Shown here: in pieces, positions 1 to 64,000 of the stretch | Layout: each line of letters starts with the position of its first letter | Position numbering within the stretch: position 1 is the first letter of the stretch | Assembly: GCA_963514005.1 (NCBI GenBank) | Contig: OY740804.1 | Coordinates: forward strand, 5,208,001 to 5,272,000 | Origin: Raja brachyura | Lineage: Eukaryota | Length of the DNA: 64,000 nucleotides | Direction: 5' to 3' | Notes under the pieces: generated by a model | Databases searched by the model: none | The model's input: only the letters and a program-made list of their open reading frames with translations | Told to the model about the DNA's origin: nothing | Made by a program: the position numbers and the translations under genes

Positions 1-104
1 TCATGAAACTTAGTTTAGAAATACAAAATGTAAACAGGCCCTTTGGCCCAACGAGTCTACACTGACCGTTGATCAACCGTTCATATTAGTTCTCCCGGAG
101 ACGC

Positions 105-392
105 ACTTTTCACCCGGAGAGTTGTGAATCTGTGGAATTCTCTGCCATCGAAGGCAGCGAACGCCAATTCACTGGATGTATTCAAGAGAGAGTTAGATTT
201 AGCTCTTAGGGTTAAGGAATCAGGGGATATGGGGAAATAGCTGGAACGGGGTACTGATGTCACTGAACCTTAATTGGTGCATGTGACAATAAATGTGAAC
301 TTGAACTTGATTGTGGATGATCAGCCTTGATCATATTGAATGGCTCAAAGAGCCGAATGGCCTCATCCTGCACCTATTGTCTATGTTTCGAT
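105..392 (+). mobile_element. CR1 3'-end fragment, one of many in the window (e.g. ~11590-11960, ~23500-23860, ~44740-44975, ~51296-51530)
   Basis: gtgaatctgtggaattctctgcc...gccgaatggcct...ctatgttt matches the 3' end of the 25.7-27.1 kb CR1. Confidence 0.8.
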
Positions 393-399
393 GTTTGGA

Positions 400-1235
400 G
401 TGGCAGCTGCGGCTCGCCTGCAGTCCGTCTGTTTTTTCTTTTTTTGTTGTTGTCTTGTCCTGTTTTAGCATGTTAATTTGAGTTATTATGTTGTGTATGT
501 GTGTGGGAGGGGTGGGAGAAACGTTTTTAGTCTCTTCCTTCGGGGGGACGCGACTTTTCTTGTCGTATCCCCCGTCTCCGTCTCCGTCTGCGCTGAGGCC
601 TAATGGCGGAGCTGGTAGCTTCCAACTGCGACCGACCTCGAGGCTCCGGAGGCTGAGCCAGCCAGGACTTACCAGCTCGAAGCTGGCCGACTTCGGGGCC
701 GCGGCGGGTTCAGGCATTCCGGCGTTCCGGCGGCCCGACTCGGAGCTGTGGCAGCTTTCCGTTGCCGGCGGCAGCAACTTCGGAGGCCCGGCCGCGGGCC
801 CAGTGGACGACATCATCGGGAGCTCACAGGTCACAGGTTGGTGACCTGTTTTTCCGGTCCACCCGTGGCAACAGCTGAGTGGGCTGGACTGGAGGGCGGC
901 AGCTTCGGCAGCTTCAACCGCCCCAGGCCGCGGAGTTGAACCGGCCCGTTCGCAGAGCACGGTTCAGCCACGGGACTTACTTACATCACCCGGTGGGGTC
1001 ACAACATCGGAGGCCTGGGTCGCCTCAGCGCAGAGGAAGAACAAGAAGGGAAGAGACAAAGATTTTGCCTTCCATCACAGTGAGGAGGTGTCTGGTGAAC
1101 TCACTGTGCTGCATGTTAAATTTGTGTTTATTGTGTGTTTTGTTATTTTATTACATGTATGACTGCAAGGCAACGAAATTTCGTTCAGACCGAAAGGTCT
1201 GAATGACAATAAAGTTTCCACGATTCCATGATATA
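400..1235 (+). mobile_element. GC-rich non-coding repeat with a LINE-type 3' end, putative non-autonomous retroelement
   Basis: Ends in hairpin TTCAGACC-GAAA-GGTCTGAA followed by tgacaataaa and a short-repeat tail, like the Rex1 3' ends in this window. No RT coding sequence. Confidence 0.5.
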
Positions 1236-1907
1236 CTGGTCAGTACATGTATCCCTATACCTAAGCACTTGGATACATCTTAGATAAGCATCTCAGATAC
1301 AGTGCAAGTGTATATATAGCACTGGTACACAGAGACAGTGTGCAGAGTTAGCTCCCATACATGCCTGGAAAACCATGGAAAACCATGAAAACATGCAAAC
1401 ATGAAAAACGATGAAATGCAACAAAATGTGTCTGTTCTCCTTCTGTTAGACGGACAAGAGCAATGAGAATTGCCAGCGGAAATGAGTTTTGCTTAAATAT
1501 TTAAAGTTGTTTGGATGGTGAGTAATCAATAATTGCATTCAATCAACCCCCCCCCCCCCACTCCTCACTCGCACATTTTGTGCCCCCCACTCCCCACGTC
1601 TCTTCCAGTTTAATAACCAGAGGCTTTTTCACGGGGTAGCACGGTGGCGCAGCGGTAGAGTTGCTGCATGAAGGACGTTGCAATTGTAACAACTTCTCTT
1701 TCCACATGCGTTGTGAAGCTCGATTGAATACCGATGGTGGCGTCAATGGTGGGCTGAGAGACGTTGTTGTTTCGCTCTGCTCCCAAAGACTGTTTTAATG
1801 AGCTAAAATATGAAGACGGAAGAGTTATAAAAATAACTACCGGAGCTGTTATTTAATTGTGTGTTATCAGAAGTCCTGCTGATAACAGAGAATAACGGCA
1901 GTTTTAA

Positions 1908-2951
1908 ATGAAAAAGACTAAAACCCGCCAGAAGCCTTCGAAAGCTGCTACAAGATCTGCACAAACTTATCTGAAAAAATCTGGAAAGACTCCTCAATCC
2001 CCGCAAGCATCAGCTGGAAGTTCAGAAGAAGAAACTGACTTTGAAAACCCTTCTACAGAAATGACTTCAATGGAGGAACAACTGGTAAAGTCAGTAACAG
2101 CTTTAGTCACTGAAAACATCTCTAAAGTGATACGAGAGGGGAATGTTGCGCTGGAAAAAAGACTTTCCAAAAGCCTCTCTGAAAAAATTAAACAAGGTAA
2201 TGATAAGCTGATGGGGAAAATTGACGACTTAGCCAAACGTGTGGTCGAGATTGAGGAGGACTTAAACAATAAAATTAAGCGGGTTGATAAGAACTGGAAT
2301 AAAAAGCTGGACGCGATGTCAAAGTCCACTGAAGCGGCGATAGAAGGAATGGATAATTCGTTAACTGAGATGGCTAAGGAGATAAAGAGACTAAAAAAGG
2401 AACAAGAAAGTACTGGGAGGGAGCTTGCTAAAATGAAGTATAAATGTATGGACCTGGAAGCAAGATCGGGGAGACAAAACTTGAGGATAGTTGGAGTAAA
2501 AGAAGGAATGGAGAGTGGACAAAACTTTCAGGAGTTTGCTGCCAACTTACTCAAACAAGTACTTAAGCTGCCTGAAGCCCCGAGAATAGATATGGTTCAC
2601 TGGGTCCAACGTAAGGCTCAAGCAAGCTCAAATGGCCCCCCAAGACAGATTATTATGAAATTCTATGATATTTCAACCCTGGAAGGAATTATGAAAAAGA
2701 TCCCATATGGAGTGAATTTGATGTTTGGAGAAGACAAACTAAGATTCTTCCGTGATTTTCCAGCTGAAGTCATGGAAAAGAGGGACCAGTTTACAAACAC
2801 GAGAAGGCTACTGAAGGAGGTCGAGGGAGTAAGATATAGGATAGTATATCCCGCGAAATTGAGAATTACTTATAACTCTGTCGAACGTGCATTCATGGAT
2901 CCAGTAGAGGCATTTAAATATGCACAAAGTATCACACAGGAGGCCTACTGA
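1908..2951 (+). CDS. L1-A ORF1p (coiled coil + RRM + CTD)
   Basis: Motifs DLEARSGRQNLRIVGVKEG, FRDFP, YPAKLRITY. Confidence 0.9.
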   Translation: MKKTKTRQKPSKAATRSAQTYLKKSGKTPQSPQASAGSSEEETDFENPSTEMTSMEEQLVKSVTALVTENISKVIREGNVALEKRLSKSLSEKIKQGNDKLMGKIDDLAKRVVEIEEDLNNKIKRVDKNWNKKLDAMSKSTEAAIEGMDNSLTEMAKEIKRLKKEQESTGRELAKMKYKCMDLEARSGRQNLRIVGVKEGMESGQNFQEFAANLLKQVLKLPEAPRIDMVHWVQRKAQASSNGPPRQIIMKFYDISTLEGIMKKIPYGVNLMFGEDKLRFFRDFPAEVMEKRDQFTNTRRLLKEVEGVRYRIVYPAKLRITYNSVERAFMDPVEAFKYAQSITQEAY

Positions 2952-3582
2952 TAATTAGAAGTTGGTCTCCCACAATAACACAGAAGAATTGTGTTTCCCT
3001 TTTTTTTTAACATACAAAAAAGACGGCTCTGGTTCATCATGGCGAATTTTCATCGAAGCGCTGACTAGACATCTTATCTTTGGAATGTTAATTCAAGGTC
3101 GGATTTTAAGTTTCGCTTCAGCAAAGGATTGGAAAAGAAAAACACAGTGGCAGGGAAAATAACTTGAGAATATGGAAAAATATTATCAGTGGACTTGCAG
3201 ATAGAAACTTATGACTTAAGAAACACACAATTATATACTAACATAAAATATAATTAATAAAATGGTGTAATATTAAGACATAGCGTAATAATGGCTGTTG
3301 TTTATTTCATGATGTTAATTACTTGCTAAATATAAGAATAACGAGTTAAATATGATTATAAGTATTAACATACTAATAAATGTTATGGATATAGTAGATT
3401 TAGTTTAAATTGCGAGCAAAGTGGAGGGGAGGAGACTCAGATACTTGGAAGTTATCCATGGGTACTTGGAAGTTATCCGGGCTTTTGTGTCGGACAACAG
3501 CGGGCTCCAAGGTTAACCCCTTGGGGACCACTGTTGTCTGATACAAATGTTTGAGACTTAATTGTAATAGATCTTGGTAACC

Positions 3583-4580
3583 CCGTATTGGTGGAAATGT
3601 GTCAGACTCGATAACAATCAGCACGGGAGCACCTCAGGGCTGCGTGCTCAGCCCCCTGCTGTACTCACTCTATACTCATGACTGCGTAGCCGGTCATAGC
3701 GCGAACTCCATCATCAAGTTCGCTCATGACACCACTATTGTGGGACGTATCACTGATGGGGATGAGTCCGAGTATAGGAGAGAGATCGAGCGACTGTCCA
3801 TATGGTGCCAACACAACAACCTGGTCATCAACACCAGCAAAACCAAGGAACTGATTGTGGACTTTGGAAGGAGTAGGATGGGGACCCACAGTCCTGTTTA
3901 TATCAATGGGTCGATGGTTGAAAGGGTCAAGAGCTTCAAATTCCTGGGCGTGCACATCTGTGAAGATCTTTCCTGGTCCGAGAACACAGATGCAATTATT
4001 AAGAAAGCTCATCAGCGCCTCTACTTCCTGAGAAGATTACGGAGGGTTGGTCTGTCAAAGAGGACTCTCTCTAACTTCTACAGGTGTACAGTAGAGAGCT
4101 TGCTGACTGGTTGCATCGTGGCTTGGTTCGGCAACTTGAGCGCCCTGGAGAGGAAAAGACTCCAAAAAGTGGTAAACACTGCCCAGTCCATCATCGGCTC
4201 TGACCTTCCTTCCATCGAGGGGATTTATCACAGTGGCTGCCTCAAAAAGGCTGGCAGCATCATCAAGGACCCACACCACCCTAGCCACACACTCATCTCC
4301 CTGCTACCTTCGGGTAGAAGGTACAGGAGCCTGAAGACTGCAACAACCCGGTTTAAGAATAGCTACTTCCCCACAGCCATCAGGCTATTAAACCTGGCTC
4401 GGAACTCTAATCATTAATATCCCTCCATCTGTTATTTGCACTTTATTAATTTATTAAGTCATGGGTGTATTTATGTATAGAATTGTAGTCAATGCCTTCT
4501 ATGTTCTGTCGTGCTATGCAAAGAAAGATTTTCATTGTCCTGTCAGGGACACATGACAATAAACTCTTTTGACTCTTTGA
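3583..4580 (+). mobile_element. 5'-truncated Rex1/Babar-clade LINE inserted in the L1-A inter-ORF spacer
   Basis: STGAPQGCVLSPLLYSLYTHDC, catalytic motif degraded to FAHD, KKAHQRLYFLRRL, 3' end gacaataaa plus short-repeat tail. Confidence 0.87.
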
Positions 4581-7500
4581 TAATTAACATAATCACTGTT
4601 ATATCTAAGTATATACTTAATGTTGGAAATTCTCTTTTATTTTGTTTTTTCTCTTTGAAGATACATTTCTAATCTATCTATCGAAGTGTGTTTTATTTTA
4701 TATATTTATATTTTTTAACTTTGTATTGCTCTCTCTTCCAAATAATAATAATTGGTCAAGGGGGCAGAGCAAAACATATAGAAACATCTACGGAAGTCGA
4801 TAAGAATTTTTCTACCACCTGTTGGTGGTTTGTTTTTAGTTATAATATCTTTATTTTTGGATATTATAATTTCACTTTTTGTTTGTTAATTATCTTTTCA
4901 CGATTCTACACTTTCTGGTTTTTTTCAAGGTCTATTCTGAAGGGGAGATGCCAACAAAATCTAATAGCTGGGGATGATCATCCCTCACCTAGAGTAATGA
5001 GGTTCTTGGTTGCACCATATGAAGTAAAGGTATTAACACGACCCATAATGCAAGACAATAAACAAAAGAAAATTGGAGGAATCACGTTCTGCAGTTGGAA
5101 TACAAGGGGCGCTAATGAACCAATTAAAAGGGGTAAGATCTTTGCCCAATTAAAAGCTTTAAATAGTGATGTCATTTTCTTACAAGAGACGCACCTGAAA
5201 TATCAAACACAGATAAGATTGAAGGCAAATTGGATCGGGCACACATACTACTCTTCATTTACTTCTAAATCTAGAGGCACGGCCATTATCATTCGTAAAG
5301 GTATACCATTTAAATTAAAGAATACCATAGCAGATAAAGAGGGGAGGTACGTCATAGTCACGGGAGAAATGTATTCTACTCCACTTACTTTGATAAATAT
5401 TTATGCTCCTAATTTTGACAACCCTTAATTTTTTAGTAAAATTCTGGATACAATTTCAGAACATAACTATCAAAATGTGGTAATAGGGGGAGATTTGAAT
5501 TGTGTTTTAGATCCATATTTGGATAAAGCTACAAAACAAAAAAGGATTAACATAAAATCTAAAACAAGTGAACTCATAAATACATACATGAAAAATACCA
5601 ATATGACAGATGTATGGAGGATCGCTAACCCAGTAGGTAGAGAATATTCATTTTATTCAACAGTACATAAAACATACTCACGTATTGATTATTTCTTAGC
5701 GGACACAATAATTCCATACACATATAATGCTAAATATCACAATAGTATTATTTCTGATCATTCCCCGTTAACTTTCTCTTTAAAATTCGAAGGAATGCCT
5801 GACAAAAAATCGTTTTTGGAGGTTTAACCCCCAAATATTAAACAACTCACAAGGTTGTAGATATTTAAAAGAGCAGATGAAATTCTTCTTTGAGACAAAT
5901 GAAACACCAGGTATTTCACCCTCCTTATTATGGGAAACTTTTAAGGCATTTATAAGAGGAACTAATCTCATATCAAGCTTTCCAAAATAAAAAGAATAAT
6001 ACTGAACAATTACAGCTAGAACAAGAAATTAGACAATTAGATTTAGAAAATGCTAAAGAACCAACTATAGATAAACACAATAAGATAACAATACTAAAAT
6101 ATAAATTAAATAAAATGTTATCGGCCAGAATAATAAGATTATTTCAAATTACAAAACAAGAAAATTTTGAATTTGGTGATAAACCACATAAACTCTTAGC
6201 ACGCCAACTGAAAAAATGGGAAACAGAAAACACAATTACTAAAATTAAATCAGACAAAGGGGAATTACTAACACTACCTAGAGATATAAATGAAAGATTT
6301 GCTCAATATTATCAAAATTTATATACATCGAAAACCTCTGCAAATAATACTCAAATTACAAATTTCTTAGACAATTGTAATCTTCCAAAATTAAATAGGG
6401 TGGAACAAGAGGGATTAGGAGCTCAGATTACACTTCAGGAAATAGAAGAAACAATAAGTTTGTTGAAGAATGGCAAAACGCCAGGACCAGACGGCTTTAG
6501 TGATGAATTCTATAAAAGATTCCATAAGATAATTTCTCCACACTTGCAAGAATTATATATATATGCTTTTAAAGAAAATAAATTACCAGAAACACTAACT
6601 GAGTCAACTATTACACTTATACCAAAAAAGGATAAAGATCTAGAAGACCCAGGCTCATATAGAGCTATTGCACTCCTAAATACAGATCAAAAAATATTAG
6701 CAAAGACACTAGCGAGAAGATTGAGTAAATATATTAGCAAACTAATAAACCCGGATCAAACTGGGTTTATACCAAAGAGATACTCATTTAACAATTTGAG
6801 ACGGCTGTCTAATATAATGTACTCACATAATACTGAAGAAGACCTAGCAATTATCTCATTGGATGCAGAAAAAGCTTTCGATCAAGTAGAATGGCAATAT
6901 TTATTCAAAGTATCGCAAAAATTTAACATGGGAGATAATTTTATCTCATGGGTAAAATTATTATATGATAAGCCAACGGCTAGAATACTGACTAATAATT
7001 TATTATCCCCGAAATTCCAATTGGCAAGGGGCAATAGGCAGGGGTGCGCACTATCACCTCTGCTATTTGCACTAGTGATAGAGCCTTTAGCAGAAAGTAT
7101 AAGAAGTCATCCGAATATTCATGGATACAATACCAAACACTCAAATAATAAAATTTCATTATATGCAGACGACATATTATTATATATTACAAATTCACAA
7201 ATTAGCATACCAAATATACTAAATTTAATAGAGGAATTTGGTTCTTTTTCTGGATATAGAATAAACTGGAACAAAAGCGAAATTATGACGATAAAACCTC
7301 AAGAGCCGCTACATCTGTTGAAATTCCCCTTTAGAATTGCAACAGAAAAATTTAAGTATTTGGGCATCCAAATTACTAGGAAATATAAATCATTACTCAA
7401 CGCAAACTATATGCCTTTAATAACTAAATTAAATGGGTTGATTAAATTCTGGAAAACACTGCCGATGTCCTTAATAGGTAGAATAAATGCGGTAAAAATG

Positions 7501-9339
7501 ATCTTCTTACCACAAATACTGTACCTATTTCAATCAATACCAATATACTTACCTATAAAATTCTTTAAAAAATTAGACTTTGATATTATAAACTTCATAT
7601 GGGATTATAAATCACATAGAATTAAGAAAAACCACTTGTGTAAATCTAAAGAATCAGGGGTCTGACACTCCCTAACTTATTGTATTACTATTGGGCAGTG
7701 ATTATGAAAAATATAATCTACTGATTGGACAGTTCTGCCCAACAGGTAGATTGGATAAGAATGGAGAAAGAGGATTGTTCCCCTTATAATATAGGAGCGA
7801 TCCTTCTTTCCCCGATGAAACTGAACAACATAATATATAAGAAGAATCCAATTATTCACAGTACAATACGAATTTGGAATCAAATAAAATTATCTTTAAA
7901 ATTAAGAAAATTATCGCTTCTTTCTCCAATAACTAATAATCCCTCATTTAATCCATCCATTATTGATAAAACGTTTATCCATTGGGAAAGATTAGGAATT
8001 AAAACAATGGGAGATATGTATGATATGGGAAAACTTTTATCATTCCAACAATTACAACTAAAATATAATTTGAAAAATAATCAATATTTCAAATATCTTC
8101 AAATTCAAGATTATTTGAAGAAATATATACAAGGATATCAAACCTTAACCCCAGATTTATTGGAGGAAGGAATGAATAGAAAGGCAGAATCAAGCAATTT
8201 AATATCTTACTTATATAATATAATTTTAAATATAGAAACGCCAACGACAGAGACAATTAGAAGGGACTGGGAACAAGAGTTATTGATAAAAATTCCTAAC
8301 GATAGATGGGAAAAAAATCTATTATATGTAAATAAATGTTCAATTAATGTAAGACATAACCTAATTCAATTAAAAATTTTACATAGATTATATTATTCTA
8401 AAACTAGACTGAATAAAATATTCCCAAATGTTTCCCCCATCTGTGACAAATGTCTTACTCAAAATGCCACTATAGCACATTCCTTTGTCTCGTGTATAAA
8501 ACTGTATAAATTTTGGAATGAAATTTTTGGAATTTTTACAAAACTATTTAACACAAAATTGAACCCCAATACAGAACTGATTATCTTTGGATCAATGGAA
8601 GATGGAAGTAAACTAACTATATTCCAAGAAACTTTTCTTAATTATGGTCTAATAACAGCAAAAAAATGTATACACAAATTTTGGAAAAAACGCAACTACG
8701 CCAACATTCAAAATGTGGATTTCAAATATGTCTGAAACGCTTCATCTTGAAGAAATGAGATTTCTCCTAATAGGCAAAGTAGACCAATTCTCAAAGACTT
8801 GGTCTCCTTTTATCAACTTTTTGCAAGCATATGGTGCAACATAACATAACCTCAAAAATTATATGGTTTAGAACCGGGTGACGGATGGGCAAAAATACGA
8901 AATAGGTAGATCTCCCCTAATCTCTCTTTTCTTTACTTTCTCCTTCTATTTCAATCTTCTCAGCTTCCCTTATATGCCCTTTATTTCACTTGCTATCTGT
9001 TTCTACTCGCTTTTCTATCTATTCCGACACTCTTTATTTCTTTTTTCTTTCACTGTTCTTTTATTATTAAATCAAAAGTATGAAGTTGTACAAGAATGGA
9101 AATATGTATGTATGTATTAGGTACTCATGTACCACACTATTGTACTTACTTCTAACAAAAATAAACAAAAAAACTAAAAAAAGAGAGTTGAACAGCAGGT
9201 GTCCTGCCTTGGCCGGAGGACGACTAGATTTCGAGGCCCTAAGGTTAAGCTTGTCAAGCTTGTACGTAAATTGAGTTCTGAGTACCCCGTTCTGCTTGCT
9301 CCCCATATCCCATGATTCCATTAGCCCTAAGAGTTATAT

Positions 9340-10053
9340 TAGGATAAAAGCCTCAAATATCCTGATTTTAAATTGTCTGACAACAATCTTAGTGTCTGTA
9401 ATAAGATAAAATATCTAGGGCATATTATTATAGAACAAATGACAGATGATGAGGATATCTATAGGCAACGACGCATGCTGTATATGCAGGCGAATATCCT
9501 CTTGCGTAAATTTGGTGCGTGTGCAGATGTGGTGAAGATGTCGCTATTTAGAGCATACTGCACACCCCTCTACACTGCGCACCTGTGGTCGAACTATTTA
9601 AAGACAAGTATGCAGAGACTAAAGGTGGCGTATAACGATGCAATGAGAACACTGCTAAGGCAACCAAGATGGTGTAGTACCAGTAATATGTTTGTGGCTG
9701 CAGGAGTCAGTACTTTAGAAGCTATCCTAAAACACCACATGTATAAATTCATTTGCAGGATAAATTACTCTAAAAATGTGCTTATTGTGGCCTTGACAAA
9801 CATAAGGGTTAGCACTACACGCTACGAATCCCAGCTGTGGAGACACTGGTATCGTTGTCTCGTTGTACGACATTGATCATCTTTTACTCTGGATTTTTAA
9901 CTTAAGTATTGTGGGTTTTTAAAATATATAAATTATGATGTTTTTATGTGATTTACCATGATTTTATATATATTTATGATATTTGATATGCAATGCATTT
10001 TTAATGTAATGTTGCCCCTTGTCTTGACCTTGTGTCCGTAATAAAGTTATTAA

Positions 10054-10101
<48 letters not shown>

Positions 10102-10123
10102 GATGATGATTATTATTATTATT
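9340..10123 (+). mobile_element. 3' fragment of a non-LTR retrotransposon (RTE-X-like, tentative) with (TAT)n tail, inserted in a CR1 3' remnant
   Basis: ORF 9373-9876 encodes an RT thumb (KYLG...). The flanks rejoin as in the uninterrupted paralog at ~44820-44890. Apparent TSD tatat. Confidence 0.75.
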
Positions 10124-10125
10124 AT
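10053..10125 (+). repeat. (TAT)n/(GAT)n microsatellite, LINE tail
   Basis: Seen directly in the sequence. Confidence 0.95.
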
Positions 10126-11196
10126 ATCTAACTCTCTCTTGACTACATCCAGTAAATTGGCCTCCACTGCCCTCTGTGGCAGAGAATTCTACAGATTCAC
10201 AAATCTGGGTGAAAAGGTTTTCCCTCATCAGACCTACCTCTTATTCAGGTCTCAACCCAAAACATCACCTATCCATGTTTTCCAGAGATGCTGCCTGACC
10301 TGCTGCCTTACTCCAGCACTTTGTGCTTTACTAAAGCTGAATAGCCAGTTGCCTGTGATGCCAGTGGTGACTCAGCAGGTCAGGCAGCATCTGTGGAGAA
10401 CATGGATAGGTGATGTTTCAAGTCAAGACCATGAGGTACTGCCTGACCTACTGAGTTACGCCAGCACTTTGCCCCATTGAACCAAACTTCCCGGCCTGTG
10501 GTGGAAGCTGGATCTGCCACTGATGTTTCAAACTCCACGTCCACCTGGAATAATCATGAGGTGTCTTTTTCACACAAAGGCTGGTGGGTGTATGGATGAA
10601 GCTGCCAGAGGAGGTAGTTGAGGCAGGGACAGTTAGACATGTACATGGATAGGACAGGTTTGAAGGACGTGGACCAAACGTGGACAGGTGGGACTAGTGT
10701 TGCTGAGACATGTTGGCCGGTGTGGGCAAGTTGGGCTGAAGGGCCTGTTTCTACACTGTATCACTCTATGACTCTAACACATGTGAAACTCTGCAGATTC
10801 AGGAGCTGGGGTGGAGACACATCATCAGATCAGTCCAGGTTCGCTCACAAGCCACAAGACAAATGCCTTGAAGGAGAACTCAGAGGCTGGGGAAAGCATG
10901 GTGTGGAGAACAGCTCGAGCAACAGAGTCTGTTGTAAGGCAGCTGGTTTTTCTCAGAAGGGAGAGATTATCACAACTTCTCTAAATGCTAAATTGGACAG
11001 TCACTCTGGTGCTTCCTCATTTGAGACGCCCGCCTGTACCCAATAGCTGGCTTTCACAGGTTTTTTCTTTGAATGTGCTAAGGTTTAGGTTCAACATTTC
11101 CCATTGCTGTGCGTGGAGGGAGTGCCGTGTGTCTTTGATAGACACTAAATGCTGGAGTAACGCAGCGGGTCAGGCGGCATCTCTGGAGAGAAGCAA

Positions 11197-11234
11197 TGGG
11201 TGACGTTTCGGGTCGAGACCCTTCTTCAGACCAA
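11197..11234 (-). ncRNA. Minimal hammerhead motif in gene A intron 1, sense orientation
   Basis: Identical motif on the minus strand. Confidence 0.65.
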
Positions 11235-12211
11235 TAGTCAGGGAGGGAGGAAGTTAAGAGATATGCAAGGGGTAAAGCATTTAGCTGATCTGCTGTCAAA
11301 TCACTGAGAAAGTTCACCTGGAGATAGTTTGCACCAGAATAGTGGAGGAAACTCTCTGGTCTGGGGGCAAGAGTTACCCCTACACCCATAATCAACAAAG
11401 CCAGCTGTCGGGTCATTTTCTACAGGGAGTTAGCTGTGAGCAATTTGGCTGCGCACAGCTACACAACAGTCATTAGTGCAGGAAAGAACAAGTCTGCAAG
11501 CACTTTATCTTTAGCAGCTCGTAGCCCAGTAGTCTGCTCTGTGGCTCAAAATAATTCAAGGTGCCAGTAAATAATTCTGAAGAACAAATCATAAGTTCAT
11601 TAGTACTAGGAGCAGAATTAGGCCATTTGGCCCATCAAGTCTACTCTCCACCATTCAATCATGGCTGATCTACCTTTCCCTCTCAACTCAATCCTCCTGC
11701 CTTCTCCCCAGGACTCCTGACACCAGTACTGATCAAGAATCTATGCATCTCTGCCTTACAAATATTTATTGACGGCCTCCACAGCATTCTGCGGCAATGA
11801 ATTCCACAGTTTCACCACCTTCTGACTAAAGAAATTCCTCTTCATCTCCTTCCAAAAGGAATGTCCTTTAATTCTGAGGCTGCGACCTCTGGTCCTCGAC
11901 TCTCCCACTAGCGGAAACATCCTCACCCCATCCACTCTATCCAGGCCTTTCACTATTCGGTAAGTTTCAGTGAGGCCCACAAGGCAAGCTGTAAGTAGTT
12001 ATCTCCCTTCTCCACAGGGAGCTAGCTGTGTGCAATTTGGCTGCACACAACACGACAACAACCGCTGATGGAAGTCTCTACAGGAACTAACGAGTGTTGA
12101 GCAATTCATCATCAGCTCCCCACACAGTACAGAGAGTCTGTGGTTACAAATAATTCAAGGCGCTGGTAAATAATTCTAAAGAACAGAGCATTTTGTAAAA
12201 CAACGATTTAC

Positions 12212-12308
12212 CTGGTGTGAGACCAACAGCGACAAGAACCAACAGAGCGACTGTTCCCCTGGATCTGGGCCGTTTCTGGTGGGTGAATTCTCCCTGTCCC
12301 ACTGCCAT
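12212..12308 (-). CDS. Gene A exon 1 (signal peptide). No downstream Ig exon is recognisable in the window, so the gene is truncated or continues beyond position 1.
   Basis: Intact leader ending ...VGLTP(G) with donor GTAAAT. Intron-1 homology runs to ~9280, then L1-A follows. Confidence 0.65.
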
Positions 12309-13180
12309 GTCTCGGCTGCGTTGGATCGGTTTGGTCCCTGCACTGCATTTGAGTTGTCCTCTTCCTCATTCACAACAGAAGTCAAGCAGTCAATTTCCGT
12401 TTACTCAGGAAACTACTTTGCAGTGGTTCGAGACTAACTTGGTGACTCACTTGCCACCTCCCCCAGTCTCCTCACCACGGACAATGCACCTATCAGGAGT
12501 ACGCTGCAACGCTCTCCTGTTGCCTGGATTGGTGCATCTCCTCGAAGCTCTGCTTCATCCTGGTGACGTTTGCCCGCTTGACTGGCGCTCTGTCCACCAC
12601 CGCAAACATTCCCTTGCCCACCCCCTCAACCCCCTCCCCCAAATGCGGGCACACTGTGTCCGACCTGTATGGGATTAGGAGGCAGAGATCAGCCATGTTT
12701 GAATGGCGAAGTAGACCAGATGGGCCGAATGGCCAAATTCTACTCTTATCACATGACTCTATGAGAAAAATTCATCCATCTTTTATTACATTGGATTATT
12801 TTAATCACTATTCAATGTGCAGGGTTTTACACGGCAATTCATTTGGTAATAAACTTAAAAGTTCACATTCTTGAGAGCCAGCTTTGAGTTCTAGTCTACG
12901 TACTGCTGTCTTTTGGGTTAATGTCAGGATGTACAGATGTGTCTGCAAATATAGGTACAGAATTCGGCCATTTGCTCCATCGAGTCAACTCCACCATTTA
13001 ATCATGGATGTTCTATCTTTCCCCCTCCATCGCATTCTCCTGCCTTCTCCCCACAACTTTTGTCACCCTGAGTAAACCTGTCATTCGCCAATTTAAAAAT
13101 TTCCATTGACTTGGCCTCCACAGCCGTCTGTGGCAATTAATTCCACAGATTCATCACCCCCTGGCTAAAGAAATTCCTCC

Positions 13181-13283
13181 TCAAGTGGTCAAGTTAGATT
13201 GGACATAGGTGGGGTGTGGTGATGCTGTAGGGTCAAGGTGATGAGATTTGTACATCTCCAACTGGTGAACACCCTCTCTGGCC
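13181..13283 (-). CDS. Gene B cytoplasmic tail exon
   Basis: [34 protein letters not shown], acceptor gcttctcag|. Confidence 0.68.
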
Positions 13284-16200
13284 CTGAGAAGCTAAACGAT
13301 GATTATTGGGCGTCATTCCATCAGAATAACAATATTAATATAACGATTACCCTTAATTTTTATCTGATTCTTCTAACGCGTGTCCACAGTTCAATACTTG
13401 TAATCATTTAACCGTTTTTATATCCCCATTGCTCAATGGTTCAATGGTACTTTATTGTCTCATGCACATGGGTACAGTGAAATTTATTTTGCATAGAATT
13501 CAGTCAAAATCTTACTTTATATAAGCACAGCTGAAGCCAAGGACAAGAATATTAATAGCAGATTATACGATGCAGTACACAAGAGTTGCCACACTGGAGA
13601 CGGCACTGGGTGGGAGTTGCAGGGTTCGGCCTGGCCTGGCGATGTTGTCGGTGCCTCCACCACCGCCGCTCCGTGCCGCTGCAGGCCGTGTCCGGTCCGC
13701 GCGCTCGTCCCCGACCTCTGTGGGGCCTCCAGCGGCACCCGATCCACCGGCTGCTGCAGGGCCTCCAGCAGCCCACTCGCACTCAGCCCACACCTCGACC
13801 CACCAACGCACCCTTTTCCCCTCGCCTCCCACGGCCGTCTCCATGCGAGGTGAGGCCCCACCCAGCCAGCTCACCGGCGCTGTTCTTCTCCTCCCTCCAC
13901 CACTGCTGACCCCATCTCCAAGGTCTCGGCTGTTTTTTTCCTTGAATAACAAATAAAATGCAGTTTATAATCTCTACCATCAAATTTTACCCGAGGATAT
14001 GGCCCAGGGCGGCACAGTGGCGCAGCGGTAGAGTTGCTGCCTTACAGCGCCAGAGACCCGGGTTTGATCATGATTACGGGTGCTGTCTGTACGGAGTTTG
14101 TATGTTCTGTCTGTGACAGCGTGGGTTTTCTCCGAGTGCTCCGGTTTCCTCCCACAATCCAAAGACGTGTAGTTTTGTAGGTTAATTGGCCTCTGTATAA
14201 TTGTAAATTGTCCCTCGTGTGTATGATAGTGCGAGTGTACGGGGTGATCATTGGTCGGCGCGGACTTGGTTGGCTGTAGGGTCTAAAGCGCCATCTATAA
14301 TGTTTGTGACAAAGACCCATCATTTATTTATTTGCCTCTGTACTCCACAATTTGAGAATTGCAATAGGAAAAAAGCTCATGTGGTTAAAGTGCACATTGT
14401 CAAATATTAATAAAGGCCATTTTTACACATTTTGGTTTCACCATATAGAAATTACAGCAGTGTTTATACAAAGTACCCCCATTTCAGGGCACCATAATGT
14501 TTGGGACACAACAATGTCATGTAAATGAAAGTAGTCATGTTTAGTATTTTGTTCCATATCCTTTACATGCAATGACTGCTTGAAGTCTCCGATTCATGGA
14601 CATCACCAGTTGCTGGGTGTCTTCTCTGGTGATGCTCTGCCAGGCCTGTATTGCAGCCATCTTTAGTTTATGCTTATTTTGAGGGCGAGTCACATTCAGT
14701 TTTCTCTTCAGCATATAAAAGGCATGCTCAATTGGGTTCAGAATGACTTGGCCACTCAAGAATTGATCATTTTTTAGCTTTGAAAAATTCCTTTGTTGCT
14801 TTTGCAATATGTTTGGAATCATTGTCTTGCTGTAGAATGAATTGCCGGCCTATGAGTTTTGAGGCATTTGTTTGAACTTGAGCAGATAGGATGTGTCTAT
14901 ACACTTCAGAGTTCATTGTGCTACCACCATCAGCAGTTGTATCATCAATGAAGATAAGTGAGTCAGTACTTTCAGCAGCCATGCATGCCCAGGCCATAAC
15001 ACCCCCACCACCGTGTTTCCCAGATGAGGTGGTACGATTTGGATTTTGGGCAGTTCCTCCTCTTGTCCATACTTTGCTCTTGCCATTAATCTGATATAAA
15101 TTAATCTTTGTCTCATCTGTCCACAAGATTTTTTCCAGAACTGTGGTTGCTCTGTTAAGTACTTTGTGGCAAACTGTAACCTGGCCATCCTATTTTTGTG
15201 GTAACCAGTGGTTTGCGTCTTGCAGTGTAGCCTCTGTATTTCTGTTCATGAAGTCTTCTGCGGACAATGGTCATAGCAAATCCGCACCTGACTCCTGAAG
15301 AGTGTTTCTGATCTGTCGGACAGGGTGTTTGGGCTTTTTTCTTTATTATAGAGAGAATTCTTCTGTCATCAGCTGTGGAGGTCTTCCTTGGCCTGCCAGT
15401 CGCTTTGCGATTAGTAAGCTCACCAGTGCTCTCTTTCTTCTTAATGATGTTCCAAACAGTTGATTTTGTTAAGCCTGATGTTTGGCTGGTTTCTAACAGT
15501 TTTATTCTTGTTTCTCAGTCTCATAATGGCTTCTTTGATTTTCATTGGCACAACTTTGGTCCTCATGTTGATAAACAGCAATAAAAGTTTCCAAAGGTGA
15601 TGGAAAGACTGGAGGAAAGACTAGGTGCTGAGAGCTTTCTTGTAACTGCATTAAGGAGGCAATTAAACACACCTGAGCAATTACAAACACCTGAAAAGCC
15701 AGGTCCAAAACATTATGGTGCCCTGAAATGGGGGGACTCTGTATAAACACAGCTGTAATTTCTACATGATGAAACCAAAATGTATAAAAATACCCTGTAA
15801 TAAAATCTGACAATGTGCACTTTAACCACATGTGATTTTTTCTATTACCAATCTCAAATTGTGGAATACAGAGGCAAATAAATAAATGAAGGGTCTTTGT
15901 CCCAAACATTATGGAGGGCACTGAATGTCCACACTTTATCTCTACAATTCTAAAGTAAATTCCCATCATTCCCAATTGAATTTAATGTGAACACCAGAGT
16001 AAAGAGATTGCAAACTTTTACCTTTTAAAAGTTGTCACACAGCTGATGGAAAGCGGGAAGAGAAGCAGAACTCCAAAGAGTACCCAGCGCAACACACCCC
16101 AAACACGGCGAACATTCAGCACGATGTCCCTGGAAATCCAAGGAAATATTATTACTTCCACACAAAGATCAACGCTGGGATTTTTTCTTCATCATATTGC

Positions 16201-19200
16201 ACACGGAATCATTCAGTGTGATCCAAGGTTGTGGCATAGACATCGGTGAGATGTTTATATCGCAACATGCACCCATTCCTTGGAGGTGTTCCATGACCAC
16301 ATACATTAACAACTTAGATTAGATTGACAACAAGAAGGCTGCAACTGACAGTCAACGCACCAACCTGGAGGAGTACGCTGCGTCTGTGTCTGCTTCCATG
16401 GAAAAGTGCATAGAGGATGCCTGTGTCACCAAGACCATCACTATATGGGCCAACCAGAAAACCTGGATGAACCCTGAGGTACGTGCGCGTTTAAATCCCA
16501 TGACTTTGTGGCACTCAGATCCGCAAGAGCCAACCTGAACTGAGTCATCAGGCTGGCAAAGCGCGCCCATGGTCAGAAAATCCAGAGCTTCTTTCATGAT
16601 CCCATGAACACCAGGCGCATGTGGCAGGGAATCAAAACGATCACAGAATATAAGACTGCTCCACCACCCTGTGAAGCCAACATTAACTTCCTCAATGAAC
16701 TTAATAAATATTTTGGATGGTTCGAGGCATTCAACAACACTCCTGCGAGAAAAAGTATTCCTCACTGTGATGAACAGGCACCCAGTCTTGATACAGTGGA
16801 TGTCCGGAGGGCCCTAAAAGGAGTGAACACACGGAAGGCGGCAGGCCCTGATAACATACCAGGCCGGGTGGTCTGGGAATGTGCTGATCAGCTGGCACAT
16901 GTCCTTACTAACATCTTCAACACCTCGCTGGAACCAGGCTGTCGTCCCATCATTTTTCAAGACTACCACTATCATACCAGTGCCAAACAAATCCGCAGTA
17001 ACATGTCTCAACGATTACTGCCCTGTAGCACTCATTCCCATAATGATGAAGTGCTTCGAGAGGCTGGTCAGGGACCATATTGCCTCCAGACTTCCCTCCA
17101 CACTTGACCCATACCAGTCTTGCAGGCCAAACCGCTCCACAGAGGACGCTATATCCTCCGTATTCCATTTGAGCCTGGAACATCTAGAGGAGAAGAACAC
17201 ACATGTGCGAATGCTGTTCATGGACTTTAGTTCAGCGTTCAATACAATTATCCCTCAGCACTTGGTGAGCAAACTGGGTCCATTGGGCCTCAGCACCCCC
17301 TTGTGTAACTGGCTACTGGACTTCCTCACTGACAGACCCCAGTCAGTGCGGGTTGGAAACAACACCTCTAACATCATCTCTCTGAGCACCGGCTCCCCTC
17401 AGGTCTGTGTCCTGAGTCCACTGCTGTTCACCCTGATGACCCACGACTGTTGTGCCAGGTTTAGTACAAACCACATCATGAAGTACGCAGATGACACAAC
17501 AGTGGTGGGCCTCATCCGGGACGACAATGAACTGGCTTACAGGGAGGAGGTGAAACAACTGGTGGATTGGTGCAACACGAACAATTTGATCCTGAATGTT
17601 GAAAAAACAAAGGAGGTCATCGTCAACTTCAGGAAAAACCGGCGTAGTCACACACCAATTCACATTAATGACAGCGATGTGGAGTCGGTCAGTAGCACTA
17701 AGTTCCTGGGGGTGCAGATCACTAACAGTCTGAGCTGGTCAGGAAACATCACATCATTAGTTAAGAGAGCGCAGCAGCGGCTGCACTTTCTGCGCCGGAT
17801 GAGAAGAGCTCACCTCCCCCATCCCGTCCTCACCACTTTCTACAGGGGCACCATAGCGAGCATTCTGACCAGCTGCATCTCTGTCTGGTTTGGAGACTGC
17901 AAAGCCTCCGACTGGAAGTCCGTGCAGAGAGTGGTGAGGACGGCTGAAAACGTTATCGGGACTGCTCTCCCCTCAATCGGGGACATTGCGAGCAAACGTC
18001 GCTTGTCTAAGGCCAGCAGTATTATAAAGGACCCCACACATCTCCACCATGTTCACTCTGCTGCCCTCGGGCAAAAGATATCATAGCATAACGAGCTTAA
18101 CGGCCAGGTTCTGCAACAGCTTCTTCCCTCGAGCCATCAGACTCTTGAATTCCATATAATGGGCCGCCACTATTATCTATTTTATCTTTTTATCCATTTT
18201 TTCTTTTTATACATTTTATTCATTTTACCCTTCTGCTATTTTTGTGGTGCATGGGCAGCCAGATGCATTCAAAATTTCGTCTAGAATTGCATTTACTGAT
18301 GTATTTCTGAATGACAATAAAGTTTTGAATGATTGATTGATGTTCATGTTGGTGGTCAGACATACAGCATGAAAACATGTCATTTGACCCAATTTCCCCA
18401 CGCCGACCAAGATGCCCTTATCAACACTAGTCCCATCTGCCGGCCTTAGATGTTAATGTTGGAAGTATGATTAACGAGTTTACAGATTACGCCAAAATTG
18501 TATCATTTTGGATAGTACCATAATCATAGACCACAGAGGGATAAGAAGCAACTGGTATGTTGGACAGAGCAATGCCAGCAGGTGTTGAACCGTGATAAGT
18601 GTGAAGTTATTTGTTTTTGGCATCAAATAAGGGTAGACATTCACAATGGTAGGGCCACTGGGTGTACTAAGGACTGAGGGACTTTAGTCAGTGCCAAGGA
18701 GTATTTATCAAAGGACTGGAATGTGATCAGCCATGCTTTCTCAAAGTACTGGGACTGATTTTACTGACAACAGGATACGTTTCCCCTCTACTCAAACTTT
18801 CACAACTGAGAAAGGTTGTAGATGGTCACAAAATGCTGGAGTAACTCAGCGGGTCAGGCAGCAGGAATGCTGCCCTCTCCCGACGTAGCAAAGTCCACCT
18901 GGTCTGTACAAACTCCGTACAGGCAGCACCCATAGTCGGGATGGAACACGGGTATCCGGTGCTACAAGCGTTGTAAGGCAGCAAGTCTACCGCTGTGCCA
19001 CCATGCCCACCCCCCCCCTCCCCCCCACATACACACCAAAGTAGTGAGGATATCTGGGTGGCATGTTTGAGACCCTAAAGTGAACATTAAATGTTTAAAA
19101 GCACGTTCTGTGCCACTTTAGTGATGTGTGGGAGATGCTTCAGTTGGGAGCGCTCTTGCTCTGTGTGGGGAGATTCTTGGTTCAAATCCCAATCCAGAGA

Positions 19201-22200
19201 TTTGAGCAAGGATCCTTCCTGGGCCACCATAGATGAACCAAGCCCCTTGATCTAGACATGAGGCTCGCCCATTGAGATGCCAGTGCAGCGGTAGAGTTGC
19301 TGCCTCACGGCAGAGGAGTCCAGGGTTCGATCTTGACTACCGGTGCTGTCACAGCAGAGTTTGTACGTTCTCCTGTGATCGCAAGAGTTTACTCCAGGGT
19401 CTCCAGTTTCCTCGCACATTCCAAAGACGTGCGGGTTTGTAATAAATTGTCCCTCGTGTGTAAAGCAAAATTGGTGAGCGGACCCGGTGGGCCAAAGGGT
19501 CCATTTCCACGCTGTATCTTTTAACTGAGCTGAACTGAACTTAACTAATTTGTTCTTAGGTGAGACTGAGTTGGCTCTTCGAGTTACTAACCTGTTTGGA
19601 AGTATTGAACCAAGAGACTCAGTGGAACTTGCTGCCTCGGTGGTTGGTGCATTTTGAGGCAGGGTGGTCAGAGCCCTTTTGTATATTGTTGCCAAGGTGG
19701 TGGTGACCATATCTGGGCGGCTTGTTTGAGACCCTGGTGGAGATAAAGTGAATGAAGTTTTCGAACATTAAATGTCTGAAACCACGTTCTGTGCAACTTT
19801 AGTGAGGTGGGGGAGATGCCTCAGTTGGGAGCGATCTTGCTCTGTGTGGGGAGATTCCTGGGTTCAAATCCCAATCCAGAGATTTGAGCAAGGATCCTTC
19901 TGAGGCCACCATAGATGGGCCAAGCCTCTTGATCTAGACAGGAGGCTCACCCATTAAGATGCCACAGGATCGCAAGCATCCAGAGACTTCTTTCATGCCC
20001 TTCAGAGTCCCACAGGCTGTGTTATCTTCCTGCTGCTAGAGTTAGGCACATGTCTTCTACATTGGAGAAGAACCTGGGAGCGGGAGGATCCATGGACTAT
20101 TTGCGTTACGCGGAAGGAATTGGAAATAATGCAATTTGGTTGGAGGTATCCACCTGAAACATTAATTCTCGTTCTCTCTCCACAGGTTCATAAGTGATAG
20201 GGGCAGAATTAGGCCATTCGGCCCATTAAGTCTACTCCACCTTTCAATCATGGCTGATCTATCTCTCACTCTCAACCCCATTCTCCTGCCTTCTCCCCAT
20301 ATTGCTTGACTCCCGTACTAATTGAGAACCTGTCAACCCCCACCTTAAAAATACCCAATGACTTGGCCCTCATTGGAAACATGGTAAAAGCTTATCCCTG
20401 TACGTCAGTACAGACGACAACAATAAACTGAGCTCATGAATCACCAAAGTTTGTGAGACACAAGGAATCGCAGGTGCTGGAATCTTAAGCAAAGTGCTGG
20501 AGTAACTCAGCAGGTCAGGCAGCATCTGTGGAAGGAATGAATAGATGATGTGTTGGCTTGGGACCCTTCTTCAGATGTTGTGTGAGTGGTGGGTGTGACA
20601 GTGACGGGCAAGGGGAGAGGGTGAGGGGGCGGTTCCCCCCTTCCCCAGTGAGGGGGCGGCAGAGGTTAAGGTCCCGGAAAGATCGTCTTTGGGGAAATGA
20701 GCCGCCAGCAGCAGAACCGCCGGTCCCCATTGATGACCCCCCCCACCCCACCACGGACCCCCGGGGATGTGGCACCGAGTCACTGTCAGGACTGAGGCCG
20801 GGAATTCCCAGGCTGGAATTTTCACAGCTGGGAGAGTGAGGAGAGATCGTCAACGTACCGTCTGATACCTTGAATGAGAAGGAGGTCCTTTCAGCGATGT
20901 TGAATAATATGTTTATCTCACACCAGTAGAATCCTTCGTCACTCTTCTCCAGGTTGTCGATGGTTACTGAAACTATCCGTTCTGTTTTGTTATCAGTCAT
21001 CGATGTTCTCCCTACTCGTGGGTGATCAGTGGAAACCACGGTAGAAGATAACTGGTAAAAATAACCTTTCCTCCATCGCTTCCTGTTGTCAATGTATTCC
21101 CGACCATACGGACATTCCACAGTGACCGACTGCCCCAACTCTCCCCTCACCTCCTTGGGTCCAGTTATTCCCCTTGACCCTGTTGGCACATTAATGATGA
21201 AAGATCACTCACACTGCAGCACAAGCTGAGTTTTAACAAAAAACATGTCATTTGTGCTGTTCAGACAGGTTCATGGTTTTGCATAGATCATGTGTGGCAA
21301 GGAACTGTAGGTGCTAGTTTACACCAAAGAAAGACACAAAGTGCTGGAGTAACTCAGCGGGACAGGCAGCATCTCTGGAGAAAAAGGATGGGTGTCCTTT
21401 TCGGGTCGGGACCCTTCTTGATCTCCCGGTAGCCAACCCTGTCAACGTCCCTTCCCATTCCCACACTGACCTTTCTGTCCTGGGCCTCCACCATTGCCAG
21501 AGTGAGGCCACATGCAAATTGGAGCAACCACACCTCATATTACGCTTAAGTAGTTTACAACCCAACGGTTTGAACGTTGAATTCTCTAATTTTAAATATC
21601 TTCTACTCACCTGCCTCTCCCCTCCCCCCCCTTGACCCCTTTCTCCACCCTGGTGGGTGAGGGGCCGGTTTCCCCCCACCTGCCCCAGTGAGGGGGCGGC
21701 AGAGATTCTGGTCCCGGAGTGATCGTCTTTGGGGTAATGAGTGGCCAGCAGCAGAACCGCCAGTTGCTGGGACCTTCCGTGGGGCTGGTGTCTGACAGCC
21801 CCCACCCCCCCCCCCCACCCATAATGCTCCTGGGACAGTAGGCAGTTGGTGTGGCCCCACGGGCAAGGACCCCAGTAAATGAGGTATCCACACCCCCCCC
21901 CCCCCCACCCTCACCGCGATCCCCGGGAATGTGGCACCGAGTCACCGTCAGGACCGAGGCCGGAATTCCCAGGCTGGAATTTTCACATCTGGAAGAGTGA
22001 GGAGAGATCATCAACGTACCTTCAGAAACCTTCAATGAGATGGGGGGCGATTCTAAGAGTGAATCTCTTTTGCTTTCTATCATACACCAGTAGAGTCCTT
22101 CATCACTCTTCTCCAGGTTGTCGATGGTTACTGAAACTAACCGTTGTATTTTGTTATCAGTCATCGATGTTCTCCCTCGTTGTGGGTCATCAGTAGAAAC

Positions 22201-24205
22201 CACGGTAGAAGATGACCAGTAATCATCACCTTTACTCCATCGCTTCCTGTTGTCTCTGTATTCCTGACCATACTGACATTCCACAGTGACCGACTGCCCC
22301 AACTCTCCCCTCACATCCCCGGGTCCAGTTATTACCCATGACCCTGTTGGCACATTAATGATGAAAGATCACTCACACTGCAGCAACACAAGCTGAGGTT
22401 TAACAATAAAACACATGTCATTTGTGCTGTTCAGACAGGTTCATGGTTTAGCATAGATCATGTGTAGCAAGGAACTGTAGGTGCTGGTTTACACCAAAGA
22501 TAGACACAAAGAGCTGGAGTAACTCAGCGGGACAGGCAGCATCTCTGGAGAAACCAATGGGTGATGTTTCCTCACCCATTCCTTCTCTCCAGAGATGCTG
22601 CCCGTCCCGCTGAGTTACTCCAGCATTTTGTGTCTCTCTTCTTTTGCATAGATCCTGTTGCACTTTAATGCTTTTCCCGCTGGTGTTAATTCCCATTTCA
22701 CCGGGATTGTTCCCCAAGTTCCAGTGAAAGCAGAACCAAGAAGGGTCTCGACCCGAAATGTCGCCTATCTCCTTCGCTCCTTAGATGCTGCTGCACCCGC
22801 TGAGTTTCTCCAGCTTTTTGTGTAACCCTAGATTCTCCAGCATCTGCAGTTCCTTCTTTAACACTGTTTCTGAATCTACCTGGCGCCCAGATCCTCCTTC
22901 CCTGTGGGCGTGGCTTGACCTGAGTGGTGGTCATGTGACAGGAAGCCAACGTGTCACTCACTCTGACCCACCCCGTGTTCAATCTCATTACAACCCACTT
23001 CCCCATTGAACTAGTAGAAACAAGGAACTGCAGATGCTGGTTAATACACAAAAGGACACTAAATGCTGGAGTAACGCAGCGGGTCAGGCGGCATCTCTGG
23101 AGAGAAGCAATGGGTGACGTTTCGGGTCGAGACCCTTCTTCAGACCAACAGTCAGCGAGGGAGGAAGTCAAGAGATATGCAAGGGGTAAAGCATTTAGCT
23201 GATCTGCTGTCAAGTCACTGAGAAAGTTCACCTGGAGATAGTTTGCACCAGAATAGTGGAGCAAACTCTCTGGTCTGGGGGCAAGAGTTACCACTACACC
23301 CATAATCACCAAGGCCAGCTTTTCTACAGGGAGTTAGCTGTGTGCAATTTGGATGCGCACAGCTACACAACAGTTATTAGTGCAGGAAAAAACAAGTCTG
23401 CAAGCACTTTATCTTTAGCAGCTCATAGCCCAGTAGTCTGCTCTGTGGCTCAAAATAATTCAAGGTGCTAGTAAATAATTCTGAAGAACAGATCATAAGT
23501 TAATTAGTACTAGAGCAGAATTAGGCCATTTGGCCCATCAAGTCTACTCTCCATCATTCAATCATGGCTGATCTACCTTTCCCTCTCAACTAAATCCTCC
23601 TGCCTTCTCCCCAGGACTCCTGACACCAGTACTGATCAAGAATCTATCCATCTGCCTTAGAAATATCTATTGGCTTCCACAGCATTCTGTGGCAATGAAT
23701 TCCACAGTTTCACCACCCTTGACTAAAGAAATTCCTCCTCATCTCCTTCCAAAAGGAATGTCCTTTAATTCTGAGGCTGCGACCTCTGGTCCTAGACTCT
23801 CCTACTAGTGGAAACATCCTCACCCCATCCACTCTATCCAGGACGTTCACTATTCGGTAAGTTTCAGTGAGGTCCACAAGGCAAGCTGTAGGTAGTTATC
23901 TCCCTTCTCCACAGGTAGCTAGCTGTGTGCAATTTGGCTGCACACAACACGACAACAACCGCTGATGGAAGTCTCTACAGGAACTGACGAGTGTTGAGCA
24001 ATTTATCCTCAGCTCCGCACACAGTACAGAGAGTCTGTGGTTACAAATAATTCAAGGCGCTGGTAAATAATTCCAAAGAACAGAGCATTTTGTAAAACAA
24101 CGATTTACCTGATGTGAGACCAACAGCGACAAGAACCAACAGAGCGACTGTTCCCCTGGATCTGGGCCGTTTCTGGTGGGTGAATTCTCCCTGTCCCACT
24201 GCCAT
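13181..24205 (-). CDS. Gene B: 6-exon CD300/pIgR-like receptor with two tandem Ig-V exons, 364 aa if both are used. Exons 24205-24109, 22343-22020, 21179-20859, 19733-19592, 16129-16022, 13283-13181
   Basis: GT-AG introns with compatible phases. Exon lengths sum to 1095 nt with no internal stop. Every exon is homologous to gene C. Confidence 0.8.
14008..14283 (+). mobile_element. tRNA-derived SINE. Other copies: ~19280-19530 +, ~27095-27285 +, ~45680-45940 -, ~53950-54245 -, ~56985-57245 -, and partial copies ~50255-50420 - and ~60247-60410 -
   Basis: A box TGGCGCAGCGG, B-box-like GGTTTGATC/GGTTCGATC, and shared body sequence. Confidence 0.85.
14286..15923 (-). mobile_element. Tc1-family DNA transposon, defective, in gene B intron 5 (TM to tail)
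   Basis: ~220-bp IR/DR-type inverted repeats ending CAGTGCCCTCC. Transposase fragments [34 protein letters not shown]. Confidence 0.92.
16022..16129 (-). CDS. Gene B transmembrane exon
   Basis: [36 protein letters not shown] with intact AG and GT sites. Confidence 0.85.
16320..18341 (+). mobile_element. 5'-truncated Rex1/Babar-clade LINE in the gene B stalk-TM intron
   Basis: [30 protein letters not shown], (TTGA)n tail. Empty site present at ~58190-58200. Confidence 0.9.
18455..18700 (+). mobile_element. Old degenerate CR1 RT fragment
   Basis: Decayed homology to the ISKFADDTKI...WAEQWQ..FN.DKCEV region. Confidence 0.5.
19592..19733 (-). CDS. Gene B stalk exon
   Basis: 142 nt, i.e. 15 nt shorter than gene C and in frame. 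[47 protein letters not shown]. Confidence 0.83.
20859..21179 (-). CDS. Gene B Ig-V exon D2
   Basis: 321 nt, phase 1-1. [23 protein letters not shown]...[27 protein letters not shown]. Confidence 0.93.
21420..21600 (+). mobile_element. Penelope-like element remnant (GIY-YIG endonuclease C-terminus) between the two Ig exons of gene B
   Basis: Translates to LPVA...[49 protein letters not shown]. Confidence 0.75.
22020..22343 (-). CDS. Gene B Ig-V exon D1
   Basis: 324 nt, phase 1-1. [23 protein letters not shown]...[28 protein letters not shown]. Confidence 0.93.
23111..23148 (-). ncRNA. Minimal hammerhead motif in gene B intron 1, sense orientation
   Basis: Identical to the 43701-43738 motif, on the minus strand. 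Confidence 0.65.
24109..24205 (-). CDS. Gene B exon 1, signal peptide
   Basis: [32 protein letters not shown](G), 97 nt, donor GTAAAT. Confidence 0.82.
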
Positions 24206-24787
24206 GTCTCGGCTGCGTTGGATTGGTTTTGTCCCTGCACTGCGTTTGAGTTGTCCTCTTCCTCATTCACAACAGAAGTCAAACAGTCAATTTCCGTTTG
24301 CTCAGGAAACGACTTTGCAGTGGTTCGAGACCAACTTGGTGACTCACTTGCCACCTCCCCCAACCTCCTCACCACGGGCAATGCCCCTATCAGGAGTGGG
24401 CTGCAATGCTCTCCTGTTTGCTGGATTGGAGCATCTCCTCGAAGCTCTGCTTCATCCTGGTGACGTTTGCCCGCTTGACTGGCGCTCTGTCCACCACTGC
24501 AAACATTCCCTGCTGTCTTTTGGGTGAATGTCAGGATGTACAGATGTGTCTGCAAACATAGGTACAGAATTCGGCCATTTGCTCCATTGAGTCTACTCCG
24601 CCATTCAATCATGGATGATCCATCTTTCCCACTCCATCCCATTCTCCTGCCTTCTCCCCACAACTTTTGTCACCCTGAGTGAACCTGTCAATCTCCAATT
24701 TTAAAATATCCATTGACTTGGCCTCCACAGTCGTCTGTGGCAATGGATTCCACAGATTCATCACCCTCTGGCTAAAGAAATTCCTCC

Positions 24788-24890
24788 TCAAGTGGTCAAG
24801 TTAGATTGGACGTAGGTGGGGTGTGGTGATGCTGTAGGGTCAAGGTGATGAGATTTGTGCATCTCCAACTGGTGAACACCCTCTCTGGCC
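24788..24890 (-). pseudogene. Orphan cytoplasmic tail exon of a truncated upstream unit
   Basis: Homologous to the other tail exons, with a Tyr>His change (EMHKS). Intron-4 homology ends at ~27285 at L1-B, and no TM or Ig exon is present. Confidence 0.7.
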
Positions 24891-25680
24891 CTGAGAAGCT
24901 AAATGATGATTATTGGGCGTCATTCCATTAGAATAACAATATAAATATAACGATTACCCTTAATTTTATCTTATTCTTCTAACGAGTGTCCACAGTTCAA
25001 TACTTGTAATCATTTAACCGTTTTTATATCCCCATTGCTCAATGGTTCAATGGTACTTTATTGTCTCATGCACATGGGTACAGTGAAATTTCTTTTGCAT
25101 AGAATTCAGTAAAAATCTTACTTTATATAAGCACAGCTGAAGCTAAGAACAAAACTATCAATAGCAGATTTTAAGAAGCAGTACACAAGAGTTGCCACAT
25201 TTCTGGCGGTATTTTATATTCTTAAGCATCAAATTGGTAAAAAAGTAGTCTTATTTTGGGCTTAAAGGCCCGTTGTCGTAGAGACGGCACTGGGTGGGAG
25301 TTGCAGGGGTCGGCCTGGCCTGGCGATGATGTCGGTGCCTCCACCATCGCCGCTTTGTGCTGCTGCAGGCCGTGTCTGGTCCGCGCGCTCGTCCCCGACC
25401 TCTGTGGGACCTCCAGCGGCACCGATCCACCGGCTGCTGCAGGGCCTCCAGCAGCCCACTTGCACTCCGCCCACACCTTGACCCACCAACGCACCCTTTT
25501 CCCCTCACCTCACACGGCCGTCTCCATGCGAGGTGAGGCCCCACCCAGCCAGCTCACCGGCGCTGTTCCTCTCCTCCCTCCACCACTGCCGACCCATCTC
25601 CAAGGTCTCGGCTGTTTTTTTCCTTGAATAACAATTAAAACGCAGTTTATAATCTCTACCATTAAATTTTACCTGAGGAT

Positions 25681-27087
25681 TTCCCGGGGCAGAAAACGCT
25701 AGTGGGAGTTGTGTACAGGCCACCAAACAGCTGTCGTGGAGTTGGGGGTGGCATCAAACAGGAAATTAGAAATGCGTGCAACAAAGGTAAAACAGTTATA
25801 ATAGGTGACTTCAATCTACATATAGATTGGGTGAATCAAATTGGCAGGGGTGCTGAGGAAGAGGATTTCTTGGAGTGTATGCAGGATAGTTTTCTAAACC
25901 AACATTTAGAGGAACCAACGAGAGAGCTGGCTATTCTAGACTGGGTATTGAGTAATGAGGAAGGGTTAGTTAGCAGTCTTGTTGTGCGTGGCCCCTTGGG
26001 CAAGAGTGACCATTATATGGTTGAGTTCTTCATTAGGATGGAGAGTGACATAATTGATTCAGAAACAAGGGTTCTGAACTTAAAGAAAGGTAACTTTGAG
26101 GGTATGAGATGTGAATTTGCCAAGATAGACTGGCAATTGATTCTTAAAGGGTTGATGATGGATATGCAATAGAAGGCATTTAAAGACTGCATGGATGAAC
26201 TACAAAAATTGTTCATCCCAGTTTGGCAAAAGAATAAATCAGGGAAGGTAGTACATCCGTGGATAACAAGGAAAATCAGGAATAGTATAAAAACAAAAGA
26301 TGATGCATACAAATTAGCCAGAAAAAGCAGCCTACCAGAGGACTTGGAGAAATTCAGATTCCAGCAGAGGAGGACAAAGAGATTAGGGTACACCAGTCAT
26401 TGAAAGTAGGCATGCAGGTGCAACAGGCAGTGAAGAAAGTGAATGGTATGTTAGCATTCATAGCAAAAGCATTTGAGTATAGGAGCAGGGAGGTTCTACT
26501 GCAGTTGTACAGAGTCTTGGTGAGACCACACCTGGAGTATTGCATACAGTTTTGGTCTCCTAATCTGAGGGAAGACATTCTTGCCATAGAGGGGTACAGA
26601 GAAGGTTCACCAGACTGATGCCTGGGATGTCAGGACTTTCATATGAAGAAAGACTGGATAGACTCGGCATGTACTCGCTAGAATTTAGAAGATTGAGGGG
26701 GGATCTTATGGAAACTTACAAAATTCTTAAGGGGTTGGACAGGCTAGATGCAGGAAGATTGTTCCTGATGTTGGGGATGTTCAGAACAAGGGGTCACAGC
26801 TTAAGGATAAGGGGGAAGTCTTGTAGGACCGAGATGAGAAAAACATTTTTCACACAGTGAGTGGTGAATCTCTGGAATTCTCTGCCACAGAAGGTAGTTG
26901 AGGCCAGTTCATTGGCTATATTTAAGAGGGAGATAGATGTGGCCCTTGTGGCTAAGGGGATCAGTGGGTATGGAGAGAAGGCAGGTAAGGGATACTGAGT
27001 TGGATGATCAGCCATGATCATATTGAATGGCGGTGCAGGCTCGAAGGGCCGAATGGCCTACTCCTGCACCTATTTTCTATGTTTCTA
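25681..27087 (+). mobile_element. CR1 LINE, 5'-truncated and internally deleted (junction ~26385)
   Basis: EN part GVVYRPPNS, IGDFN, GKSDH. RT C-terminus LVRPHLEY, RRLRGDL, RTRGHS. ctatgtttcta tail. Empty site present at ~13995. Confidence 0.9.
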
Positions 27088-27284
27088 AATGACCCAGGGT
27101 GACACAGTGGCGCAGCGGTAGAGTCGCTGCCTTACAGCGTCAGAGACCCGGGTTTGATCATGACTACGGGTGCTGTCTGTACGGAGTTTGTATGTTCTGC
27201 TTGTGACAGCGTGGGTTTTATCCGCACAAACTTTCTTACCATAAACCAAAGACGTGTAGTTTTGTAGGTTAATTGGCCTCTGTA

Positions 27285-30200
27285 TTCGTTCGAGACACTT
27301 TCATCTAAGATTAGTAGGAGTACCCGAGGAAGCCGAGGGAGATAACCCTCGGGAGTTTGCTGCGGATCTAATTAAGAAGCTCTCAATCTTCCTAACCTTC
27401 CGAAAATTGAAGCGGCACATCGAGTCCCGCGATTCAAACAAAAATCCCAAACATGTTCAGAATACACACGTCAGATCACTGTGAAATGACGGGACATTTC
27501 TGGCATGGAAGAGGTTATGAGTAATATTAAATATGGAGTGCCACTGAAATATGAGCTGACATCCTTCAAAATATTTAGGGATTATCCCTATGAAGTTGTG
27601 CTGAAATGAAATCAGTTCTTTAAGGTAAAGCAAGCTCTCCAAGGGATGAAGGGAGTCAGATTTGGAGTCTACTATCCCGCGAGAATGCGCATTTTTTTAC
27701 AAGGACCAGCAAAAATAGTTTACAAATCCGGAGAGCACATATAAATATGCCCTAACCATCATGGAAAAGAATGAGTAACTCGAAAAGCTGAACTGTATGG
27801 ATATTCTTTCTCTTTATTATTTCACCATGAAATGTGTTTGCCAGAAGATGGAACTCTCCTTGTGTTTTGACTTGACGGCTTATTGAGGAATGTTAATTCA
27901 AGGACATACTGGGCTCCAAGTGAAGCGGAAAAAGATAAACATTAAAAGGGGTAAGATTTTAGCTCAGCTGAAAGCATATAACATAGATGTTATCTTTCTC
28001 CAAGAAACGCATTTTAAATCAAGATCAAGCTAGATTGAGGGCAAACTGGATAGGCCAAACTTTTCATTCGTCATATTCGACAAAATCCAGAGTCATGTCT
28101 ATCATTATTTGCAAAGGTATACCATTTAAACAGAATAGCAGATAAAGATGGGAGATATTTGATAGTTACCGGTGAGATCCATGCCATCCCAATCACATTG
28201 GTGAATATATATGCGCCTAACTTTGATAATCTGCATTTTAAAAATAAAATTCTGAATATAATCGCAGAAAATAATTACCAGAATGTTATAATGGATGGAG
28301 ACTTTAACTGTGTTTTAGACCCTTACTTAGATAAATCCAGTCAAAAACAGCGAGGTAATACGAAATCTAAAACAAGTGAACTTTTAAACACATATATAAA
28401 AAATACAAATACAACCGATGTTTGGAGGATTGCAAATCCGACCGGCTAGGAATATTCGTTCTATTCATCGGTACATAAGACATATTCACGTACAGATTAT
28501 TTCCTGGTAGACACAAAACTGATTCCGTATACTCTGAATCCAAAATACCATACAAATACGATCTCAGATCATTCTCCCCTAACTTTAAATAGAAGGAATG
28601 TCCAAGAATACATCGTTTTGGAGATACAACCCCCAAATTTACAAAGACCCACAAGGAAGTATATACCTAAGACAGCAAATGGATCTTTTTTTCGAAATAA
28701 ACGATACGCCAGACACATCACCTACATTATTATGGGAATCTTTCAAAGCTTTTATTAGAGGTGTTATAATCTCATACCAAGCGTCTCAGAATAAAAAAAA
28801 TAAGAATGAACCACGGCAGCTAGAGGAACAAATTAGACAATTGGATATAGATAATGTTAAAGACCCGTCCATGGATAAACATAATAAAACATTAATGCAA
28901 AATTTAAATTAAATAAATTATTATCAGAGAAAGTTATAAGATTATTCCAAATCACAAGACAGGAACAGTTTGAATTTGAGGATAAGCCCCATAAACTTCT
29001 CGCACGTCAGTTAAAAAAATGAGAAAAGGAACATACGATTTCAAAGATTAAATCAGATACAGGGGAAGTATTAACATTACTGAATGAAATTAATAAAAGA
29101 TTTGTGCAATGTTATGAGAATTTGTATGCGTCCAAAACGACAACGGACACCAACAAATTTACTGAGTTTCTGGATAATTGCAATCTTCCCAAATTAGAAT
29201 TGCAGGAACAAGAGGAATTGGGAGCACAAATCTCAAATAAGGAAATAGAAGAAACAGTAATCTCATTAAAAAATCGAAAAACACCAGGTCCCGACGGATT
29301 CAGTAATGAATTCTATAAAAGTTTTTACGATATATTTATTCCTCGCCTACAGAAAATGTATACACATGCTTTTAGAGAACAAATATTACCTGATACATTA
29401 GCAGAATCTATGATTACATTAATACTTAATAAAGACAAAGATGAGGAAGAACCTGGATCTTACAGAGCTATCGCGCTGTTAAACACAGATGAAAAATTAT
29501 TAGTAAAAATATTAGCAAGAAGATTAACTAAGTACACCAGCAAATTAATACATCCGGATCAAATGGGGTTTATCCCTAAGAGACAATAATTTAATAATTT
29601 GTGACGTCTGCTTAACATAATGCACTCACACCAAACTAAAGATTCAAATCTCGCAATTATTTCATTGGACGCAGAGAAAGCATTTGATCAGGTTAAATGG
29701 AAGTATATGGTTAAGGTATTGCAAACATTTCAACTGGGAGAGAACTTCATTCAATGGATTAAATTAATATATAATAAGCCAATGGCCAGAATATTAACTA
29801 ATAATATCTTCTCCACGACATTTCAATTGTCAAGGGGTAATAGACAAGGTTGTTCATTATCACCACTGTTATTTGCCCTCATAATTGAACCACTAGCGGA
29901 AATAATTAGAGTTCATCCGAAAATCCACGGATATAATACAAAACACTCAAACAATAAAATATCATTATACGCTGATGATGTACTTTTGTGCATCACAAAG
30001 CCTCATATCACTACACCCAATATTCTAAATTTAATCGAGGACTTCGGTTCATTTTCAGGTTATAGAATAAACTGGAATAAAAGTGAAATCATGTCAATAA
30101 AACCGAATGATTCTACACATCTCGTACAATTTCCTTTTAAAAGAGGTGGGGAAAAATTTAAATACATGGGTATTGAAATCACTAGAAGTTATCAAGACAT

Positions 30201-30958
30201 GCTTAATGCAAACTATAACCCTGTACTTAAAAAACTACAAAATGTAATTAAATTCGGGAAAACGCTTCCGATGTCCTTAATAGGTCGAATAAATGCCATT
30301 AAAATGATTTTTTTACCACAAATTCTATACCTGTTTCAATCAATCCCACTATTCTTACCCAAAAAGTTTTTTTTTAAATTGGACTTAGATATTACAAATT
30401 TTATTTGGGATTATAAATCCCATAGAATACAAAGACCACACCTGAATAAATGCAAAATAGTAGGGGGATTAACACCCCCTAATTTCATGTATTATTATTG
30501 GTCGGTAAATATTAGAAATATGATTCAATTGTTGGTTAACTCTCCTCAACAACCGGAGTGGATCGTTATGGAGAAAGAGGATTGCTCCCCTTTTAATATT
30601 GGTGTGATCCTACTCTCACCAATGACAGTGAATAATACAAATTACAACAAAAATCCAATTATACATAGTACAATCAGAATTTGGAAATAAATAAAATACA
30701 ACTTAAAATTAAGAGACTTATCTCTCCTATCTCCTATTGCTAAAAATCCTCTGTTTAAACCCTCAGTTATAGATAAAGCATTTATACAATGGGAAAGAGC
30801 AGGAATTAAAACTTTGGGAGATTTGTATGAAACGGGAAACCTACTATCATTTAAACATTTACAACTAAAATACAATCTGGGTAACAGTCAGTATTTTAAA
30901 TATTTCCAAATATGTGATTATCTGAAAAAACACGCACAAGAATTTTACAAAATGCCAA
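27285..30958 (+). mobile_element. L1-B, degenerate L1/Tx1 truncated at both ends
   Basis: ORF1 C-terminal remnant, deleted spacer, and ORF2 pieces (GDFN, PGPDG, YADD) with many stops. Ends abruptly at the L1-C start. Confidence 0.9.
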
Positions 30959-31124
30959 GACTTCCGGTGGCGCTATGGAGGGTTAGAGTCCAGTGCCAGC
31001 TAGCTCAATCTAAAAATCGAGAAAAACCGGGATAAAATGGACCTATCTGCTGCTCTGCACCGGCTGCCTGCAACACTGCTTGTAACGAGTGAGTGAGTGA
31101 CATCATCAGGCCTGCGACTCCAGT

Positions 31125-32210
31125 ATGTCCATGCAACATTCCCCCCCAAAACATCTGAAACGACTGGTAAGGCAAAAACCGGCAATGGAAGAACAAGGCC
31201 CGACTGAAGCCTCGGCCTCAGGTACAACATCATCCCAAGAAGATGCCTCGAAAAAACCAAAGTCTAAAAAATCTTCTGAGATAGAAGATCTTAGGATTTT
31301 TCTTGCTCAGGAGATTAAAAATATAGCACTAGCTCAGGAAGAAGAGCTAAAAGAAGAGCTAAAAGAAGAAATGAAGAGAGCAAATGTTAGAGAAGAACTT
31401 CAAAATTTTAAGTTGGAGATGAAGGAAGAAATTAACTCTACAGTCCTTAAATTAATGGAAAAATGGAGGTCGGAAACAGAAGCAAGGCTGAGCCAGCAAA
31501 TTACAGAGATGGATGTGGAGATGGAGGTTAAAATCAGCTCGGTGGAGACTAACTTTAATGCAAGAATGGAGCCTGCCGAGGAAGCATTGAATCAACATGC
31601 TACAGCCATAACAAACCTGGAGGAGATTGCTTCAACAAGCGCTGAAACAACAAAGCAGCTTATCAGAGATAACCAACGCTTATCAGACCTACTGAGCAAA
31701 ATAACTGAAAAATGCACGGAGCTGCAAGGACGTCAAAGGCGTCAGAACCTAAGAATCATGGCTATCCAAGAAGGGAGAGAGGGGGATCGAGACCCCCGTG
31801 AATTTGCAGCAGACTTACTTCAAAAAGCTTTAAACTTGGATTATCAGCCTCTGCTAGCCCGAGCACACAGGGTGATGAGACGTCATCCACGACCGGGTGC
31901 CCCTCCAAGACAAATGATAGTAAAGGTACAATATGACCATGTACTGGAGGAGATGATGAAGAAAGTTGTCCGTACCAGGAATCTTATGTATGAGGGAGAT
32001 AAAATCAGTATCTACCGAGATTACCCTGTGGAAGTCTCCAGGAAGAGAACGCAGTTTAAAGAAGCAAAGAATATGCTAAAGGAGGTGAAAGGATTGAGGT
32101 ATGGTCTGATGTACCCGGCTACACTAAGAGTTAACTACGATGATAAAGAACACTTCTTCACCAAGCCGGCAGAAGCACTGGAGTTTGCTCAGAAGATCAA
32201 GCCTGCCTGA
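31125..32210 (+). CDS. L1-C ORF1p
   Basis: Motifs ELQGRQRRQNLRI, RAHR, IYRDYP, MYPATLRV. Confidence 0.9.
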   Translation: MSMQHSPPKHLKRLVRQKPAMEEQGPTEASASGTTSSQEDASKKPKSKKSSEIEDLRIFLAQEIKNIALAQEEELKEELKEEMKRANVREELQNFKLEMKEEINSTVLKLMEKWRSETEARLSQQITEMDVEMEVKISSVETNFNARMEPAEEALNQHATAITNLEEIASTSAETTKQLIRDNQRLSDLLSKITEKCTELQGRQRRQNLRIMAIQEGREGDRDPREFAADLLQKALNLDYQPLLARAHRVMRRHPRPGAPPRQMIVKVQYDHVLEEMMKKVVRTRNLMYEGDKISIYRDYPVEVSRKRTQFKEAKNMLKEVKGLRYGLMYPATLRVNYDDKEHFFTKPAEALEFAQKIKPA

Positions 32211-35200
32211 TAACTGAACATTATCTTCAAAATAAATGATGTCAACGAACAATGTAACTGTGTAAGGCCCGGTTATACCTAAGGACAATCGAAACTGGAG
32301 ATGGATGCTGAATAAGGCCTTTTCTATGGACGTGTTACATCTATGGCTATTATTATAATATTATCAACATAATTAATAAATATTGACATTAATGCGCGTA
32401 CTATTAATAATTATTACTAATGGTCACTAATTACTCACAATCGATTTAGAATTAACTAAACGGTTGTATTTAAATTTTGATTTCACTTTTCTTCACTTTC
32501 ATTCCCTTTATTTTTCTTTGGGAATTTTTTTTTTTTTAATTTTTAATATATAATTTGACTAATGGAATCTGAATATTTTGTAACCTATAATGTTTATTAC
32601 CCTCCTGGTATAATATTGCTATGGAAATGTTATTTTAGGAGAGTATGGAGCTAGTTATGTTTTTTTTACATCGGCTACGGAAGTCGGTAGATGGTTAACC
32701 ATGCTAGTATGGCTATCACTAACTACACTACTAATAGATGTAGTTTTTTCTTTCTTTTTGCACATTACTAACCTCTCAATCTATCCTTTTTTTAAAATAT
32801 AATACTTTATTATAATTTTAAGTTAGAATGGAATTATGAGCTTTATCAAAGGAGATATATACGGAAGAAATATCAATGGGATTTAGAATTCATCTATTCG
32901 AGGTTCGGGAGTAAGGTGGGGCTTGTCGAGCTGAACCATCTGCTCTCTTATAGACCTCCCTAAACAAAAGATGCAAGACTTAAATATGAAGACCGGGGGT
33001 GAAGGTATAACATTTTGTAGCTGGAATGTTAAGGGTATTAACGAACCAATTAAGAGAGGTAAAGTATTAGCATATTTAAAAGCACTTAAAACAGATGTAA
33101 TTTTTCTCCAAGAGATCCACCTAAAAAAAGATGCAGAACATAGATTGAAAGCTAAATGGATTGATAAAGCGTATCACTCTTCATTTACACATAAATCCAG
33201 AGGCTTTGCAATACTAATCCGTAAAGGGATACCTTTTAAACATATATCAACTATAACGGACAGTGATGGTAGATATATTATACTACGAGGTGAACGATAT
33301 GCACAAAAATTGACTCTTATTAATGTTTATGGACCGAATTTTGATAGCCCTTTGTTTTTTAAGAAAATATTCAATACAATTCCAGATTTATCACAACATA
33401 ATTTAATAATTGGAGGAGACTTAAATTGTACATTAGATCCCTATTTAGATAGGTCATCAAGACAACGGAAAACAAAATCCCACTCCAGTGATTTATTAAA
33501 CGCATATATAGATACTAGTAATATCAAAGATTTTGGAGAATAGAAAATCCAACTGGACGAGAATATCCATTTTAGTCACCGGTACATAAAACATATTCAA
33601 GAATAGATAATTTTTTGGTGGACTCTAAGCTAATTCCATTTACATATAATTCAAAATACCATAATATTATAATTTTGGATCATGCCCCATTAACATTTAT
33701 GATTAAAATAAATGGAAGGATGGAGAAACAGGTACAATGGAGACTTAACCCACAAATTTTAAAGGAGAAAGCATCTCAGGAATATCTTACCAAACAGATT
33801 AATATGTTCTTTGAAATAAACGATAGTCCTGAAACGTCTCCCTCCTTACTATGGGAAACATTTAAAGCATTTACATGGGGAGCCGTGATTTCTTCCCAAG
33901 CATTTTATAATAAAAAGAATCAGGTGATGAAACAGGCATTGGAAAGGGAAATTAAACAATTAGACATAGAGAATGCGACGACACCAACTATGATAAAACA
34001 CAATAAAATTGAAGTTTTGAAATATAAATTAAATAAAATATATTAAGATCAAGTTGTTAAATTTTATCAATATACTAAACAATTACATTTTGAATTCAGA
34101 GATAAACCTCAAAAACTATTTGCGCGTCAATTACGGAAATTAGACGGGGTAAAAACAATTCATAGGATTAAATCAGACAAAGGAGAACCATTAGTACAAT
34201 CTAAGGACATTAACAAGAGATTTTTACAATACTATCAAAATCTTTATTCTGCTAAAACTACAGACCACCAGATAGGAATAGAAGCATTTTTACAAAAATG
34301 CAATCTTAAAGGGTTAGATTTGAAAGATAGAGAATTATTAGACGCTGAAATAACAGTAAAAGAAATTGAAGAGTCTATCAGATCACTAAAAAATGGTAAA
34401 TCCCCGGGACCAGATGGCATTGGCTCGGAATTTTATAAAACATTCTACGATCTGATTGTTCCACATTTAAAGAAACTGTACGAACATATCTATACCCAAC
34501 AAAAATTACCAGAAACGCTAAATAAATCTATTATAGCACTTATACCAAAAATAGATAAGGATCTGGATGATCCAGGATCATATAGAGCTATAGCTCTTTT
34601 AAATACTGATCAGAAAATATTAACTAAAATCCTAGCACAAAGATTAAGTATAGTGATTAATAAATTAATACACCCGGATTAAACAGGATTTATACCAAAA
34701 AGGTATTCTTCAGATAACCTGAGACGATTATTCAATATTATATACTGAAAAAGAAAAATTATCAAAGACCTAGCAATTATTTCGTTAGATGCTGAGAAAG
34801 CTTTTGACCAGGTGGAATGGCCCTATTTATTTTCGGTTATGAAAATTTTTCAACTGGGCGAGAAGTTTAGTACATGGATAAAACTTCTATATACTAATCC
34901 AACAGCTAGAATATCAACAAATCAAATGTTATCAACTAAATTTAATTTATCCAGAGGTTGTAGACAAGGATGTCCATTATCGCCGTTATTATTTGCACTT
35001 GTAATAGAACCATTAGCAGAAAGCGTGAGGTCCAATCCTGAAATATATGGGTATAAAACCAAAGATACTGAAAATAAAATCTCATTATACGCAGATGATG
35101 TATTAGTTTACATTACTAAACCTGAAGTTAGTATCCCAAATTTACTAAATTTAATAACTCAATATGGCTCGTTTTCAGGATACAGAATTAATTGGAATAA

Positions 35201-35363
35201 AAGCGAAATCATGACTTCCGGTTGGCGTCATGCTGTGAGTGGAGCCGCGCCATTACAGCTCCGCAAAAAACTGAATTTAAAACGGGGGTAAAAGGGTCAA
35301 ACAAACAAACTCACCACAGGAGATTGATTGCACACGGCTCCGGCAGCGTTTGAAAAAGAAGAA

Positions 35364-36449
35364 ATGTCGACCCAGCGCTCCCCTCCCCCCACTTCAAAAA
35401 AACCGCAGAGAAGGGAACCAGGCCTGAGTGCTGCTGCTGCTGCTGCTGCCACTGCCTCTTCCTCTCAAGAAGAAATTTCACAGAGGAGAGCTGAAATGGA
35501 AGATATCAAGACTTCTATCCTAGGTGAGATAAAGATCCTTAGGAAGGAGTATAAGGCTGATTTAAAAAGTATAAAATCAGACATGCAGTCACTTCATGAG
35601 AAATTTGATGTCGACTTAAAGGAAGTTGTATCCTCGGTGAGAAGTATGGTGGAGGAGTGGAAAGATAAGGCTGATGCTGCGTTGCGAGCCCAAATCTTGG
35701 AGGTAAAGGATATAGCTGCTGGGGTGGAAAGAAAGTTGGATGACAAGATAGATCCTATTCTAATTTCGATAGACCAACAAGGCGAAACAATTAAAGAGCT
35801 TACTAAGATTGCTGAATATAATACTAAGGAGAATGAAAATCTCCGAGCCGAGAACAAACGCCTCTCAGAATTAATACATAAAATAAATGAGAAATGTATT
35901 GATCTGGAGGGTCGCCAACGTCGTAAAAATTTGAGAATAGTTGGTCTGAAAGAAGGTCGTGAGGGGAATCAGGATCCCCGAAAATTTGTTGCTAAACTTT
36001 TAAAGGATGTTCTGAATCTGGATGAAGAACCTATACTGGGCCGTGCGCATAGGGCTCTAAGACGAGTTCCTAGGAGCGGTTTGCCCCCCAGACAAATGAT
36101 TGTCAAAGTGGCCTTTGATCATGTCTTTGAAGAAATGATGAAGATAATAATAAAAAAGAGAAATCTGAAATTTGATGGAGACAACATCAGTATTTTCAGA
36201 GATTACCCAGCAGAAGTGGCTAAGAGAAGAGCACAATTTACAGAAACAAGAAGTATCCTGAGGAGTCTAAAGGATACTAAGGATCTGAGATATGGTTTGA
36301 TGTACCCAGCAACACTGAGAGTAACCTATGATGGTAAAGAACAACGTTTTGTTAAGCATACTGAAGCATTGAAATTCGCCCGAGGCATACAGCAGAAGTT
36401 GGAAGACGACGAGAGAGAAGACGGGGAGGAAGAAACCGGAAACGACTGA
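35364..36449 (+). CDS. L1-D ORF1p
   Basis: Motifs DLEGRQRRKNLRIVGLKEG, RAHR, IFRDYP, MYPATLRVTY. First ATG at 35364. Confidence 0.9.
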   Translation: MSTQRSPPPTSKKPQRREPGLSAAAAAAATASSSQEEISQRRAEMEDIKTSILGEIKILRKEYKADLKSIKSDMQSLHEKFDVDLKEVVSSVRSMVEEWKDKADAALRAQILEVKDIAAGVERKLDDKIDPILISIDQQGETIKELTKIAEYNTKENENLRAENKRLSELIHKINEKCIDLEGRQRRKNLRIVGLKEGREGNQDPRKFVAKLLKDVLNLDEEPILGRAHRALRRVPRSGLPPRQMIVKVAFDHVFEEMMKIIIKKRNLKFDGDNISIFRDYPAEVAKRRAQFTETRSILRSLKDTKDLRYGLMYPATLRVTYDGKEQRFVKHTEALKFARGIQQKLEDDEREDGEEETGND

Positions 36450-37059
36450 GAGGACTGAACTTTTATCACCGACCTGTGAATATGGAAATATTCATTCAGA
36501 AGGATGTGGAATAATGAGCATATAGTTGTAATTCTGTATTAATTAGTAGAAAAATATTAATTATTCCATGATAATAGTATTACATATTACAGTATTAAAT
36601 ATAATCGATATTAGTAATTAGTTATTAATAATATGTAATAATAGAAATAATTGATAAGTATATAAAGTTAGTACCCTATACCAACTTATATAGTATTGGG
36701 ATAGGAGCTGATATCATTAACATCTTTAAGTACGGAAGTCGTTAGATTAATGGCCATGTTAGTGTGGCTTTCACCTTCACATACTACACACTATACAAGT
36801 GTAGTTTCCTTTTTTTCCGAGCACCCTTCTAACACCCTTTACTTTTTTTTCATTGATATTCTTTATTGTTTTTGTTTTTCTCTGACCTTATATTACATAT
36901 TATTTGAATATAGATTTGTATGCTATAGTATATTCAGTTTAAAAAGACATCGATACGGATTAATGTGGATAGAAATTCTCATTGGATTGAAGCTCGGGTG
37001 CAACGGGGAGCTGAGGGAGCCAAGAAGGCTACTCCAAAAAAAGCCCCCTTAATAGTAAA

Positions 37060-40000
37060 ATGCAGGATATGAAGGTGAAGATTGGGGGTGATGGAGTAAC
37101 CTTCTGCAGTTGGAATGTAAAAGGAATTAATGAACCAATTAAAAGGGGAAAAGTCTTAGCTCAATTGAACAAATTGAAGGCAGATGTCATTTTTCTCCAA
37201 GAGACGCATCTTAGAAAAGATGCTCAACACAGATTAACAGTTAAATGGATTTCTAAGGTGTATCATTCTACATTTATACATAAATCTAGAGGAGTTGCAA
37301 TAATTATTCGCAAAGGCACACCCTTTATACAAAGTTCTATTATAGATAAAGAAGGTAGATATGTAATAATTACAGGTGAATTCCACTCAAAAAAGGTAAT
37401 TTTAATGAATATATACGCTCCTAATTTTGATAACCCATTATTTTTTAAGAAAATATTTAATAATATTCCCATATGTACTCAACATAATTTAATAATTGGA
37501 GGTGATTTAAATTGTACCCTAGATAATTATCTAGACAGATCATCAACAAAAAGGAAAGCCGTCTCGAAATCAAGTAATCTTATAAATACTTTCATTAACA
37601 CATCTAATATTAAAGATATTTGGAGGATAGATAATCCATCCGGACGAGAATATTCTTTTTTCTCGCTCGTACATGGAACCTATTCGAGGATAGATTATTT
37701 TTTAATAGATTCTAAATTACTTCCTTTTGCGTATGATGCAAAATATCATAACATTATTATTTCAGATCACGCGCCATTAACATTTAAGATAAAATTAAAA
37801 GATATTTCTAACAAAACTACTACTTGGAGATTTAATCCTCAGATATTAAAGGACAATGATTGTTGCAATCATGTATTGGATCAGATTAAATTATTTTTTG
37901 ATACTAATGATAATTCTGAAACCTCCCCATCATTGCTATGGGACACATTTAAGGCATACACGCGTGGCGCAATAATATCTGCACAAGCTCATTTTAATAA
38001 AGAAAATCGAAAGATAGAACAAAATTTAGAAAATGAGATAAAACGTTTAGATAGTGAAAATATAAAACATCCTTCCAAAGAGTTAAGTAATAAAATTGCA
38101 TCAGTAAAATATAAATTAAATAAAATATATTCTAACCAAGTTATTAAACTTTTTCAACAAACAAAACAAGTGCATTTTGAATTTGGAGACAAACCACAAA
38201 AACTATTAGCACGACAGCTTAGAAGATTAGAAGAGGAAAAGACGATACATGGAATTAGATCTGAGTATGGAAATATATTGACTACTCCGAAAGATATTAA
38301 TGATAGATTTCTACAATACTATAAAAATCTTTATTCGTCAAAATTAACAGGACAAACAGACAGTATGGAAATATTTTTAAAAGAATGTCAAATTAATAGT
38401 TTAGACCAGGAAGGTAGAGAATTGTTAAATGCTGAAATAACAGTAAAGGATATTGTAGAGTCGATTAGTTCGTTGAAGAATGGAAAAGCTGCGGGTCCTG
38501 ATGGCTTAAGTGCTGAATTTTATTAAAAAATGTCAGGATTTGATCTCACCAAGACTACAGACAATGTATAGATATGCTTATGATCAAGGTAAATTACCAG
38601 AATCATTAAATGAATCTACAATTACACTTATCCCTAAAGCAGATAAGGATTTGGAAGATCCAGGATCATATAGAGCGATTGCCCTTTTAAATACAGACCA
38701 AAAAATATTAACTAAGATTTTATCTAGGAGATTAAGTATAGTGATTTCTAGATTAATACATTATGACCAAACAGGTTTTATCTCAAAGCGTTACTCATCC
38801 CATAATCTCAGACGCTTATTTAATATTATATATTCAAAAAGAATACGAGATATGGAATTAGCGGTTATATCACTAGATGCAGAAAAAGCGTTTGATCAGG
38901 TGGAATGGTTGTATTTATTTAATATAATGGAAAAATTTCAATTGGGTGATATTTTTTGTAAATGGGTAAGAATTTTATACTCGAATCCTACCGCTAGAAT
39001 TTTGACTAATCAAATTCTATCATCTAAATTCAAACTCTCTAGGGGATGTAGACAAGGATGTCCGTTGTCGCCCTTACTGTTCGCATTGGTAATAGAACCT
39101 ATGGCGGAAAAAATAAGATCTGAACCTGAAATATATGGTTACACAACTGACACAACAATTAACAAAATCTCTCTATACGCAGATGACGTTTTGATTTATA
39201 TTACAAAACCGGAAATTAGTATTCCTAACTTACTAAATGTTATAACTAAGTTTGGTGCATTTTCCGGATATAGGATCAATTGGAATAAAAGTGAGATTAT
39301 GCCAATAACAGGTATAAATTTAAATACATTACAACAATACCCATTAAAGATAGTTACAGATAAATTTAAATATTTAGGGATTAATGTAACATTAACTCAT
39401 AACTCATTAATAAAATCCAACTATCCTCAACTATTAGATAAACTTAGAAAGAATATTTCATATTGGAAAACACTTCCTATATCTATGATTGGTAGAATAA
39501 GTGCTATAAAGATGGTGTTTTTACCACAATTGTTATATTTGTTCCAGGCAAATTTTCTTACCAAAAACTTTTTTAAAAAAAATTGATAATATTGTTAATA
39601 GTTTTATTTGGGATTATAAAAACCATAGAATAAGTAAAAAACATCTATGTAAATCTAAGATAAACGGAGGTCTAGCACTCCCAAATTTTCTATATTATTT
39701 TTGGGCTGTTCAGATTAAAAATATGAATTACTGGTGGGTAAATACGGACCATGCACCAACATGGTTAAATATAGAAAAGGAAAATTGCCTTCCTTTTAAC
39801 GTAGGTTCGATAATTTTCGCACCAATAGAAGTACAAAAAAAAATCTATAAGGACAACATAATAATATATAATAATAGACGTATTTGGCAACAAATTGTTA
39901 AGACTTTACATTTAGATAATCTCTCATTTAGATTACCAATTAGGAATAACCCATCGTTTAGGGCTCCCATGTTGGATGGGGGGTTTAGACAATGGGATGA

Positions 40001-40843
40001 TTTAGGAATTACAAGAATAGAACACCTTTATAGAAAAGGAAAATTTCTTTTATTCCAAGAGGTACAAGACATTTATGGACTATCTCAACAACATTTGTTT
40101 AGATATCTACAAATTAGAGATTATATTAAATCAAATACACAAGATTATAAAAATAAAGAAGCAGGATTGTTAGACGATTTATTTAATTTACACCCAAATA
40201 CAGAAAAATTAATAGCTTATATATATATAACATCATTTTGGATAAGGAGAATCCAACAACGGAAACATATCGTCAAGCATGGGAAAATGACATAGGATTA
40301 GCTATAACAAAAGAGAACTGGGAAGAAAGTTTACAACGTATACACCGATGTTCATTAAACGCCAGACATATATTGATTCAATTTAAAGTATTATATAGGT
40401 TACATTATTCAAAAGTTAAATTAAATAGTATCTTTCCGAAGCTTTCTGCTATCTGTGACAAATGTAAGAAAACAGAGGCAAATTTAATACATAGTTTTGT
40501 CACATGTCCTAAATTGAATCATTATTGGACAGAAATTTTTAAAGTTATTTCTGAAGTTATAAAAGTTAAATTGGACCCCAACCCAAAGTCAATAATATTT
40601 GGAATTCCGGACTTACAGTTACCACTTACAGTAAATCAAAGAAATTTCTTTGATTATTGTTTGATAATTGGGAAAAAAATTATATTGAAATTTTGGAAGG
40701 GAACACTATCCCCCACAACTAAAATGTGGGCAGCAGAGATGATGGAGACGCTACATCTGGAAAGAATTAGATTTGTCCTATTGGACAGGTATAATTCTTT
40801 TGAACAGATGTGGTCTCCATATATATTGTATCTAGATAAGTAG
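37060..40843 (+). pseudogene. L1-D ORF2p (EN-RT-Cys), frameshifted at ~38520, ~39580 and ~40225
   Basis: Consecutive ORF segments 37060-38526, 38510-39586, 39723-40295, 40238-40843. Confidence 0.9.
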
Positions 40844-43700
40844 CTGTTCTTGGCAACATGGCTCGACGTGCCCCCCGCGGGATCTGATGAGAATAATGTA
40901 TTTTTAAAATGGAAGTAACATGTCTTTACTGATACCATCATTTGTAGTAGAGTTATTAATAATACATATTGTGATCTTTTATTTATATATATAATATAGG
41001 CAGAGGTTAAAACATTTTATTATTATTTTTTTTTATTTTTTTTATTTTTTTTTAGTTCTTTTCTCTTCTTTTCTTTTTTACAATTATCAAATTATTAGTT
41101 AACTATACCCTCATTGATTTATAAGCTACTTTTTCTTTATCTTTATTTCTAAAAAAATAATAGATAAGTATTATTAATGTTTTACATGTATGATAAAATG
41201 AATTATCTGATATCTGTAAACTTGTTTAAGGTATCGTAATTGATTATCTTTAATAAAAAAATATTACAAAAAAAAGCGAAATCATGCCAATAATGGAAAG
41301 AAACCCACATATTTTACAACAATTCCCCTTTAAAATAGTAAAAGAAAAACTTAAATATCTTGGAATTTATGTAACAAAGAGATATACTTCTTTATTTAAA
41401 TCTAATTTTCCCCCTTTACTGAATAAATTAGATAAGAATATTTTGTATTGGAAAACCATACCCATTTCAATGATGGGTAGAATTAATGCGATAAAAATGA
41501 TTTTTCTCCCGCAACTATTATACCTTTTTCAATTAATCCCGATATATCTCCCAAAAACTTTTTTTTAAAAAGGTTGATTCTATAGTCACCAATTTTATAT
41601 GGGATTATAAGAACCACAGAATAAACAAGAAACATTTATGCAAATCAAAAGTAAATGGAGGCTTAGCATTACCGAATTTTATGTTTTATTTCTGGGCAGT
41701 TAATATTAAGAATATGAACTTTTGGTTGGAAGAATTGGATAAACAACCAGACTGGTTAAAAATGGAAAAAGAAGATTGTTTACCTTTTGAAATTGGGTCA
41801 ATTCTATTTGCTATTACCAAATTAAGCAAAAAAAACTATAAAGAAAACCCTATAATAGACAGTGGAATACGCACCTGGGAACAAATAAAGAAAACATTAA
41901 AATTGGATTATATACCACTATCTCTTCCTATTGTAAACAATGCAGCATTTAAACCCTCATGCATGGATAAGGGTTTTGTGCAATGGAAAAACCATGGAAT
42001 TACAAAGATGGGTGATCTCTAAAGGAAAAATACATTTCTCTCATTTCAGGAATTACAACAAATTTATGGGCTTCAATCAAAGGATTACTTTAGATATTTA
42101 CAAATCAGAGACTATGTTGAGTCAATTACAAATGAATATAAATTTAGAAAGATAGAAATTTTTGATGAATGTTTGAATAAACACCCGAACACAGAAAAAT
42201 TGATACCATATATTTATAGTATTTTATTAGATAGCGATGTTCCAAAGACGGATTTATATAGGCAATCATGGGAAAATGAATTAGGTCAAACAATTAAACC
42301 AGATATTTGGGATGAAAGCTTACATCGTATACATCACTGTTCGTTAAATACTAGACATTCTTTAATACAATTTAAAGTATTACATAGATTGCATTATTCA
42401 AAACAAAACTGAATAGAATTTTTCCAAGTGTTTCCCCTATTTGTGATAAATTAGATAAGAATATTTAGAGGCTAACCTAATACACTCATTCGTAAATTGT
42501 ATAAAAATTAATAATTTTTGGATGGAAATGTTTAAGATAATCTCAGAAGTCGTCAATACGAAACTGGTTCCTGACTCAAAATTAATAATATTAGGAATAA
42601 CAGAACCAAATCAATTCATTACTTCGAATCAAAGAACTTTTATTGATTATAGTTTAATAATTGGGAAAAAATTAATATTAAAATTTTGGAAAGGCTCTAT
42701 AACCCCCACAATTAAAATGTGGATCACAGAAATGTCGGAGACCCGATATTTGGAAAGAATAAGATTTGTCTTAATGGACAAACAAGAAATATTTAAAATA
42801 ATATGGTCCCCATTTATTGATTATTTGAAGGGGCAAACTGGTTCAGCACGAGAACCCGACTGAAACCAGAATCAAAGAATATATGAAGTAGTACATTTCA
42901 TAAAACGCGGATATATCTCCAACAATGTAAAATCTGTAGAATATTCCATTCTTTCCGAACTTTATATATATATATATTTTTTTTTTTTGTTTAACCTTTC
43001 TTCACTATTTTCTATCTTTATAAAAAATGGAAAAAAATAATATAGAAGCACAATTACTACGCAATCATTAATATAAATAATACTGATTATGTATATCTAC
43101 AAAGAACAAAATGATTTTTATTATGTCAACAATGACCACGTACCTTCTTATTATGTAATTGCTTCTAATTAATAAAAAAAATTAACAAAAAAGAGATGGA
43201 TAGATTCTTGATCAGTACTGGTGTCTGGAGTCCTGGGGAGAAGAGGATTTAGTTGAGAGGGAAAGGTAGATCAGCCATGATTGAATGATGGAGAGTAGAC
43301 TTGATGGGCCAAATGGCCTAATTCTGCTCCGAGTACTAATGAACTTATGATCTGTTCTTCAGAATTATTTACTAGCACCTTGAATTATTTTGAGCCACAG
43401 AGCTACTGGGCTATGAGCTGCTAAAGATAAAGTGCTTGCAGACTTGTTCTTTCCTGCACTAATGACTGTTGTGTAGCTGTGCGCAGCCAAATTGCACACA
43501 GCTAACTCCCTGTAGAAAATGACCCGACAGCTGGCCTTGTTGATTATGGGTGTAGGGGTAACTCTTGCCCCCAGAACAGAGAGTTTCATCCACTATTCTG
43601 GTGCAAACTATCTCCAGGTGAACTTTCTCAGTGACTTAACAGCAGATCAGCTAAATGCTTTATCCCTTGCATATCTCTTGACTTCCTCCCTCCCTGACTG

Positions 43701-43738
43701 TTGGTCTGAAGAAGGGTCTCGACCCGAAACGTCACCCA
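43701..43738 (+). ncRNA. Minimal type-I hammerhead ribozyme motif, Penelope-derived
   Basis: GGU-CUGAAGA-A-GGGUC(UC)GACCC-GAAA-CGUC-ACC: catalytic core, helix II, palindromic ACGU helix III, GGU/ACC helix I. Confidence 0.65.
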
Positions 43739-46700
43739 TTGCTTCTCTCCAGAGATGCCGCCTGACCCGCTGCGTTACTACAGCATTTAGTGTCTATCAA
43801 AGACACACGGCACTCCCTCAACGCACTGCAATGGGAAATGTTGAACCTAAACCTTAGCACATTCAAAGAAAAAACCTTTGAAAGTCAGCTATTGGGTACA
43901 GGCGGGCATCTCAAATGAGGAAGCACCAGAGTGACTGTCCAATTTAGCATTTGGAGAAGTTGTGGTAATCTCCCCCTTCTGAGAAAAACCAGCTGCCTTA
44001 CAACAGACTCTGCTGCTCGAGCTGTTCTCCACACCGTGCTTTCCCCAGCCTCTGAGTTCTCCTTCAAGGCATTTGTCTTGTGGCTTGTGAGCGGACCTGG
44101 ACTGAACTGATGATGTGTCTCCACCCCTGCTCCTGAATCTGCAGAGTTTCACATGTGTTAGAGTCATAGAGTTATACAGTGTGGAAACAGGCCCTTCGGC
44201 CCAACTTGCCCACACCGGCCAACATGTCTCAGCAACACTAGTCCCACCTGTCCACGTTTGGTCCATGTCCCTTGAAACCTATCCTATCCATGTACCTGTC
44301 TAACTGTTTCTTAAATGATGGGATAGTCCCTGCCTCAACTACCTCCTCTGGCAGCTTCATCCATACACCCACCACCATTTGTGTGAAAAAGACAACTCAT
44401 GATTATTCCAGGTGGATGTGGAGTTTGAAACATCAGTGGCAGATCCAGCTTCCACCAAAGGCCGGGAAGTTTAGTTCAATGGGGCACAAAGTGCTGGCGT
44501 AACTCAGTAGGTCAGGCAATATCTCGTGGTCTTGACTTGAAACGTCACCTATCCATGTTCTCCACAGATGCTGCCTGACCTGCTGAGTCACCACTGGCAC
44601 CACACGCAGCTGGCTATTCAGCTTTAATAAAGCACAAAGTGCTGGAGTAAGGCAGCAGGACAGGCAGCATCTCTGGGGAACATGGATAGGTGACATTTTG
44701 GGATGAGACCTGAATAAGGGGTAGGCCAGATGAGGAAAAACCTTTTCAACCCGTGTTGTGAATCTGTGGAATTCTCTGCCACAGAGAGCAGTGGAGGCCA
44801 ATTTACTGGATGTATTCAAGAGAGAGTTAGATATAGCCCTTAGGTCTAATGGAATCATGGGATATGGGGAGCAAGCAGAATGGGGCACTGATTTTGGATG
44901 ATCAGCCATGATCATATTGAAGGGCAGTTCTGGCTCGAAGGGCCGAATCGCCTACTCCTGCCCCAATTTTCTATGTATACATGTTTTTATGAATCGTCAG
45001 CTGTCCACTTTCTCCAGAGATAGTTCCTGTCCCGTTGAGTTACTCCAGCTCTTTGTGTCTATCTTTGGTGTAAACCAGCACCTGCAGTTCCTTGCCACAA
45101 ATGATCTATGCAAAACCATGCACCTGTCTGAACAGCACAAATGACATGTTTTTTATTGTTAAACCTCAGCTTGTGTTGCTGCAGTGTGAGTGATCTTTCA
45201 TCATTAATGCACCCACAGGGTCAAGGGGAATAACTGGGCCCAAGGAGATGAGGGGAGAGTTGGGGCAGTCGGTCACTGTGGAATGTTCGTATGGTCGGGA
45301 ATACGTCATCAACGGGGACCGGCGGTCCTGCTCGCTGACGGCTCATTTCCTCAACGATGATCGCTCCGGGACTAGAACCTCTGGTGCCCCCTCAATGGGG
45401 GAGGGGGGGAAACTTTCACGCTCAAAAACGTAATTCACTTTATCTCCAAAAGGTTCTCAAACAAGCCACCCGGATATGGTCATCACCAACTCTACAACAA
45501 TAAGCACAAGGGCTTCCACCACAACCACTCTGACCACCCTGCCTCAAGATGCACCAACCACCGAGGCAACAAGTTCTACTGAGTCTCTTGGTTCAACACT
45601 TCTAATCAGGTTAGTAACTCGAAGAGCCAACTCAGCCTCACCTGCGAACAAATTAGTTAAGTTCAATTCAGCTCAGTTAAAAGATACAGCGTGGAAATGG
45701 ACCCTTTGGCCCGCCGAGTCAACTCTGAGTAGCGATCACCCCATGCACCAGTTCTGTTCTACACACTAGGGACAATTTACTACAAACCCGCACGTCTTTG
45801 GAATGTGGGAGGAAACTGGAGAACCCAGAGTAAACTTTTGCGATCATAGGGAGAACGTACAAACTCTGCTCTGACAGCACCGGTAGTCAGGATCGAACCT
45901 GGATCTCCTGCGCTGTGAGGCAGCAACTCTACCGCTGCGCTGACATTTCAATGGGCGAGCCTCATGTCTAGATCAAGGAGCTTGGTCCATCTATGGTGGC
46001 CTAGGAAGGATCCTTGCTCAAATCTCTGGATTGGGATTCGAACCAAGAACCTCTCCACACAGAGCAAGAGCGCTCCCAACTGATTCATCTCCCACACACA
46101 GGGCCGGATAAGCTAGACAAGCTTAAGCTTAGGGCCTCAAGATCTAGGGGGGCCTACTCACCTTGCTGCCTCACCAGACCCGTTAAACCTCGCCGCCCCA
46201 CCAACCATCCGCCCACCGGGACATCCTACTCTTTGCCAGCTGACACTGGCCACTCCACCGCCCTCCAGCAGCCCGCAGCCATCGCCGTCGCCTTACCTGC
46301 AGCCTGGACAGCACCGAGCCTGAAGCTTCCACGCTGCAGACTCCCACTCCCCCCGGGTTTGACAGCACTGGCTCCTAGTGCTAGTCAGGTAACCCTGGTA
46401 ATCCCAGTGGCTATTCCACTGGGTATTCCCCATTCCCCTCAAACCATGTGACCCCAGCTCTTCCCCACCCAAAGTAATTGAAGTAATTTAATTAAATAGA
46501 TCCTGGAAAACCGATAACCATTGGTGAAAAACCAGTCCAGGCATTACATTTTGGGTTTCAGCCCCATCCTACCCTTTGGGCTTCTACCCCAACCTAACTG
46601 TGTGTTAGTTGTCAGTGCGTGATGTGTGTGTAGGAGGGAGAGAAGGGAGGGAGGGAGGGAGGGAGGGAGGGAGAGAAGGGAGGAAGGACAGAAGGGAGGG

Positions 46701-47069
46701 AGGAAGTAGAGAAAGAAGGGATGGAGCGAATGAGGGAAGGGAAAAGAGAAGAGGGAGGGAGGGAGGGAAGAAGGCTGGCAGATGCAATATGATGAAAAAA
46801 AATTCCCAGCGTTGATCTGCGATAACTCTGTGTGAAAGTAATAATATTTCCTTGGATTTCCAGGGACATCGTGCTGAATGTTCGCCGTGTTTGGGGTGTG
46901 TTACGCTGGGTACTCTTTGGAGTTCTGCTTCTCTTCCCGGTTTCCATCAGCTGTGTGACAACTTTTAAAAAGTAAAAGTTTGCAATCTCTTCACTCTGGT
47001 GTTCACATTAAATTCAATTGGGAATGATGGGAATTTACTTTAGAATTGTAGAGATAAAGTGTGGACATA

Positions 47070-50000
47070 CAGTGCCCTCCATAATGTTTGGGACAAAGAC
47101 CCTTCATTTATTTATTTGCCTCTGCATTCCACAATTTGATATTTGTAATAGAAAAAAAATCATATGTGGTTAAAGTGCACATTGTCAGATTTTATTAAAG
47201 GGGATTTTTATACATTTTGATTACACCATGTAGAAATTACAGCTGCGTTTATACAGTCCCCCCATTTCAGGGCACCATAAAGTTTGGGACACATGGCTTC
47301 ACAGGTGCTTGTAATTGCTCAGGTGTGTTTAATTGCCTCCTTAATGCAGTTACAAGATTGTACTCAGCACCTAGTTTTTCCTCCAGTCTTTCCACCACCT
47401 TTGGAAACTTTGATTGCTGTTTATCAGCATGAGAACCAAAGTTGTGCCAATTCTTGAAAATCAAAGAACCCATTATGAGACTGAGAAACAAAAATAAAAC
47501 TGTTACAGACATCAGCCAAACCTTAAAGCTTGCCAAAATCAACAGTTTGGAACATCATTAAGAAGAAAGAGAGCACTGGTGAGCTTACTAATCGCAAGGG
47601 ACTGGCAGGCCAAGGAAGACCTCCACAGCAGATAACAGAAGAATTCTCTCTATAATAAAGAAACCCCCCCCAAACACCTGTTCAACAGATCAGAAACACT
47701 CTTCAGGAGTCAGGTGTGGATTTGTCAATAACCACTGTACACAGAAGAATTAATGAACAGAAATACAGAGGCTACACTGCAAGATGCAAACCACTGGTTA
47801 GCCACAAAATAGGATGGCCAGTTTACACTTTGCCAAGAAGTACCTAAATGAGCAACCACAGTTCTGGAAAAAGATCTTGTGAACAGATAAGATGAAGATT
47901 AACTTATATCATATAACCATATAACCATATAACAATTACAGCACGGAAACAGGCCATCTCGGCCCTTCAAGTCCGTGCCGAACAACTTTTTTCCCTTAGT
48001 CCCACCTGCCTGCACTCATACCATAACCCTCCATACCCTTCTCATCCATATGCCTATCCAATTTATTTTTAAATGATACCAACGAACCTGCCGCCACCAC
48101 TTCCACTGGAAGCTCATTCCACACCGCTACCACTCTCTGAGTAAAGAAGTTCCCCCTCATGTTACCCCTAAACCTCTGTCCCTTAATTCTAAAGTCATGT
48201 CCTCTTGTTTGAATCTTCCCTATTCTCAAAGGGAAAAGCTTGTCCACATTAACTCTGTCTATCCCTCTCATCATTTTAAAGACCTCTATCAAGTCCCCCC
48301 TTAACCTTCTGCGCTCCAGAGAATAAAGACCTAACTTATTCAACCTATCTCTGTAACTTAGCTGTTGAAACCCAGGCAACATTCTAGTAAATCTCCTCTG
48401 TACCCTCTCTATTTTGTTGACATCCTTCCTATAATTAGGCGACCAAAATTGTACACCATACTCCAGATTTGGTCTCACCAACGCCTTGTACAATTTTAAC
48501 ATTACTTCCCAGCTTCTATACTCAATGCTCTGATTTATAAAGGCTAGCATACCAAAAGCTTTCTTTACCACCCTATCTATATGAGATTCCACCTTCAAGG
48601 AACTATGCACGGTTATTCCCAGATCCCTCTGTTCAATTGTATTCTTCAATTCCCTACCGTTTACCATGTACGTCCTATTTTGATTTGTCCTGCCAAGGTG
48701 TAGCACCTCACATTTATCAGCATTAAACTCCATCTGCCATCTTTCAGCCCATTTTTCCAACTGGCCTAAATCACTCTGTAGACTTTGGAAATCCTCTTCA
48801 TTATCCACAACACCCCCTATCTTGGTATCATCTGCATACTTACTAATCCAATTTACCACCCCTTCATCCAGATCATTGATGTACATGACAAACAACAAAG
48901 GACCCAACACAGATCCCTGAGGCACCCCACTAGTCACCTGCCTCCAACCCGACAAACAGCCATCCACCATTACCCTCTGGCTTCTCCCATTCAGCCACTG
49001 TTGAATCCATCTTGCTATTCCTGCATTTATACCCAACAGTTGAACCTTCTTAACCAACCTTCCATGAGGAACCTTGTCAAAGGCCTTACTGAAGTCCATA
49101 TAGACAACATCCACTGCTTTACCCTCGTCAATTTCCCTAGTAACCTCTTCAAAATATTCAAGAAGATTAGTCAAACATGACCTTCCAGGCATAAATCCAT
49201 GTTGACTGTTCCTAATTAGACCCTCTTTATCCAGATACTTATATATATTATCTCTAAGTATCTTTTCCATTAATTTGCCCACCACTGAAGTCAAACTAAC
49301 CGGTCTATAATTGCTAGGTTTACTTTTAGAACCCTTTTTAAACAATGGAACAACATGCGCAGTACGCCAATCCTCGGGGACTATTCCCGTTTCTAATGAC
49401 ATTTGAGTATATCAAAGTAATTTGACATATCAAAGTAATGGCAAGAGCAAAGTATGGAGAAGAGAAGGAACTGCCCAAGATCCAAAGCATACCACCTCAT
49501 CTGTGAAACACGGTGGTGGAGGTGTTATGGCCTGGGCATGCATGGCTGCTGAAGGTACTGACTCGCTGATCTTCATTGATGATACAACTGCTGATGGTGG
49601 TAGCATAATGAATTGACATGATGAATTCTGAAGTGTATAGACACATCCTATCTGCTCAAGTTCAAACAAATGCCTCAAAAAACCCACAGGCCGGCAGTTC
49701 ATTCTACAGGAAGACACCGATTTCAAACATATTGCAAAAGCAACAATGGAATTTTTCAAAGCTAAAAAATGATCAATTCTTTTCTGGCCAAGTCATTGTT
49801 AACACAATTCAGCATGCCATTTATATGCTGAAGAGAAAACTGAAGGGGACTAGCCCCCTTAAAAAGCATAAGCTAAAGATGGCTGCAATACAGGCCTGGC
49901 AGAGCATCACCAGAGAAGACACCCAGCAACTGGTGATGTCTATAAATCACAAACTTCAAGCAGTCATTGCATGCAAATGATTTGCAACAAAATACTAAAC

Positions 50001-50254
50001 ATGACTACTTTCATTTACATGTCTTTGCTGTGACCCAAACATTATGGTGCCCTGAAATGGGGGGACAATGTATAAACACTGCTGTAATTTCTATATGGTG
50101 AAACCAAAATATATAAAAATGCCCTTTATTAAAATCTGACAATTTGCACTTTAACCACATGTGATGTTTTTCTATTACAATTCTCAAATTGTAGAGAACA
50201 GAGGCAAATAAAATAAATTATAGGTCTTTTTCCCAAACATTATGTAGGGCACTG
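47070..50254 (+). mobile_element. Tc1 transposon, paralogous copy, interrupted by a CR1
   Basis: TA-CAGTGCCC...GGGCACTG-TA with degenerate transposase. Confidence 0.92.
47912..49406 (-). mobile_element. Young 5'-truncated CR1 LINE nested in the Tc1
   Basis: Uninterrupted 468-aa RT ORF (NYRPVSLTS, DFSKAFD, GVPQGSVLGP, YADD) and (ATGGTTAT)n tail. Absent from the other two Tc1 copies. Confidence 0.95.
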
Positions 50255-52457
50255 TAGGCCCTACAGCCGACCAAGTCCATGACGACCAATGATCACCCTG
50301 TACACTCGCACTATCATACACACGAGGGACAATTTACAATTATACAGAGGCCAATTAACCTACAAAACTACACGTCTTTGGATTGTGGTAAGAAACCGGA
50401 GCATCCGGCGAAAACCAGGTGGTAGAGATTACAAACTGCATTTTAATTGTCATTCAAGGAAAAAAACAGTCGAGACCTTGGAGATGGGGTCGGTAGTGGT
50501 GGAGGGAGGAGAGGAACAGCGCCCGTGAGCTGGCTGGGTGGGGCCTCACCTCGCATGGAGACGGCCGTGGGAGGCGAGGGGAAAAGGGTGCGTTGGTGGG
50601 TCGAGGTGTGTGCGGAGTGTGAGTGGGCTGCTGGAGGCCCTGCAGCAGCCGGTGGGTCAGGTGCCGCTGGAGGTCCCACAGCGGTCGGGGACAAGTGCGC
50701 GGATTGGACACGGCCTGCAGCGGCACGGAGCGGCGGTGGAGGCACCGACAACATCGCCAGGCCAGGCCGAACCCTGCAACTCCCACCCAGTGCCGTCTCC
50801 ACGACAACGGGCCTTTAAGCCCAAAATAAGACTCTACTTTTTTACCAATTTGATATTTTAAAGAATATAGATACCACCAGAAATGTGGCAACTCTTGTGT
50901 ACTGTATTATATAATCTGCTATTAATACTCTTGTTCTTAGCTTCAGCTGTGCTTATATAAAGTAAGATTTTGACTGAATTCTATGCAAAAGAAATTTCAC
51001 TGTACCCATGTGCATGAGACAATAAAGTACCATTGAACCATTGAGCAATGGGGATATAAAATGGTTACATGATTACAAGTATTGAACTGTGGACACACGT
51101 TAGAAGAATAAGATAAAAATTAAGGGTAATCATTTTATATCAATATTGTTATTCTGATGGAATGTCGCCCAATAATAATCGTTTCGCTTTTCAGGGCCAG
51201 AGAGGGTGTTCACCAGTTGGAGATGTACAAATCTCATCACCTTGACCCTACAGCATCACCACACCCCACCTATGTCCAATCTAACTTCACCACTTGAGGA
51301 GGAATTTGTTTAGGCAAAGGGTGATGAATCTGTGGAATTCATTGCCACAGATGGCTGTGGAGGCCAAGTCAATGGATATTTTTAAATTGACAGGTGTCAA
51401 AGAGATTGACAGGTGTCAAAGATTGAGGGGAGAAGGCATGAGAATGGGATGGAGGGGGAAAGATAGATCATCCATGATTGAATGGCGAAGTAGACTTGAT
51501 GGAGCAAATGGCCGAATTCTATACCTATGTTTGTAGACACATCTGTACATCCTGACATTCACCCAAAAGACAGCAGTACATAGACTTTAACTCAAAGCTG
51601 GCTCTCCAGAATGTGAACTTTTAACTTTATTACCAAATGAATTGCTGTGTAAAACACTACACATTGAATAATGATTAAAATAATCCAATGTAATAAAAGA
51701 TGGCAGAATTTTTGTCATAAAGTCATAAGTGATAAGAGTAGAATTAGGCCATCAAGTGTACTCCGCCATTCAATCATGGCTGACCTATCTCTTACTCCCA
51801 ACCCCATTCTCCTGCCTTCTCTCCATAACCTCTGACCCATGTACTAATTAGTAGTTAAGAATCTATCTGGTGTTTATCAGGTGATGTGTGGACTTACCTG
51901 ATCACGTTTGGCGTTGTCTTATTTCTCCTGGGTAACGTTTCAACACATGAGAAGCCGAGGAAGGCTGATCAATTGTGACGTGCATTTTGAGGTGGGTAAA
52001 CAGATCACAAGTTCACAGTTTCCAGGAGTAGAATTTGGCCATTCGGCCCATTGAATGGTCATTCAAACATGGCTGATCTCTGCCTCCTAACCCCATACAA
52101 GTTCAGACACAGTGTGCCCGCATTTAGGGGATTGGGTTGAGGGGGTGGGCAAGGGAATGTTTGCGGTGGTGGACAGAGCGCCAGTCAAGCGGGCAAACGT
52201 CAGCAGGATGAAGCAGAGCTTCGAGGAGATGCTCCAATCCAGGCAACAGGAGAGCATTGCAGCGCACTCCTGATAGGGACATTGTCCGTGGTGAGGAGGC
52301 TGGGGGAGATGGCAAGTCAGTCACCAAGTTAGTCTCGAACCACTGCAAAGTCGTTTCCTGAGTAAACGGAAATTGACTGTTTGACTTCTGTTGTGAATGA
52401 GGAAGAGGACAACTCAAACGCAGTGCAGGGACCAAACCGATCCAACGCAGCCGAGAC

Positions 52458-52554
52458 ATGGCGGTGGCACAGGGAGAATTCACCCACCAGAAACGGCCCA
52501 GATCCAGGGGAACAGTCGCTCTGTTGGTTCTTGTCGCTGTTGGTCTCACATCAG
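52458..52554 (+). CDS. Gene C exon 1, signal peptide [32 protein letters not shown](G)
   Basis: Kozak-like gacATGG, basic n-region, hydrophobic h-region, and phase-1 donor G|GTAAAT that joins the Ig exon as ...LTSGSWG-ITGP. Confidence 0.82.
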
Positions 52555-55500
52555 GTAAATCGTTGTTTTACAAAATGCTCTGTTCTTTAGAATTATTTAC
52601 CAGCGACTTGAATTATTTGTAACCACAGACCTCTCTGTACTGTGTGGGGAGCTGATGATAAATTGCTCAACACTCGTTAGTTCCTGTAGAGACTTCCATC
52701 AGCGGTTGTTGTCGTGTTGTGTGCAGCCAAATTGCACACAGCTAGCTCCCTGGGGAGAAGGGAGATAACTACCTACAGCTTGCCTTGTGGACCTCACTGA
52801 AACATACCAAATAGTGAACGTCCTGGATAGAGTGGATGGGGTGAGGATGTTTCCACTAGTGGGAGAGTCTAGGACCAGAGGTCGCAGCATCAGAATTAAA
52901 GGACATTCCTTTAGGAAGGCGATGAGGAGGAATTTACTTATTCAATGGTGGTGAAACTGTGGAATTCATTGCCACATAATGCTGTGGAGGCTGTCAATAT
53001 ATATTTCCAAGGCAGAGGTAGATAGATTTGTGATTAGTACAAGTGTTAGGAGTCATGGGGAGAAGGCAGGAGGATTGAGTTGAGAGGGAAAGGTAGATCA
53101 GCCATGATTGAATGGTGGAGAGTAGACTTGATGGGCCAAATGGCCTAATTCTGCTCCTAGTACTAATGAACTTATGATCTGTTCTTCAGAATTATTTACT
53201 AGCACCTTGAATTATTTTGAGCCACAGAGCAGACCACTGTGCTACGAGGTGCTAAAGATAAAGTGCTTGCAGACTTGTTTTTTCCTGCACTAATGACTGT
53301 TGTGTAGCTGTGCGCATTCAAATTGCACACAGCTAACTCCCTGTAGAAAATGACCCGAGAGCTGGCCTTGTTGATTATGGGTGTAGGGGTAACTCTTGCC
53401 CCCAGACCAGAGAGTTTGCTCCACTATTCTGGTGCAAACTATCTCCAGGTGAACTTTCTCAGTGACTTGACAGCAGATCAGCTAAATTCGTCTTGTGGCT
53501 TGTGAGCGGACCTGGACTGATCTGATCATGTGTCTCCACCCCAGCTCCCGAATCTGCAGAGTTTCACATGTGTTAGAGTCATAGAGTGATACAGTGTGGA
53601 AACAAGCCCTTCGGCCCAACTTGCCCGCACCGGCCAAAACGTCTCAGCAACACTTGTCCCACCTGTCCACGTTTGGTCCAAGTCCCTTCAAACATGTCCT
53701 ATCCATGTACCTGTCTAACTGATTCGTAAATGATGGGATAGTCCCTGCCTCAACTACCTCCTCTAGAGCTGGTGTTATTCAGTAGGTCAGGCAGTATCTC
53801 ATGGTCTTGACTTGAAACGTCAATGTTCTCCACAGATGCTGCCTGACCTACTCATTCACCACAGGCAACTGGCTATTCAGCTTTAGTAAAACACAAAGTG
53901 CTGGAGTAACACTGCAGGTCAAGCTGCATCTCTTGGTGACTTTCCTTTAGTGACTTTAGAGATACAGCACGGAAACAGGCCCTTTGGCCCATCAAGTCCA
54001 CGCCGTCCAGTGATCACCTGACACACTAACACTACCCTACACACGAGGAGCAAATTACAATTTTAACTGAAGCCAATTAACCTACAAACCTGCACGTCTT
54101 TGGAGTGTGGGAGGAAACTGGAGCACCCGGAGAAAGCCCGCGCTGTCACGGGGAGAACGTACAAACTCCATACAGACAGCACCCGAGGTCAGGGTCAAAC
54201 ATGGGTCTCTGGCGCTGTTAGGCAGCAACTCTACCCCTGTGCCTCCATGTCTCTACCCGTAACGTTACCTATCCAAGTTCTCCAGCGATGTTGCCTGACC
54301 CGCTGAGCCATCACAGGCAGCTGGCTAAGCAGCTTTAGTAAAGCACAAAGTGCTGGAGTAAATCAGCAGGACAGGCAGCATCTCTGGAGAACATGGATAG
54401 GTGACGTTTAGGGTTGGGACCTGAATAAGCGGTAGGCCATTTAGGACTCAGATGAGGAACAACCTTTTCACCCAGAGAGTTCCACTTTCTCCAGAGATAG
54501 TTCCTGACCCGTTGAGTTACTCCAGCACTTTGTGTCCTTTTGTGTATTAACCAGCATCTGCAGTTCCTTCTTTCTACTAGTTCAATGGGGAAGTGGGTTG
54601 TAGTGAGATTGAACACTGGGTGGGTCAGAGTGAGAGACACGTTGGCTTCCTGTCACATGACCACCACTCAGGTCAAGCCACACCCACAGGGAAGGAGGAT
54701 CTGGGCGCCAGGTAGATTCAGGAGCAGTTCTGCTTTCACTGGAACTTGGGGAACAATCCCGGTGAAATGGGAATTAACACCAGCGGGAAAAGCATTAAAG
54801 TGCAACAGGATCTATGCAAAAGAAGAGAGACACAAAATGCTGGAGTAACTCAGCGGGACGGGCAGCATCTCTGGAGAGAAGGAATGGGTGAGGAAACATC
54901 ACCCGTCGGTTTCTCCAGAGATGCTGCCTGTCCCGCTGAGTTACTCCAGCTCTTTGTGTCTATCTTTGGTGTAAACCAGCACCTGCAGTTCCTTGCTACA
55001 CATGCCCTATGTGAAACCATGAACCTGTCTCAACAGCACAAAGGACATGTTTTTTATTGTTAAACCTCAGCTTGTGTTGCTGCAGTGTGAGTGATCTTTC
55101 ATCATTAATGTGCCCACAGGGTCATGGGGAATAACTGGACCCGGGGAGGTGAGGGGAGAGTTGGGGCAGTCAGTCACTGTGGAATGTCAGTATGGTCGGG
55201 AATACAGAGACAACAGGAAGCGATGGAGGAAAGGTGATTATTACCTGCCATCTTCTACCGTGGTTTCTACTGATGACCCACAACGAGGGAGAACATCGAT
55301 GACTGATAGCAAAACACAACAGATAGTTTCAGTAACCATCGACAACCTGGAGAAGAGTGATGAAGGACTCTACTGGTGCGAGATAGACATATCATTCAAC
55401 ATCGATGAATCGACCTCCATCTCATTGAAGGTTTCTGAAGGTACGTTGACGATCTCTCCTCACTCTCCCAGATGTGAAAATTCCAGCCTGGGAATTCCCG

Positions 55501-58500
55501 GCCTCGGTCCTGACAGTGACTCGGTGCCACATCCCTGGGGGTCCGTCGGGGGGGGGGTGAGGGGTTTGGGGCAGGTGAGAGGGGGGTAGGGTGGAACCGC
55601 TGCATGGGGCCACACCAGGAGCCCACTGTCCCAGAAGCAGTGTGTTTTTGAGGGGGGGGGGGGGAGCTCATCAATGGGGACCGGCGGTCCTGCTGCTGGC
55701 GGCTCATTACTCCAAAGACAATCTCTCCGGGACCAGAACCTCTGCTGCCCCAGGGGCAGGGAGGGGGGGGGGGGGGGGGGGGGGAAGGGGGAAAGCCCCC
55801 TCACACTCTCCCCCTGCCCGTCACTGTCACACCCACCACTCACACTACATCTGAAGAAGGATCCCAACCCTAAACATCGTCTATTCATTCCTTCCACAGA
55901 TGCTGCCTGACCTGCTGAGTTACTCCAGCACTTTGTGTTTTGCTTAAGATTCCAGCACCTGCAATGCCTGTGTCTCACAAACTTTGGTGATTCATGAGCT
56001 CAGTTTATTGTTGTCGTCTGTACCGACGTACAGGGAAAACCTTTTACCATGTTTTCAATGAGGGCCAAGTCATTGGGTATTTTTAAGGTGGAGATTGACA
56101 GGTTCTCCATTAGTACGGGAGTCAAGCGATATGGGGAGAAGGCAGGAGAATTGGGTTGAGAGGGAGAGATACTGTAGTTCAGCCATGATTGAAAGGCGGA
56201 GTAGACAAAAATGGGACAAATGGCCTCATTCTGTCCCTATCACATGAACATGACCGAAGAATCCTCATGAGATGAGTGATATAGACTTTACACTGAGCCA
56301 CACAAACTGTACAAGATGAGATACTCAACAGTTCGGACAGCATCTGTGGAGAGAGAACGAGAGTTAATGTTTCAGGTAGATACCTCCAACCAAATTGCAT
56401 TATTTCCAATTCAGTCCGCGTAACGCAAATAGTCCATGGATCCTCACACTCCCAAGTTCTTCTCTAACGTAGAAGACATGTGCCTCACTCTAGCAGCAGG
56501 AAGATAACACAGCCTGTGTGACTGAAGGGCATGAAAGAAGTCTCTGAATGCTTTCGACCATACAGTGGCATCTTATAGGGTGAGCCTCCAGTCTAGATCA
56601 AGAGGCTTGGTTCATCTATGGTGGCCTCAGAAGGATCTTTGCCCAATTGTCTGGAGTGGGATTCAAACAAAGAATCTCCCACACTCCACTAAAGTGGCAC
56701 AGAACGTGCTTTCAGACATTTAATGTTCAAAAACTTCATTTTCTTTATCTCCACAAGGGTCTCAAACACACCGCCCAGACATGGTCACCACCACCTCTAC
56801 AACAATAAGCACAAGGGCTTCCACCACAACCACTCTGACCACCCTGACTCAAGGTGCACCAACCGCAAAGGAAGCAAGTTCCACTGAGGCTTCTGGTTCA
56901 GCACCTCCAAACAGGTTAGTAACTCGAAGAGCCAACTCAACCTCACCTGAGAACAAATTAGTTAAGTTCAATTCAGCTCGGTTTAAAGATACAGTGTGGA
57001 AATGGACCCTTTGGCCCGCTGAGTCAGCTCTGAGCAGCGATCACCCCATACACCAGTTCTGTTCTACACACTAGGGGCAATTTACTACAAACCCGCACGT
57101 CTTTGGAATGTGGGAGGAAACTGGAGAACCCAGAGTAAACTCTTGCGATCACAGGGAGAACGTACAACTCTGCTCTGACAGCACCGGTAGTCAGGATCGA
57201 ACTCGGGTCTCCTGCGCTGTGAGGCAGCAACTCTACCGCTGCGCTGACATTTCAATGTGTGAGCCTCATGTCTAGATCACGGGGCTTGGTCCATCTATGG
57301 TGGCCTAGGAAGGATTCTTGCTCAAATCTCTGGATTGGGATTCGAACCAAGAACCTCCCCACACAGAGCAAGAGCGCTCCCAACTGTTTCATCTCCCACA
57401 CACAGGGCCGGATAAGCTAGACAAGCTTAAGCTTAAGGCCTTGAGATCTAGGGGGGCATACTCACCTTGCTGCCTCACCAGACCCGTTAAACCTCGCCGT
57501 CCCACCGACCATCCGCCCACCGGGACCTCCAACTCTTTGCCAGCTGACACTGGCCACTCCACCGCCCTCCAGCAGCCCGCAGCCATCGCCGTACCTGCAG
57601 CCTGGACAGCACCGGGCCTGAAGCTTCCACGCTGCAGACTCCCACTCCCCCCGGGTTTGACAGCACTGGCTCCTAGTGCTAGTCAGCCAACCCTGGTAAT
57701 CTCAGTGGCTGTTCCACTGGGTTTTCCCCATTCCCCTCAAACCATGTGACCCCAGCTCTTCCCCACCCAAAGTAATTGAAGTAATTTAATTAAATAGATC
57801 CTGGAAAACCAATAACCATTGGTGAAAAACCAGTCCAGGCATTACATTTTGGGCTTCAGCCCCATCCTACCCTTTGGGCTTCTACCCCAACCTAACTGTG
57901 TGTTAGTTGTCAGTGCGTGATGTGTGTGTAGGAGGGAGAGAAGGGAGGGAGGGAGGGAGAGAAGGGAGGGAGGGAGGGAGGAAGGACAGAAGGGAGGGAG
58001 GGAGGGAAGGAGAGAAAGAAGGGATGGAGCGAATGAGGGAAGGGAAAACAGAGAGGAGGGAGGGAGAGAAGAGAGGGAGGGAGGGAAGAAGGCCGGCAGA
58101 TGGGACTAGTGTAGATAACGGCATCCTGGTCATCGTGAGGAAATTGGGTCAAAGGACATGTTTTCGTGCTGTATGTCTGACCACCAACATGAACATCTAA
58201 GTTGTTAATGTATGTGGTCATGGAACACCTCCAAGGAATGGACGCATGTTGCGATATAAACTTCTCACCAATGTCTAAGCCGCAACCGTGGATCACACTG
58301 AATTAGTCCGTGTGCAATATGATGAAACAAAATTCCCAGCGTTGATCTGTGATAACTCTGTGTGGAAGTAATAATATTTCCGTGGATTTCCAGGGACATC
58401 GTGCTGAATGTTCGCCGTGTTTGGGGTGTGTTGCGCTGGGTACTCTTTGGAGTTCTGCTTCTCTTCCCGGTTTCCATCTGCTGTGTGACAACTTTTAAAA

Positions 58501-61289
58501 GGTAAAAGTTTGCAATCCCTTCACTCTGGTGTTCACATTAAATTCAATTGGGAATGATGGGAATTTACTTTAGAATTATAGAGATAAAGTGTGGACATAC
58601 AGTGCCCTCCATAATGTTTGGGACAAAGACCCTTCATTTATTTATTTGCCTCTGCATTCCACAATTTGAGATTTGTAATAGAAAAAAAACACATGTGGTT
58701 AAAGTGCACGTTGTCAGATTTTATTAAAGGGGATTTTTATACATTTTGATTACACCATGTAGAAATTACAGCTGCGTTTATACAGTCCCCCCATTTCAGG
58801 GCACCATAATGTTTGGGACACATGGCTTCACAGGTGCTTGTAATTGCTCAGGTGTGTTTAATTGCCTCCTTAATGCAGTTACAAGATTGTACTCAGCACC
58901 TAGTTTTTCCTCCAGTCTTTCCACCACCTTTGGAAACTTTGATTGCTGTTTATCAGCATGAGAACCAAAGTTGTGCCAATTCTTGAAAATCAAAGAACCC
59001 ATTATGAGACTGAGAAACAAGAATAAAACTGTTACAGACATCAGCCAAACCTTAAAGCTTGCCAAAATCAACAGTTTGGAACATCATTAAGAAGAAAGAG
59101 AGCACTGGTGAGCTTACTAATCGCAAGGGACTGGCAGGCCAAGGAAGACCTCCACAGCAGATAACAGAAGAATTCTCTCTATAATAAAGAAACCCCCCCC
59201 AAACACCTGTTCGACAGATCAGAAACACTCTTCAGGAATCAGGTGTGGATTTGTCAATAACCACTGTACACAGAAGAATTAATGAACAGAAATACAGAGG
59301 CTACACTGCAAGATGCAAACCACTGGTTACCCACAAAATAGGATGGCCGGATTACAGTTTGCCAAGAAGTACCTAGAGCAACCACAGTTCTGGAAAAAGA
59401 TCTTGTGGATAGATAAGACGAAGATTAACTTATATAAAAGTAATGGCAAGAGAAAAGTATGGAGAAGAGAAGGAACTGCCCAAGATCCTAAGCCTAACAC
59501 CTCATCTGTGAAACACGGTGGTAGAGGTGTTATGGCCTGGGCATGCATGGCTGCTGAAGGTACTGACTCGCTTATCTTCATTGATGATACAACTGCTGAT
59601 GGTAGTGGCATGATGAATTCTGAAGTGTATAGACACATCCTATCTGCTCAGGTTCAAACAAATGCCTCCAAAAACCCACAGGTGGCAGTTCATTCTACAC
59701 AAAGACACTGATTTCAAACATATTGCAAAAGCAACAATGGAATTTTTCAAAGCTAAAAAATGATCAATTCTTTTCTGGCCAAGTCATTGTTAACACAATT
59801 AAGCATGCCATTTATATGCTGAAGAGAAAACTGAAAGGGACTAGCCCCCTTAAAAAGCCTAAGCTAAAGATGGCTGCAATACAGGCCTGGCAGAGCATCA
59901 CCAGAGAAGACACCCAGCAACTGGTGATGTCTATAAATCACAAAGTTCAAGCAGTCATTGCATGCAAATGATTTGCAACAAAATACTAAACATGACTACT
60001 TTCATTTACATGTCTTTGCTGTGACCCAAACATTATGGTGCCCTGAAATGGGGGGACAATGTATAAACACTGCTGTAACTTCTACATGGTGAAACCAAAA
60101 TGTATAAAAATGCCCTTTATTAAAATCTGACAATGTGCACTTTAACCACATGTGATTTTTTTTCTATTACAATTCTCAAATTGTGGAGAACAGAGGCAAA
60201 TAAAATAAATGATGGGTCTTTTTCCCAAACATTATGTAGGGCGCTGTAGGCCCTACAGCCGACCAAGTCCGCGCCGACCAATGATCACCCCGTACACTCG
60301 CACTATCATACACACGAGGGACAATTTACAATTATACAGAGGCCAATTAACCTACAAAACTACACGTCTTTGGATTGTGGTAAGAAACCGGAGCATCCGG
60401 CGAAAACCAGGTGGTAGAGATTACAAACTGTATTTTAATTGTCATTCAAGGAAAAAAGCAGCCGAGACCTTGGAGATGGGGTCAGCAGTGGTGGAGGGAG
60501 GAGAGGAACAGCGCCGGTGAGCTGGCTGGGTGGGGCCTCACCTCGCATGGAGACGGCCGTGGGAGGCGAGGGGAAAAGGGTGCGTTGGTGGGTCGAGGTG
60601 TGCGCGGAGTGTGAGTGGGCTGCTGGAGGCCCTGCAGCAGCCGGTGGGTCAGGTGCCGCTGGAGGTCCCACAGCGGTCGGGGACGAGTGCGTGGATTGGA
60701 CACGGCCTGCAGCGGCACGGAGCGGCGGTGGAGGCACCGACAACATCGCCAGGCCAGGCCGAACCCTGCAACTCCCACCCAGTGCCGTCTCCACGACAAC
60801 GGGCCTTTAAGCCCAAAATAAGACTCTACTTTTTTACCAATTTGATATTTTAAAGAATATAGATACCACCAGAAATGTGGCAACTCTTGTGTACTGTATT
60901 ATATAATCTGCTATTAATACTCTTGTTCTTAGCTTCAGCTGTGCTTATATAAAGTAAGATTTTGACTGAATTCTATGCAAAATAAATTTCACTGTACCCA
61001 TGTGCATGAGACAATAAAGTACCATTGAACCATTGAGCAATGGGGATATAAAATGGTTACATGATTACAAGTATTGAACTGTGGACACACGTTAGAAGAA
61101 TAAGATAAAAATTAAGGGTAATCATTTTATATCAATATTGTTATTCTGATGGAATGTCGCCCAATAATAATCGTTTCGCTTTTCAGGGCCAGAGAGGGTG
61201 TTCACCAGTTGGAGATGTACAAATCTCATCACCTTGACCCTACAGCATCACCACACCCCACCTATGTCCAATCTAACTTCACCACTTGA
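52458..61289 (+). CDS. Gene C: complete 5-exon CD300/pIgR/TREM-like (MDIR-type) single-Ig-V type I membrane receptor, 261 aa. Exons 52458-52554, 55120-55440, 56758-56914, 58394-58501, 61187-61289
   Basis: All introns are GT-AG with matching phases (1,1,2,2). Exon lengths sum to 786 nt with no internal stop. Domain order is signal peptide, V-set Ig (TVEC...W...DxGLYWC), S/T stalk, TM, tail. Each exon is conserved in paralogous units. Confidence 0.82.
54644..54686. promoter_or_regulatory. Candidate intronic enhancer or alternative promoter: ETS + E-box + AGGTCA + CACCC cluster; paralog at ~22903-22948
   Basis: ggCTTCCTGTCACATGACcaccactcAGGTCAagCCACACCC. Confidence 0.4.
55120..55440 (+). CDS. 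Gene C exon 2, V-set Ig domain, CD300/pIgR-like
   Basis: Acceptor cccacag|, donor |gtacgt, 321 nt, phase 1-1. Sequence [21 protein letters not shown]...KRW...[18 protein letters not shown]...ISLKVSE. Confidence 0.93.
56758..56914 (+). CDS. Gene C exon 3, Thr/Ser-rich mucin-like stalk
   Basis: Acceptor ttctttatctccacaag|, donor |gttagt, phase 1-2. [52 protein letters not shown]. Confidence 0.85.
57930..58092 (+). repeat. Purine-rich (GGGA/GGAA)n low-complexity tract; paralog at ~46633-46772
   Basis: Seen directly in the sequence. Confidence 0.9.
58394..58501 (+). CDS. Gene C exon 4, transmembrane segment with intramembrane Arg
   Basis: Acceptor gatttccag|, donor |gtaaaa, phase 2-2. [36 protein letters not shown]. 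Confidence 0.85.
58600..60246 (+). mobile_element. Tc1 transposon, paralogous copy in gene C intron 4
   Basis: 1.65 kb, TA-flanked inverted repeats, frameshifted transposase. Confidence 0.92.
61187..61289 (+). CDS. Gene C exon 5, cytoplasmic tail to stop codon
   Basis: Acceptor gtttcgcttttcag|, phase 2. [34 protein letters not shown]. Conserved in four units, with AATAAA ~400 nt downstream. Confidence 0.68.
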
Positions 61290-61683
61290 GGAGGAATTTG
61301 TTTAGGCAAAGGGTGATGAATCTGTGGAATTCATTGCCACAGATGGCTGTGGAGGCCAAGTCAATGGATATTTTTAAATTGACAGGTGTCAAAGAGATTG
61401 ACAGGTGTCAAAGATTGAGGGGAGAAGGCATGAGAATGGGATGGAGGGGGAAAGATAGATCATCCATGATTGAATGGTGAAGTAGACTTGATGGAGCAAA
61501 TGGCCGAATTCTATACCTATGTTTGTAGACACATCTGTACATCCTGACATTCACCCAAAAGACAGCAGTACATAGACTTTAACTCAAAGCTGGCTCTCCA
61601 GAATGTGAACTTTTAACTTTATTACCAAATGAATTGCTGTGTAAAACACTACACATTGAATAATGATTAAAATAATCCAATGT

Positions 61684-61689
61684 AATAAA
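61684..61689 (+). terminator. Candidate polyadenylation signal of gene C (paralogs 51692-51697 + and 12782-12787 -)
   Basis: AATAAA ~400 nt after the stop, at a conserved position in three units. Confidence 0.45.
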
Positions 61690-62459
61690 AGATGGCAGAA
61701 TTTTTGTCATAAAGTCATAAGTGATAAGAGTAGAATTAGGCCATCAAGTGTACTCCGCCATTCAATCATGGCTGACCTATCTCTTCCTCCCAACCCCATT
61801 CTCCTGCCTTCTCTCCATAACCTCTGACCCATGTACTAATTAGTAGTTAAGAATCTATCTGTTGTTTATCTGGTGACGTGAGTGGACTTACCTGATCACG
61901 TTTGGCGTTGTCTTATTTCTCCTGGGTAACGTTTCAACACATGAGAAGCTGAGGAAGGCTGGACAAATTAGTGACGCACATTTTGAGGTGGGTAAACAGG
62001 TCACAAGTTCACACATTCCAGGAGTGGAATTTGGCCATTCAGCCCATTGAGTCTACTCAGCCATTCAAACATGGCTGATCTCTGCCTCCTAATCCCATAC
62101 AAGTTCAGACACAGTGTGCCCGCATTTGGGGGAGGGGGGTGAGGGGGTGGGCAAGGGAATGTTTGCGGTGGTGGACAGAGTGCCAGTCAAGCGGGCAAAC
62201 GTCACCAGGATGAAGCAGAGCTTCGAGGAGATGCTCCAATCCAGGCAACAGGAGAGCATTGCAGCGCACTCCTGATAGGTGCGTTGTGCGTGGTGAGGAG
62301 GCTGGGGGAGGTGGCAAGTGAGTCACCAAGTTAGTCTCGAACCACTGCAAAGTCGTTTCCTGAGCAAACGGAAATTGACTGTTTGACTTCTGTTGTGAAT
62401 GAGGAAGAGGACAACTCAAACGCAGTGCAGGGACCAAACCGATCCAACGCAGCCGAGAC

Positions 62460-62556
62460 ATGGCGGTGGGACAGGGAGAATTCACCCACCAGAAACGGCC
62501 CAGATCCAGGGGAACAGTCGCTCTGTTGGTTCTTGTCGCTGTTGGTCTCACATCAG
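62460..62556 (+). CDS. Gene E exon 1 (signal peptide); the gene presumably continues past the window end
   Basis: Intact 97-nt leader exon 10,002 nt downstream of the gene C leader. Intron-1 homology runs to position 64000. Confidence 0.75.
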
Positions 62557-63533
62557 GTAAATCGTTGTTTTACAAAATGCTCTGTTCTTTAGAATTATTT
62601 ACCAGCGCCTTGAATTATTTGTAACCACAGACCTCTCTGTACTGTGTGGGGAGCTGATGATAAATTGCTCAATGCTCGTTAGTTCCTGTAGAGACTTCCA
62701 TCAGCGGTTGTTGTCGTGTTGTGTGCAGCCAAATGGCACACAGCTAGCTCCCTGTGGAGAAGGGGGATAACTATCTACAGCTTGCCTTGTGGACCTCACT
62801 GAAACTTACCGAATAGTGAAAGGCCTGGATAGAGTGGATGGGGTGGGGATGTTTCCGCTAGTGGGAGAGTCTAGGACCAGAGGTCGCAGCCTCAGAATTA
62901 AAAGACATTCCTTTTGGAAGGATATGAGGGGGAATTTATTTATTCAATGGTGGTGAAACCGTGGAATTCATTGCCACAGAATGCTGTGGAGGCTGTCAAT
63001 AGATATTTCCAAGGCAGAGATAAATAGATTCTTGTTTAGTACAGGTGTTAGGAGTACTTGGGAGAAGGCAGGAGGATTGAGTTGAAAGGGAAAGGTAGAT
63101 CAGCCATGATTGAATGGTGGAGATTAGACTTGATGGGCCAAATGGCCTAATTCTGCTCCTCGTACTAATGAACTTATGATCTGTTCTTCAGAATTATTTA
63201 CTAGCACCTTGAATTATTTTGAGCCACAGAGCAGACTACTGGGCTACGAGCTGCTAAAGATAAAGTGCTTGCAGGCTTGTTCTTTCCTGCACTAATGACT
63301 GTTGTGTAGCTGTGCGCAGCCAAATTGCTCACAGCTAACTCCCTGTAGAAAATGACCCGACTGCTGGCCTTGTTGATTATGTATGATGGGATAACTCTTG
63401 CCCCCAGAACAGAGAGTTTCCTCCACTATTCTGGTGCAAACTATCTCCAGGTGAACTTTCTCAGTGACTTGACAGCAGATCAGCTAAATGCTTTACCCCT
63501 TGCATATCTCTTGACTTCCTCCTTCCCTGACTG

Positions 63534-63571
63534 TTGGTCTGAAGAAGTGTCTCGACCCGAAACGTCACCCA
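63534..63571 (+). ncRNA. Minimal hammerhead motif in gene E intron 1, with one helix II mismatch
   Basis: ggtctgaagaagtgtctcgacccgaaacgtcaccc. Confidence 0.5.
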
Positions 63572-64000
63572 TTGCTTCTCTCCAGAGATGCCGCCTGACC
63601 CGCTGCGTTACTCCAGCATTTTGTGTCTATCAAAGACACACGGCACTCCCTCCACGCATTGCAATGGGAAATGTTGAACCTAAACCTCAGCACATTCAAA
63701 GAAAAAACCTGTGAAAGCCAGCCATTGGGTACAGGCGGGCATCTCAAATGAGGAAGCACCAGAGTGACTGTCCAATTTAGCATTTGGAGAAGTTGTGGTA
63801 AACTCTCCCTTCTGAGAAAAACCAGCTGCCTTACAACAGACTCTGCTGCTCGAGCTGTTCTCCACACCATGCTTTCCCCAGCCTCTGAGTTCTCATTCAA
63901 GGCATTTGTCTTGTGGCTTGTGAGCGGACCTGGACTGATCTGATAATGTGTCTCCACCCCAGCTCCTGAATCTGCAGAGTTTCACATGTGTTAGAGTCAT

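Follow-up and report, generated by a model that had tools for sequence, protein, structure and literature searches.

Ig receptors of the CD300 type occur in mammals as activating and inhibitory pairs that tune myeloid and NK-like cells, and the deep history of these receptors is poorly mapped. The mammalian CD300 members (e.g. CD300f/CLM-1, CD300a and CD300c) carry a single V-set domain, share a leader/V/stalk/transmembrane (TM) exon plan and form a clustered multigene family, which splits into members with a charged TM and a short tail and members with an ITIM-bearing tail; in CD300b, c, d and e, the TM charge is Lys or Glu. The pIgR (five domains in mammals, two in teleosts) belongs to the same V-domain superfamily, and it requires a long sorting tail. 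In skates, a similar general type of receptor, MDIR, has been published since 2006. In that year, Cannon et al. reportedly described MDIR1 of the clearnose skate with a positively charged TM residue and a domain number of one to six in the family, and the MDIR domains are said to have been called I- or C2-set, to fall into four subfamilies and to show only distant similarity to CD300 and pIgR. PMC3031540, which cites that work, presents the MDIR as Ig receptors, both activating and inhibitory, that form a multigene family in skates and are said to resemble CD300, TREM, FCAR and pIgR.

The window analysed here, that is, the whole stretch of 64,000 nt from Raja brachyura (contig OY740804.1, positions 5,208,001 to 5,272,000), contains no N runs and yields exon-level models of two members, apparently of activating type, from a skate genome. 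Our main reading, to which a probability of roughly 0.7 is given, is that the window is part of a CD300/pIgR-like ("CMRF35-like") cluster, in which genes B and C would be intact, adaptor-coupled activating receptors with an Arg in the TM, ending in the terminal exons designated (a) below. Mammalian CD300 is the nearest system in sequence and fold and likewise has the charged and ITIM-tailed members mentioned above, but its identity to the window domains is only 30–33%. Furthermore, the window domains lack both extra C-C′ cysteines of CD300 (W-R-K, not W-C-K), their TM charge is an Arg in W-x-x-L-R-W, and members with several Ig domains exist in the skate family, unlike in mammalian CD300. Teleost pIgR shares the two-domain form of gene B, whereas the charged TM, the very short tail and the many paralogues of B and C differ from pIgR, whose per-domain similarity is also below that of CD300f. 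MDIR, compared by description only, is also a skate family with a variable number of Ig domains, as the window genes have one and two V exons; however, by the same comparison, the window domains make up a single V-set subfamily that clearly resembles CD300 and pIgR. No protein named MDIR occurred among the matches of those sequence searches that return names, which may reflect either its absence from the collection or a real distance.

The exons of the two genes from leader to TM are as follows:

24109–24205, minus strand: gene B exon 1, leader (sequence and splice sites)
22020–22343, minus strand: gene B exon 2, V domain 1, 324 nt, phase 1-1 (Pfam V-set 3.9e-13; frame, splice sites)
20859–21179, minus strand: gene B exon 3, V domain 2, 321 nt, phase 1-1 (Pfam V-set 2.9e-11)
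19592–19733, minus strand: gene B exon 4, stalk, 142 nt (frame, splice sites)
16022–16129, minus strand: gene B exon 5, TM with Arg (frame, splice sites, TM motif)
52458–52554, plus strand: gene C exon 1, start codon and signal peptide, 32 codons + 1 nt (ATG, hydrophobic core, donor GTAAAT)
55120–55440, plus strand: gene C exon 2, V-set Ig, 321 nt, phase 1-1 (Pfam V-set 1.5e-13)
56758–56914, plus strand: gene C exon 3, Ser/Thr-rich stalk (AG/GT sites)
58394–58501, plus strand: gene C exon 4, juxtamembrane region and TM, conserved Arg (hydropathy peak)

The earlier note on this DNA had joined these exons to 61187–61289 in gene C and to 13283–13181 in gene B, giving a one-Ig receptor of 261 aa and a two-Ig receptor of 364 aa, and its coordinates reproduce both models in frame, with GT-AG at every junction and with phases 1, 1, 2 and 2 in gene C. 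Its remark that the track of open reading frames contains only the Ig and stalk exons also agrees with the ORF list, where the V exons lie in the read-through ORFs 55110–55589, 21607–22353 and 20515–21189 and the stalk exons in 56781–57074, 45476–45769 and 19252–19710. The order of leader, one or two phase 1-1 V exons, stalk, TM and tail is that expected for receptors of the CD300/pIgR type. For the leader, V, stalk and TM exons there are matches among skate RefSeq proteins, with E-values from 6e-8 (stalk) to 1e-56 (V exons); in gene C, the leader is 94–97% identical to the N-termini of Amblyraja radiata P0001 and P0004, the stalk is 65–82% identical to those of P0001, P0003, P0004 and P0009, and the TM exon is 91–97% identical to the TM of P0004 and P0009. 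Judged by these matches and the V-set Pfam scores, the predicted exon models are far above chance.

These relatives come from three skates, A. radiata, Leucoraja erinacea and Rhinoraja longicauda, and have the same exon plan; they are automatic predicted models that RefSeq lists either as "CMRF35-like molecule 3" or as "polymeric immunoglobulin receptor-like". Their existence means that annotation pipelines do find the family, and the idea that it is hidden and missed by annotation is thus not borne out: close relatives of B and C were already in RefSeq for three other skates. Among the elasmobranch entries (A. radiata P0001, P0003 and P0004; L. erinacea P0009 = XP_055510911.1; R. longicauda P0157 and P0158), identity is 94–100% in the leader and 61–75% in the V domain, the stalk is the same, and the Arg-bearing TM exon is shared at 91–97%; none is identical to B or C. 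The skate relatives have one to four V domains per protein, with two to four in the multi-domain ones examined. In the tree, the V domains of the window belong to a clade of skates only (support 100/98), which lies within the batoids and, more widely, within the sharks, with a rodent CMRF35-like protein outside the fish clades. B and C are further members of a known family, not a new kind of system.

As for the identity of the Ig domains, each full V exon is recognised as Pfam V-set at 1e-11 to 1e-13, and the best PDB scores per domain are 54 bits for CD300f (E 1.5e-13), 36 bits for pIgR D5 and about 24 bits for NKp44 and TREM2. The V fold predicted by AlphaFold for gene C has a pLDDT of 94.3, and its best Foldseek match is CD300lf (TM-score 0.91); ranks 1–10 are all CD300lf/CD300f, with query-normalised TM-scores of 0.89–0.93, followed by teleost pIgR and CD300a/c, and the first TREM2 match stands at rank 35. 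By sequence and by predicted fold, the V exons encode V-set Ig domains closest to CD300f, then to pIgR, and well before TREM and NKp44. TREM/NKp44 was rejected as the nearest family on E-values of about 3e-4 against 1e-13 for CD300f and on the lower Foldseek ranks. The architecture claimed earlier (CD300/pIgR-type Ig with leader, V, Ser/Thr stalk, TM and tail) is therefore upheld by Pfam, PDB, fold and exon structure together, and the Ig domains, compared with known families, do not group with an unrelated one. The C-C′ disulfide is missing in all three V exons, which read W-[RS]-K with no Cys in C′; among the relatives, Mobula and Hemitrygon keep both cysteines and Narcine and A. radiata P0004 keep one. 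This distribution in the compared sequences indicates that the disulfide was lost secondarily within the lineage.

Besides B and C, the window contains the following partial units and repeats:

12212–12308, minus strand: leader exon of a further gene (leader sequence)
24788–25622, minus strand: relic X, remnant of a unit reduced to its 3′ tail exons
26000–43190, no strand: AT-rich stack of L1-type retroelements between the minus- and plus-strand arrays, bounds approximate (GC 0.28–0.38)
45219–51297, plus strand: unit D, a dead copy with its V exon truncated after about 86 nt (45219–45304) and without leader
45453–45609, 46864–46971, 50459–50528 and 51195–51297, plus strand: intact stalk, TM, tail (a) and tail (b) exons of unit D
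62460–62556, plus strand: leader exon of the next gene, running past the window end (leader sequence)

Units are about 94–97% identical in tandem and inverted orientation, and this, together with the dead copies D and X, speaks for a young multigene array, in agreement with the expanding cluster that had been proposed. Growth is displayed as unit duplication, inversion and V-exon duplication, and decay as V-exon deletion and retroelement insertion: a reverse-transcriptase element is inserted in unit D at 47996–49402, and tail (a) of relic X (25622–~25554) has a 1-nt deletion, while its tail (b) (24890–24788) is an intact ORF. All four units that the earlier note called partial or pseudogenised were found, and D and X are dead; however, the other two consist of leaders only (12308–12212 and 62460–62556), with no other exon within the window, and may not be dead. 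Downstream of the leader at 12308–12212, the relatives match no further gene exon, only an L1 piece at 6415–6642, so the V exon of that gene should lie outside the window. The L1 stack includes endonuclease and RT ORFs and the repeat families D1–D6, and there are no flanking marker genes in the window. We propose that units of about 10–12 kb were copied in tandem and inverted around the L1 stack, and that the window is one part of a large cluster. In it, two units appear intact, namely C, which has a single V domain, and B, which has a further one derived from a 1164-nt tandem duplication (repeat D17) inside the gene. Because the V exons are phase 1-1 cassettes, the domain number could be altered by exon duplication or loss with the frame unbroken.

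The TM exon of B and C carries an Arg in the motif W-x-x-L-R-W-V-L-F (VLRWVLFG), and the pattern W-x-x-L-R-W-[VIL]-L-F has been conserved across skates, stingrays, Narcine, sturgeon and paddlefish. An Arg in the outer third of the TM helix marks receptors coupled to FcR-gamma/CD3-zeta, such as Fc-alpha-RI, LILRA, OSCAR, GPVI and NKp46. Since the most hydrophobic 19-residue window begins after the Arg, the residue may sit at the membrane boundary rather than inside. The conserved Arg and the short tails (22–56 aa among the three candidates, none of which contains an ITIM or ITAM) point to B and C being activating receptors that signal via an adaptor. As a type I membrane protein, each product would comprise a signal peptide, V-set Ig domains (one in C, two in B), an O-glycosylation-type Ser/Thr stalk, a TM with the Arg near its outer end and a short tail; the V domain would bind a putative ligand via the variable B-C, C-C′ and F-G regions, and the Arg would pair with an acidic residue in the TM of an ITAM-bearing adaptor of the FcR-gamma/CD3-zeta/DAP12 type. 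In the relatives P0158, P0159, P0005, P0006 and P0017, the TM is uncharged and the tail carries V-I-Y-T-T-V or V-V-Y-x-x-[IV], and no exons of this kind were found in the window. B and C may thus represent the activating arm of a paired family, with the inhibitory arm (uncharged TM, ITIM tails) seen in relatives from other species.

Five candidate terminal exons bear on where the mRNAs end:

60451–60520, plus strand: gene C (a), 22-aa tail and stop, 250-aa model (acceptor TCAAG before G, right phase)
61187–61289, plus strand: gene C (b), 33-aa tail and stop, 261-aa model (acceptor TTTCGCTTTTCAG before G, in frame)
62104–62275, plus strand: gene C (c), 56-codon ORF (acceptor ACAAG before T, in phase)
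13871–13940, minus strand: gene B (a), 353-aa model (C-termini of relatives, acceptor phase)
13181–13283, minus strand: gene B (b), 364-aa model (GT-AG, in frame)

The earlier note chose exon (b) for both genes, so that the true mRNAs would encode 261 and 364 aa. This exon has the best-looking acceptor of the candidates, is in phase and open in 4/4 copies, and is followed about 380 nt downstream by ATTAAA and AATAAA. However, two AATAAA (60981 and 61013) lie between exons (a) and (b) of gene C, and none of the 175 relatives compared has a counterpart of exon (b), while the annotated relatives end in the other types: A. radiata P0004 and L. erinacea P0009 in the 60451–60520 sequence, and Rhinoraja P0157 in that of 62104–62275 (79% identity, E 9e-13), an exon that precedes the next leader by about 190 nt. 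Moreover, even dead units retain intact tail exons (a and b in D, b in X), so an open frame is no evidence of use. The ending at (b) is therefore considered unlikely, and the last exon is most likely 60451–60520 in gene C and 13940–13871 in gene B, judging from relatives and signals in the DNA. The tails also bear on a different proposal, in which B and C are the cartilaginous-fish counterpart of pIgR, carrying polymeric Ig over epithelia, with B resembling the two-domain teleost form. Several relatives are indeed named "polymeric immunoglobulin receptor-like" by NCBI, the ectodomain of teleost pIgR matches well in structure, and pIgR has the lowest whole-sequence E-value in the PDB search (2.6e-28); but this value adds up five weak domain matches, and per domain CD300f stands clearly ahead. 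Tails (a) and (c) are also without tyrosine, a charged residue lies in or at the TM, and the family comprises dozens of paired copies, not a single gene, which makes a pIgR counterpart highly improbable.

A further question is whether B and C are working genes or young, silent or decaying copies, intact merely through youth, with the working genes elsewhere in the cluster. In favour of the latter, dN/dS among the three V exons is 1.1–2.0 and not significantly above 1 (p 0.07–0.5), the dead copies D and X adjoin B and C, the introns are full of retroelements, and the V exon sequence matched no RNA run, the four runs compared being DNA contigs without splice joints. The variable sites show no enrichment outside the predicted strands (p 0.68), and these data, with the dN/dS values, also fit relaxed constraint. 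Nevertheless, B and C keep the start codon, splice sites and frame from leader to TM and in every candidate terminal exon; the only length change of the V exons is an in-frame 3 nt; and the core Ig residues Cys22, Trp35, Asp80, Gly82, Tyr84 and Cys86 are invariant in 21/21 sequences, and among 21 skate V domains the framework is almost invariant and variation peaks at positions 23–36, 39–45 and 87–97. The differences cluster at the tip of the F-G hairpin (61–68% identity, against 93–98% in the flanks), unlike the even scatter under drift. Silent or decaying copies are thus quite improbable, and B and C are preferably read as intact receptor genes.

Finally, a wider and tentative suggestion, possible but favoured by less than the main reading, concerns the Arg TM exon (W-x-x-L-R-W-[VIL]-L-F ... 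P ... C), which might be an adaptor-docking module from before cartilaginous and bony fishes diverged. Skates, rays, sturgeon and paddlefish would then have kept an ancestral, activating branch of the CD300/pIgR superfamily, and in skates V cassettes may have been swapped between activating and inhibitory backbones to give ligand-matched pairs. Such a very old conserved module could be a handle for finding the partner adaptor in early jawed vertebrates. The exchange of cassettes is suggested by the second V domain of gene B, which the tree places together with D2 of A. radiata P0001 (support 99/95): gene B combines a P0001-like D2 with the Arg TM, whereas P0001 itself has an uncharged TM.

Gene B (two-Ig model, - strand, 24205-13181) and gene C (one-Ig model, + strand, 52458-61289) are members of the CD300/pIgR V-set receptor superfamily in the broad sense, more precisely of the form with a charged transmembrane (TM) segment and a short tail. 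The window contains no N runs, and its ORF list includes three long ORFs reading through V-set Ig exons and three reading through Ser/Thr-rich exons. The V-set ORFs are as follows:

55110-55589, + strand, V-set Ig ORF (Pfam V-set 1.5e-13)
21607-22353, - strand, V-set Ig ORF (Pfam V-set 3.9e-13)
20515-21189, - strand, V-set Ig ORF (Pfam V-set 2.9e-11)

When the five exons that the earlier note had proposed for C were joined in silico, the frame was open, the length was exactly the claimed 261 aa, and all four junctions were canonical GT...AG; besides the hydrophobic leader, a Kyte-Doolittle scan of this model found a single other hydrophobic segment. B, whose exons were located via homology to C, likewise gave the 364 aa claimed for it, with two V exons, an open frame and GT-AG at all junctions. 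The joined models were checked in silico for frame, length and hydropathy, and homology searches were run per exon or on natural ORFs; NCBIfam returned no match, as expected of a prokaryote-centred library. The two V exons of B (20859-22343) derive from a 1164-nt tandem duplication, which begins some 190 nt before the exon and includes its own acceptor and donor. Both are of phase 1-1, so that either one could be skipped in frame. None of the sequencing runs containing the C V exon is recorded as RNA. The four runs compared with 55300-61295 consist of genomic contigs only, which cover exons and introns equally and are mostly repeats, and none of the joints listed for these DNA runs coincides with a proposed junction.

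Named relatives are found in three other skates. The RefSeq proteins of Amblyraja radiata are called "CMRF35-like molecule 3" (368 aa with two Ig domains, 226 and 246 aa with one), and that of Leucoraja erinacea is a "polymeric immunoglobulin receptor-like" protein of 468 aa with three; further matches came from Rhinoraja longicauda and from numerous rays and sharks, and at a greater distance there were matches to CMRF35-like or pIgR-like proteins in sturgeon, paddlefish, a rodent, a teleost and a caecilian. In tblastn of the skate proteins against the window, the leader (86-100% identity), V (61-75%), TM (84-94%) and stalk exons matched at the predicted coordinates, which gives independent support for exons 1-4. 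The family is already annotated in these three skates, and the results do not support the idea that it had been hidden from annotation; B and C are further members of it, identical to none of the matched relatives. No MDIR-named protein appeared among the matches of the protein search that returns names, and for the 2006 MDIR study the literature search turned up only a secondary citation.

The last exon is where the models would change. The exon at 61187-61289, given as the tail of C in the earlier note (tail b), has no match among 175 relatives. The C-termini of A. radiata and L. erinacea, of the form K-R-K-[KR]-T-A-x-T-L-E-M-x-S-A-V-V-E-E-G-x-E-Q-R-R, map instead to tail (a), and the C-terminus of the pIgR-like RefSeq protein of R. 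longicauda (P0157) differs and maps to tail (c) at 62104-62275, as one of a set of conserved ORFs of about 56 codons lying immediately upstream of every leader:

60451-60520, + strand, tail (a) of C
13940-13871, - strand, tail (a) of B
50459-50528, + strand, tail (a) of the dead unit D
62104-62275, + strand, conserved ORF, tail (c) of C
52104-52273, + strand, conserved ORF
12502-12654, - strand, conserved ORF
24393-24512, - strand, conserved ORF

Tail (a) has the acceptor TCAAG|G in the correct phase, with which the models become 250 aa (C) and 353 aa (B), and two AATAAA signals (60981 and 61013) lie after it and ahead of the 61187 exon. Tail (c) is also open and in phase, and the next leader follows 190 nt downstream of it; for the conserved ORF there are two readings, a third alternative terminal exon and an artefact of the R. 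longicauda annotation. Since the tail ORFs are intact even in dead units, an open frame cannot discriminate among the tails. Tail (a) at 60451 ranks above (b) at 61187 and (c) at 62104 as the candidate last exon. All candidate tails are short, and an ITIM or ITAM is found in none of them.

As for the V domain, pIgR had the lowest E-value against solved structures when the whole sequence was used (2.6e-28), a value summed over five weak domain matches; per domain, CD300f/CLM-1 scored 54 bits (1.5e-13), pIgR D5 36, and NKp44 and TREM2 about 24. For the C V domain, the AlphaFold model reached a pLDDT of 94, and the best Foldseek match of this predicted fold was mouse CD300lf (TM-score about 0.9, 32-33% identity), followed by human CD300f, teleost pIgR, CD300a, human pIgR D1 and CD300c, with the first TREM2 match at rank 35 and the first TREM1 at rank 39. 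Of the families in the CD300/TREM/pIgR-type architecture named earlier, CD300 is closest both by sequence and by predicted fold, pIgR comes next, and TREM is more distant. The superfamily typically has an extra C-C' disulfide, whereas the V domains of the window lack both its cysteines; ray relatives keep both and Narcine keeps one, and the absence is a secondary loss.

The TM exon translates into 35 residues that are 91-97% identical in other skates, and carries the motif W-x-x-L-R-W-[VIL]-L-F:

58394-58501, + strand, TM exon of C
16022-16129, - strand, TM exon of B
46864-46971, + strand, TM exon of unit D

The same motif occurs in stingrays, Narcine, and the CMRF35-like/pIgR-like proteins of sturgeon and paddlefish (P0099, P0177 and P0037), which suggests that the Arg-bearing exon may be a very old adaptor-docking module; this deep conservation is the most interesting by-product of the analysis. 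A conserved charged residue in or at the TM helix is a trait of adaptor-coupled activating receptors, and receptors that pair with FcR-gamma or CD3-zeta typically have an Arg in the outer third of this helix. The depth of this Arg in the membrane is uncertain, because the most hydrophobic window of the Kyte-Doolittle scan begins just after it. In sister proteins (P0158 of R. longicauda, and P0159, P0005, P0006 and P0017) the TM is uncharged and the tails contain V-I-Y-T-T-V and V-V-Y-x-x-[IV]; exons of this type are absent from the window. Given the conserved charged TM and motif-free short tails on one side and these sisters on the other, B and C would represent the activating arm of a paired receptor family.

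A maximum-likelihood tree built from 81 V domains places the three of the window inside a skate-only clade (support 100/98), nested within batoids (100/82), with sharks next. Among them, B-D2 (second V domain of B, 20859-21179) pairs with D2 of the two-Ig A. radiata protein (99/95), and C with B-D1 (first V domain, 22020-22343; 92/72). The tree indicates that the domain types are older than the split from A. radiata and that the expansions are order-specific, the pattern expected under the birth-and-death evolution proposed earlier.

The framework is near invariant across 21 skate V domains, whose entropy peaks at positions 23-36, 39-45 and 87-97. At the F-G hairpin tip, a hot spot of 57 nt (55361-55417, compared with 22100-22041 and 20938-20882) has 61-68% identity between paralogues versus 93-98% in its flanks. 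In C, B-D1 is the closest match (about 95%) for the intron upstream of the V exon and for the first 240 nt or so of the exon, and the hot spot is nearer to B-D2 (86%) than to B-D1 (68%), which fits C being a mosaic. The dN/dS between the V exons of the window is 1.1-2.0, not significantly raised (one-sided Fisher p 0.07-0.53), and the variable sites show no preference for positions outside the DSSP strands of the predicted model (p 0.68); positive or diversifying selection is therefore not claimed, only a local hot spot.

In the self-comparison, the + strand carries tandem units of about 10 kb (43.2-53.5 and 53.0-63.5 kb), and the units on the - strand (10.8-25.7 kb) measure about 11.9 kb. The two sets are mutually inverted, with identity mostly of 94-97%, and are separated by stacked, AT-rich L1-type elements in which endonuclease and reverse-transcriptase ORFs occur. 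All four partial or pseudogenised units described earlier were found, but two of them are lone leaders and not demonstrably dead:

12308-12212, - strand, lone leader; relatives match no further exon downstream within the window
62460-62556, + strand, lone leader; its gene extends past the window end
45219-51297, + strand, unit D; V exon giving way to unrelated sequence after about 86 nt, no leader, stalk, TM and tail exons kept
24788-25622, - strand, relic X; only tail exons left, one with a 1-nt deletion

Antisense ORFs of 137-153 aa run across each leader (52124-52549 and 62105-62551 on the - strand, 12217-12678 and 24114-24527 on the + strand); Pfam matches none of them, and they most probably reflect chance read-through where the segment is GC-rich and well conserved. 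Pfam RVT_1 reverse-transcriptase ORFs lie inside the stalk-TM intron of B (16881-18086, +) and in an intron of unit D (47996-49402, -), the latter an insertion specific to this dead unit. Tc1/mariner-like transposase remnants, with no Pfam match at 1e-3, are found at 14300-15200 (B), 49400-50250 (D) and 59300-60250 (C), at the same site of the TM-tail intron, and were thus inserted before the unit was duplicated.

What the first reader, a model, noticed from the sequence alone, without database searches (positions are those of the whole stretch)
20859..55440. Diversity concentrated in the Ig C-C' and F-G loops while leader, TM and tail are almost invariant
Seen: the three intact Ig domains share framework ([35 protein letters not shown]). 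They differ sharply at C-C' (GDDYWS / GYFYQL / GDYYLP) and at the F-G, CDR3-equivalent loop ([14 protein letters not shown] / [13 protein letters not shown] / EIDISFNIDESTS, with a 1-aa indel). Leaders differ at about 2 of 32 residues and TM exons at about 2 of 36. Inference: diversifying selection on a ligand-binding face, giving a germline-encoded receptor repertoire on a fixed signalling module.
Basis: partly seen in the sequence, partly recalled or inferred. Interest (0 to 1): 0.82.

Follow-up and report, generated by a model that had tools for sequence, protein, structure and literature searches.

The report
Skate CD300-like receptors with variable loops
A skate gene cluster encodes activating immune receptors of the known CD300/pIgR-like family; the two loops that form the ligand pocket in mouse CD300lf, and the stalk, have diverged faster than the neighbouring introns, while the leader, membrane anchor and tail have barely changed.

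Summary
All nine quoted motifs lie where stated, in three intact phase-1 V-set Ig exons (20859-21179-, 22020-22343-, 55120-55440+).

The exons belong to a recently duplicated, head-to-head array of activating CD300/pIgR-like (MDIR-type, "CMRF35-like") receptor genes of a skate. The nearest gene models are from Amblyraja radiata and Leucoraja erinacea.

- **Faster than the flanks:** Ig exons have 17.4% variable sites against 8.3% in flanking introns.
- **Slower than the flanks:** leader 3.0% against 8.4%, TM 3.7% against 6.8%, tail 8.6% against 19%.
- **C-C' loop:** with loops defined from an AlphaFold model, non-synonymous change runs at 4-7.5 times a neutral proxy in all three pairs.
- **Ligand site:** in CD300lf, the best structural match (TM 0.91), the C-C' and F-G loops wall the ligand cleft.

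The interpretation needs correcting in three ways:
- Two of the three domains are D1 and D2 of one gene.
- The sharpest contrast, the F-G loop of Ig B, is one block replacement with an indel and raised dS, and it resembles a loop class shared with Leucoraja.
- Ig C is a fine mosaic.

Framework dN/dS is about 1, and three of five units are wrecks. Formal positive selection is therefore unproven. This is a new member of a known kind. A first-reader note reports the same pattern on neighbouring DNA of this genome.

The parts
24106..24205 (-). Leader exon of gene B (ATG to G|GTAAAT donor, 33 codons + 1 nt)
   Evidence: tblastn with P0002, 89% identity; boundaries read
22020..22343 (-). Ig exon B, the membrane-distal domain (D1) of gene B. 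V-set, 324 nt, phase 1/1. C-C' loop at 22210-22230; F-G segment at 22042-22083.
20859..21179 (-). Ig exon A, the second domain (D2) of gene B. V-set, 321 nt. C-C' loop at 21046-21066; F-G segment at 20881-20919.
   Evidence: clade with A. radiata P0157 D2, support 99/96
19592..19733 (-). Ser/Thr/Pro-rich stalk exon of gene B; lacks the 5-aa STTTT segment of the other copies
16022..16129 (-). Transmembrane exon of gene B (…[15 protein letters not shown]…, Arg inside the hydrophobic span)
13871..13940 (-). Short cytoplasmic tail exon of gene B, ending in TGA
52458..52557 (+). Leader exon of gene C
55120..55440 (+). It is a fine mosaic of B-like and A-like tracts.
56758..56914 (+). Stalk exon of gene C
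58394..58501 (+). Transmembrane exon of gene C
60451..60520 (+). Tail exon of gene C
45215..45304 (+). Truncated Ig exon of pseudogene D: only the first ~90 nt, with no leader found upstream. Its stalk (45453-45609), TM (46864-46971) and tail (50459-50528) are still present.
12209..12308 (-). Orphan leader exon (g12); no Ig exon downstream of it
25554..25622 (-). Tail-exon remnant with a 1-nt deletion that shifts the frame (gUp)
62460..62559 (+). Leader exon of a further gene (E) that runs off the window

Best explanation
The window holds part of a young, birth-and-death array of activating CD300/pIgR-like (MDIR-type, annotated elsewhere as 'CMRF35-like molecule') receptor genes of a skate. 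Two arrays lie head to head around a block of L1 elements.

Each gene is built as leader, one or two V-set Ig exons, mucin-like stalk, an Arg-bearing transmembrane exon and a 23-residue tail. Duplicated units are only about 3-9% diverged in their introns.

Against that background, the extracellular exons have changed faster than the introns. The change is concentrated in the C-C' and F-G loops and in the stalk. The leader, TM and tail have changed more slowly than the introns.

The loop divergence comes from two processes:
1. Nearly all-non-synonymous point changes, seen in C-C' in all three lineages and in F-G between A and C.
2. Short-tract replacement of loop segments between Ig exon types, seen in the F-G block of B and in the mosaic exon C.

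By homology with CD300lf, the two loops wall the ligand-binding cleft. The most likely reading is therefore adaptive divergence of ligand specificity among activating receptors that share one adaptor-coupling module and have inhibitory counterparts with related ectodomains.

Shown here: anatomy, family, fold, and rates relative to introns. Inferred: ligand binding at that cleft, signalling through an acidic-TM adaptor, and selection as the cause.
For: **Exon map and splice sites.**

**Family.**
- Pfam V-set, E = 3e-14.
- The best PDB sequence matches are pIgR D5 and CD300/CLM-1.
- The AlphaFold model has pLDDT 95.6. Its best Foldseek matches are CD300lf chains, TM 0.91 and rmsd 1.9 Å.
- The nearest proteins are skate 'pIgR-like' and 'CMRF35-like molecule 3' models. 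A. radiata P0176 has an almost identical TM and tail.

**Variable sites, exon against flanks.**
- Ig: 56/321 against 25/303, p = 0.0008.
- Stalk: 31/142 against 50/377, p = 0.02.
- Leader: 3/100 against 59/699.
- TM: 4/108 against 31/456.
- Tail: 6/70 against 84/436.

**Loop rates.**
- NG86 dN/dS is 2.5-5.5 in the loops and 0.74-1.3 elsewhere.
- With DSSP-defined loops, C-C' pN is 0.21-0.35 against a neutral proxy of 0.03-0.07 in all three pairs (p = 0.0003-0.025).

**Independent check.** In 16 Ig domains from three other skate species, C-C' and F-G have the highest entropy: 1.17 and 1.43 bits against 0.43 for strands. MWU gives p = 8e-5 against the rest and p = 0.001 against the other loops.

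**Block exchange.** There is a run of 11 consecutive B-specific sites in F-G (permutation p = 0.001). The F-G dS of B is 0.3-0.4 against 0.04-0.08 elsewhere.

**Transcription.** A contig of a related transcript joins leader to Ig exon at the predicted splice sites (X18 record 13).
Against: - Only three intact Ig exons with DNA were available. Classical dN > dS is marginal (p = 0.04-0.10).
- Framework dN/dS is about 1, and three of five units in the window are wrecks, so constraint in the cluster is weak.
- Conversion from diverged paralogues outside the window could raise loop divergence above intron divergence without any selection. No donor could be looked for outside the window.
- Loops are the least constrained parts of any Ig domain.
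- No RNA evidence exists for these exact genes. The spliced contig is about 92% identical and comes from a run of another organism label.
- The cleft-floor disulfide of CD300lf is absent here, so the pocket may not be conserved.
Confidence: 0.55

Rival explanations
1. Sequence exchange alone. The loop differences are old loop 'cassettes' moved between Ig exons by short-tract gene conversion, while the same process homogenises introns and frameworks. No positive selection on point mutations is needed.
For: - The F-G segment of B is a single block: 11 consecutive B-specific sites, a 3-nt indel and dS of 0.3-0.4.
- Its motif DSLLES matches L. erinacea P0155 D2 (DSLIES) and the class of A. radiata P0157 D1. 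Overall, though, B groups with C and not with that clade.
- Exon C switches between B-like and A-like tracts several times.
- All Rhinoraja domains cluster by species (99/96), as expected under concerted evolution.
Against: - The C-C' loop shows interleaved changes private to each of A, B and C: about 8 changes in 21 nt, with sd of 0-0.5. That is the pattern of independent point substitutions, not of one tract.
- A and C, which share an F-G class, differ there by 5 changes, all non-synonymous.
- No donor for the B tract exists in the window.
- Keeping distinct cassettes in the face of homogenisation itself implies selection.
Confidence: 0.2
2. Relaxed constraint. The cluster is decaying by birth and death, genes B and C are drifting or dead, and loops simply tolerate change best.
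For: - Non-loop dN/dS is 0.74-1.3.
- Three of five units are remnants: the orphan leader, the truncated Ig D and the frameshifted tail.
- Genes B and C are not among the gene models returned by two protein searches.
- No exact-match RNA was seen.
Against: - Neutral drift cannot push loop divergence 4-7 times above the intron and synonymous rate.
- All six exons of gene B and all five of gene C keep open frames and consensus splice sites.
- Leader, TM and tail vary less than their flanks.
- The same loops are the variable ones in annotated genes of three other skates.
Confidence: 0.12
3. Domain-position specialisation. The contrast mainly reflects fixed functional differences between the first and second Ig domains of a multi-domain receptor, as in pIgR D1 against D2-D5. 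It is not a repertoire of alternative specificities.
For: - B and A are tandem exons of one gene, with matching phases and one leader upstream.
- A forms a 99/96 clade with D2 of the inhibitory A. radiata P0157.
- Relatives carry 2-5 such domains.
Against: - Gene C is a single-domain gene whose loops differ from both A and B.
- A. radiata single-domain activating models P0175 and P0176 carry yet other C-C' loops on the same TM module.
- B does not fall in the trans-species D1 clade.
- A related transcript joins the leader directly to an A-like exon, so domain position is not fixed.
Confidence: 0.13

Closest known systems
Mouse CD300lf / CLM-1 and the CD300 (CMRF35-like) family
   Same: - Single V-set domain of the same fold: Foldseek TM 0.91, rmsd 1.9 Å, 32-33% identity.
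- Phase-1 Ig exon, mucin-like stalk, and activating members with a charged TM and short tail.
- In CD300lf the ligand cleft lies between the CC' and CDR3 (F-G) loops (PMC6166816). Those are the two loops that vary here.
   Different: - The family's extra Cys pair (Cys36-Cys44 in CD300lf, the floor of the cleft) is replaced by R/S and S in all three domains, and in the 19 Rajidae domains aligned. P0176, not in that alignment, keeps only the first Cys.
- One to several tandem domains per gene, rather than one.
- The ligands are unknown.
Polymeric Ig receptor (pIgR) domains
   Same: Best sequence matches among solved structures: pIgR D5, E = 1e-27 for the whole chain. Tandem V-set domains of the same subtype. 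NCBI names the skate relatives 'pIgR-like'.
   Different: No five-domain architecture, no long pIgR tail with transcytosis signals, an Arg in the TM, and no C-C' disulfide. Nothing here shows binding of polymeric Ig.
MDIRs (modular domain immune-type receptors) of the clearnose skate. Cannon et al. 2006, Immunogenetics 58:362, as cited in PMC3031540.
   Same: A skate multigene family of activating and inhibitory receptors, built from variable numbers of CD300/TREM/pIgR-like Ig domains (PMC3031540). The window fits that description.
   Different: The published MDIR sequences could not be compared here, because the paper and its sequences are not held. Which MDIR type these genes correspond to is unknown.
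Paired activating/inhibitory receptor families with fast-evolving ectodomains (KIR, LILR/PIR, teleost NITR, zebrafish PIGRL/DICP); named from general knowledge
   Same: Tandem clusters with birth-and-death turnover, similar ectodomains on either a charged-TM/short-tail or an ITIM-tail module, and variation focused on ligand-contact loops. Inhibitory relatives with VIYTTV and VVYSTI/VVYATI motifs are P0154 and P0155.
   Different: A different Ig subtype (CD300/pIgR-like V-set) and a different lineage (cartilaginous fish). No ligand or adaptor has been shown.

Membership tests
CD300/pIgR-type V-set Ig domain | V-set Ig fold with the canonical B-F disulfide and the D-x-G-x-Y-x-C motif | tested here: met
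   - Pfam V-set, E = 5e-12 to 3e-14.
- C22 and C86 are invariant and 'SDEG(L/F)YWC' is present.
- Model pLDDT 95.6 with strands A'BCC'…DEFG.
CD300/pIgR-type V-set Ig domain | Closest solved relatives are CD300 and pIgR domains, by sequence and by fold | tested here: met
   phmmer: pIgR 1e-27, CLM-1 7e-13. Foldseek: CD300lf TM 0.91, then human CD300f (IREM-1), teleost pIgR, CD300a and pIgR D1.
CD300/pIgR-type V-set Ig domain | Second, family-typical disulfide between strands C and C' (W-C … C; Cys36-Cys44 in CD300lf) | tested here: not met
   Positions 36 and 44 are R/S and S in Ig A, B and C, and in all 19 Rajidae domains aligned. The family consensus KYWCKGxxxxxC is seen in alignment A1. Shark relative P0063 keeps both Cys.
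MDIR family of skates | Clustered multigene family in a skate, with variable numbers of CD300/pIgR/TREM-like domains and both activating and inhibitory forms | tested here: met
   - At least five units in 64 kb, carrying one or two Ig exons.
- Relatives carry 1-5 domains.
- Arg-TM forms are here and in P0175 and P0176. ITIM-tail forms are P0154 and P0155.
- Family description: PMC3031540.
MDIR family of skates | Sequence identity with a published MDIR1-5 type | not testable with these tools
   The paper (PMC3701310) and its sequences are not held. No MDIR-named protein was returned by the searches.
Activating member of a paired receptor family | Basic residue inside the TM span, and a short tail without ITIM or ITAM | tested here: met
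   The TM reads [17 protein letters not shown](V/L)SI(S/C)CVTTF, flanked by RR and KRKK. The tail reads [22 protein letters not shown] with no tyrosine.
Activating member of a paired receptor family | Physical association with an acidic-TM adaptor (DAP12/FcRγ type) | not testable with these tools
   Needs co-expression and co-immunoprecipitation.
Genes under diversifying selection at ligand-contact sites | Site-model evidence (omega > 1) on recombination-free partitions of many paralogues or alleles | tested here: inconclusive
   - Only three sequences with DNA were available.
- NG86 loop dN/dS is 2.5-5.5, with p = 0.04-0.10.
- Loop dN exceeds the neutral proxy at p = 0.0003-0.025 for C-C'.
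- Recombination is evident.

The most novel reading that the evidence does not exclude
Skates run a germline 'loop-cassette' system on the CD300 fold. Loss of the cleft-floor C-C' disulfide freed the C-C' and F-G loops. Short-tract exchange between tandem Ig exons then shuffles pre-existing F-G and C-C' variants onto one activating signalling module, giving a combinatorial innate receptor repertoire in a cartilaginous fish. That would be comparable in logic to teleost NITRs or amphioxus VCBPs.
Probability: 0.15. Interest if true: 0.65.

Novelty: new member of a known kind. Interest (0 to 1): 0.4.

Why it matters
Cartilaginous fishes are the oldest lineage with antibody-based immunity, and their innate Ig-type receptor families are poorly charted. 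This window gives a clean, testable case. Several ectodomains sit on one activating module, and their differences fall on the two loops that form the ligand cleft in mammalian CD300lf. It also shows that part of the diversity comes from block exchange between Ig exons. That matters for anyone who would run codon models on this cluster. The kind of system, paired and fast-evolving CD300/pIgR-like receptors (MDIRs), is already known, so the gain is detail, not a new principle.

Tried and rejected
1. **Leader candidate.** An ATG-led '[16 protein letters not shown]' ORF about 170 nt upstream of each Ig exon looked like a leader. It is part of a very high-copy repeat. The true leaders lie 1.8-2.7 kb upstream.
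2. **Ig C as a simple hybrid.** I considered a single unequal crossover between D1 and D2. I rejected it because B-like and A-like tracts alternate several times, and the runs test for overall clustering is not significant (p = 0.11).
3. **B as a member of the D1 lineage.** I considered that Ig B belongs to the trans-species 'D1' domain lineage. The tree puts B with C (80/70), outside the 96/84 D1 clade. Only its F-G loop resembles that class.
5. **Reads.** Read laying was swamped by intronic repeats. It gave no per-site paralogue profile of the Ig exons and no RNA of these exact genes.
6. **FG donor.** A search for a donor of the B F-G tract in the window found none.
7. **Literature and earlier notes.** The MDIR paper and a review are not held.
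8. **Surface clustering.** Model coordinates are not exposed, so clustering could not be computed. It rests on homology with CD300lf.


Full report
**1. Observation**

The window has no N runs.

Reading the DNA gives three complete Ig exons:
- A: 20859-21179 (-), 321 nt.
- B: 22020-22343 (-), 324 nt.
- C: 55120-55440 (+), 321 nt.

Each has a CAG|GG acceptor and a G|GTACGT donor, and each is in phase 1 at both ends. The frameworks are nearly identical.

**2. Anatomy**

I mapped the exons with tblastn, using the best full-length relative: L. erinacea 'pIgR-like' P0002, which has three Ig domains, a stalk, an Arg-bearing TM and a short tail. Together with inspection of splice sites, this gives the following units.

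| Unit | Strand | Leader | Ig | Stalk | TM | Tail | State |
|---|---|---|---|---|---|---|---|
| gene B | - | 24106-24205 | B 22020-22343, A 20859-21179 | 19592-19733 | 16022-16129 | 13871-13940 | intact |
| gene C | + | 52458-52557 | C 55120-55440 | 56758-56914 | 58394-58501 | 60451-60520 | intact |
| gene D | + | none found | cut after ~90 nt (45215-45304) | 45453-45609 | 46864-46971 | 50459-50528 | pseudogene |
| g12 | - | 12209-12308 | none | - | - | - | orphan leader |
| gUp | - | - | - | - | - | 25554-25622, 1-nt deletion | remnant |
| gene E | + | 62460-62559 | - | - | - | - | runs off the window |

So B and A are D1 and D2 of one gene, and C is the single domain of another. Units are about 10 kb long and 84-98% identical in DNA (most blocks 90-96%). 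The two arrays face away from each other across an AT-rich repeat block.

I neither built nor searched a joined spliced protein.

**3. What the domains are**

- **Pfam:** V-set, E down to 3e-14.
- **Solved structures by sequence:** pIgR (D5 is the best stretch) and CD300/CLM-1.
- **Model:** an AlphaFold model of Ig C built on a 30-row alignment has mean pLDDT 95.6. DSSP puts C-C' at residues 38-44 (GDYYLPS) and F-G at 90-95.
- **Fold search:** Foldseek's best hits are mouse CD300lf chains, TM 0.91 and rmsd 1.9 Å.
- **Closest proteins:** in a scan of 1.8 billion representatives, the closest proteins are batoid and shark 'pIgR-like' and 'CMRF35-like molecule' models.
- **A. radiata relatives:** P0157 has an identical leader. 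The A. radiata single-Ig model P0176 has a nearly identical TM and tail.

The window therefore comes from a skate close to Amblyraja. Genes B and C themselves were not among the models returned.

The literature describes this family in skates as MDIRs. They are multigene activating and inhibitory receptors built from CD300/TREM/pIgR-like domains (PMC3031540, citing Cannon et al. 2006).

**4. Is the diversity really concentrated, and beyond chance?**

The table gives variable sites among the copies, for each exon and its aligned flanks.

| Exon | Variable sites in exon | Variable sites in flanks | p |
|---|---|---|---|
| Ig | 56/321 (17.4%) | 25/303 (8.3%) | 0.0008 |
| Stalk | 31/142 (21.8%) | 50/377 (13.3%) | 0.02 |
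| Leader | 3/100 (3.0%) | 59/699 (8.4%) | 0.07 |
| TM | 4/108 (3.7%) | 31/456 (6.8%) | not significant |
| Tail | 6/70 (8.6%) | 84/436 (19%) | 0.03 |

The contrast is real, with two caveats:
- The stalk is as variable as the Ig exon. Its pN is 0.13-0.19 against pS of 0.07-0.09, and it has a 5-aa indel.
- The 'invariance' of leader, TM and tail is only 2-3 times below what such young duplicates would show neutrally.

Inside the Ig exon, Nei-Gojobori dN/dS is 2.5-5.5 in the loops and 0.74-1.3 elsewhere. With three sequences, however, dN > dS reaches only p = 0.04-0.10.

I then used loops defined independently by DSSP, with flanking introns plus framework synonymous sites as the neutral proxy:
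- C-C' non-synonymous divergence is 0.21-0.35 against 0.03-0.07 in all three pairs (p = 0.0003, 0.002 and 0.025).
- F-G is 2.1 times neutral between A and C (not significant).
- F-G is 14-26 times neutral for B against either A or C.

**5. How the differences arose**

A site-by-site comparison of the three exons with their flanks shows that C follows B in the upstream intron (25 sites against 2) and through most of the 5' exon. It follows A through the F-G tract (55380-55416), B again through the G strand, and A downstream.

The F-G tract of B has these features:
- It is a run of 11 consecutive B-specific sites (permutation p = 0.001).
- It carries the 3-nt indel.
- Its dS is 0.3-0.4, against 0.04-0.08 in the rest of the exon.
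- Its peptide, [10 protein letters not shown], resembles a loop class found in L. erinacea (GNDSLIESTS) and in A. radiata P0157 D1 (GKHSPIESTP).
- Even so, the domain as a whole groups with C rather than with that clade.

This is the signature of one short-tract replacement, not of many selected point changes. No donor lies in the window.

The C-C' loop is different. It carries interleaved changes private to A, B and C, and almost all of them are non-synonymous. A and C differ in F-G by five changes, all non-synonymous. Both processes therefore contribute.

**6. Independent data**

Sixteen Ig domains from gene models of L. erinacea, A. radiata and Rhinoraja longicauda show the same profile:
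- Mean entropy is 1.17 bits in C-C' and 1.43 in F-G, against 0.43 in strands.
- MWU gives p = 8e-5 against the rest and p = 0.001 against the other loops.
- The single most variable column is residue 42, in C-C'.

The tree gives three results:
- Ig A pairs with D2 of the inhibitory-type A. radiata P0157 (99/96).
- A trans-species class-I clade exists (96/84).
- All Rhinoraja domains cluster by species (99/96).

Some domain lineages are thus older than the Amblyraja-Leucoraja split, and concerted evolution or recent exon duplication acts as well.

A first-reader note on neighbouring DNA of this genome (s1-880736) reports the same kind of pattern. I did not check it.

**7. Function, by homology**

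In CD300lf the phosphocholine head group and the norovirus P domain both bind a cleft between the CDR3 (F-G) and CC' loops. The floor of that cleft is the Cys36-Cys44 disulfide, and exchanging either loop abolishes binding (PMC6166816).

The skate domains keep the spacing of that segment but have R/S at position 36 and S at position 44. The pocket must differ, though, because its floor disulfide is gone.

I could not compute surface clustering, because model coordinates are not exposed.

The TM exon has an Arg inside the hydrophobic span, and the tail has no tyrosine. The motif (L/F)RW(V/L)LF recurs in a catshark relative, P0064. Coupling to an acidic-TM adaptor is inferred and not shown.

Inhibitory relatives with ITIM-like VIYTTV and VVYSTI/VVYATI tails exist: P0154 and P0155.

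**8. Expression**

No listed run holding the stretch is on record as RNA.
- Contigs of run X1 match the exons exactly and also cover intron sequence, so I take X1 to be DNA of the same organism (its kind is not on record).
- One contig of run X18 (378 nt, about 92% identical) joins an A-like Ig exon at 21178 directly to the leader at 24108. That is within 2 nt of the predicted splice sites.
- One contig of run X20 covers the stalk exon exactly.

These contigs show that relatives are spliced as predicted, and that a leader-to-D2-like form exists. They do not show that genes B and C are expressed.

**9. Verdict**

- Ectodomain loops, and the stalk, evolve faster than neutral on a conserved activating module.
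- The loops are those of the CD300lf ligand cleft.
- The three domains are not equivalent, and the sharpest contrast is a block exchange.
- Framework constraint is weak in a cluster full of wrecks, and formal positive selection remains untested.

This is a further member of a known kind of system (CD300/pIgR-like MDIR-type paired receptors). It is of moderate interest.

Noticed in passing
19592-19733 (-), 45453-45609 (+), 56758-56914 (+): The Ser/Thr/Pro-rich stalk exons vary more than their flanking introns (21.8% against 13.3% variable sites; pN is about twice pS). They differ by a 5-aa STTTT indel.
   Followed up: partly
12209-12308 (-); 25554-25622 (-); 45215-45304 (+): Three gene wrecks lie beside the two intact genes: an orphan leader, a tail exon with a 1-nt deletion, and an Ig exon cut after about 90 nt with no leader upstream. 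The cluster is turning over by birth and death.
   Followed up: partly
about 21343, 22513 (-) and 54935 (+); also 18835, 20496, 22609, 54839, 55914: A very high-copy repeat with core GCTGAGTTACTCCAGC lies 160-190 nt upstream of every Ig exon. It reaches summed contig depths in the millions in all four runs laid. It contains an ATG-led ORF that can be mistaken for a leader.
   Followed up: partly
20737-20744, 21624-21631, 21805-21816, 21893-21906 (C runs on +); 55548-55557, 55652-55664, 55763-55784 (G runs): Runs of 8-22 G on the coding strand follow each Ig exon within 100-350 nt. Homology between the copies breaks down there. They may be slippage or recombination hot spots.
   Followed up: no
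The 10123-11752 segment is an inverted copy of 43192-44835.
   Followed up: no
protein P0153 (Rhinoraja longicauda): This gene model carries both an uncharged TM with a basic anchor and, further on, the activating NVRRVWAVLRWILFG TM. It is probably a read-through model of two neighbouring genes. If so, inhibitory and activating genes are adjacent in that species.
   Followed up: no
Ig A 20859-21179 (-), residues 62-64: An N-glycosylation sequon (NKT) in the D-E region is present only in Ig A. B has NKI and C has SKT.
   Followed up: no
46969-46973 (+): The last exon base before the TM-exon donor of pseudogene D is A rather than G (AAAAA|GTAAAA against AAAAG|GTAAAA). This changes the split codon from Arg to Lys and weakens the donor.
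   Followed up: no
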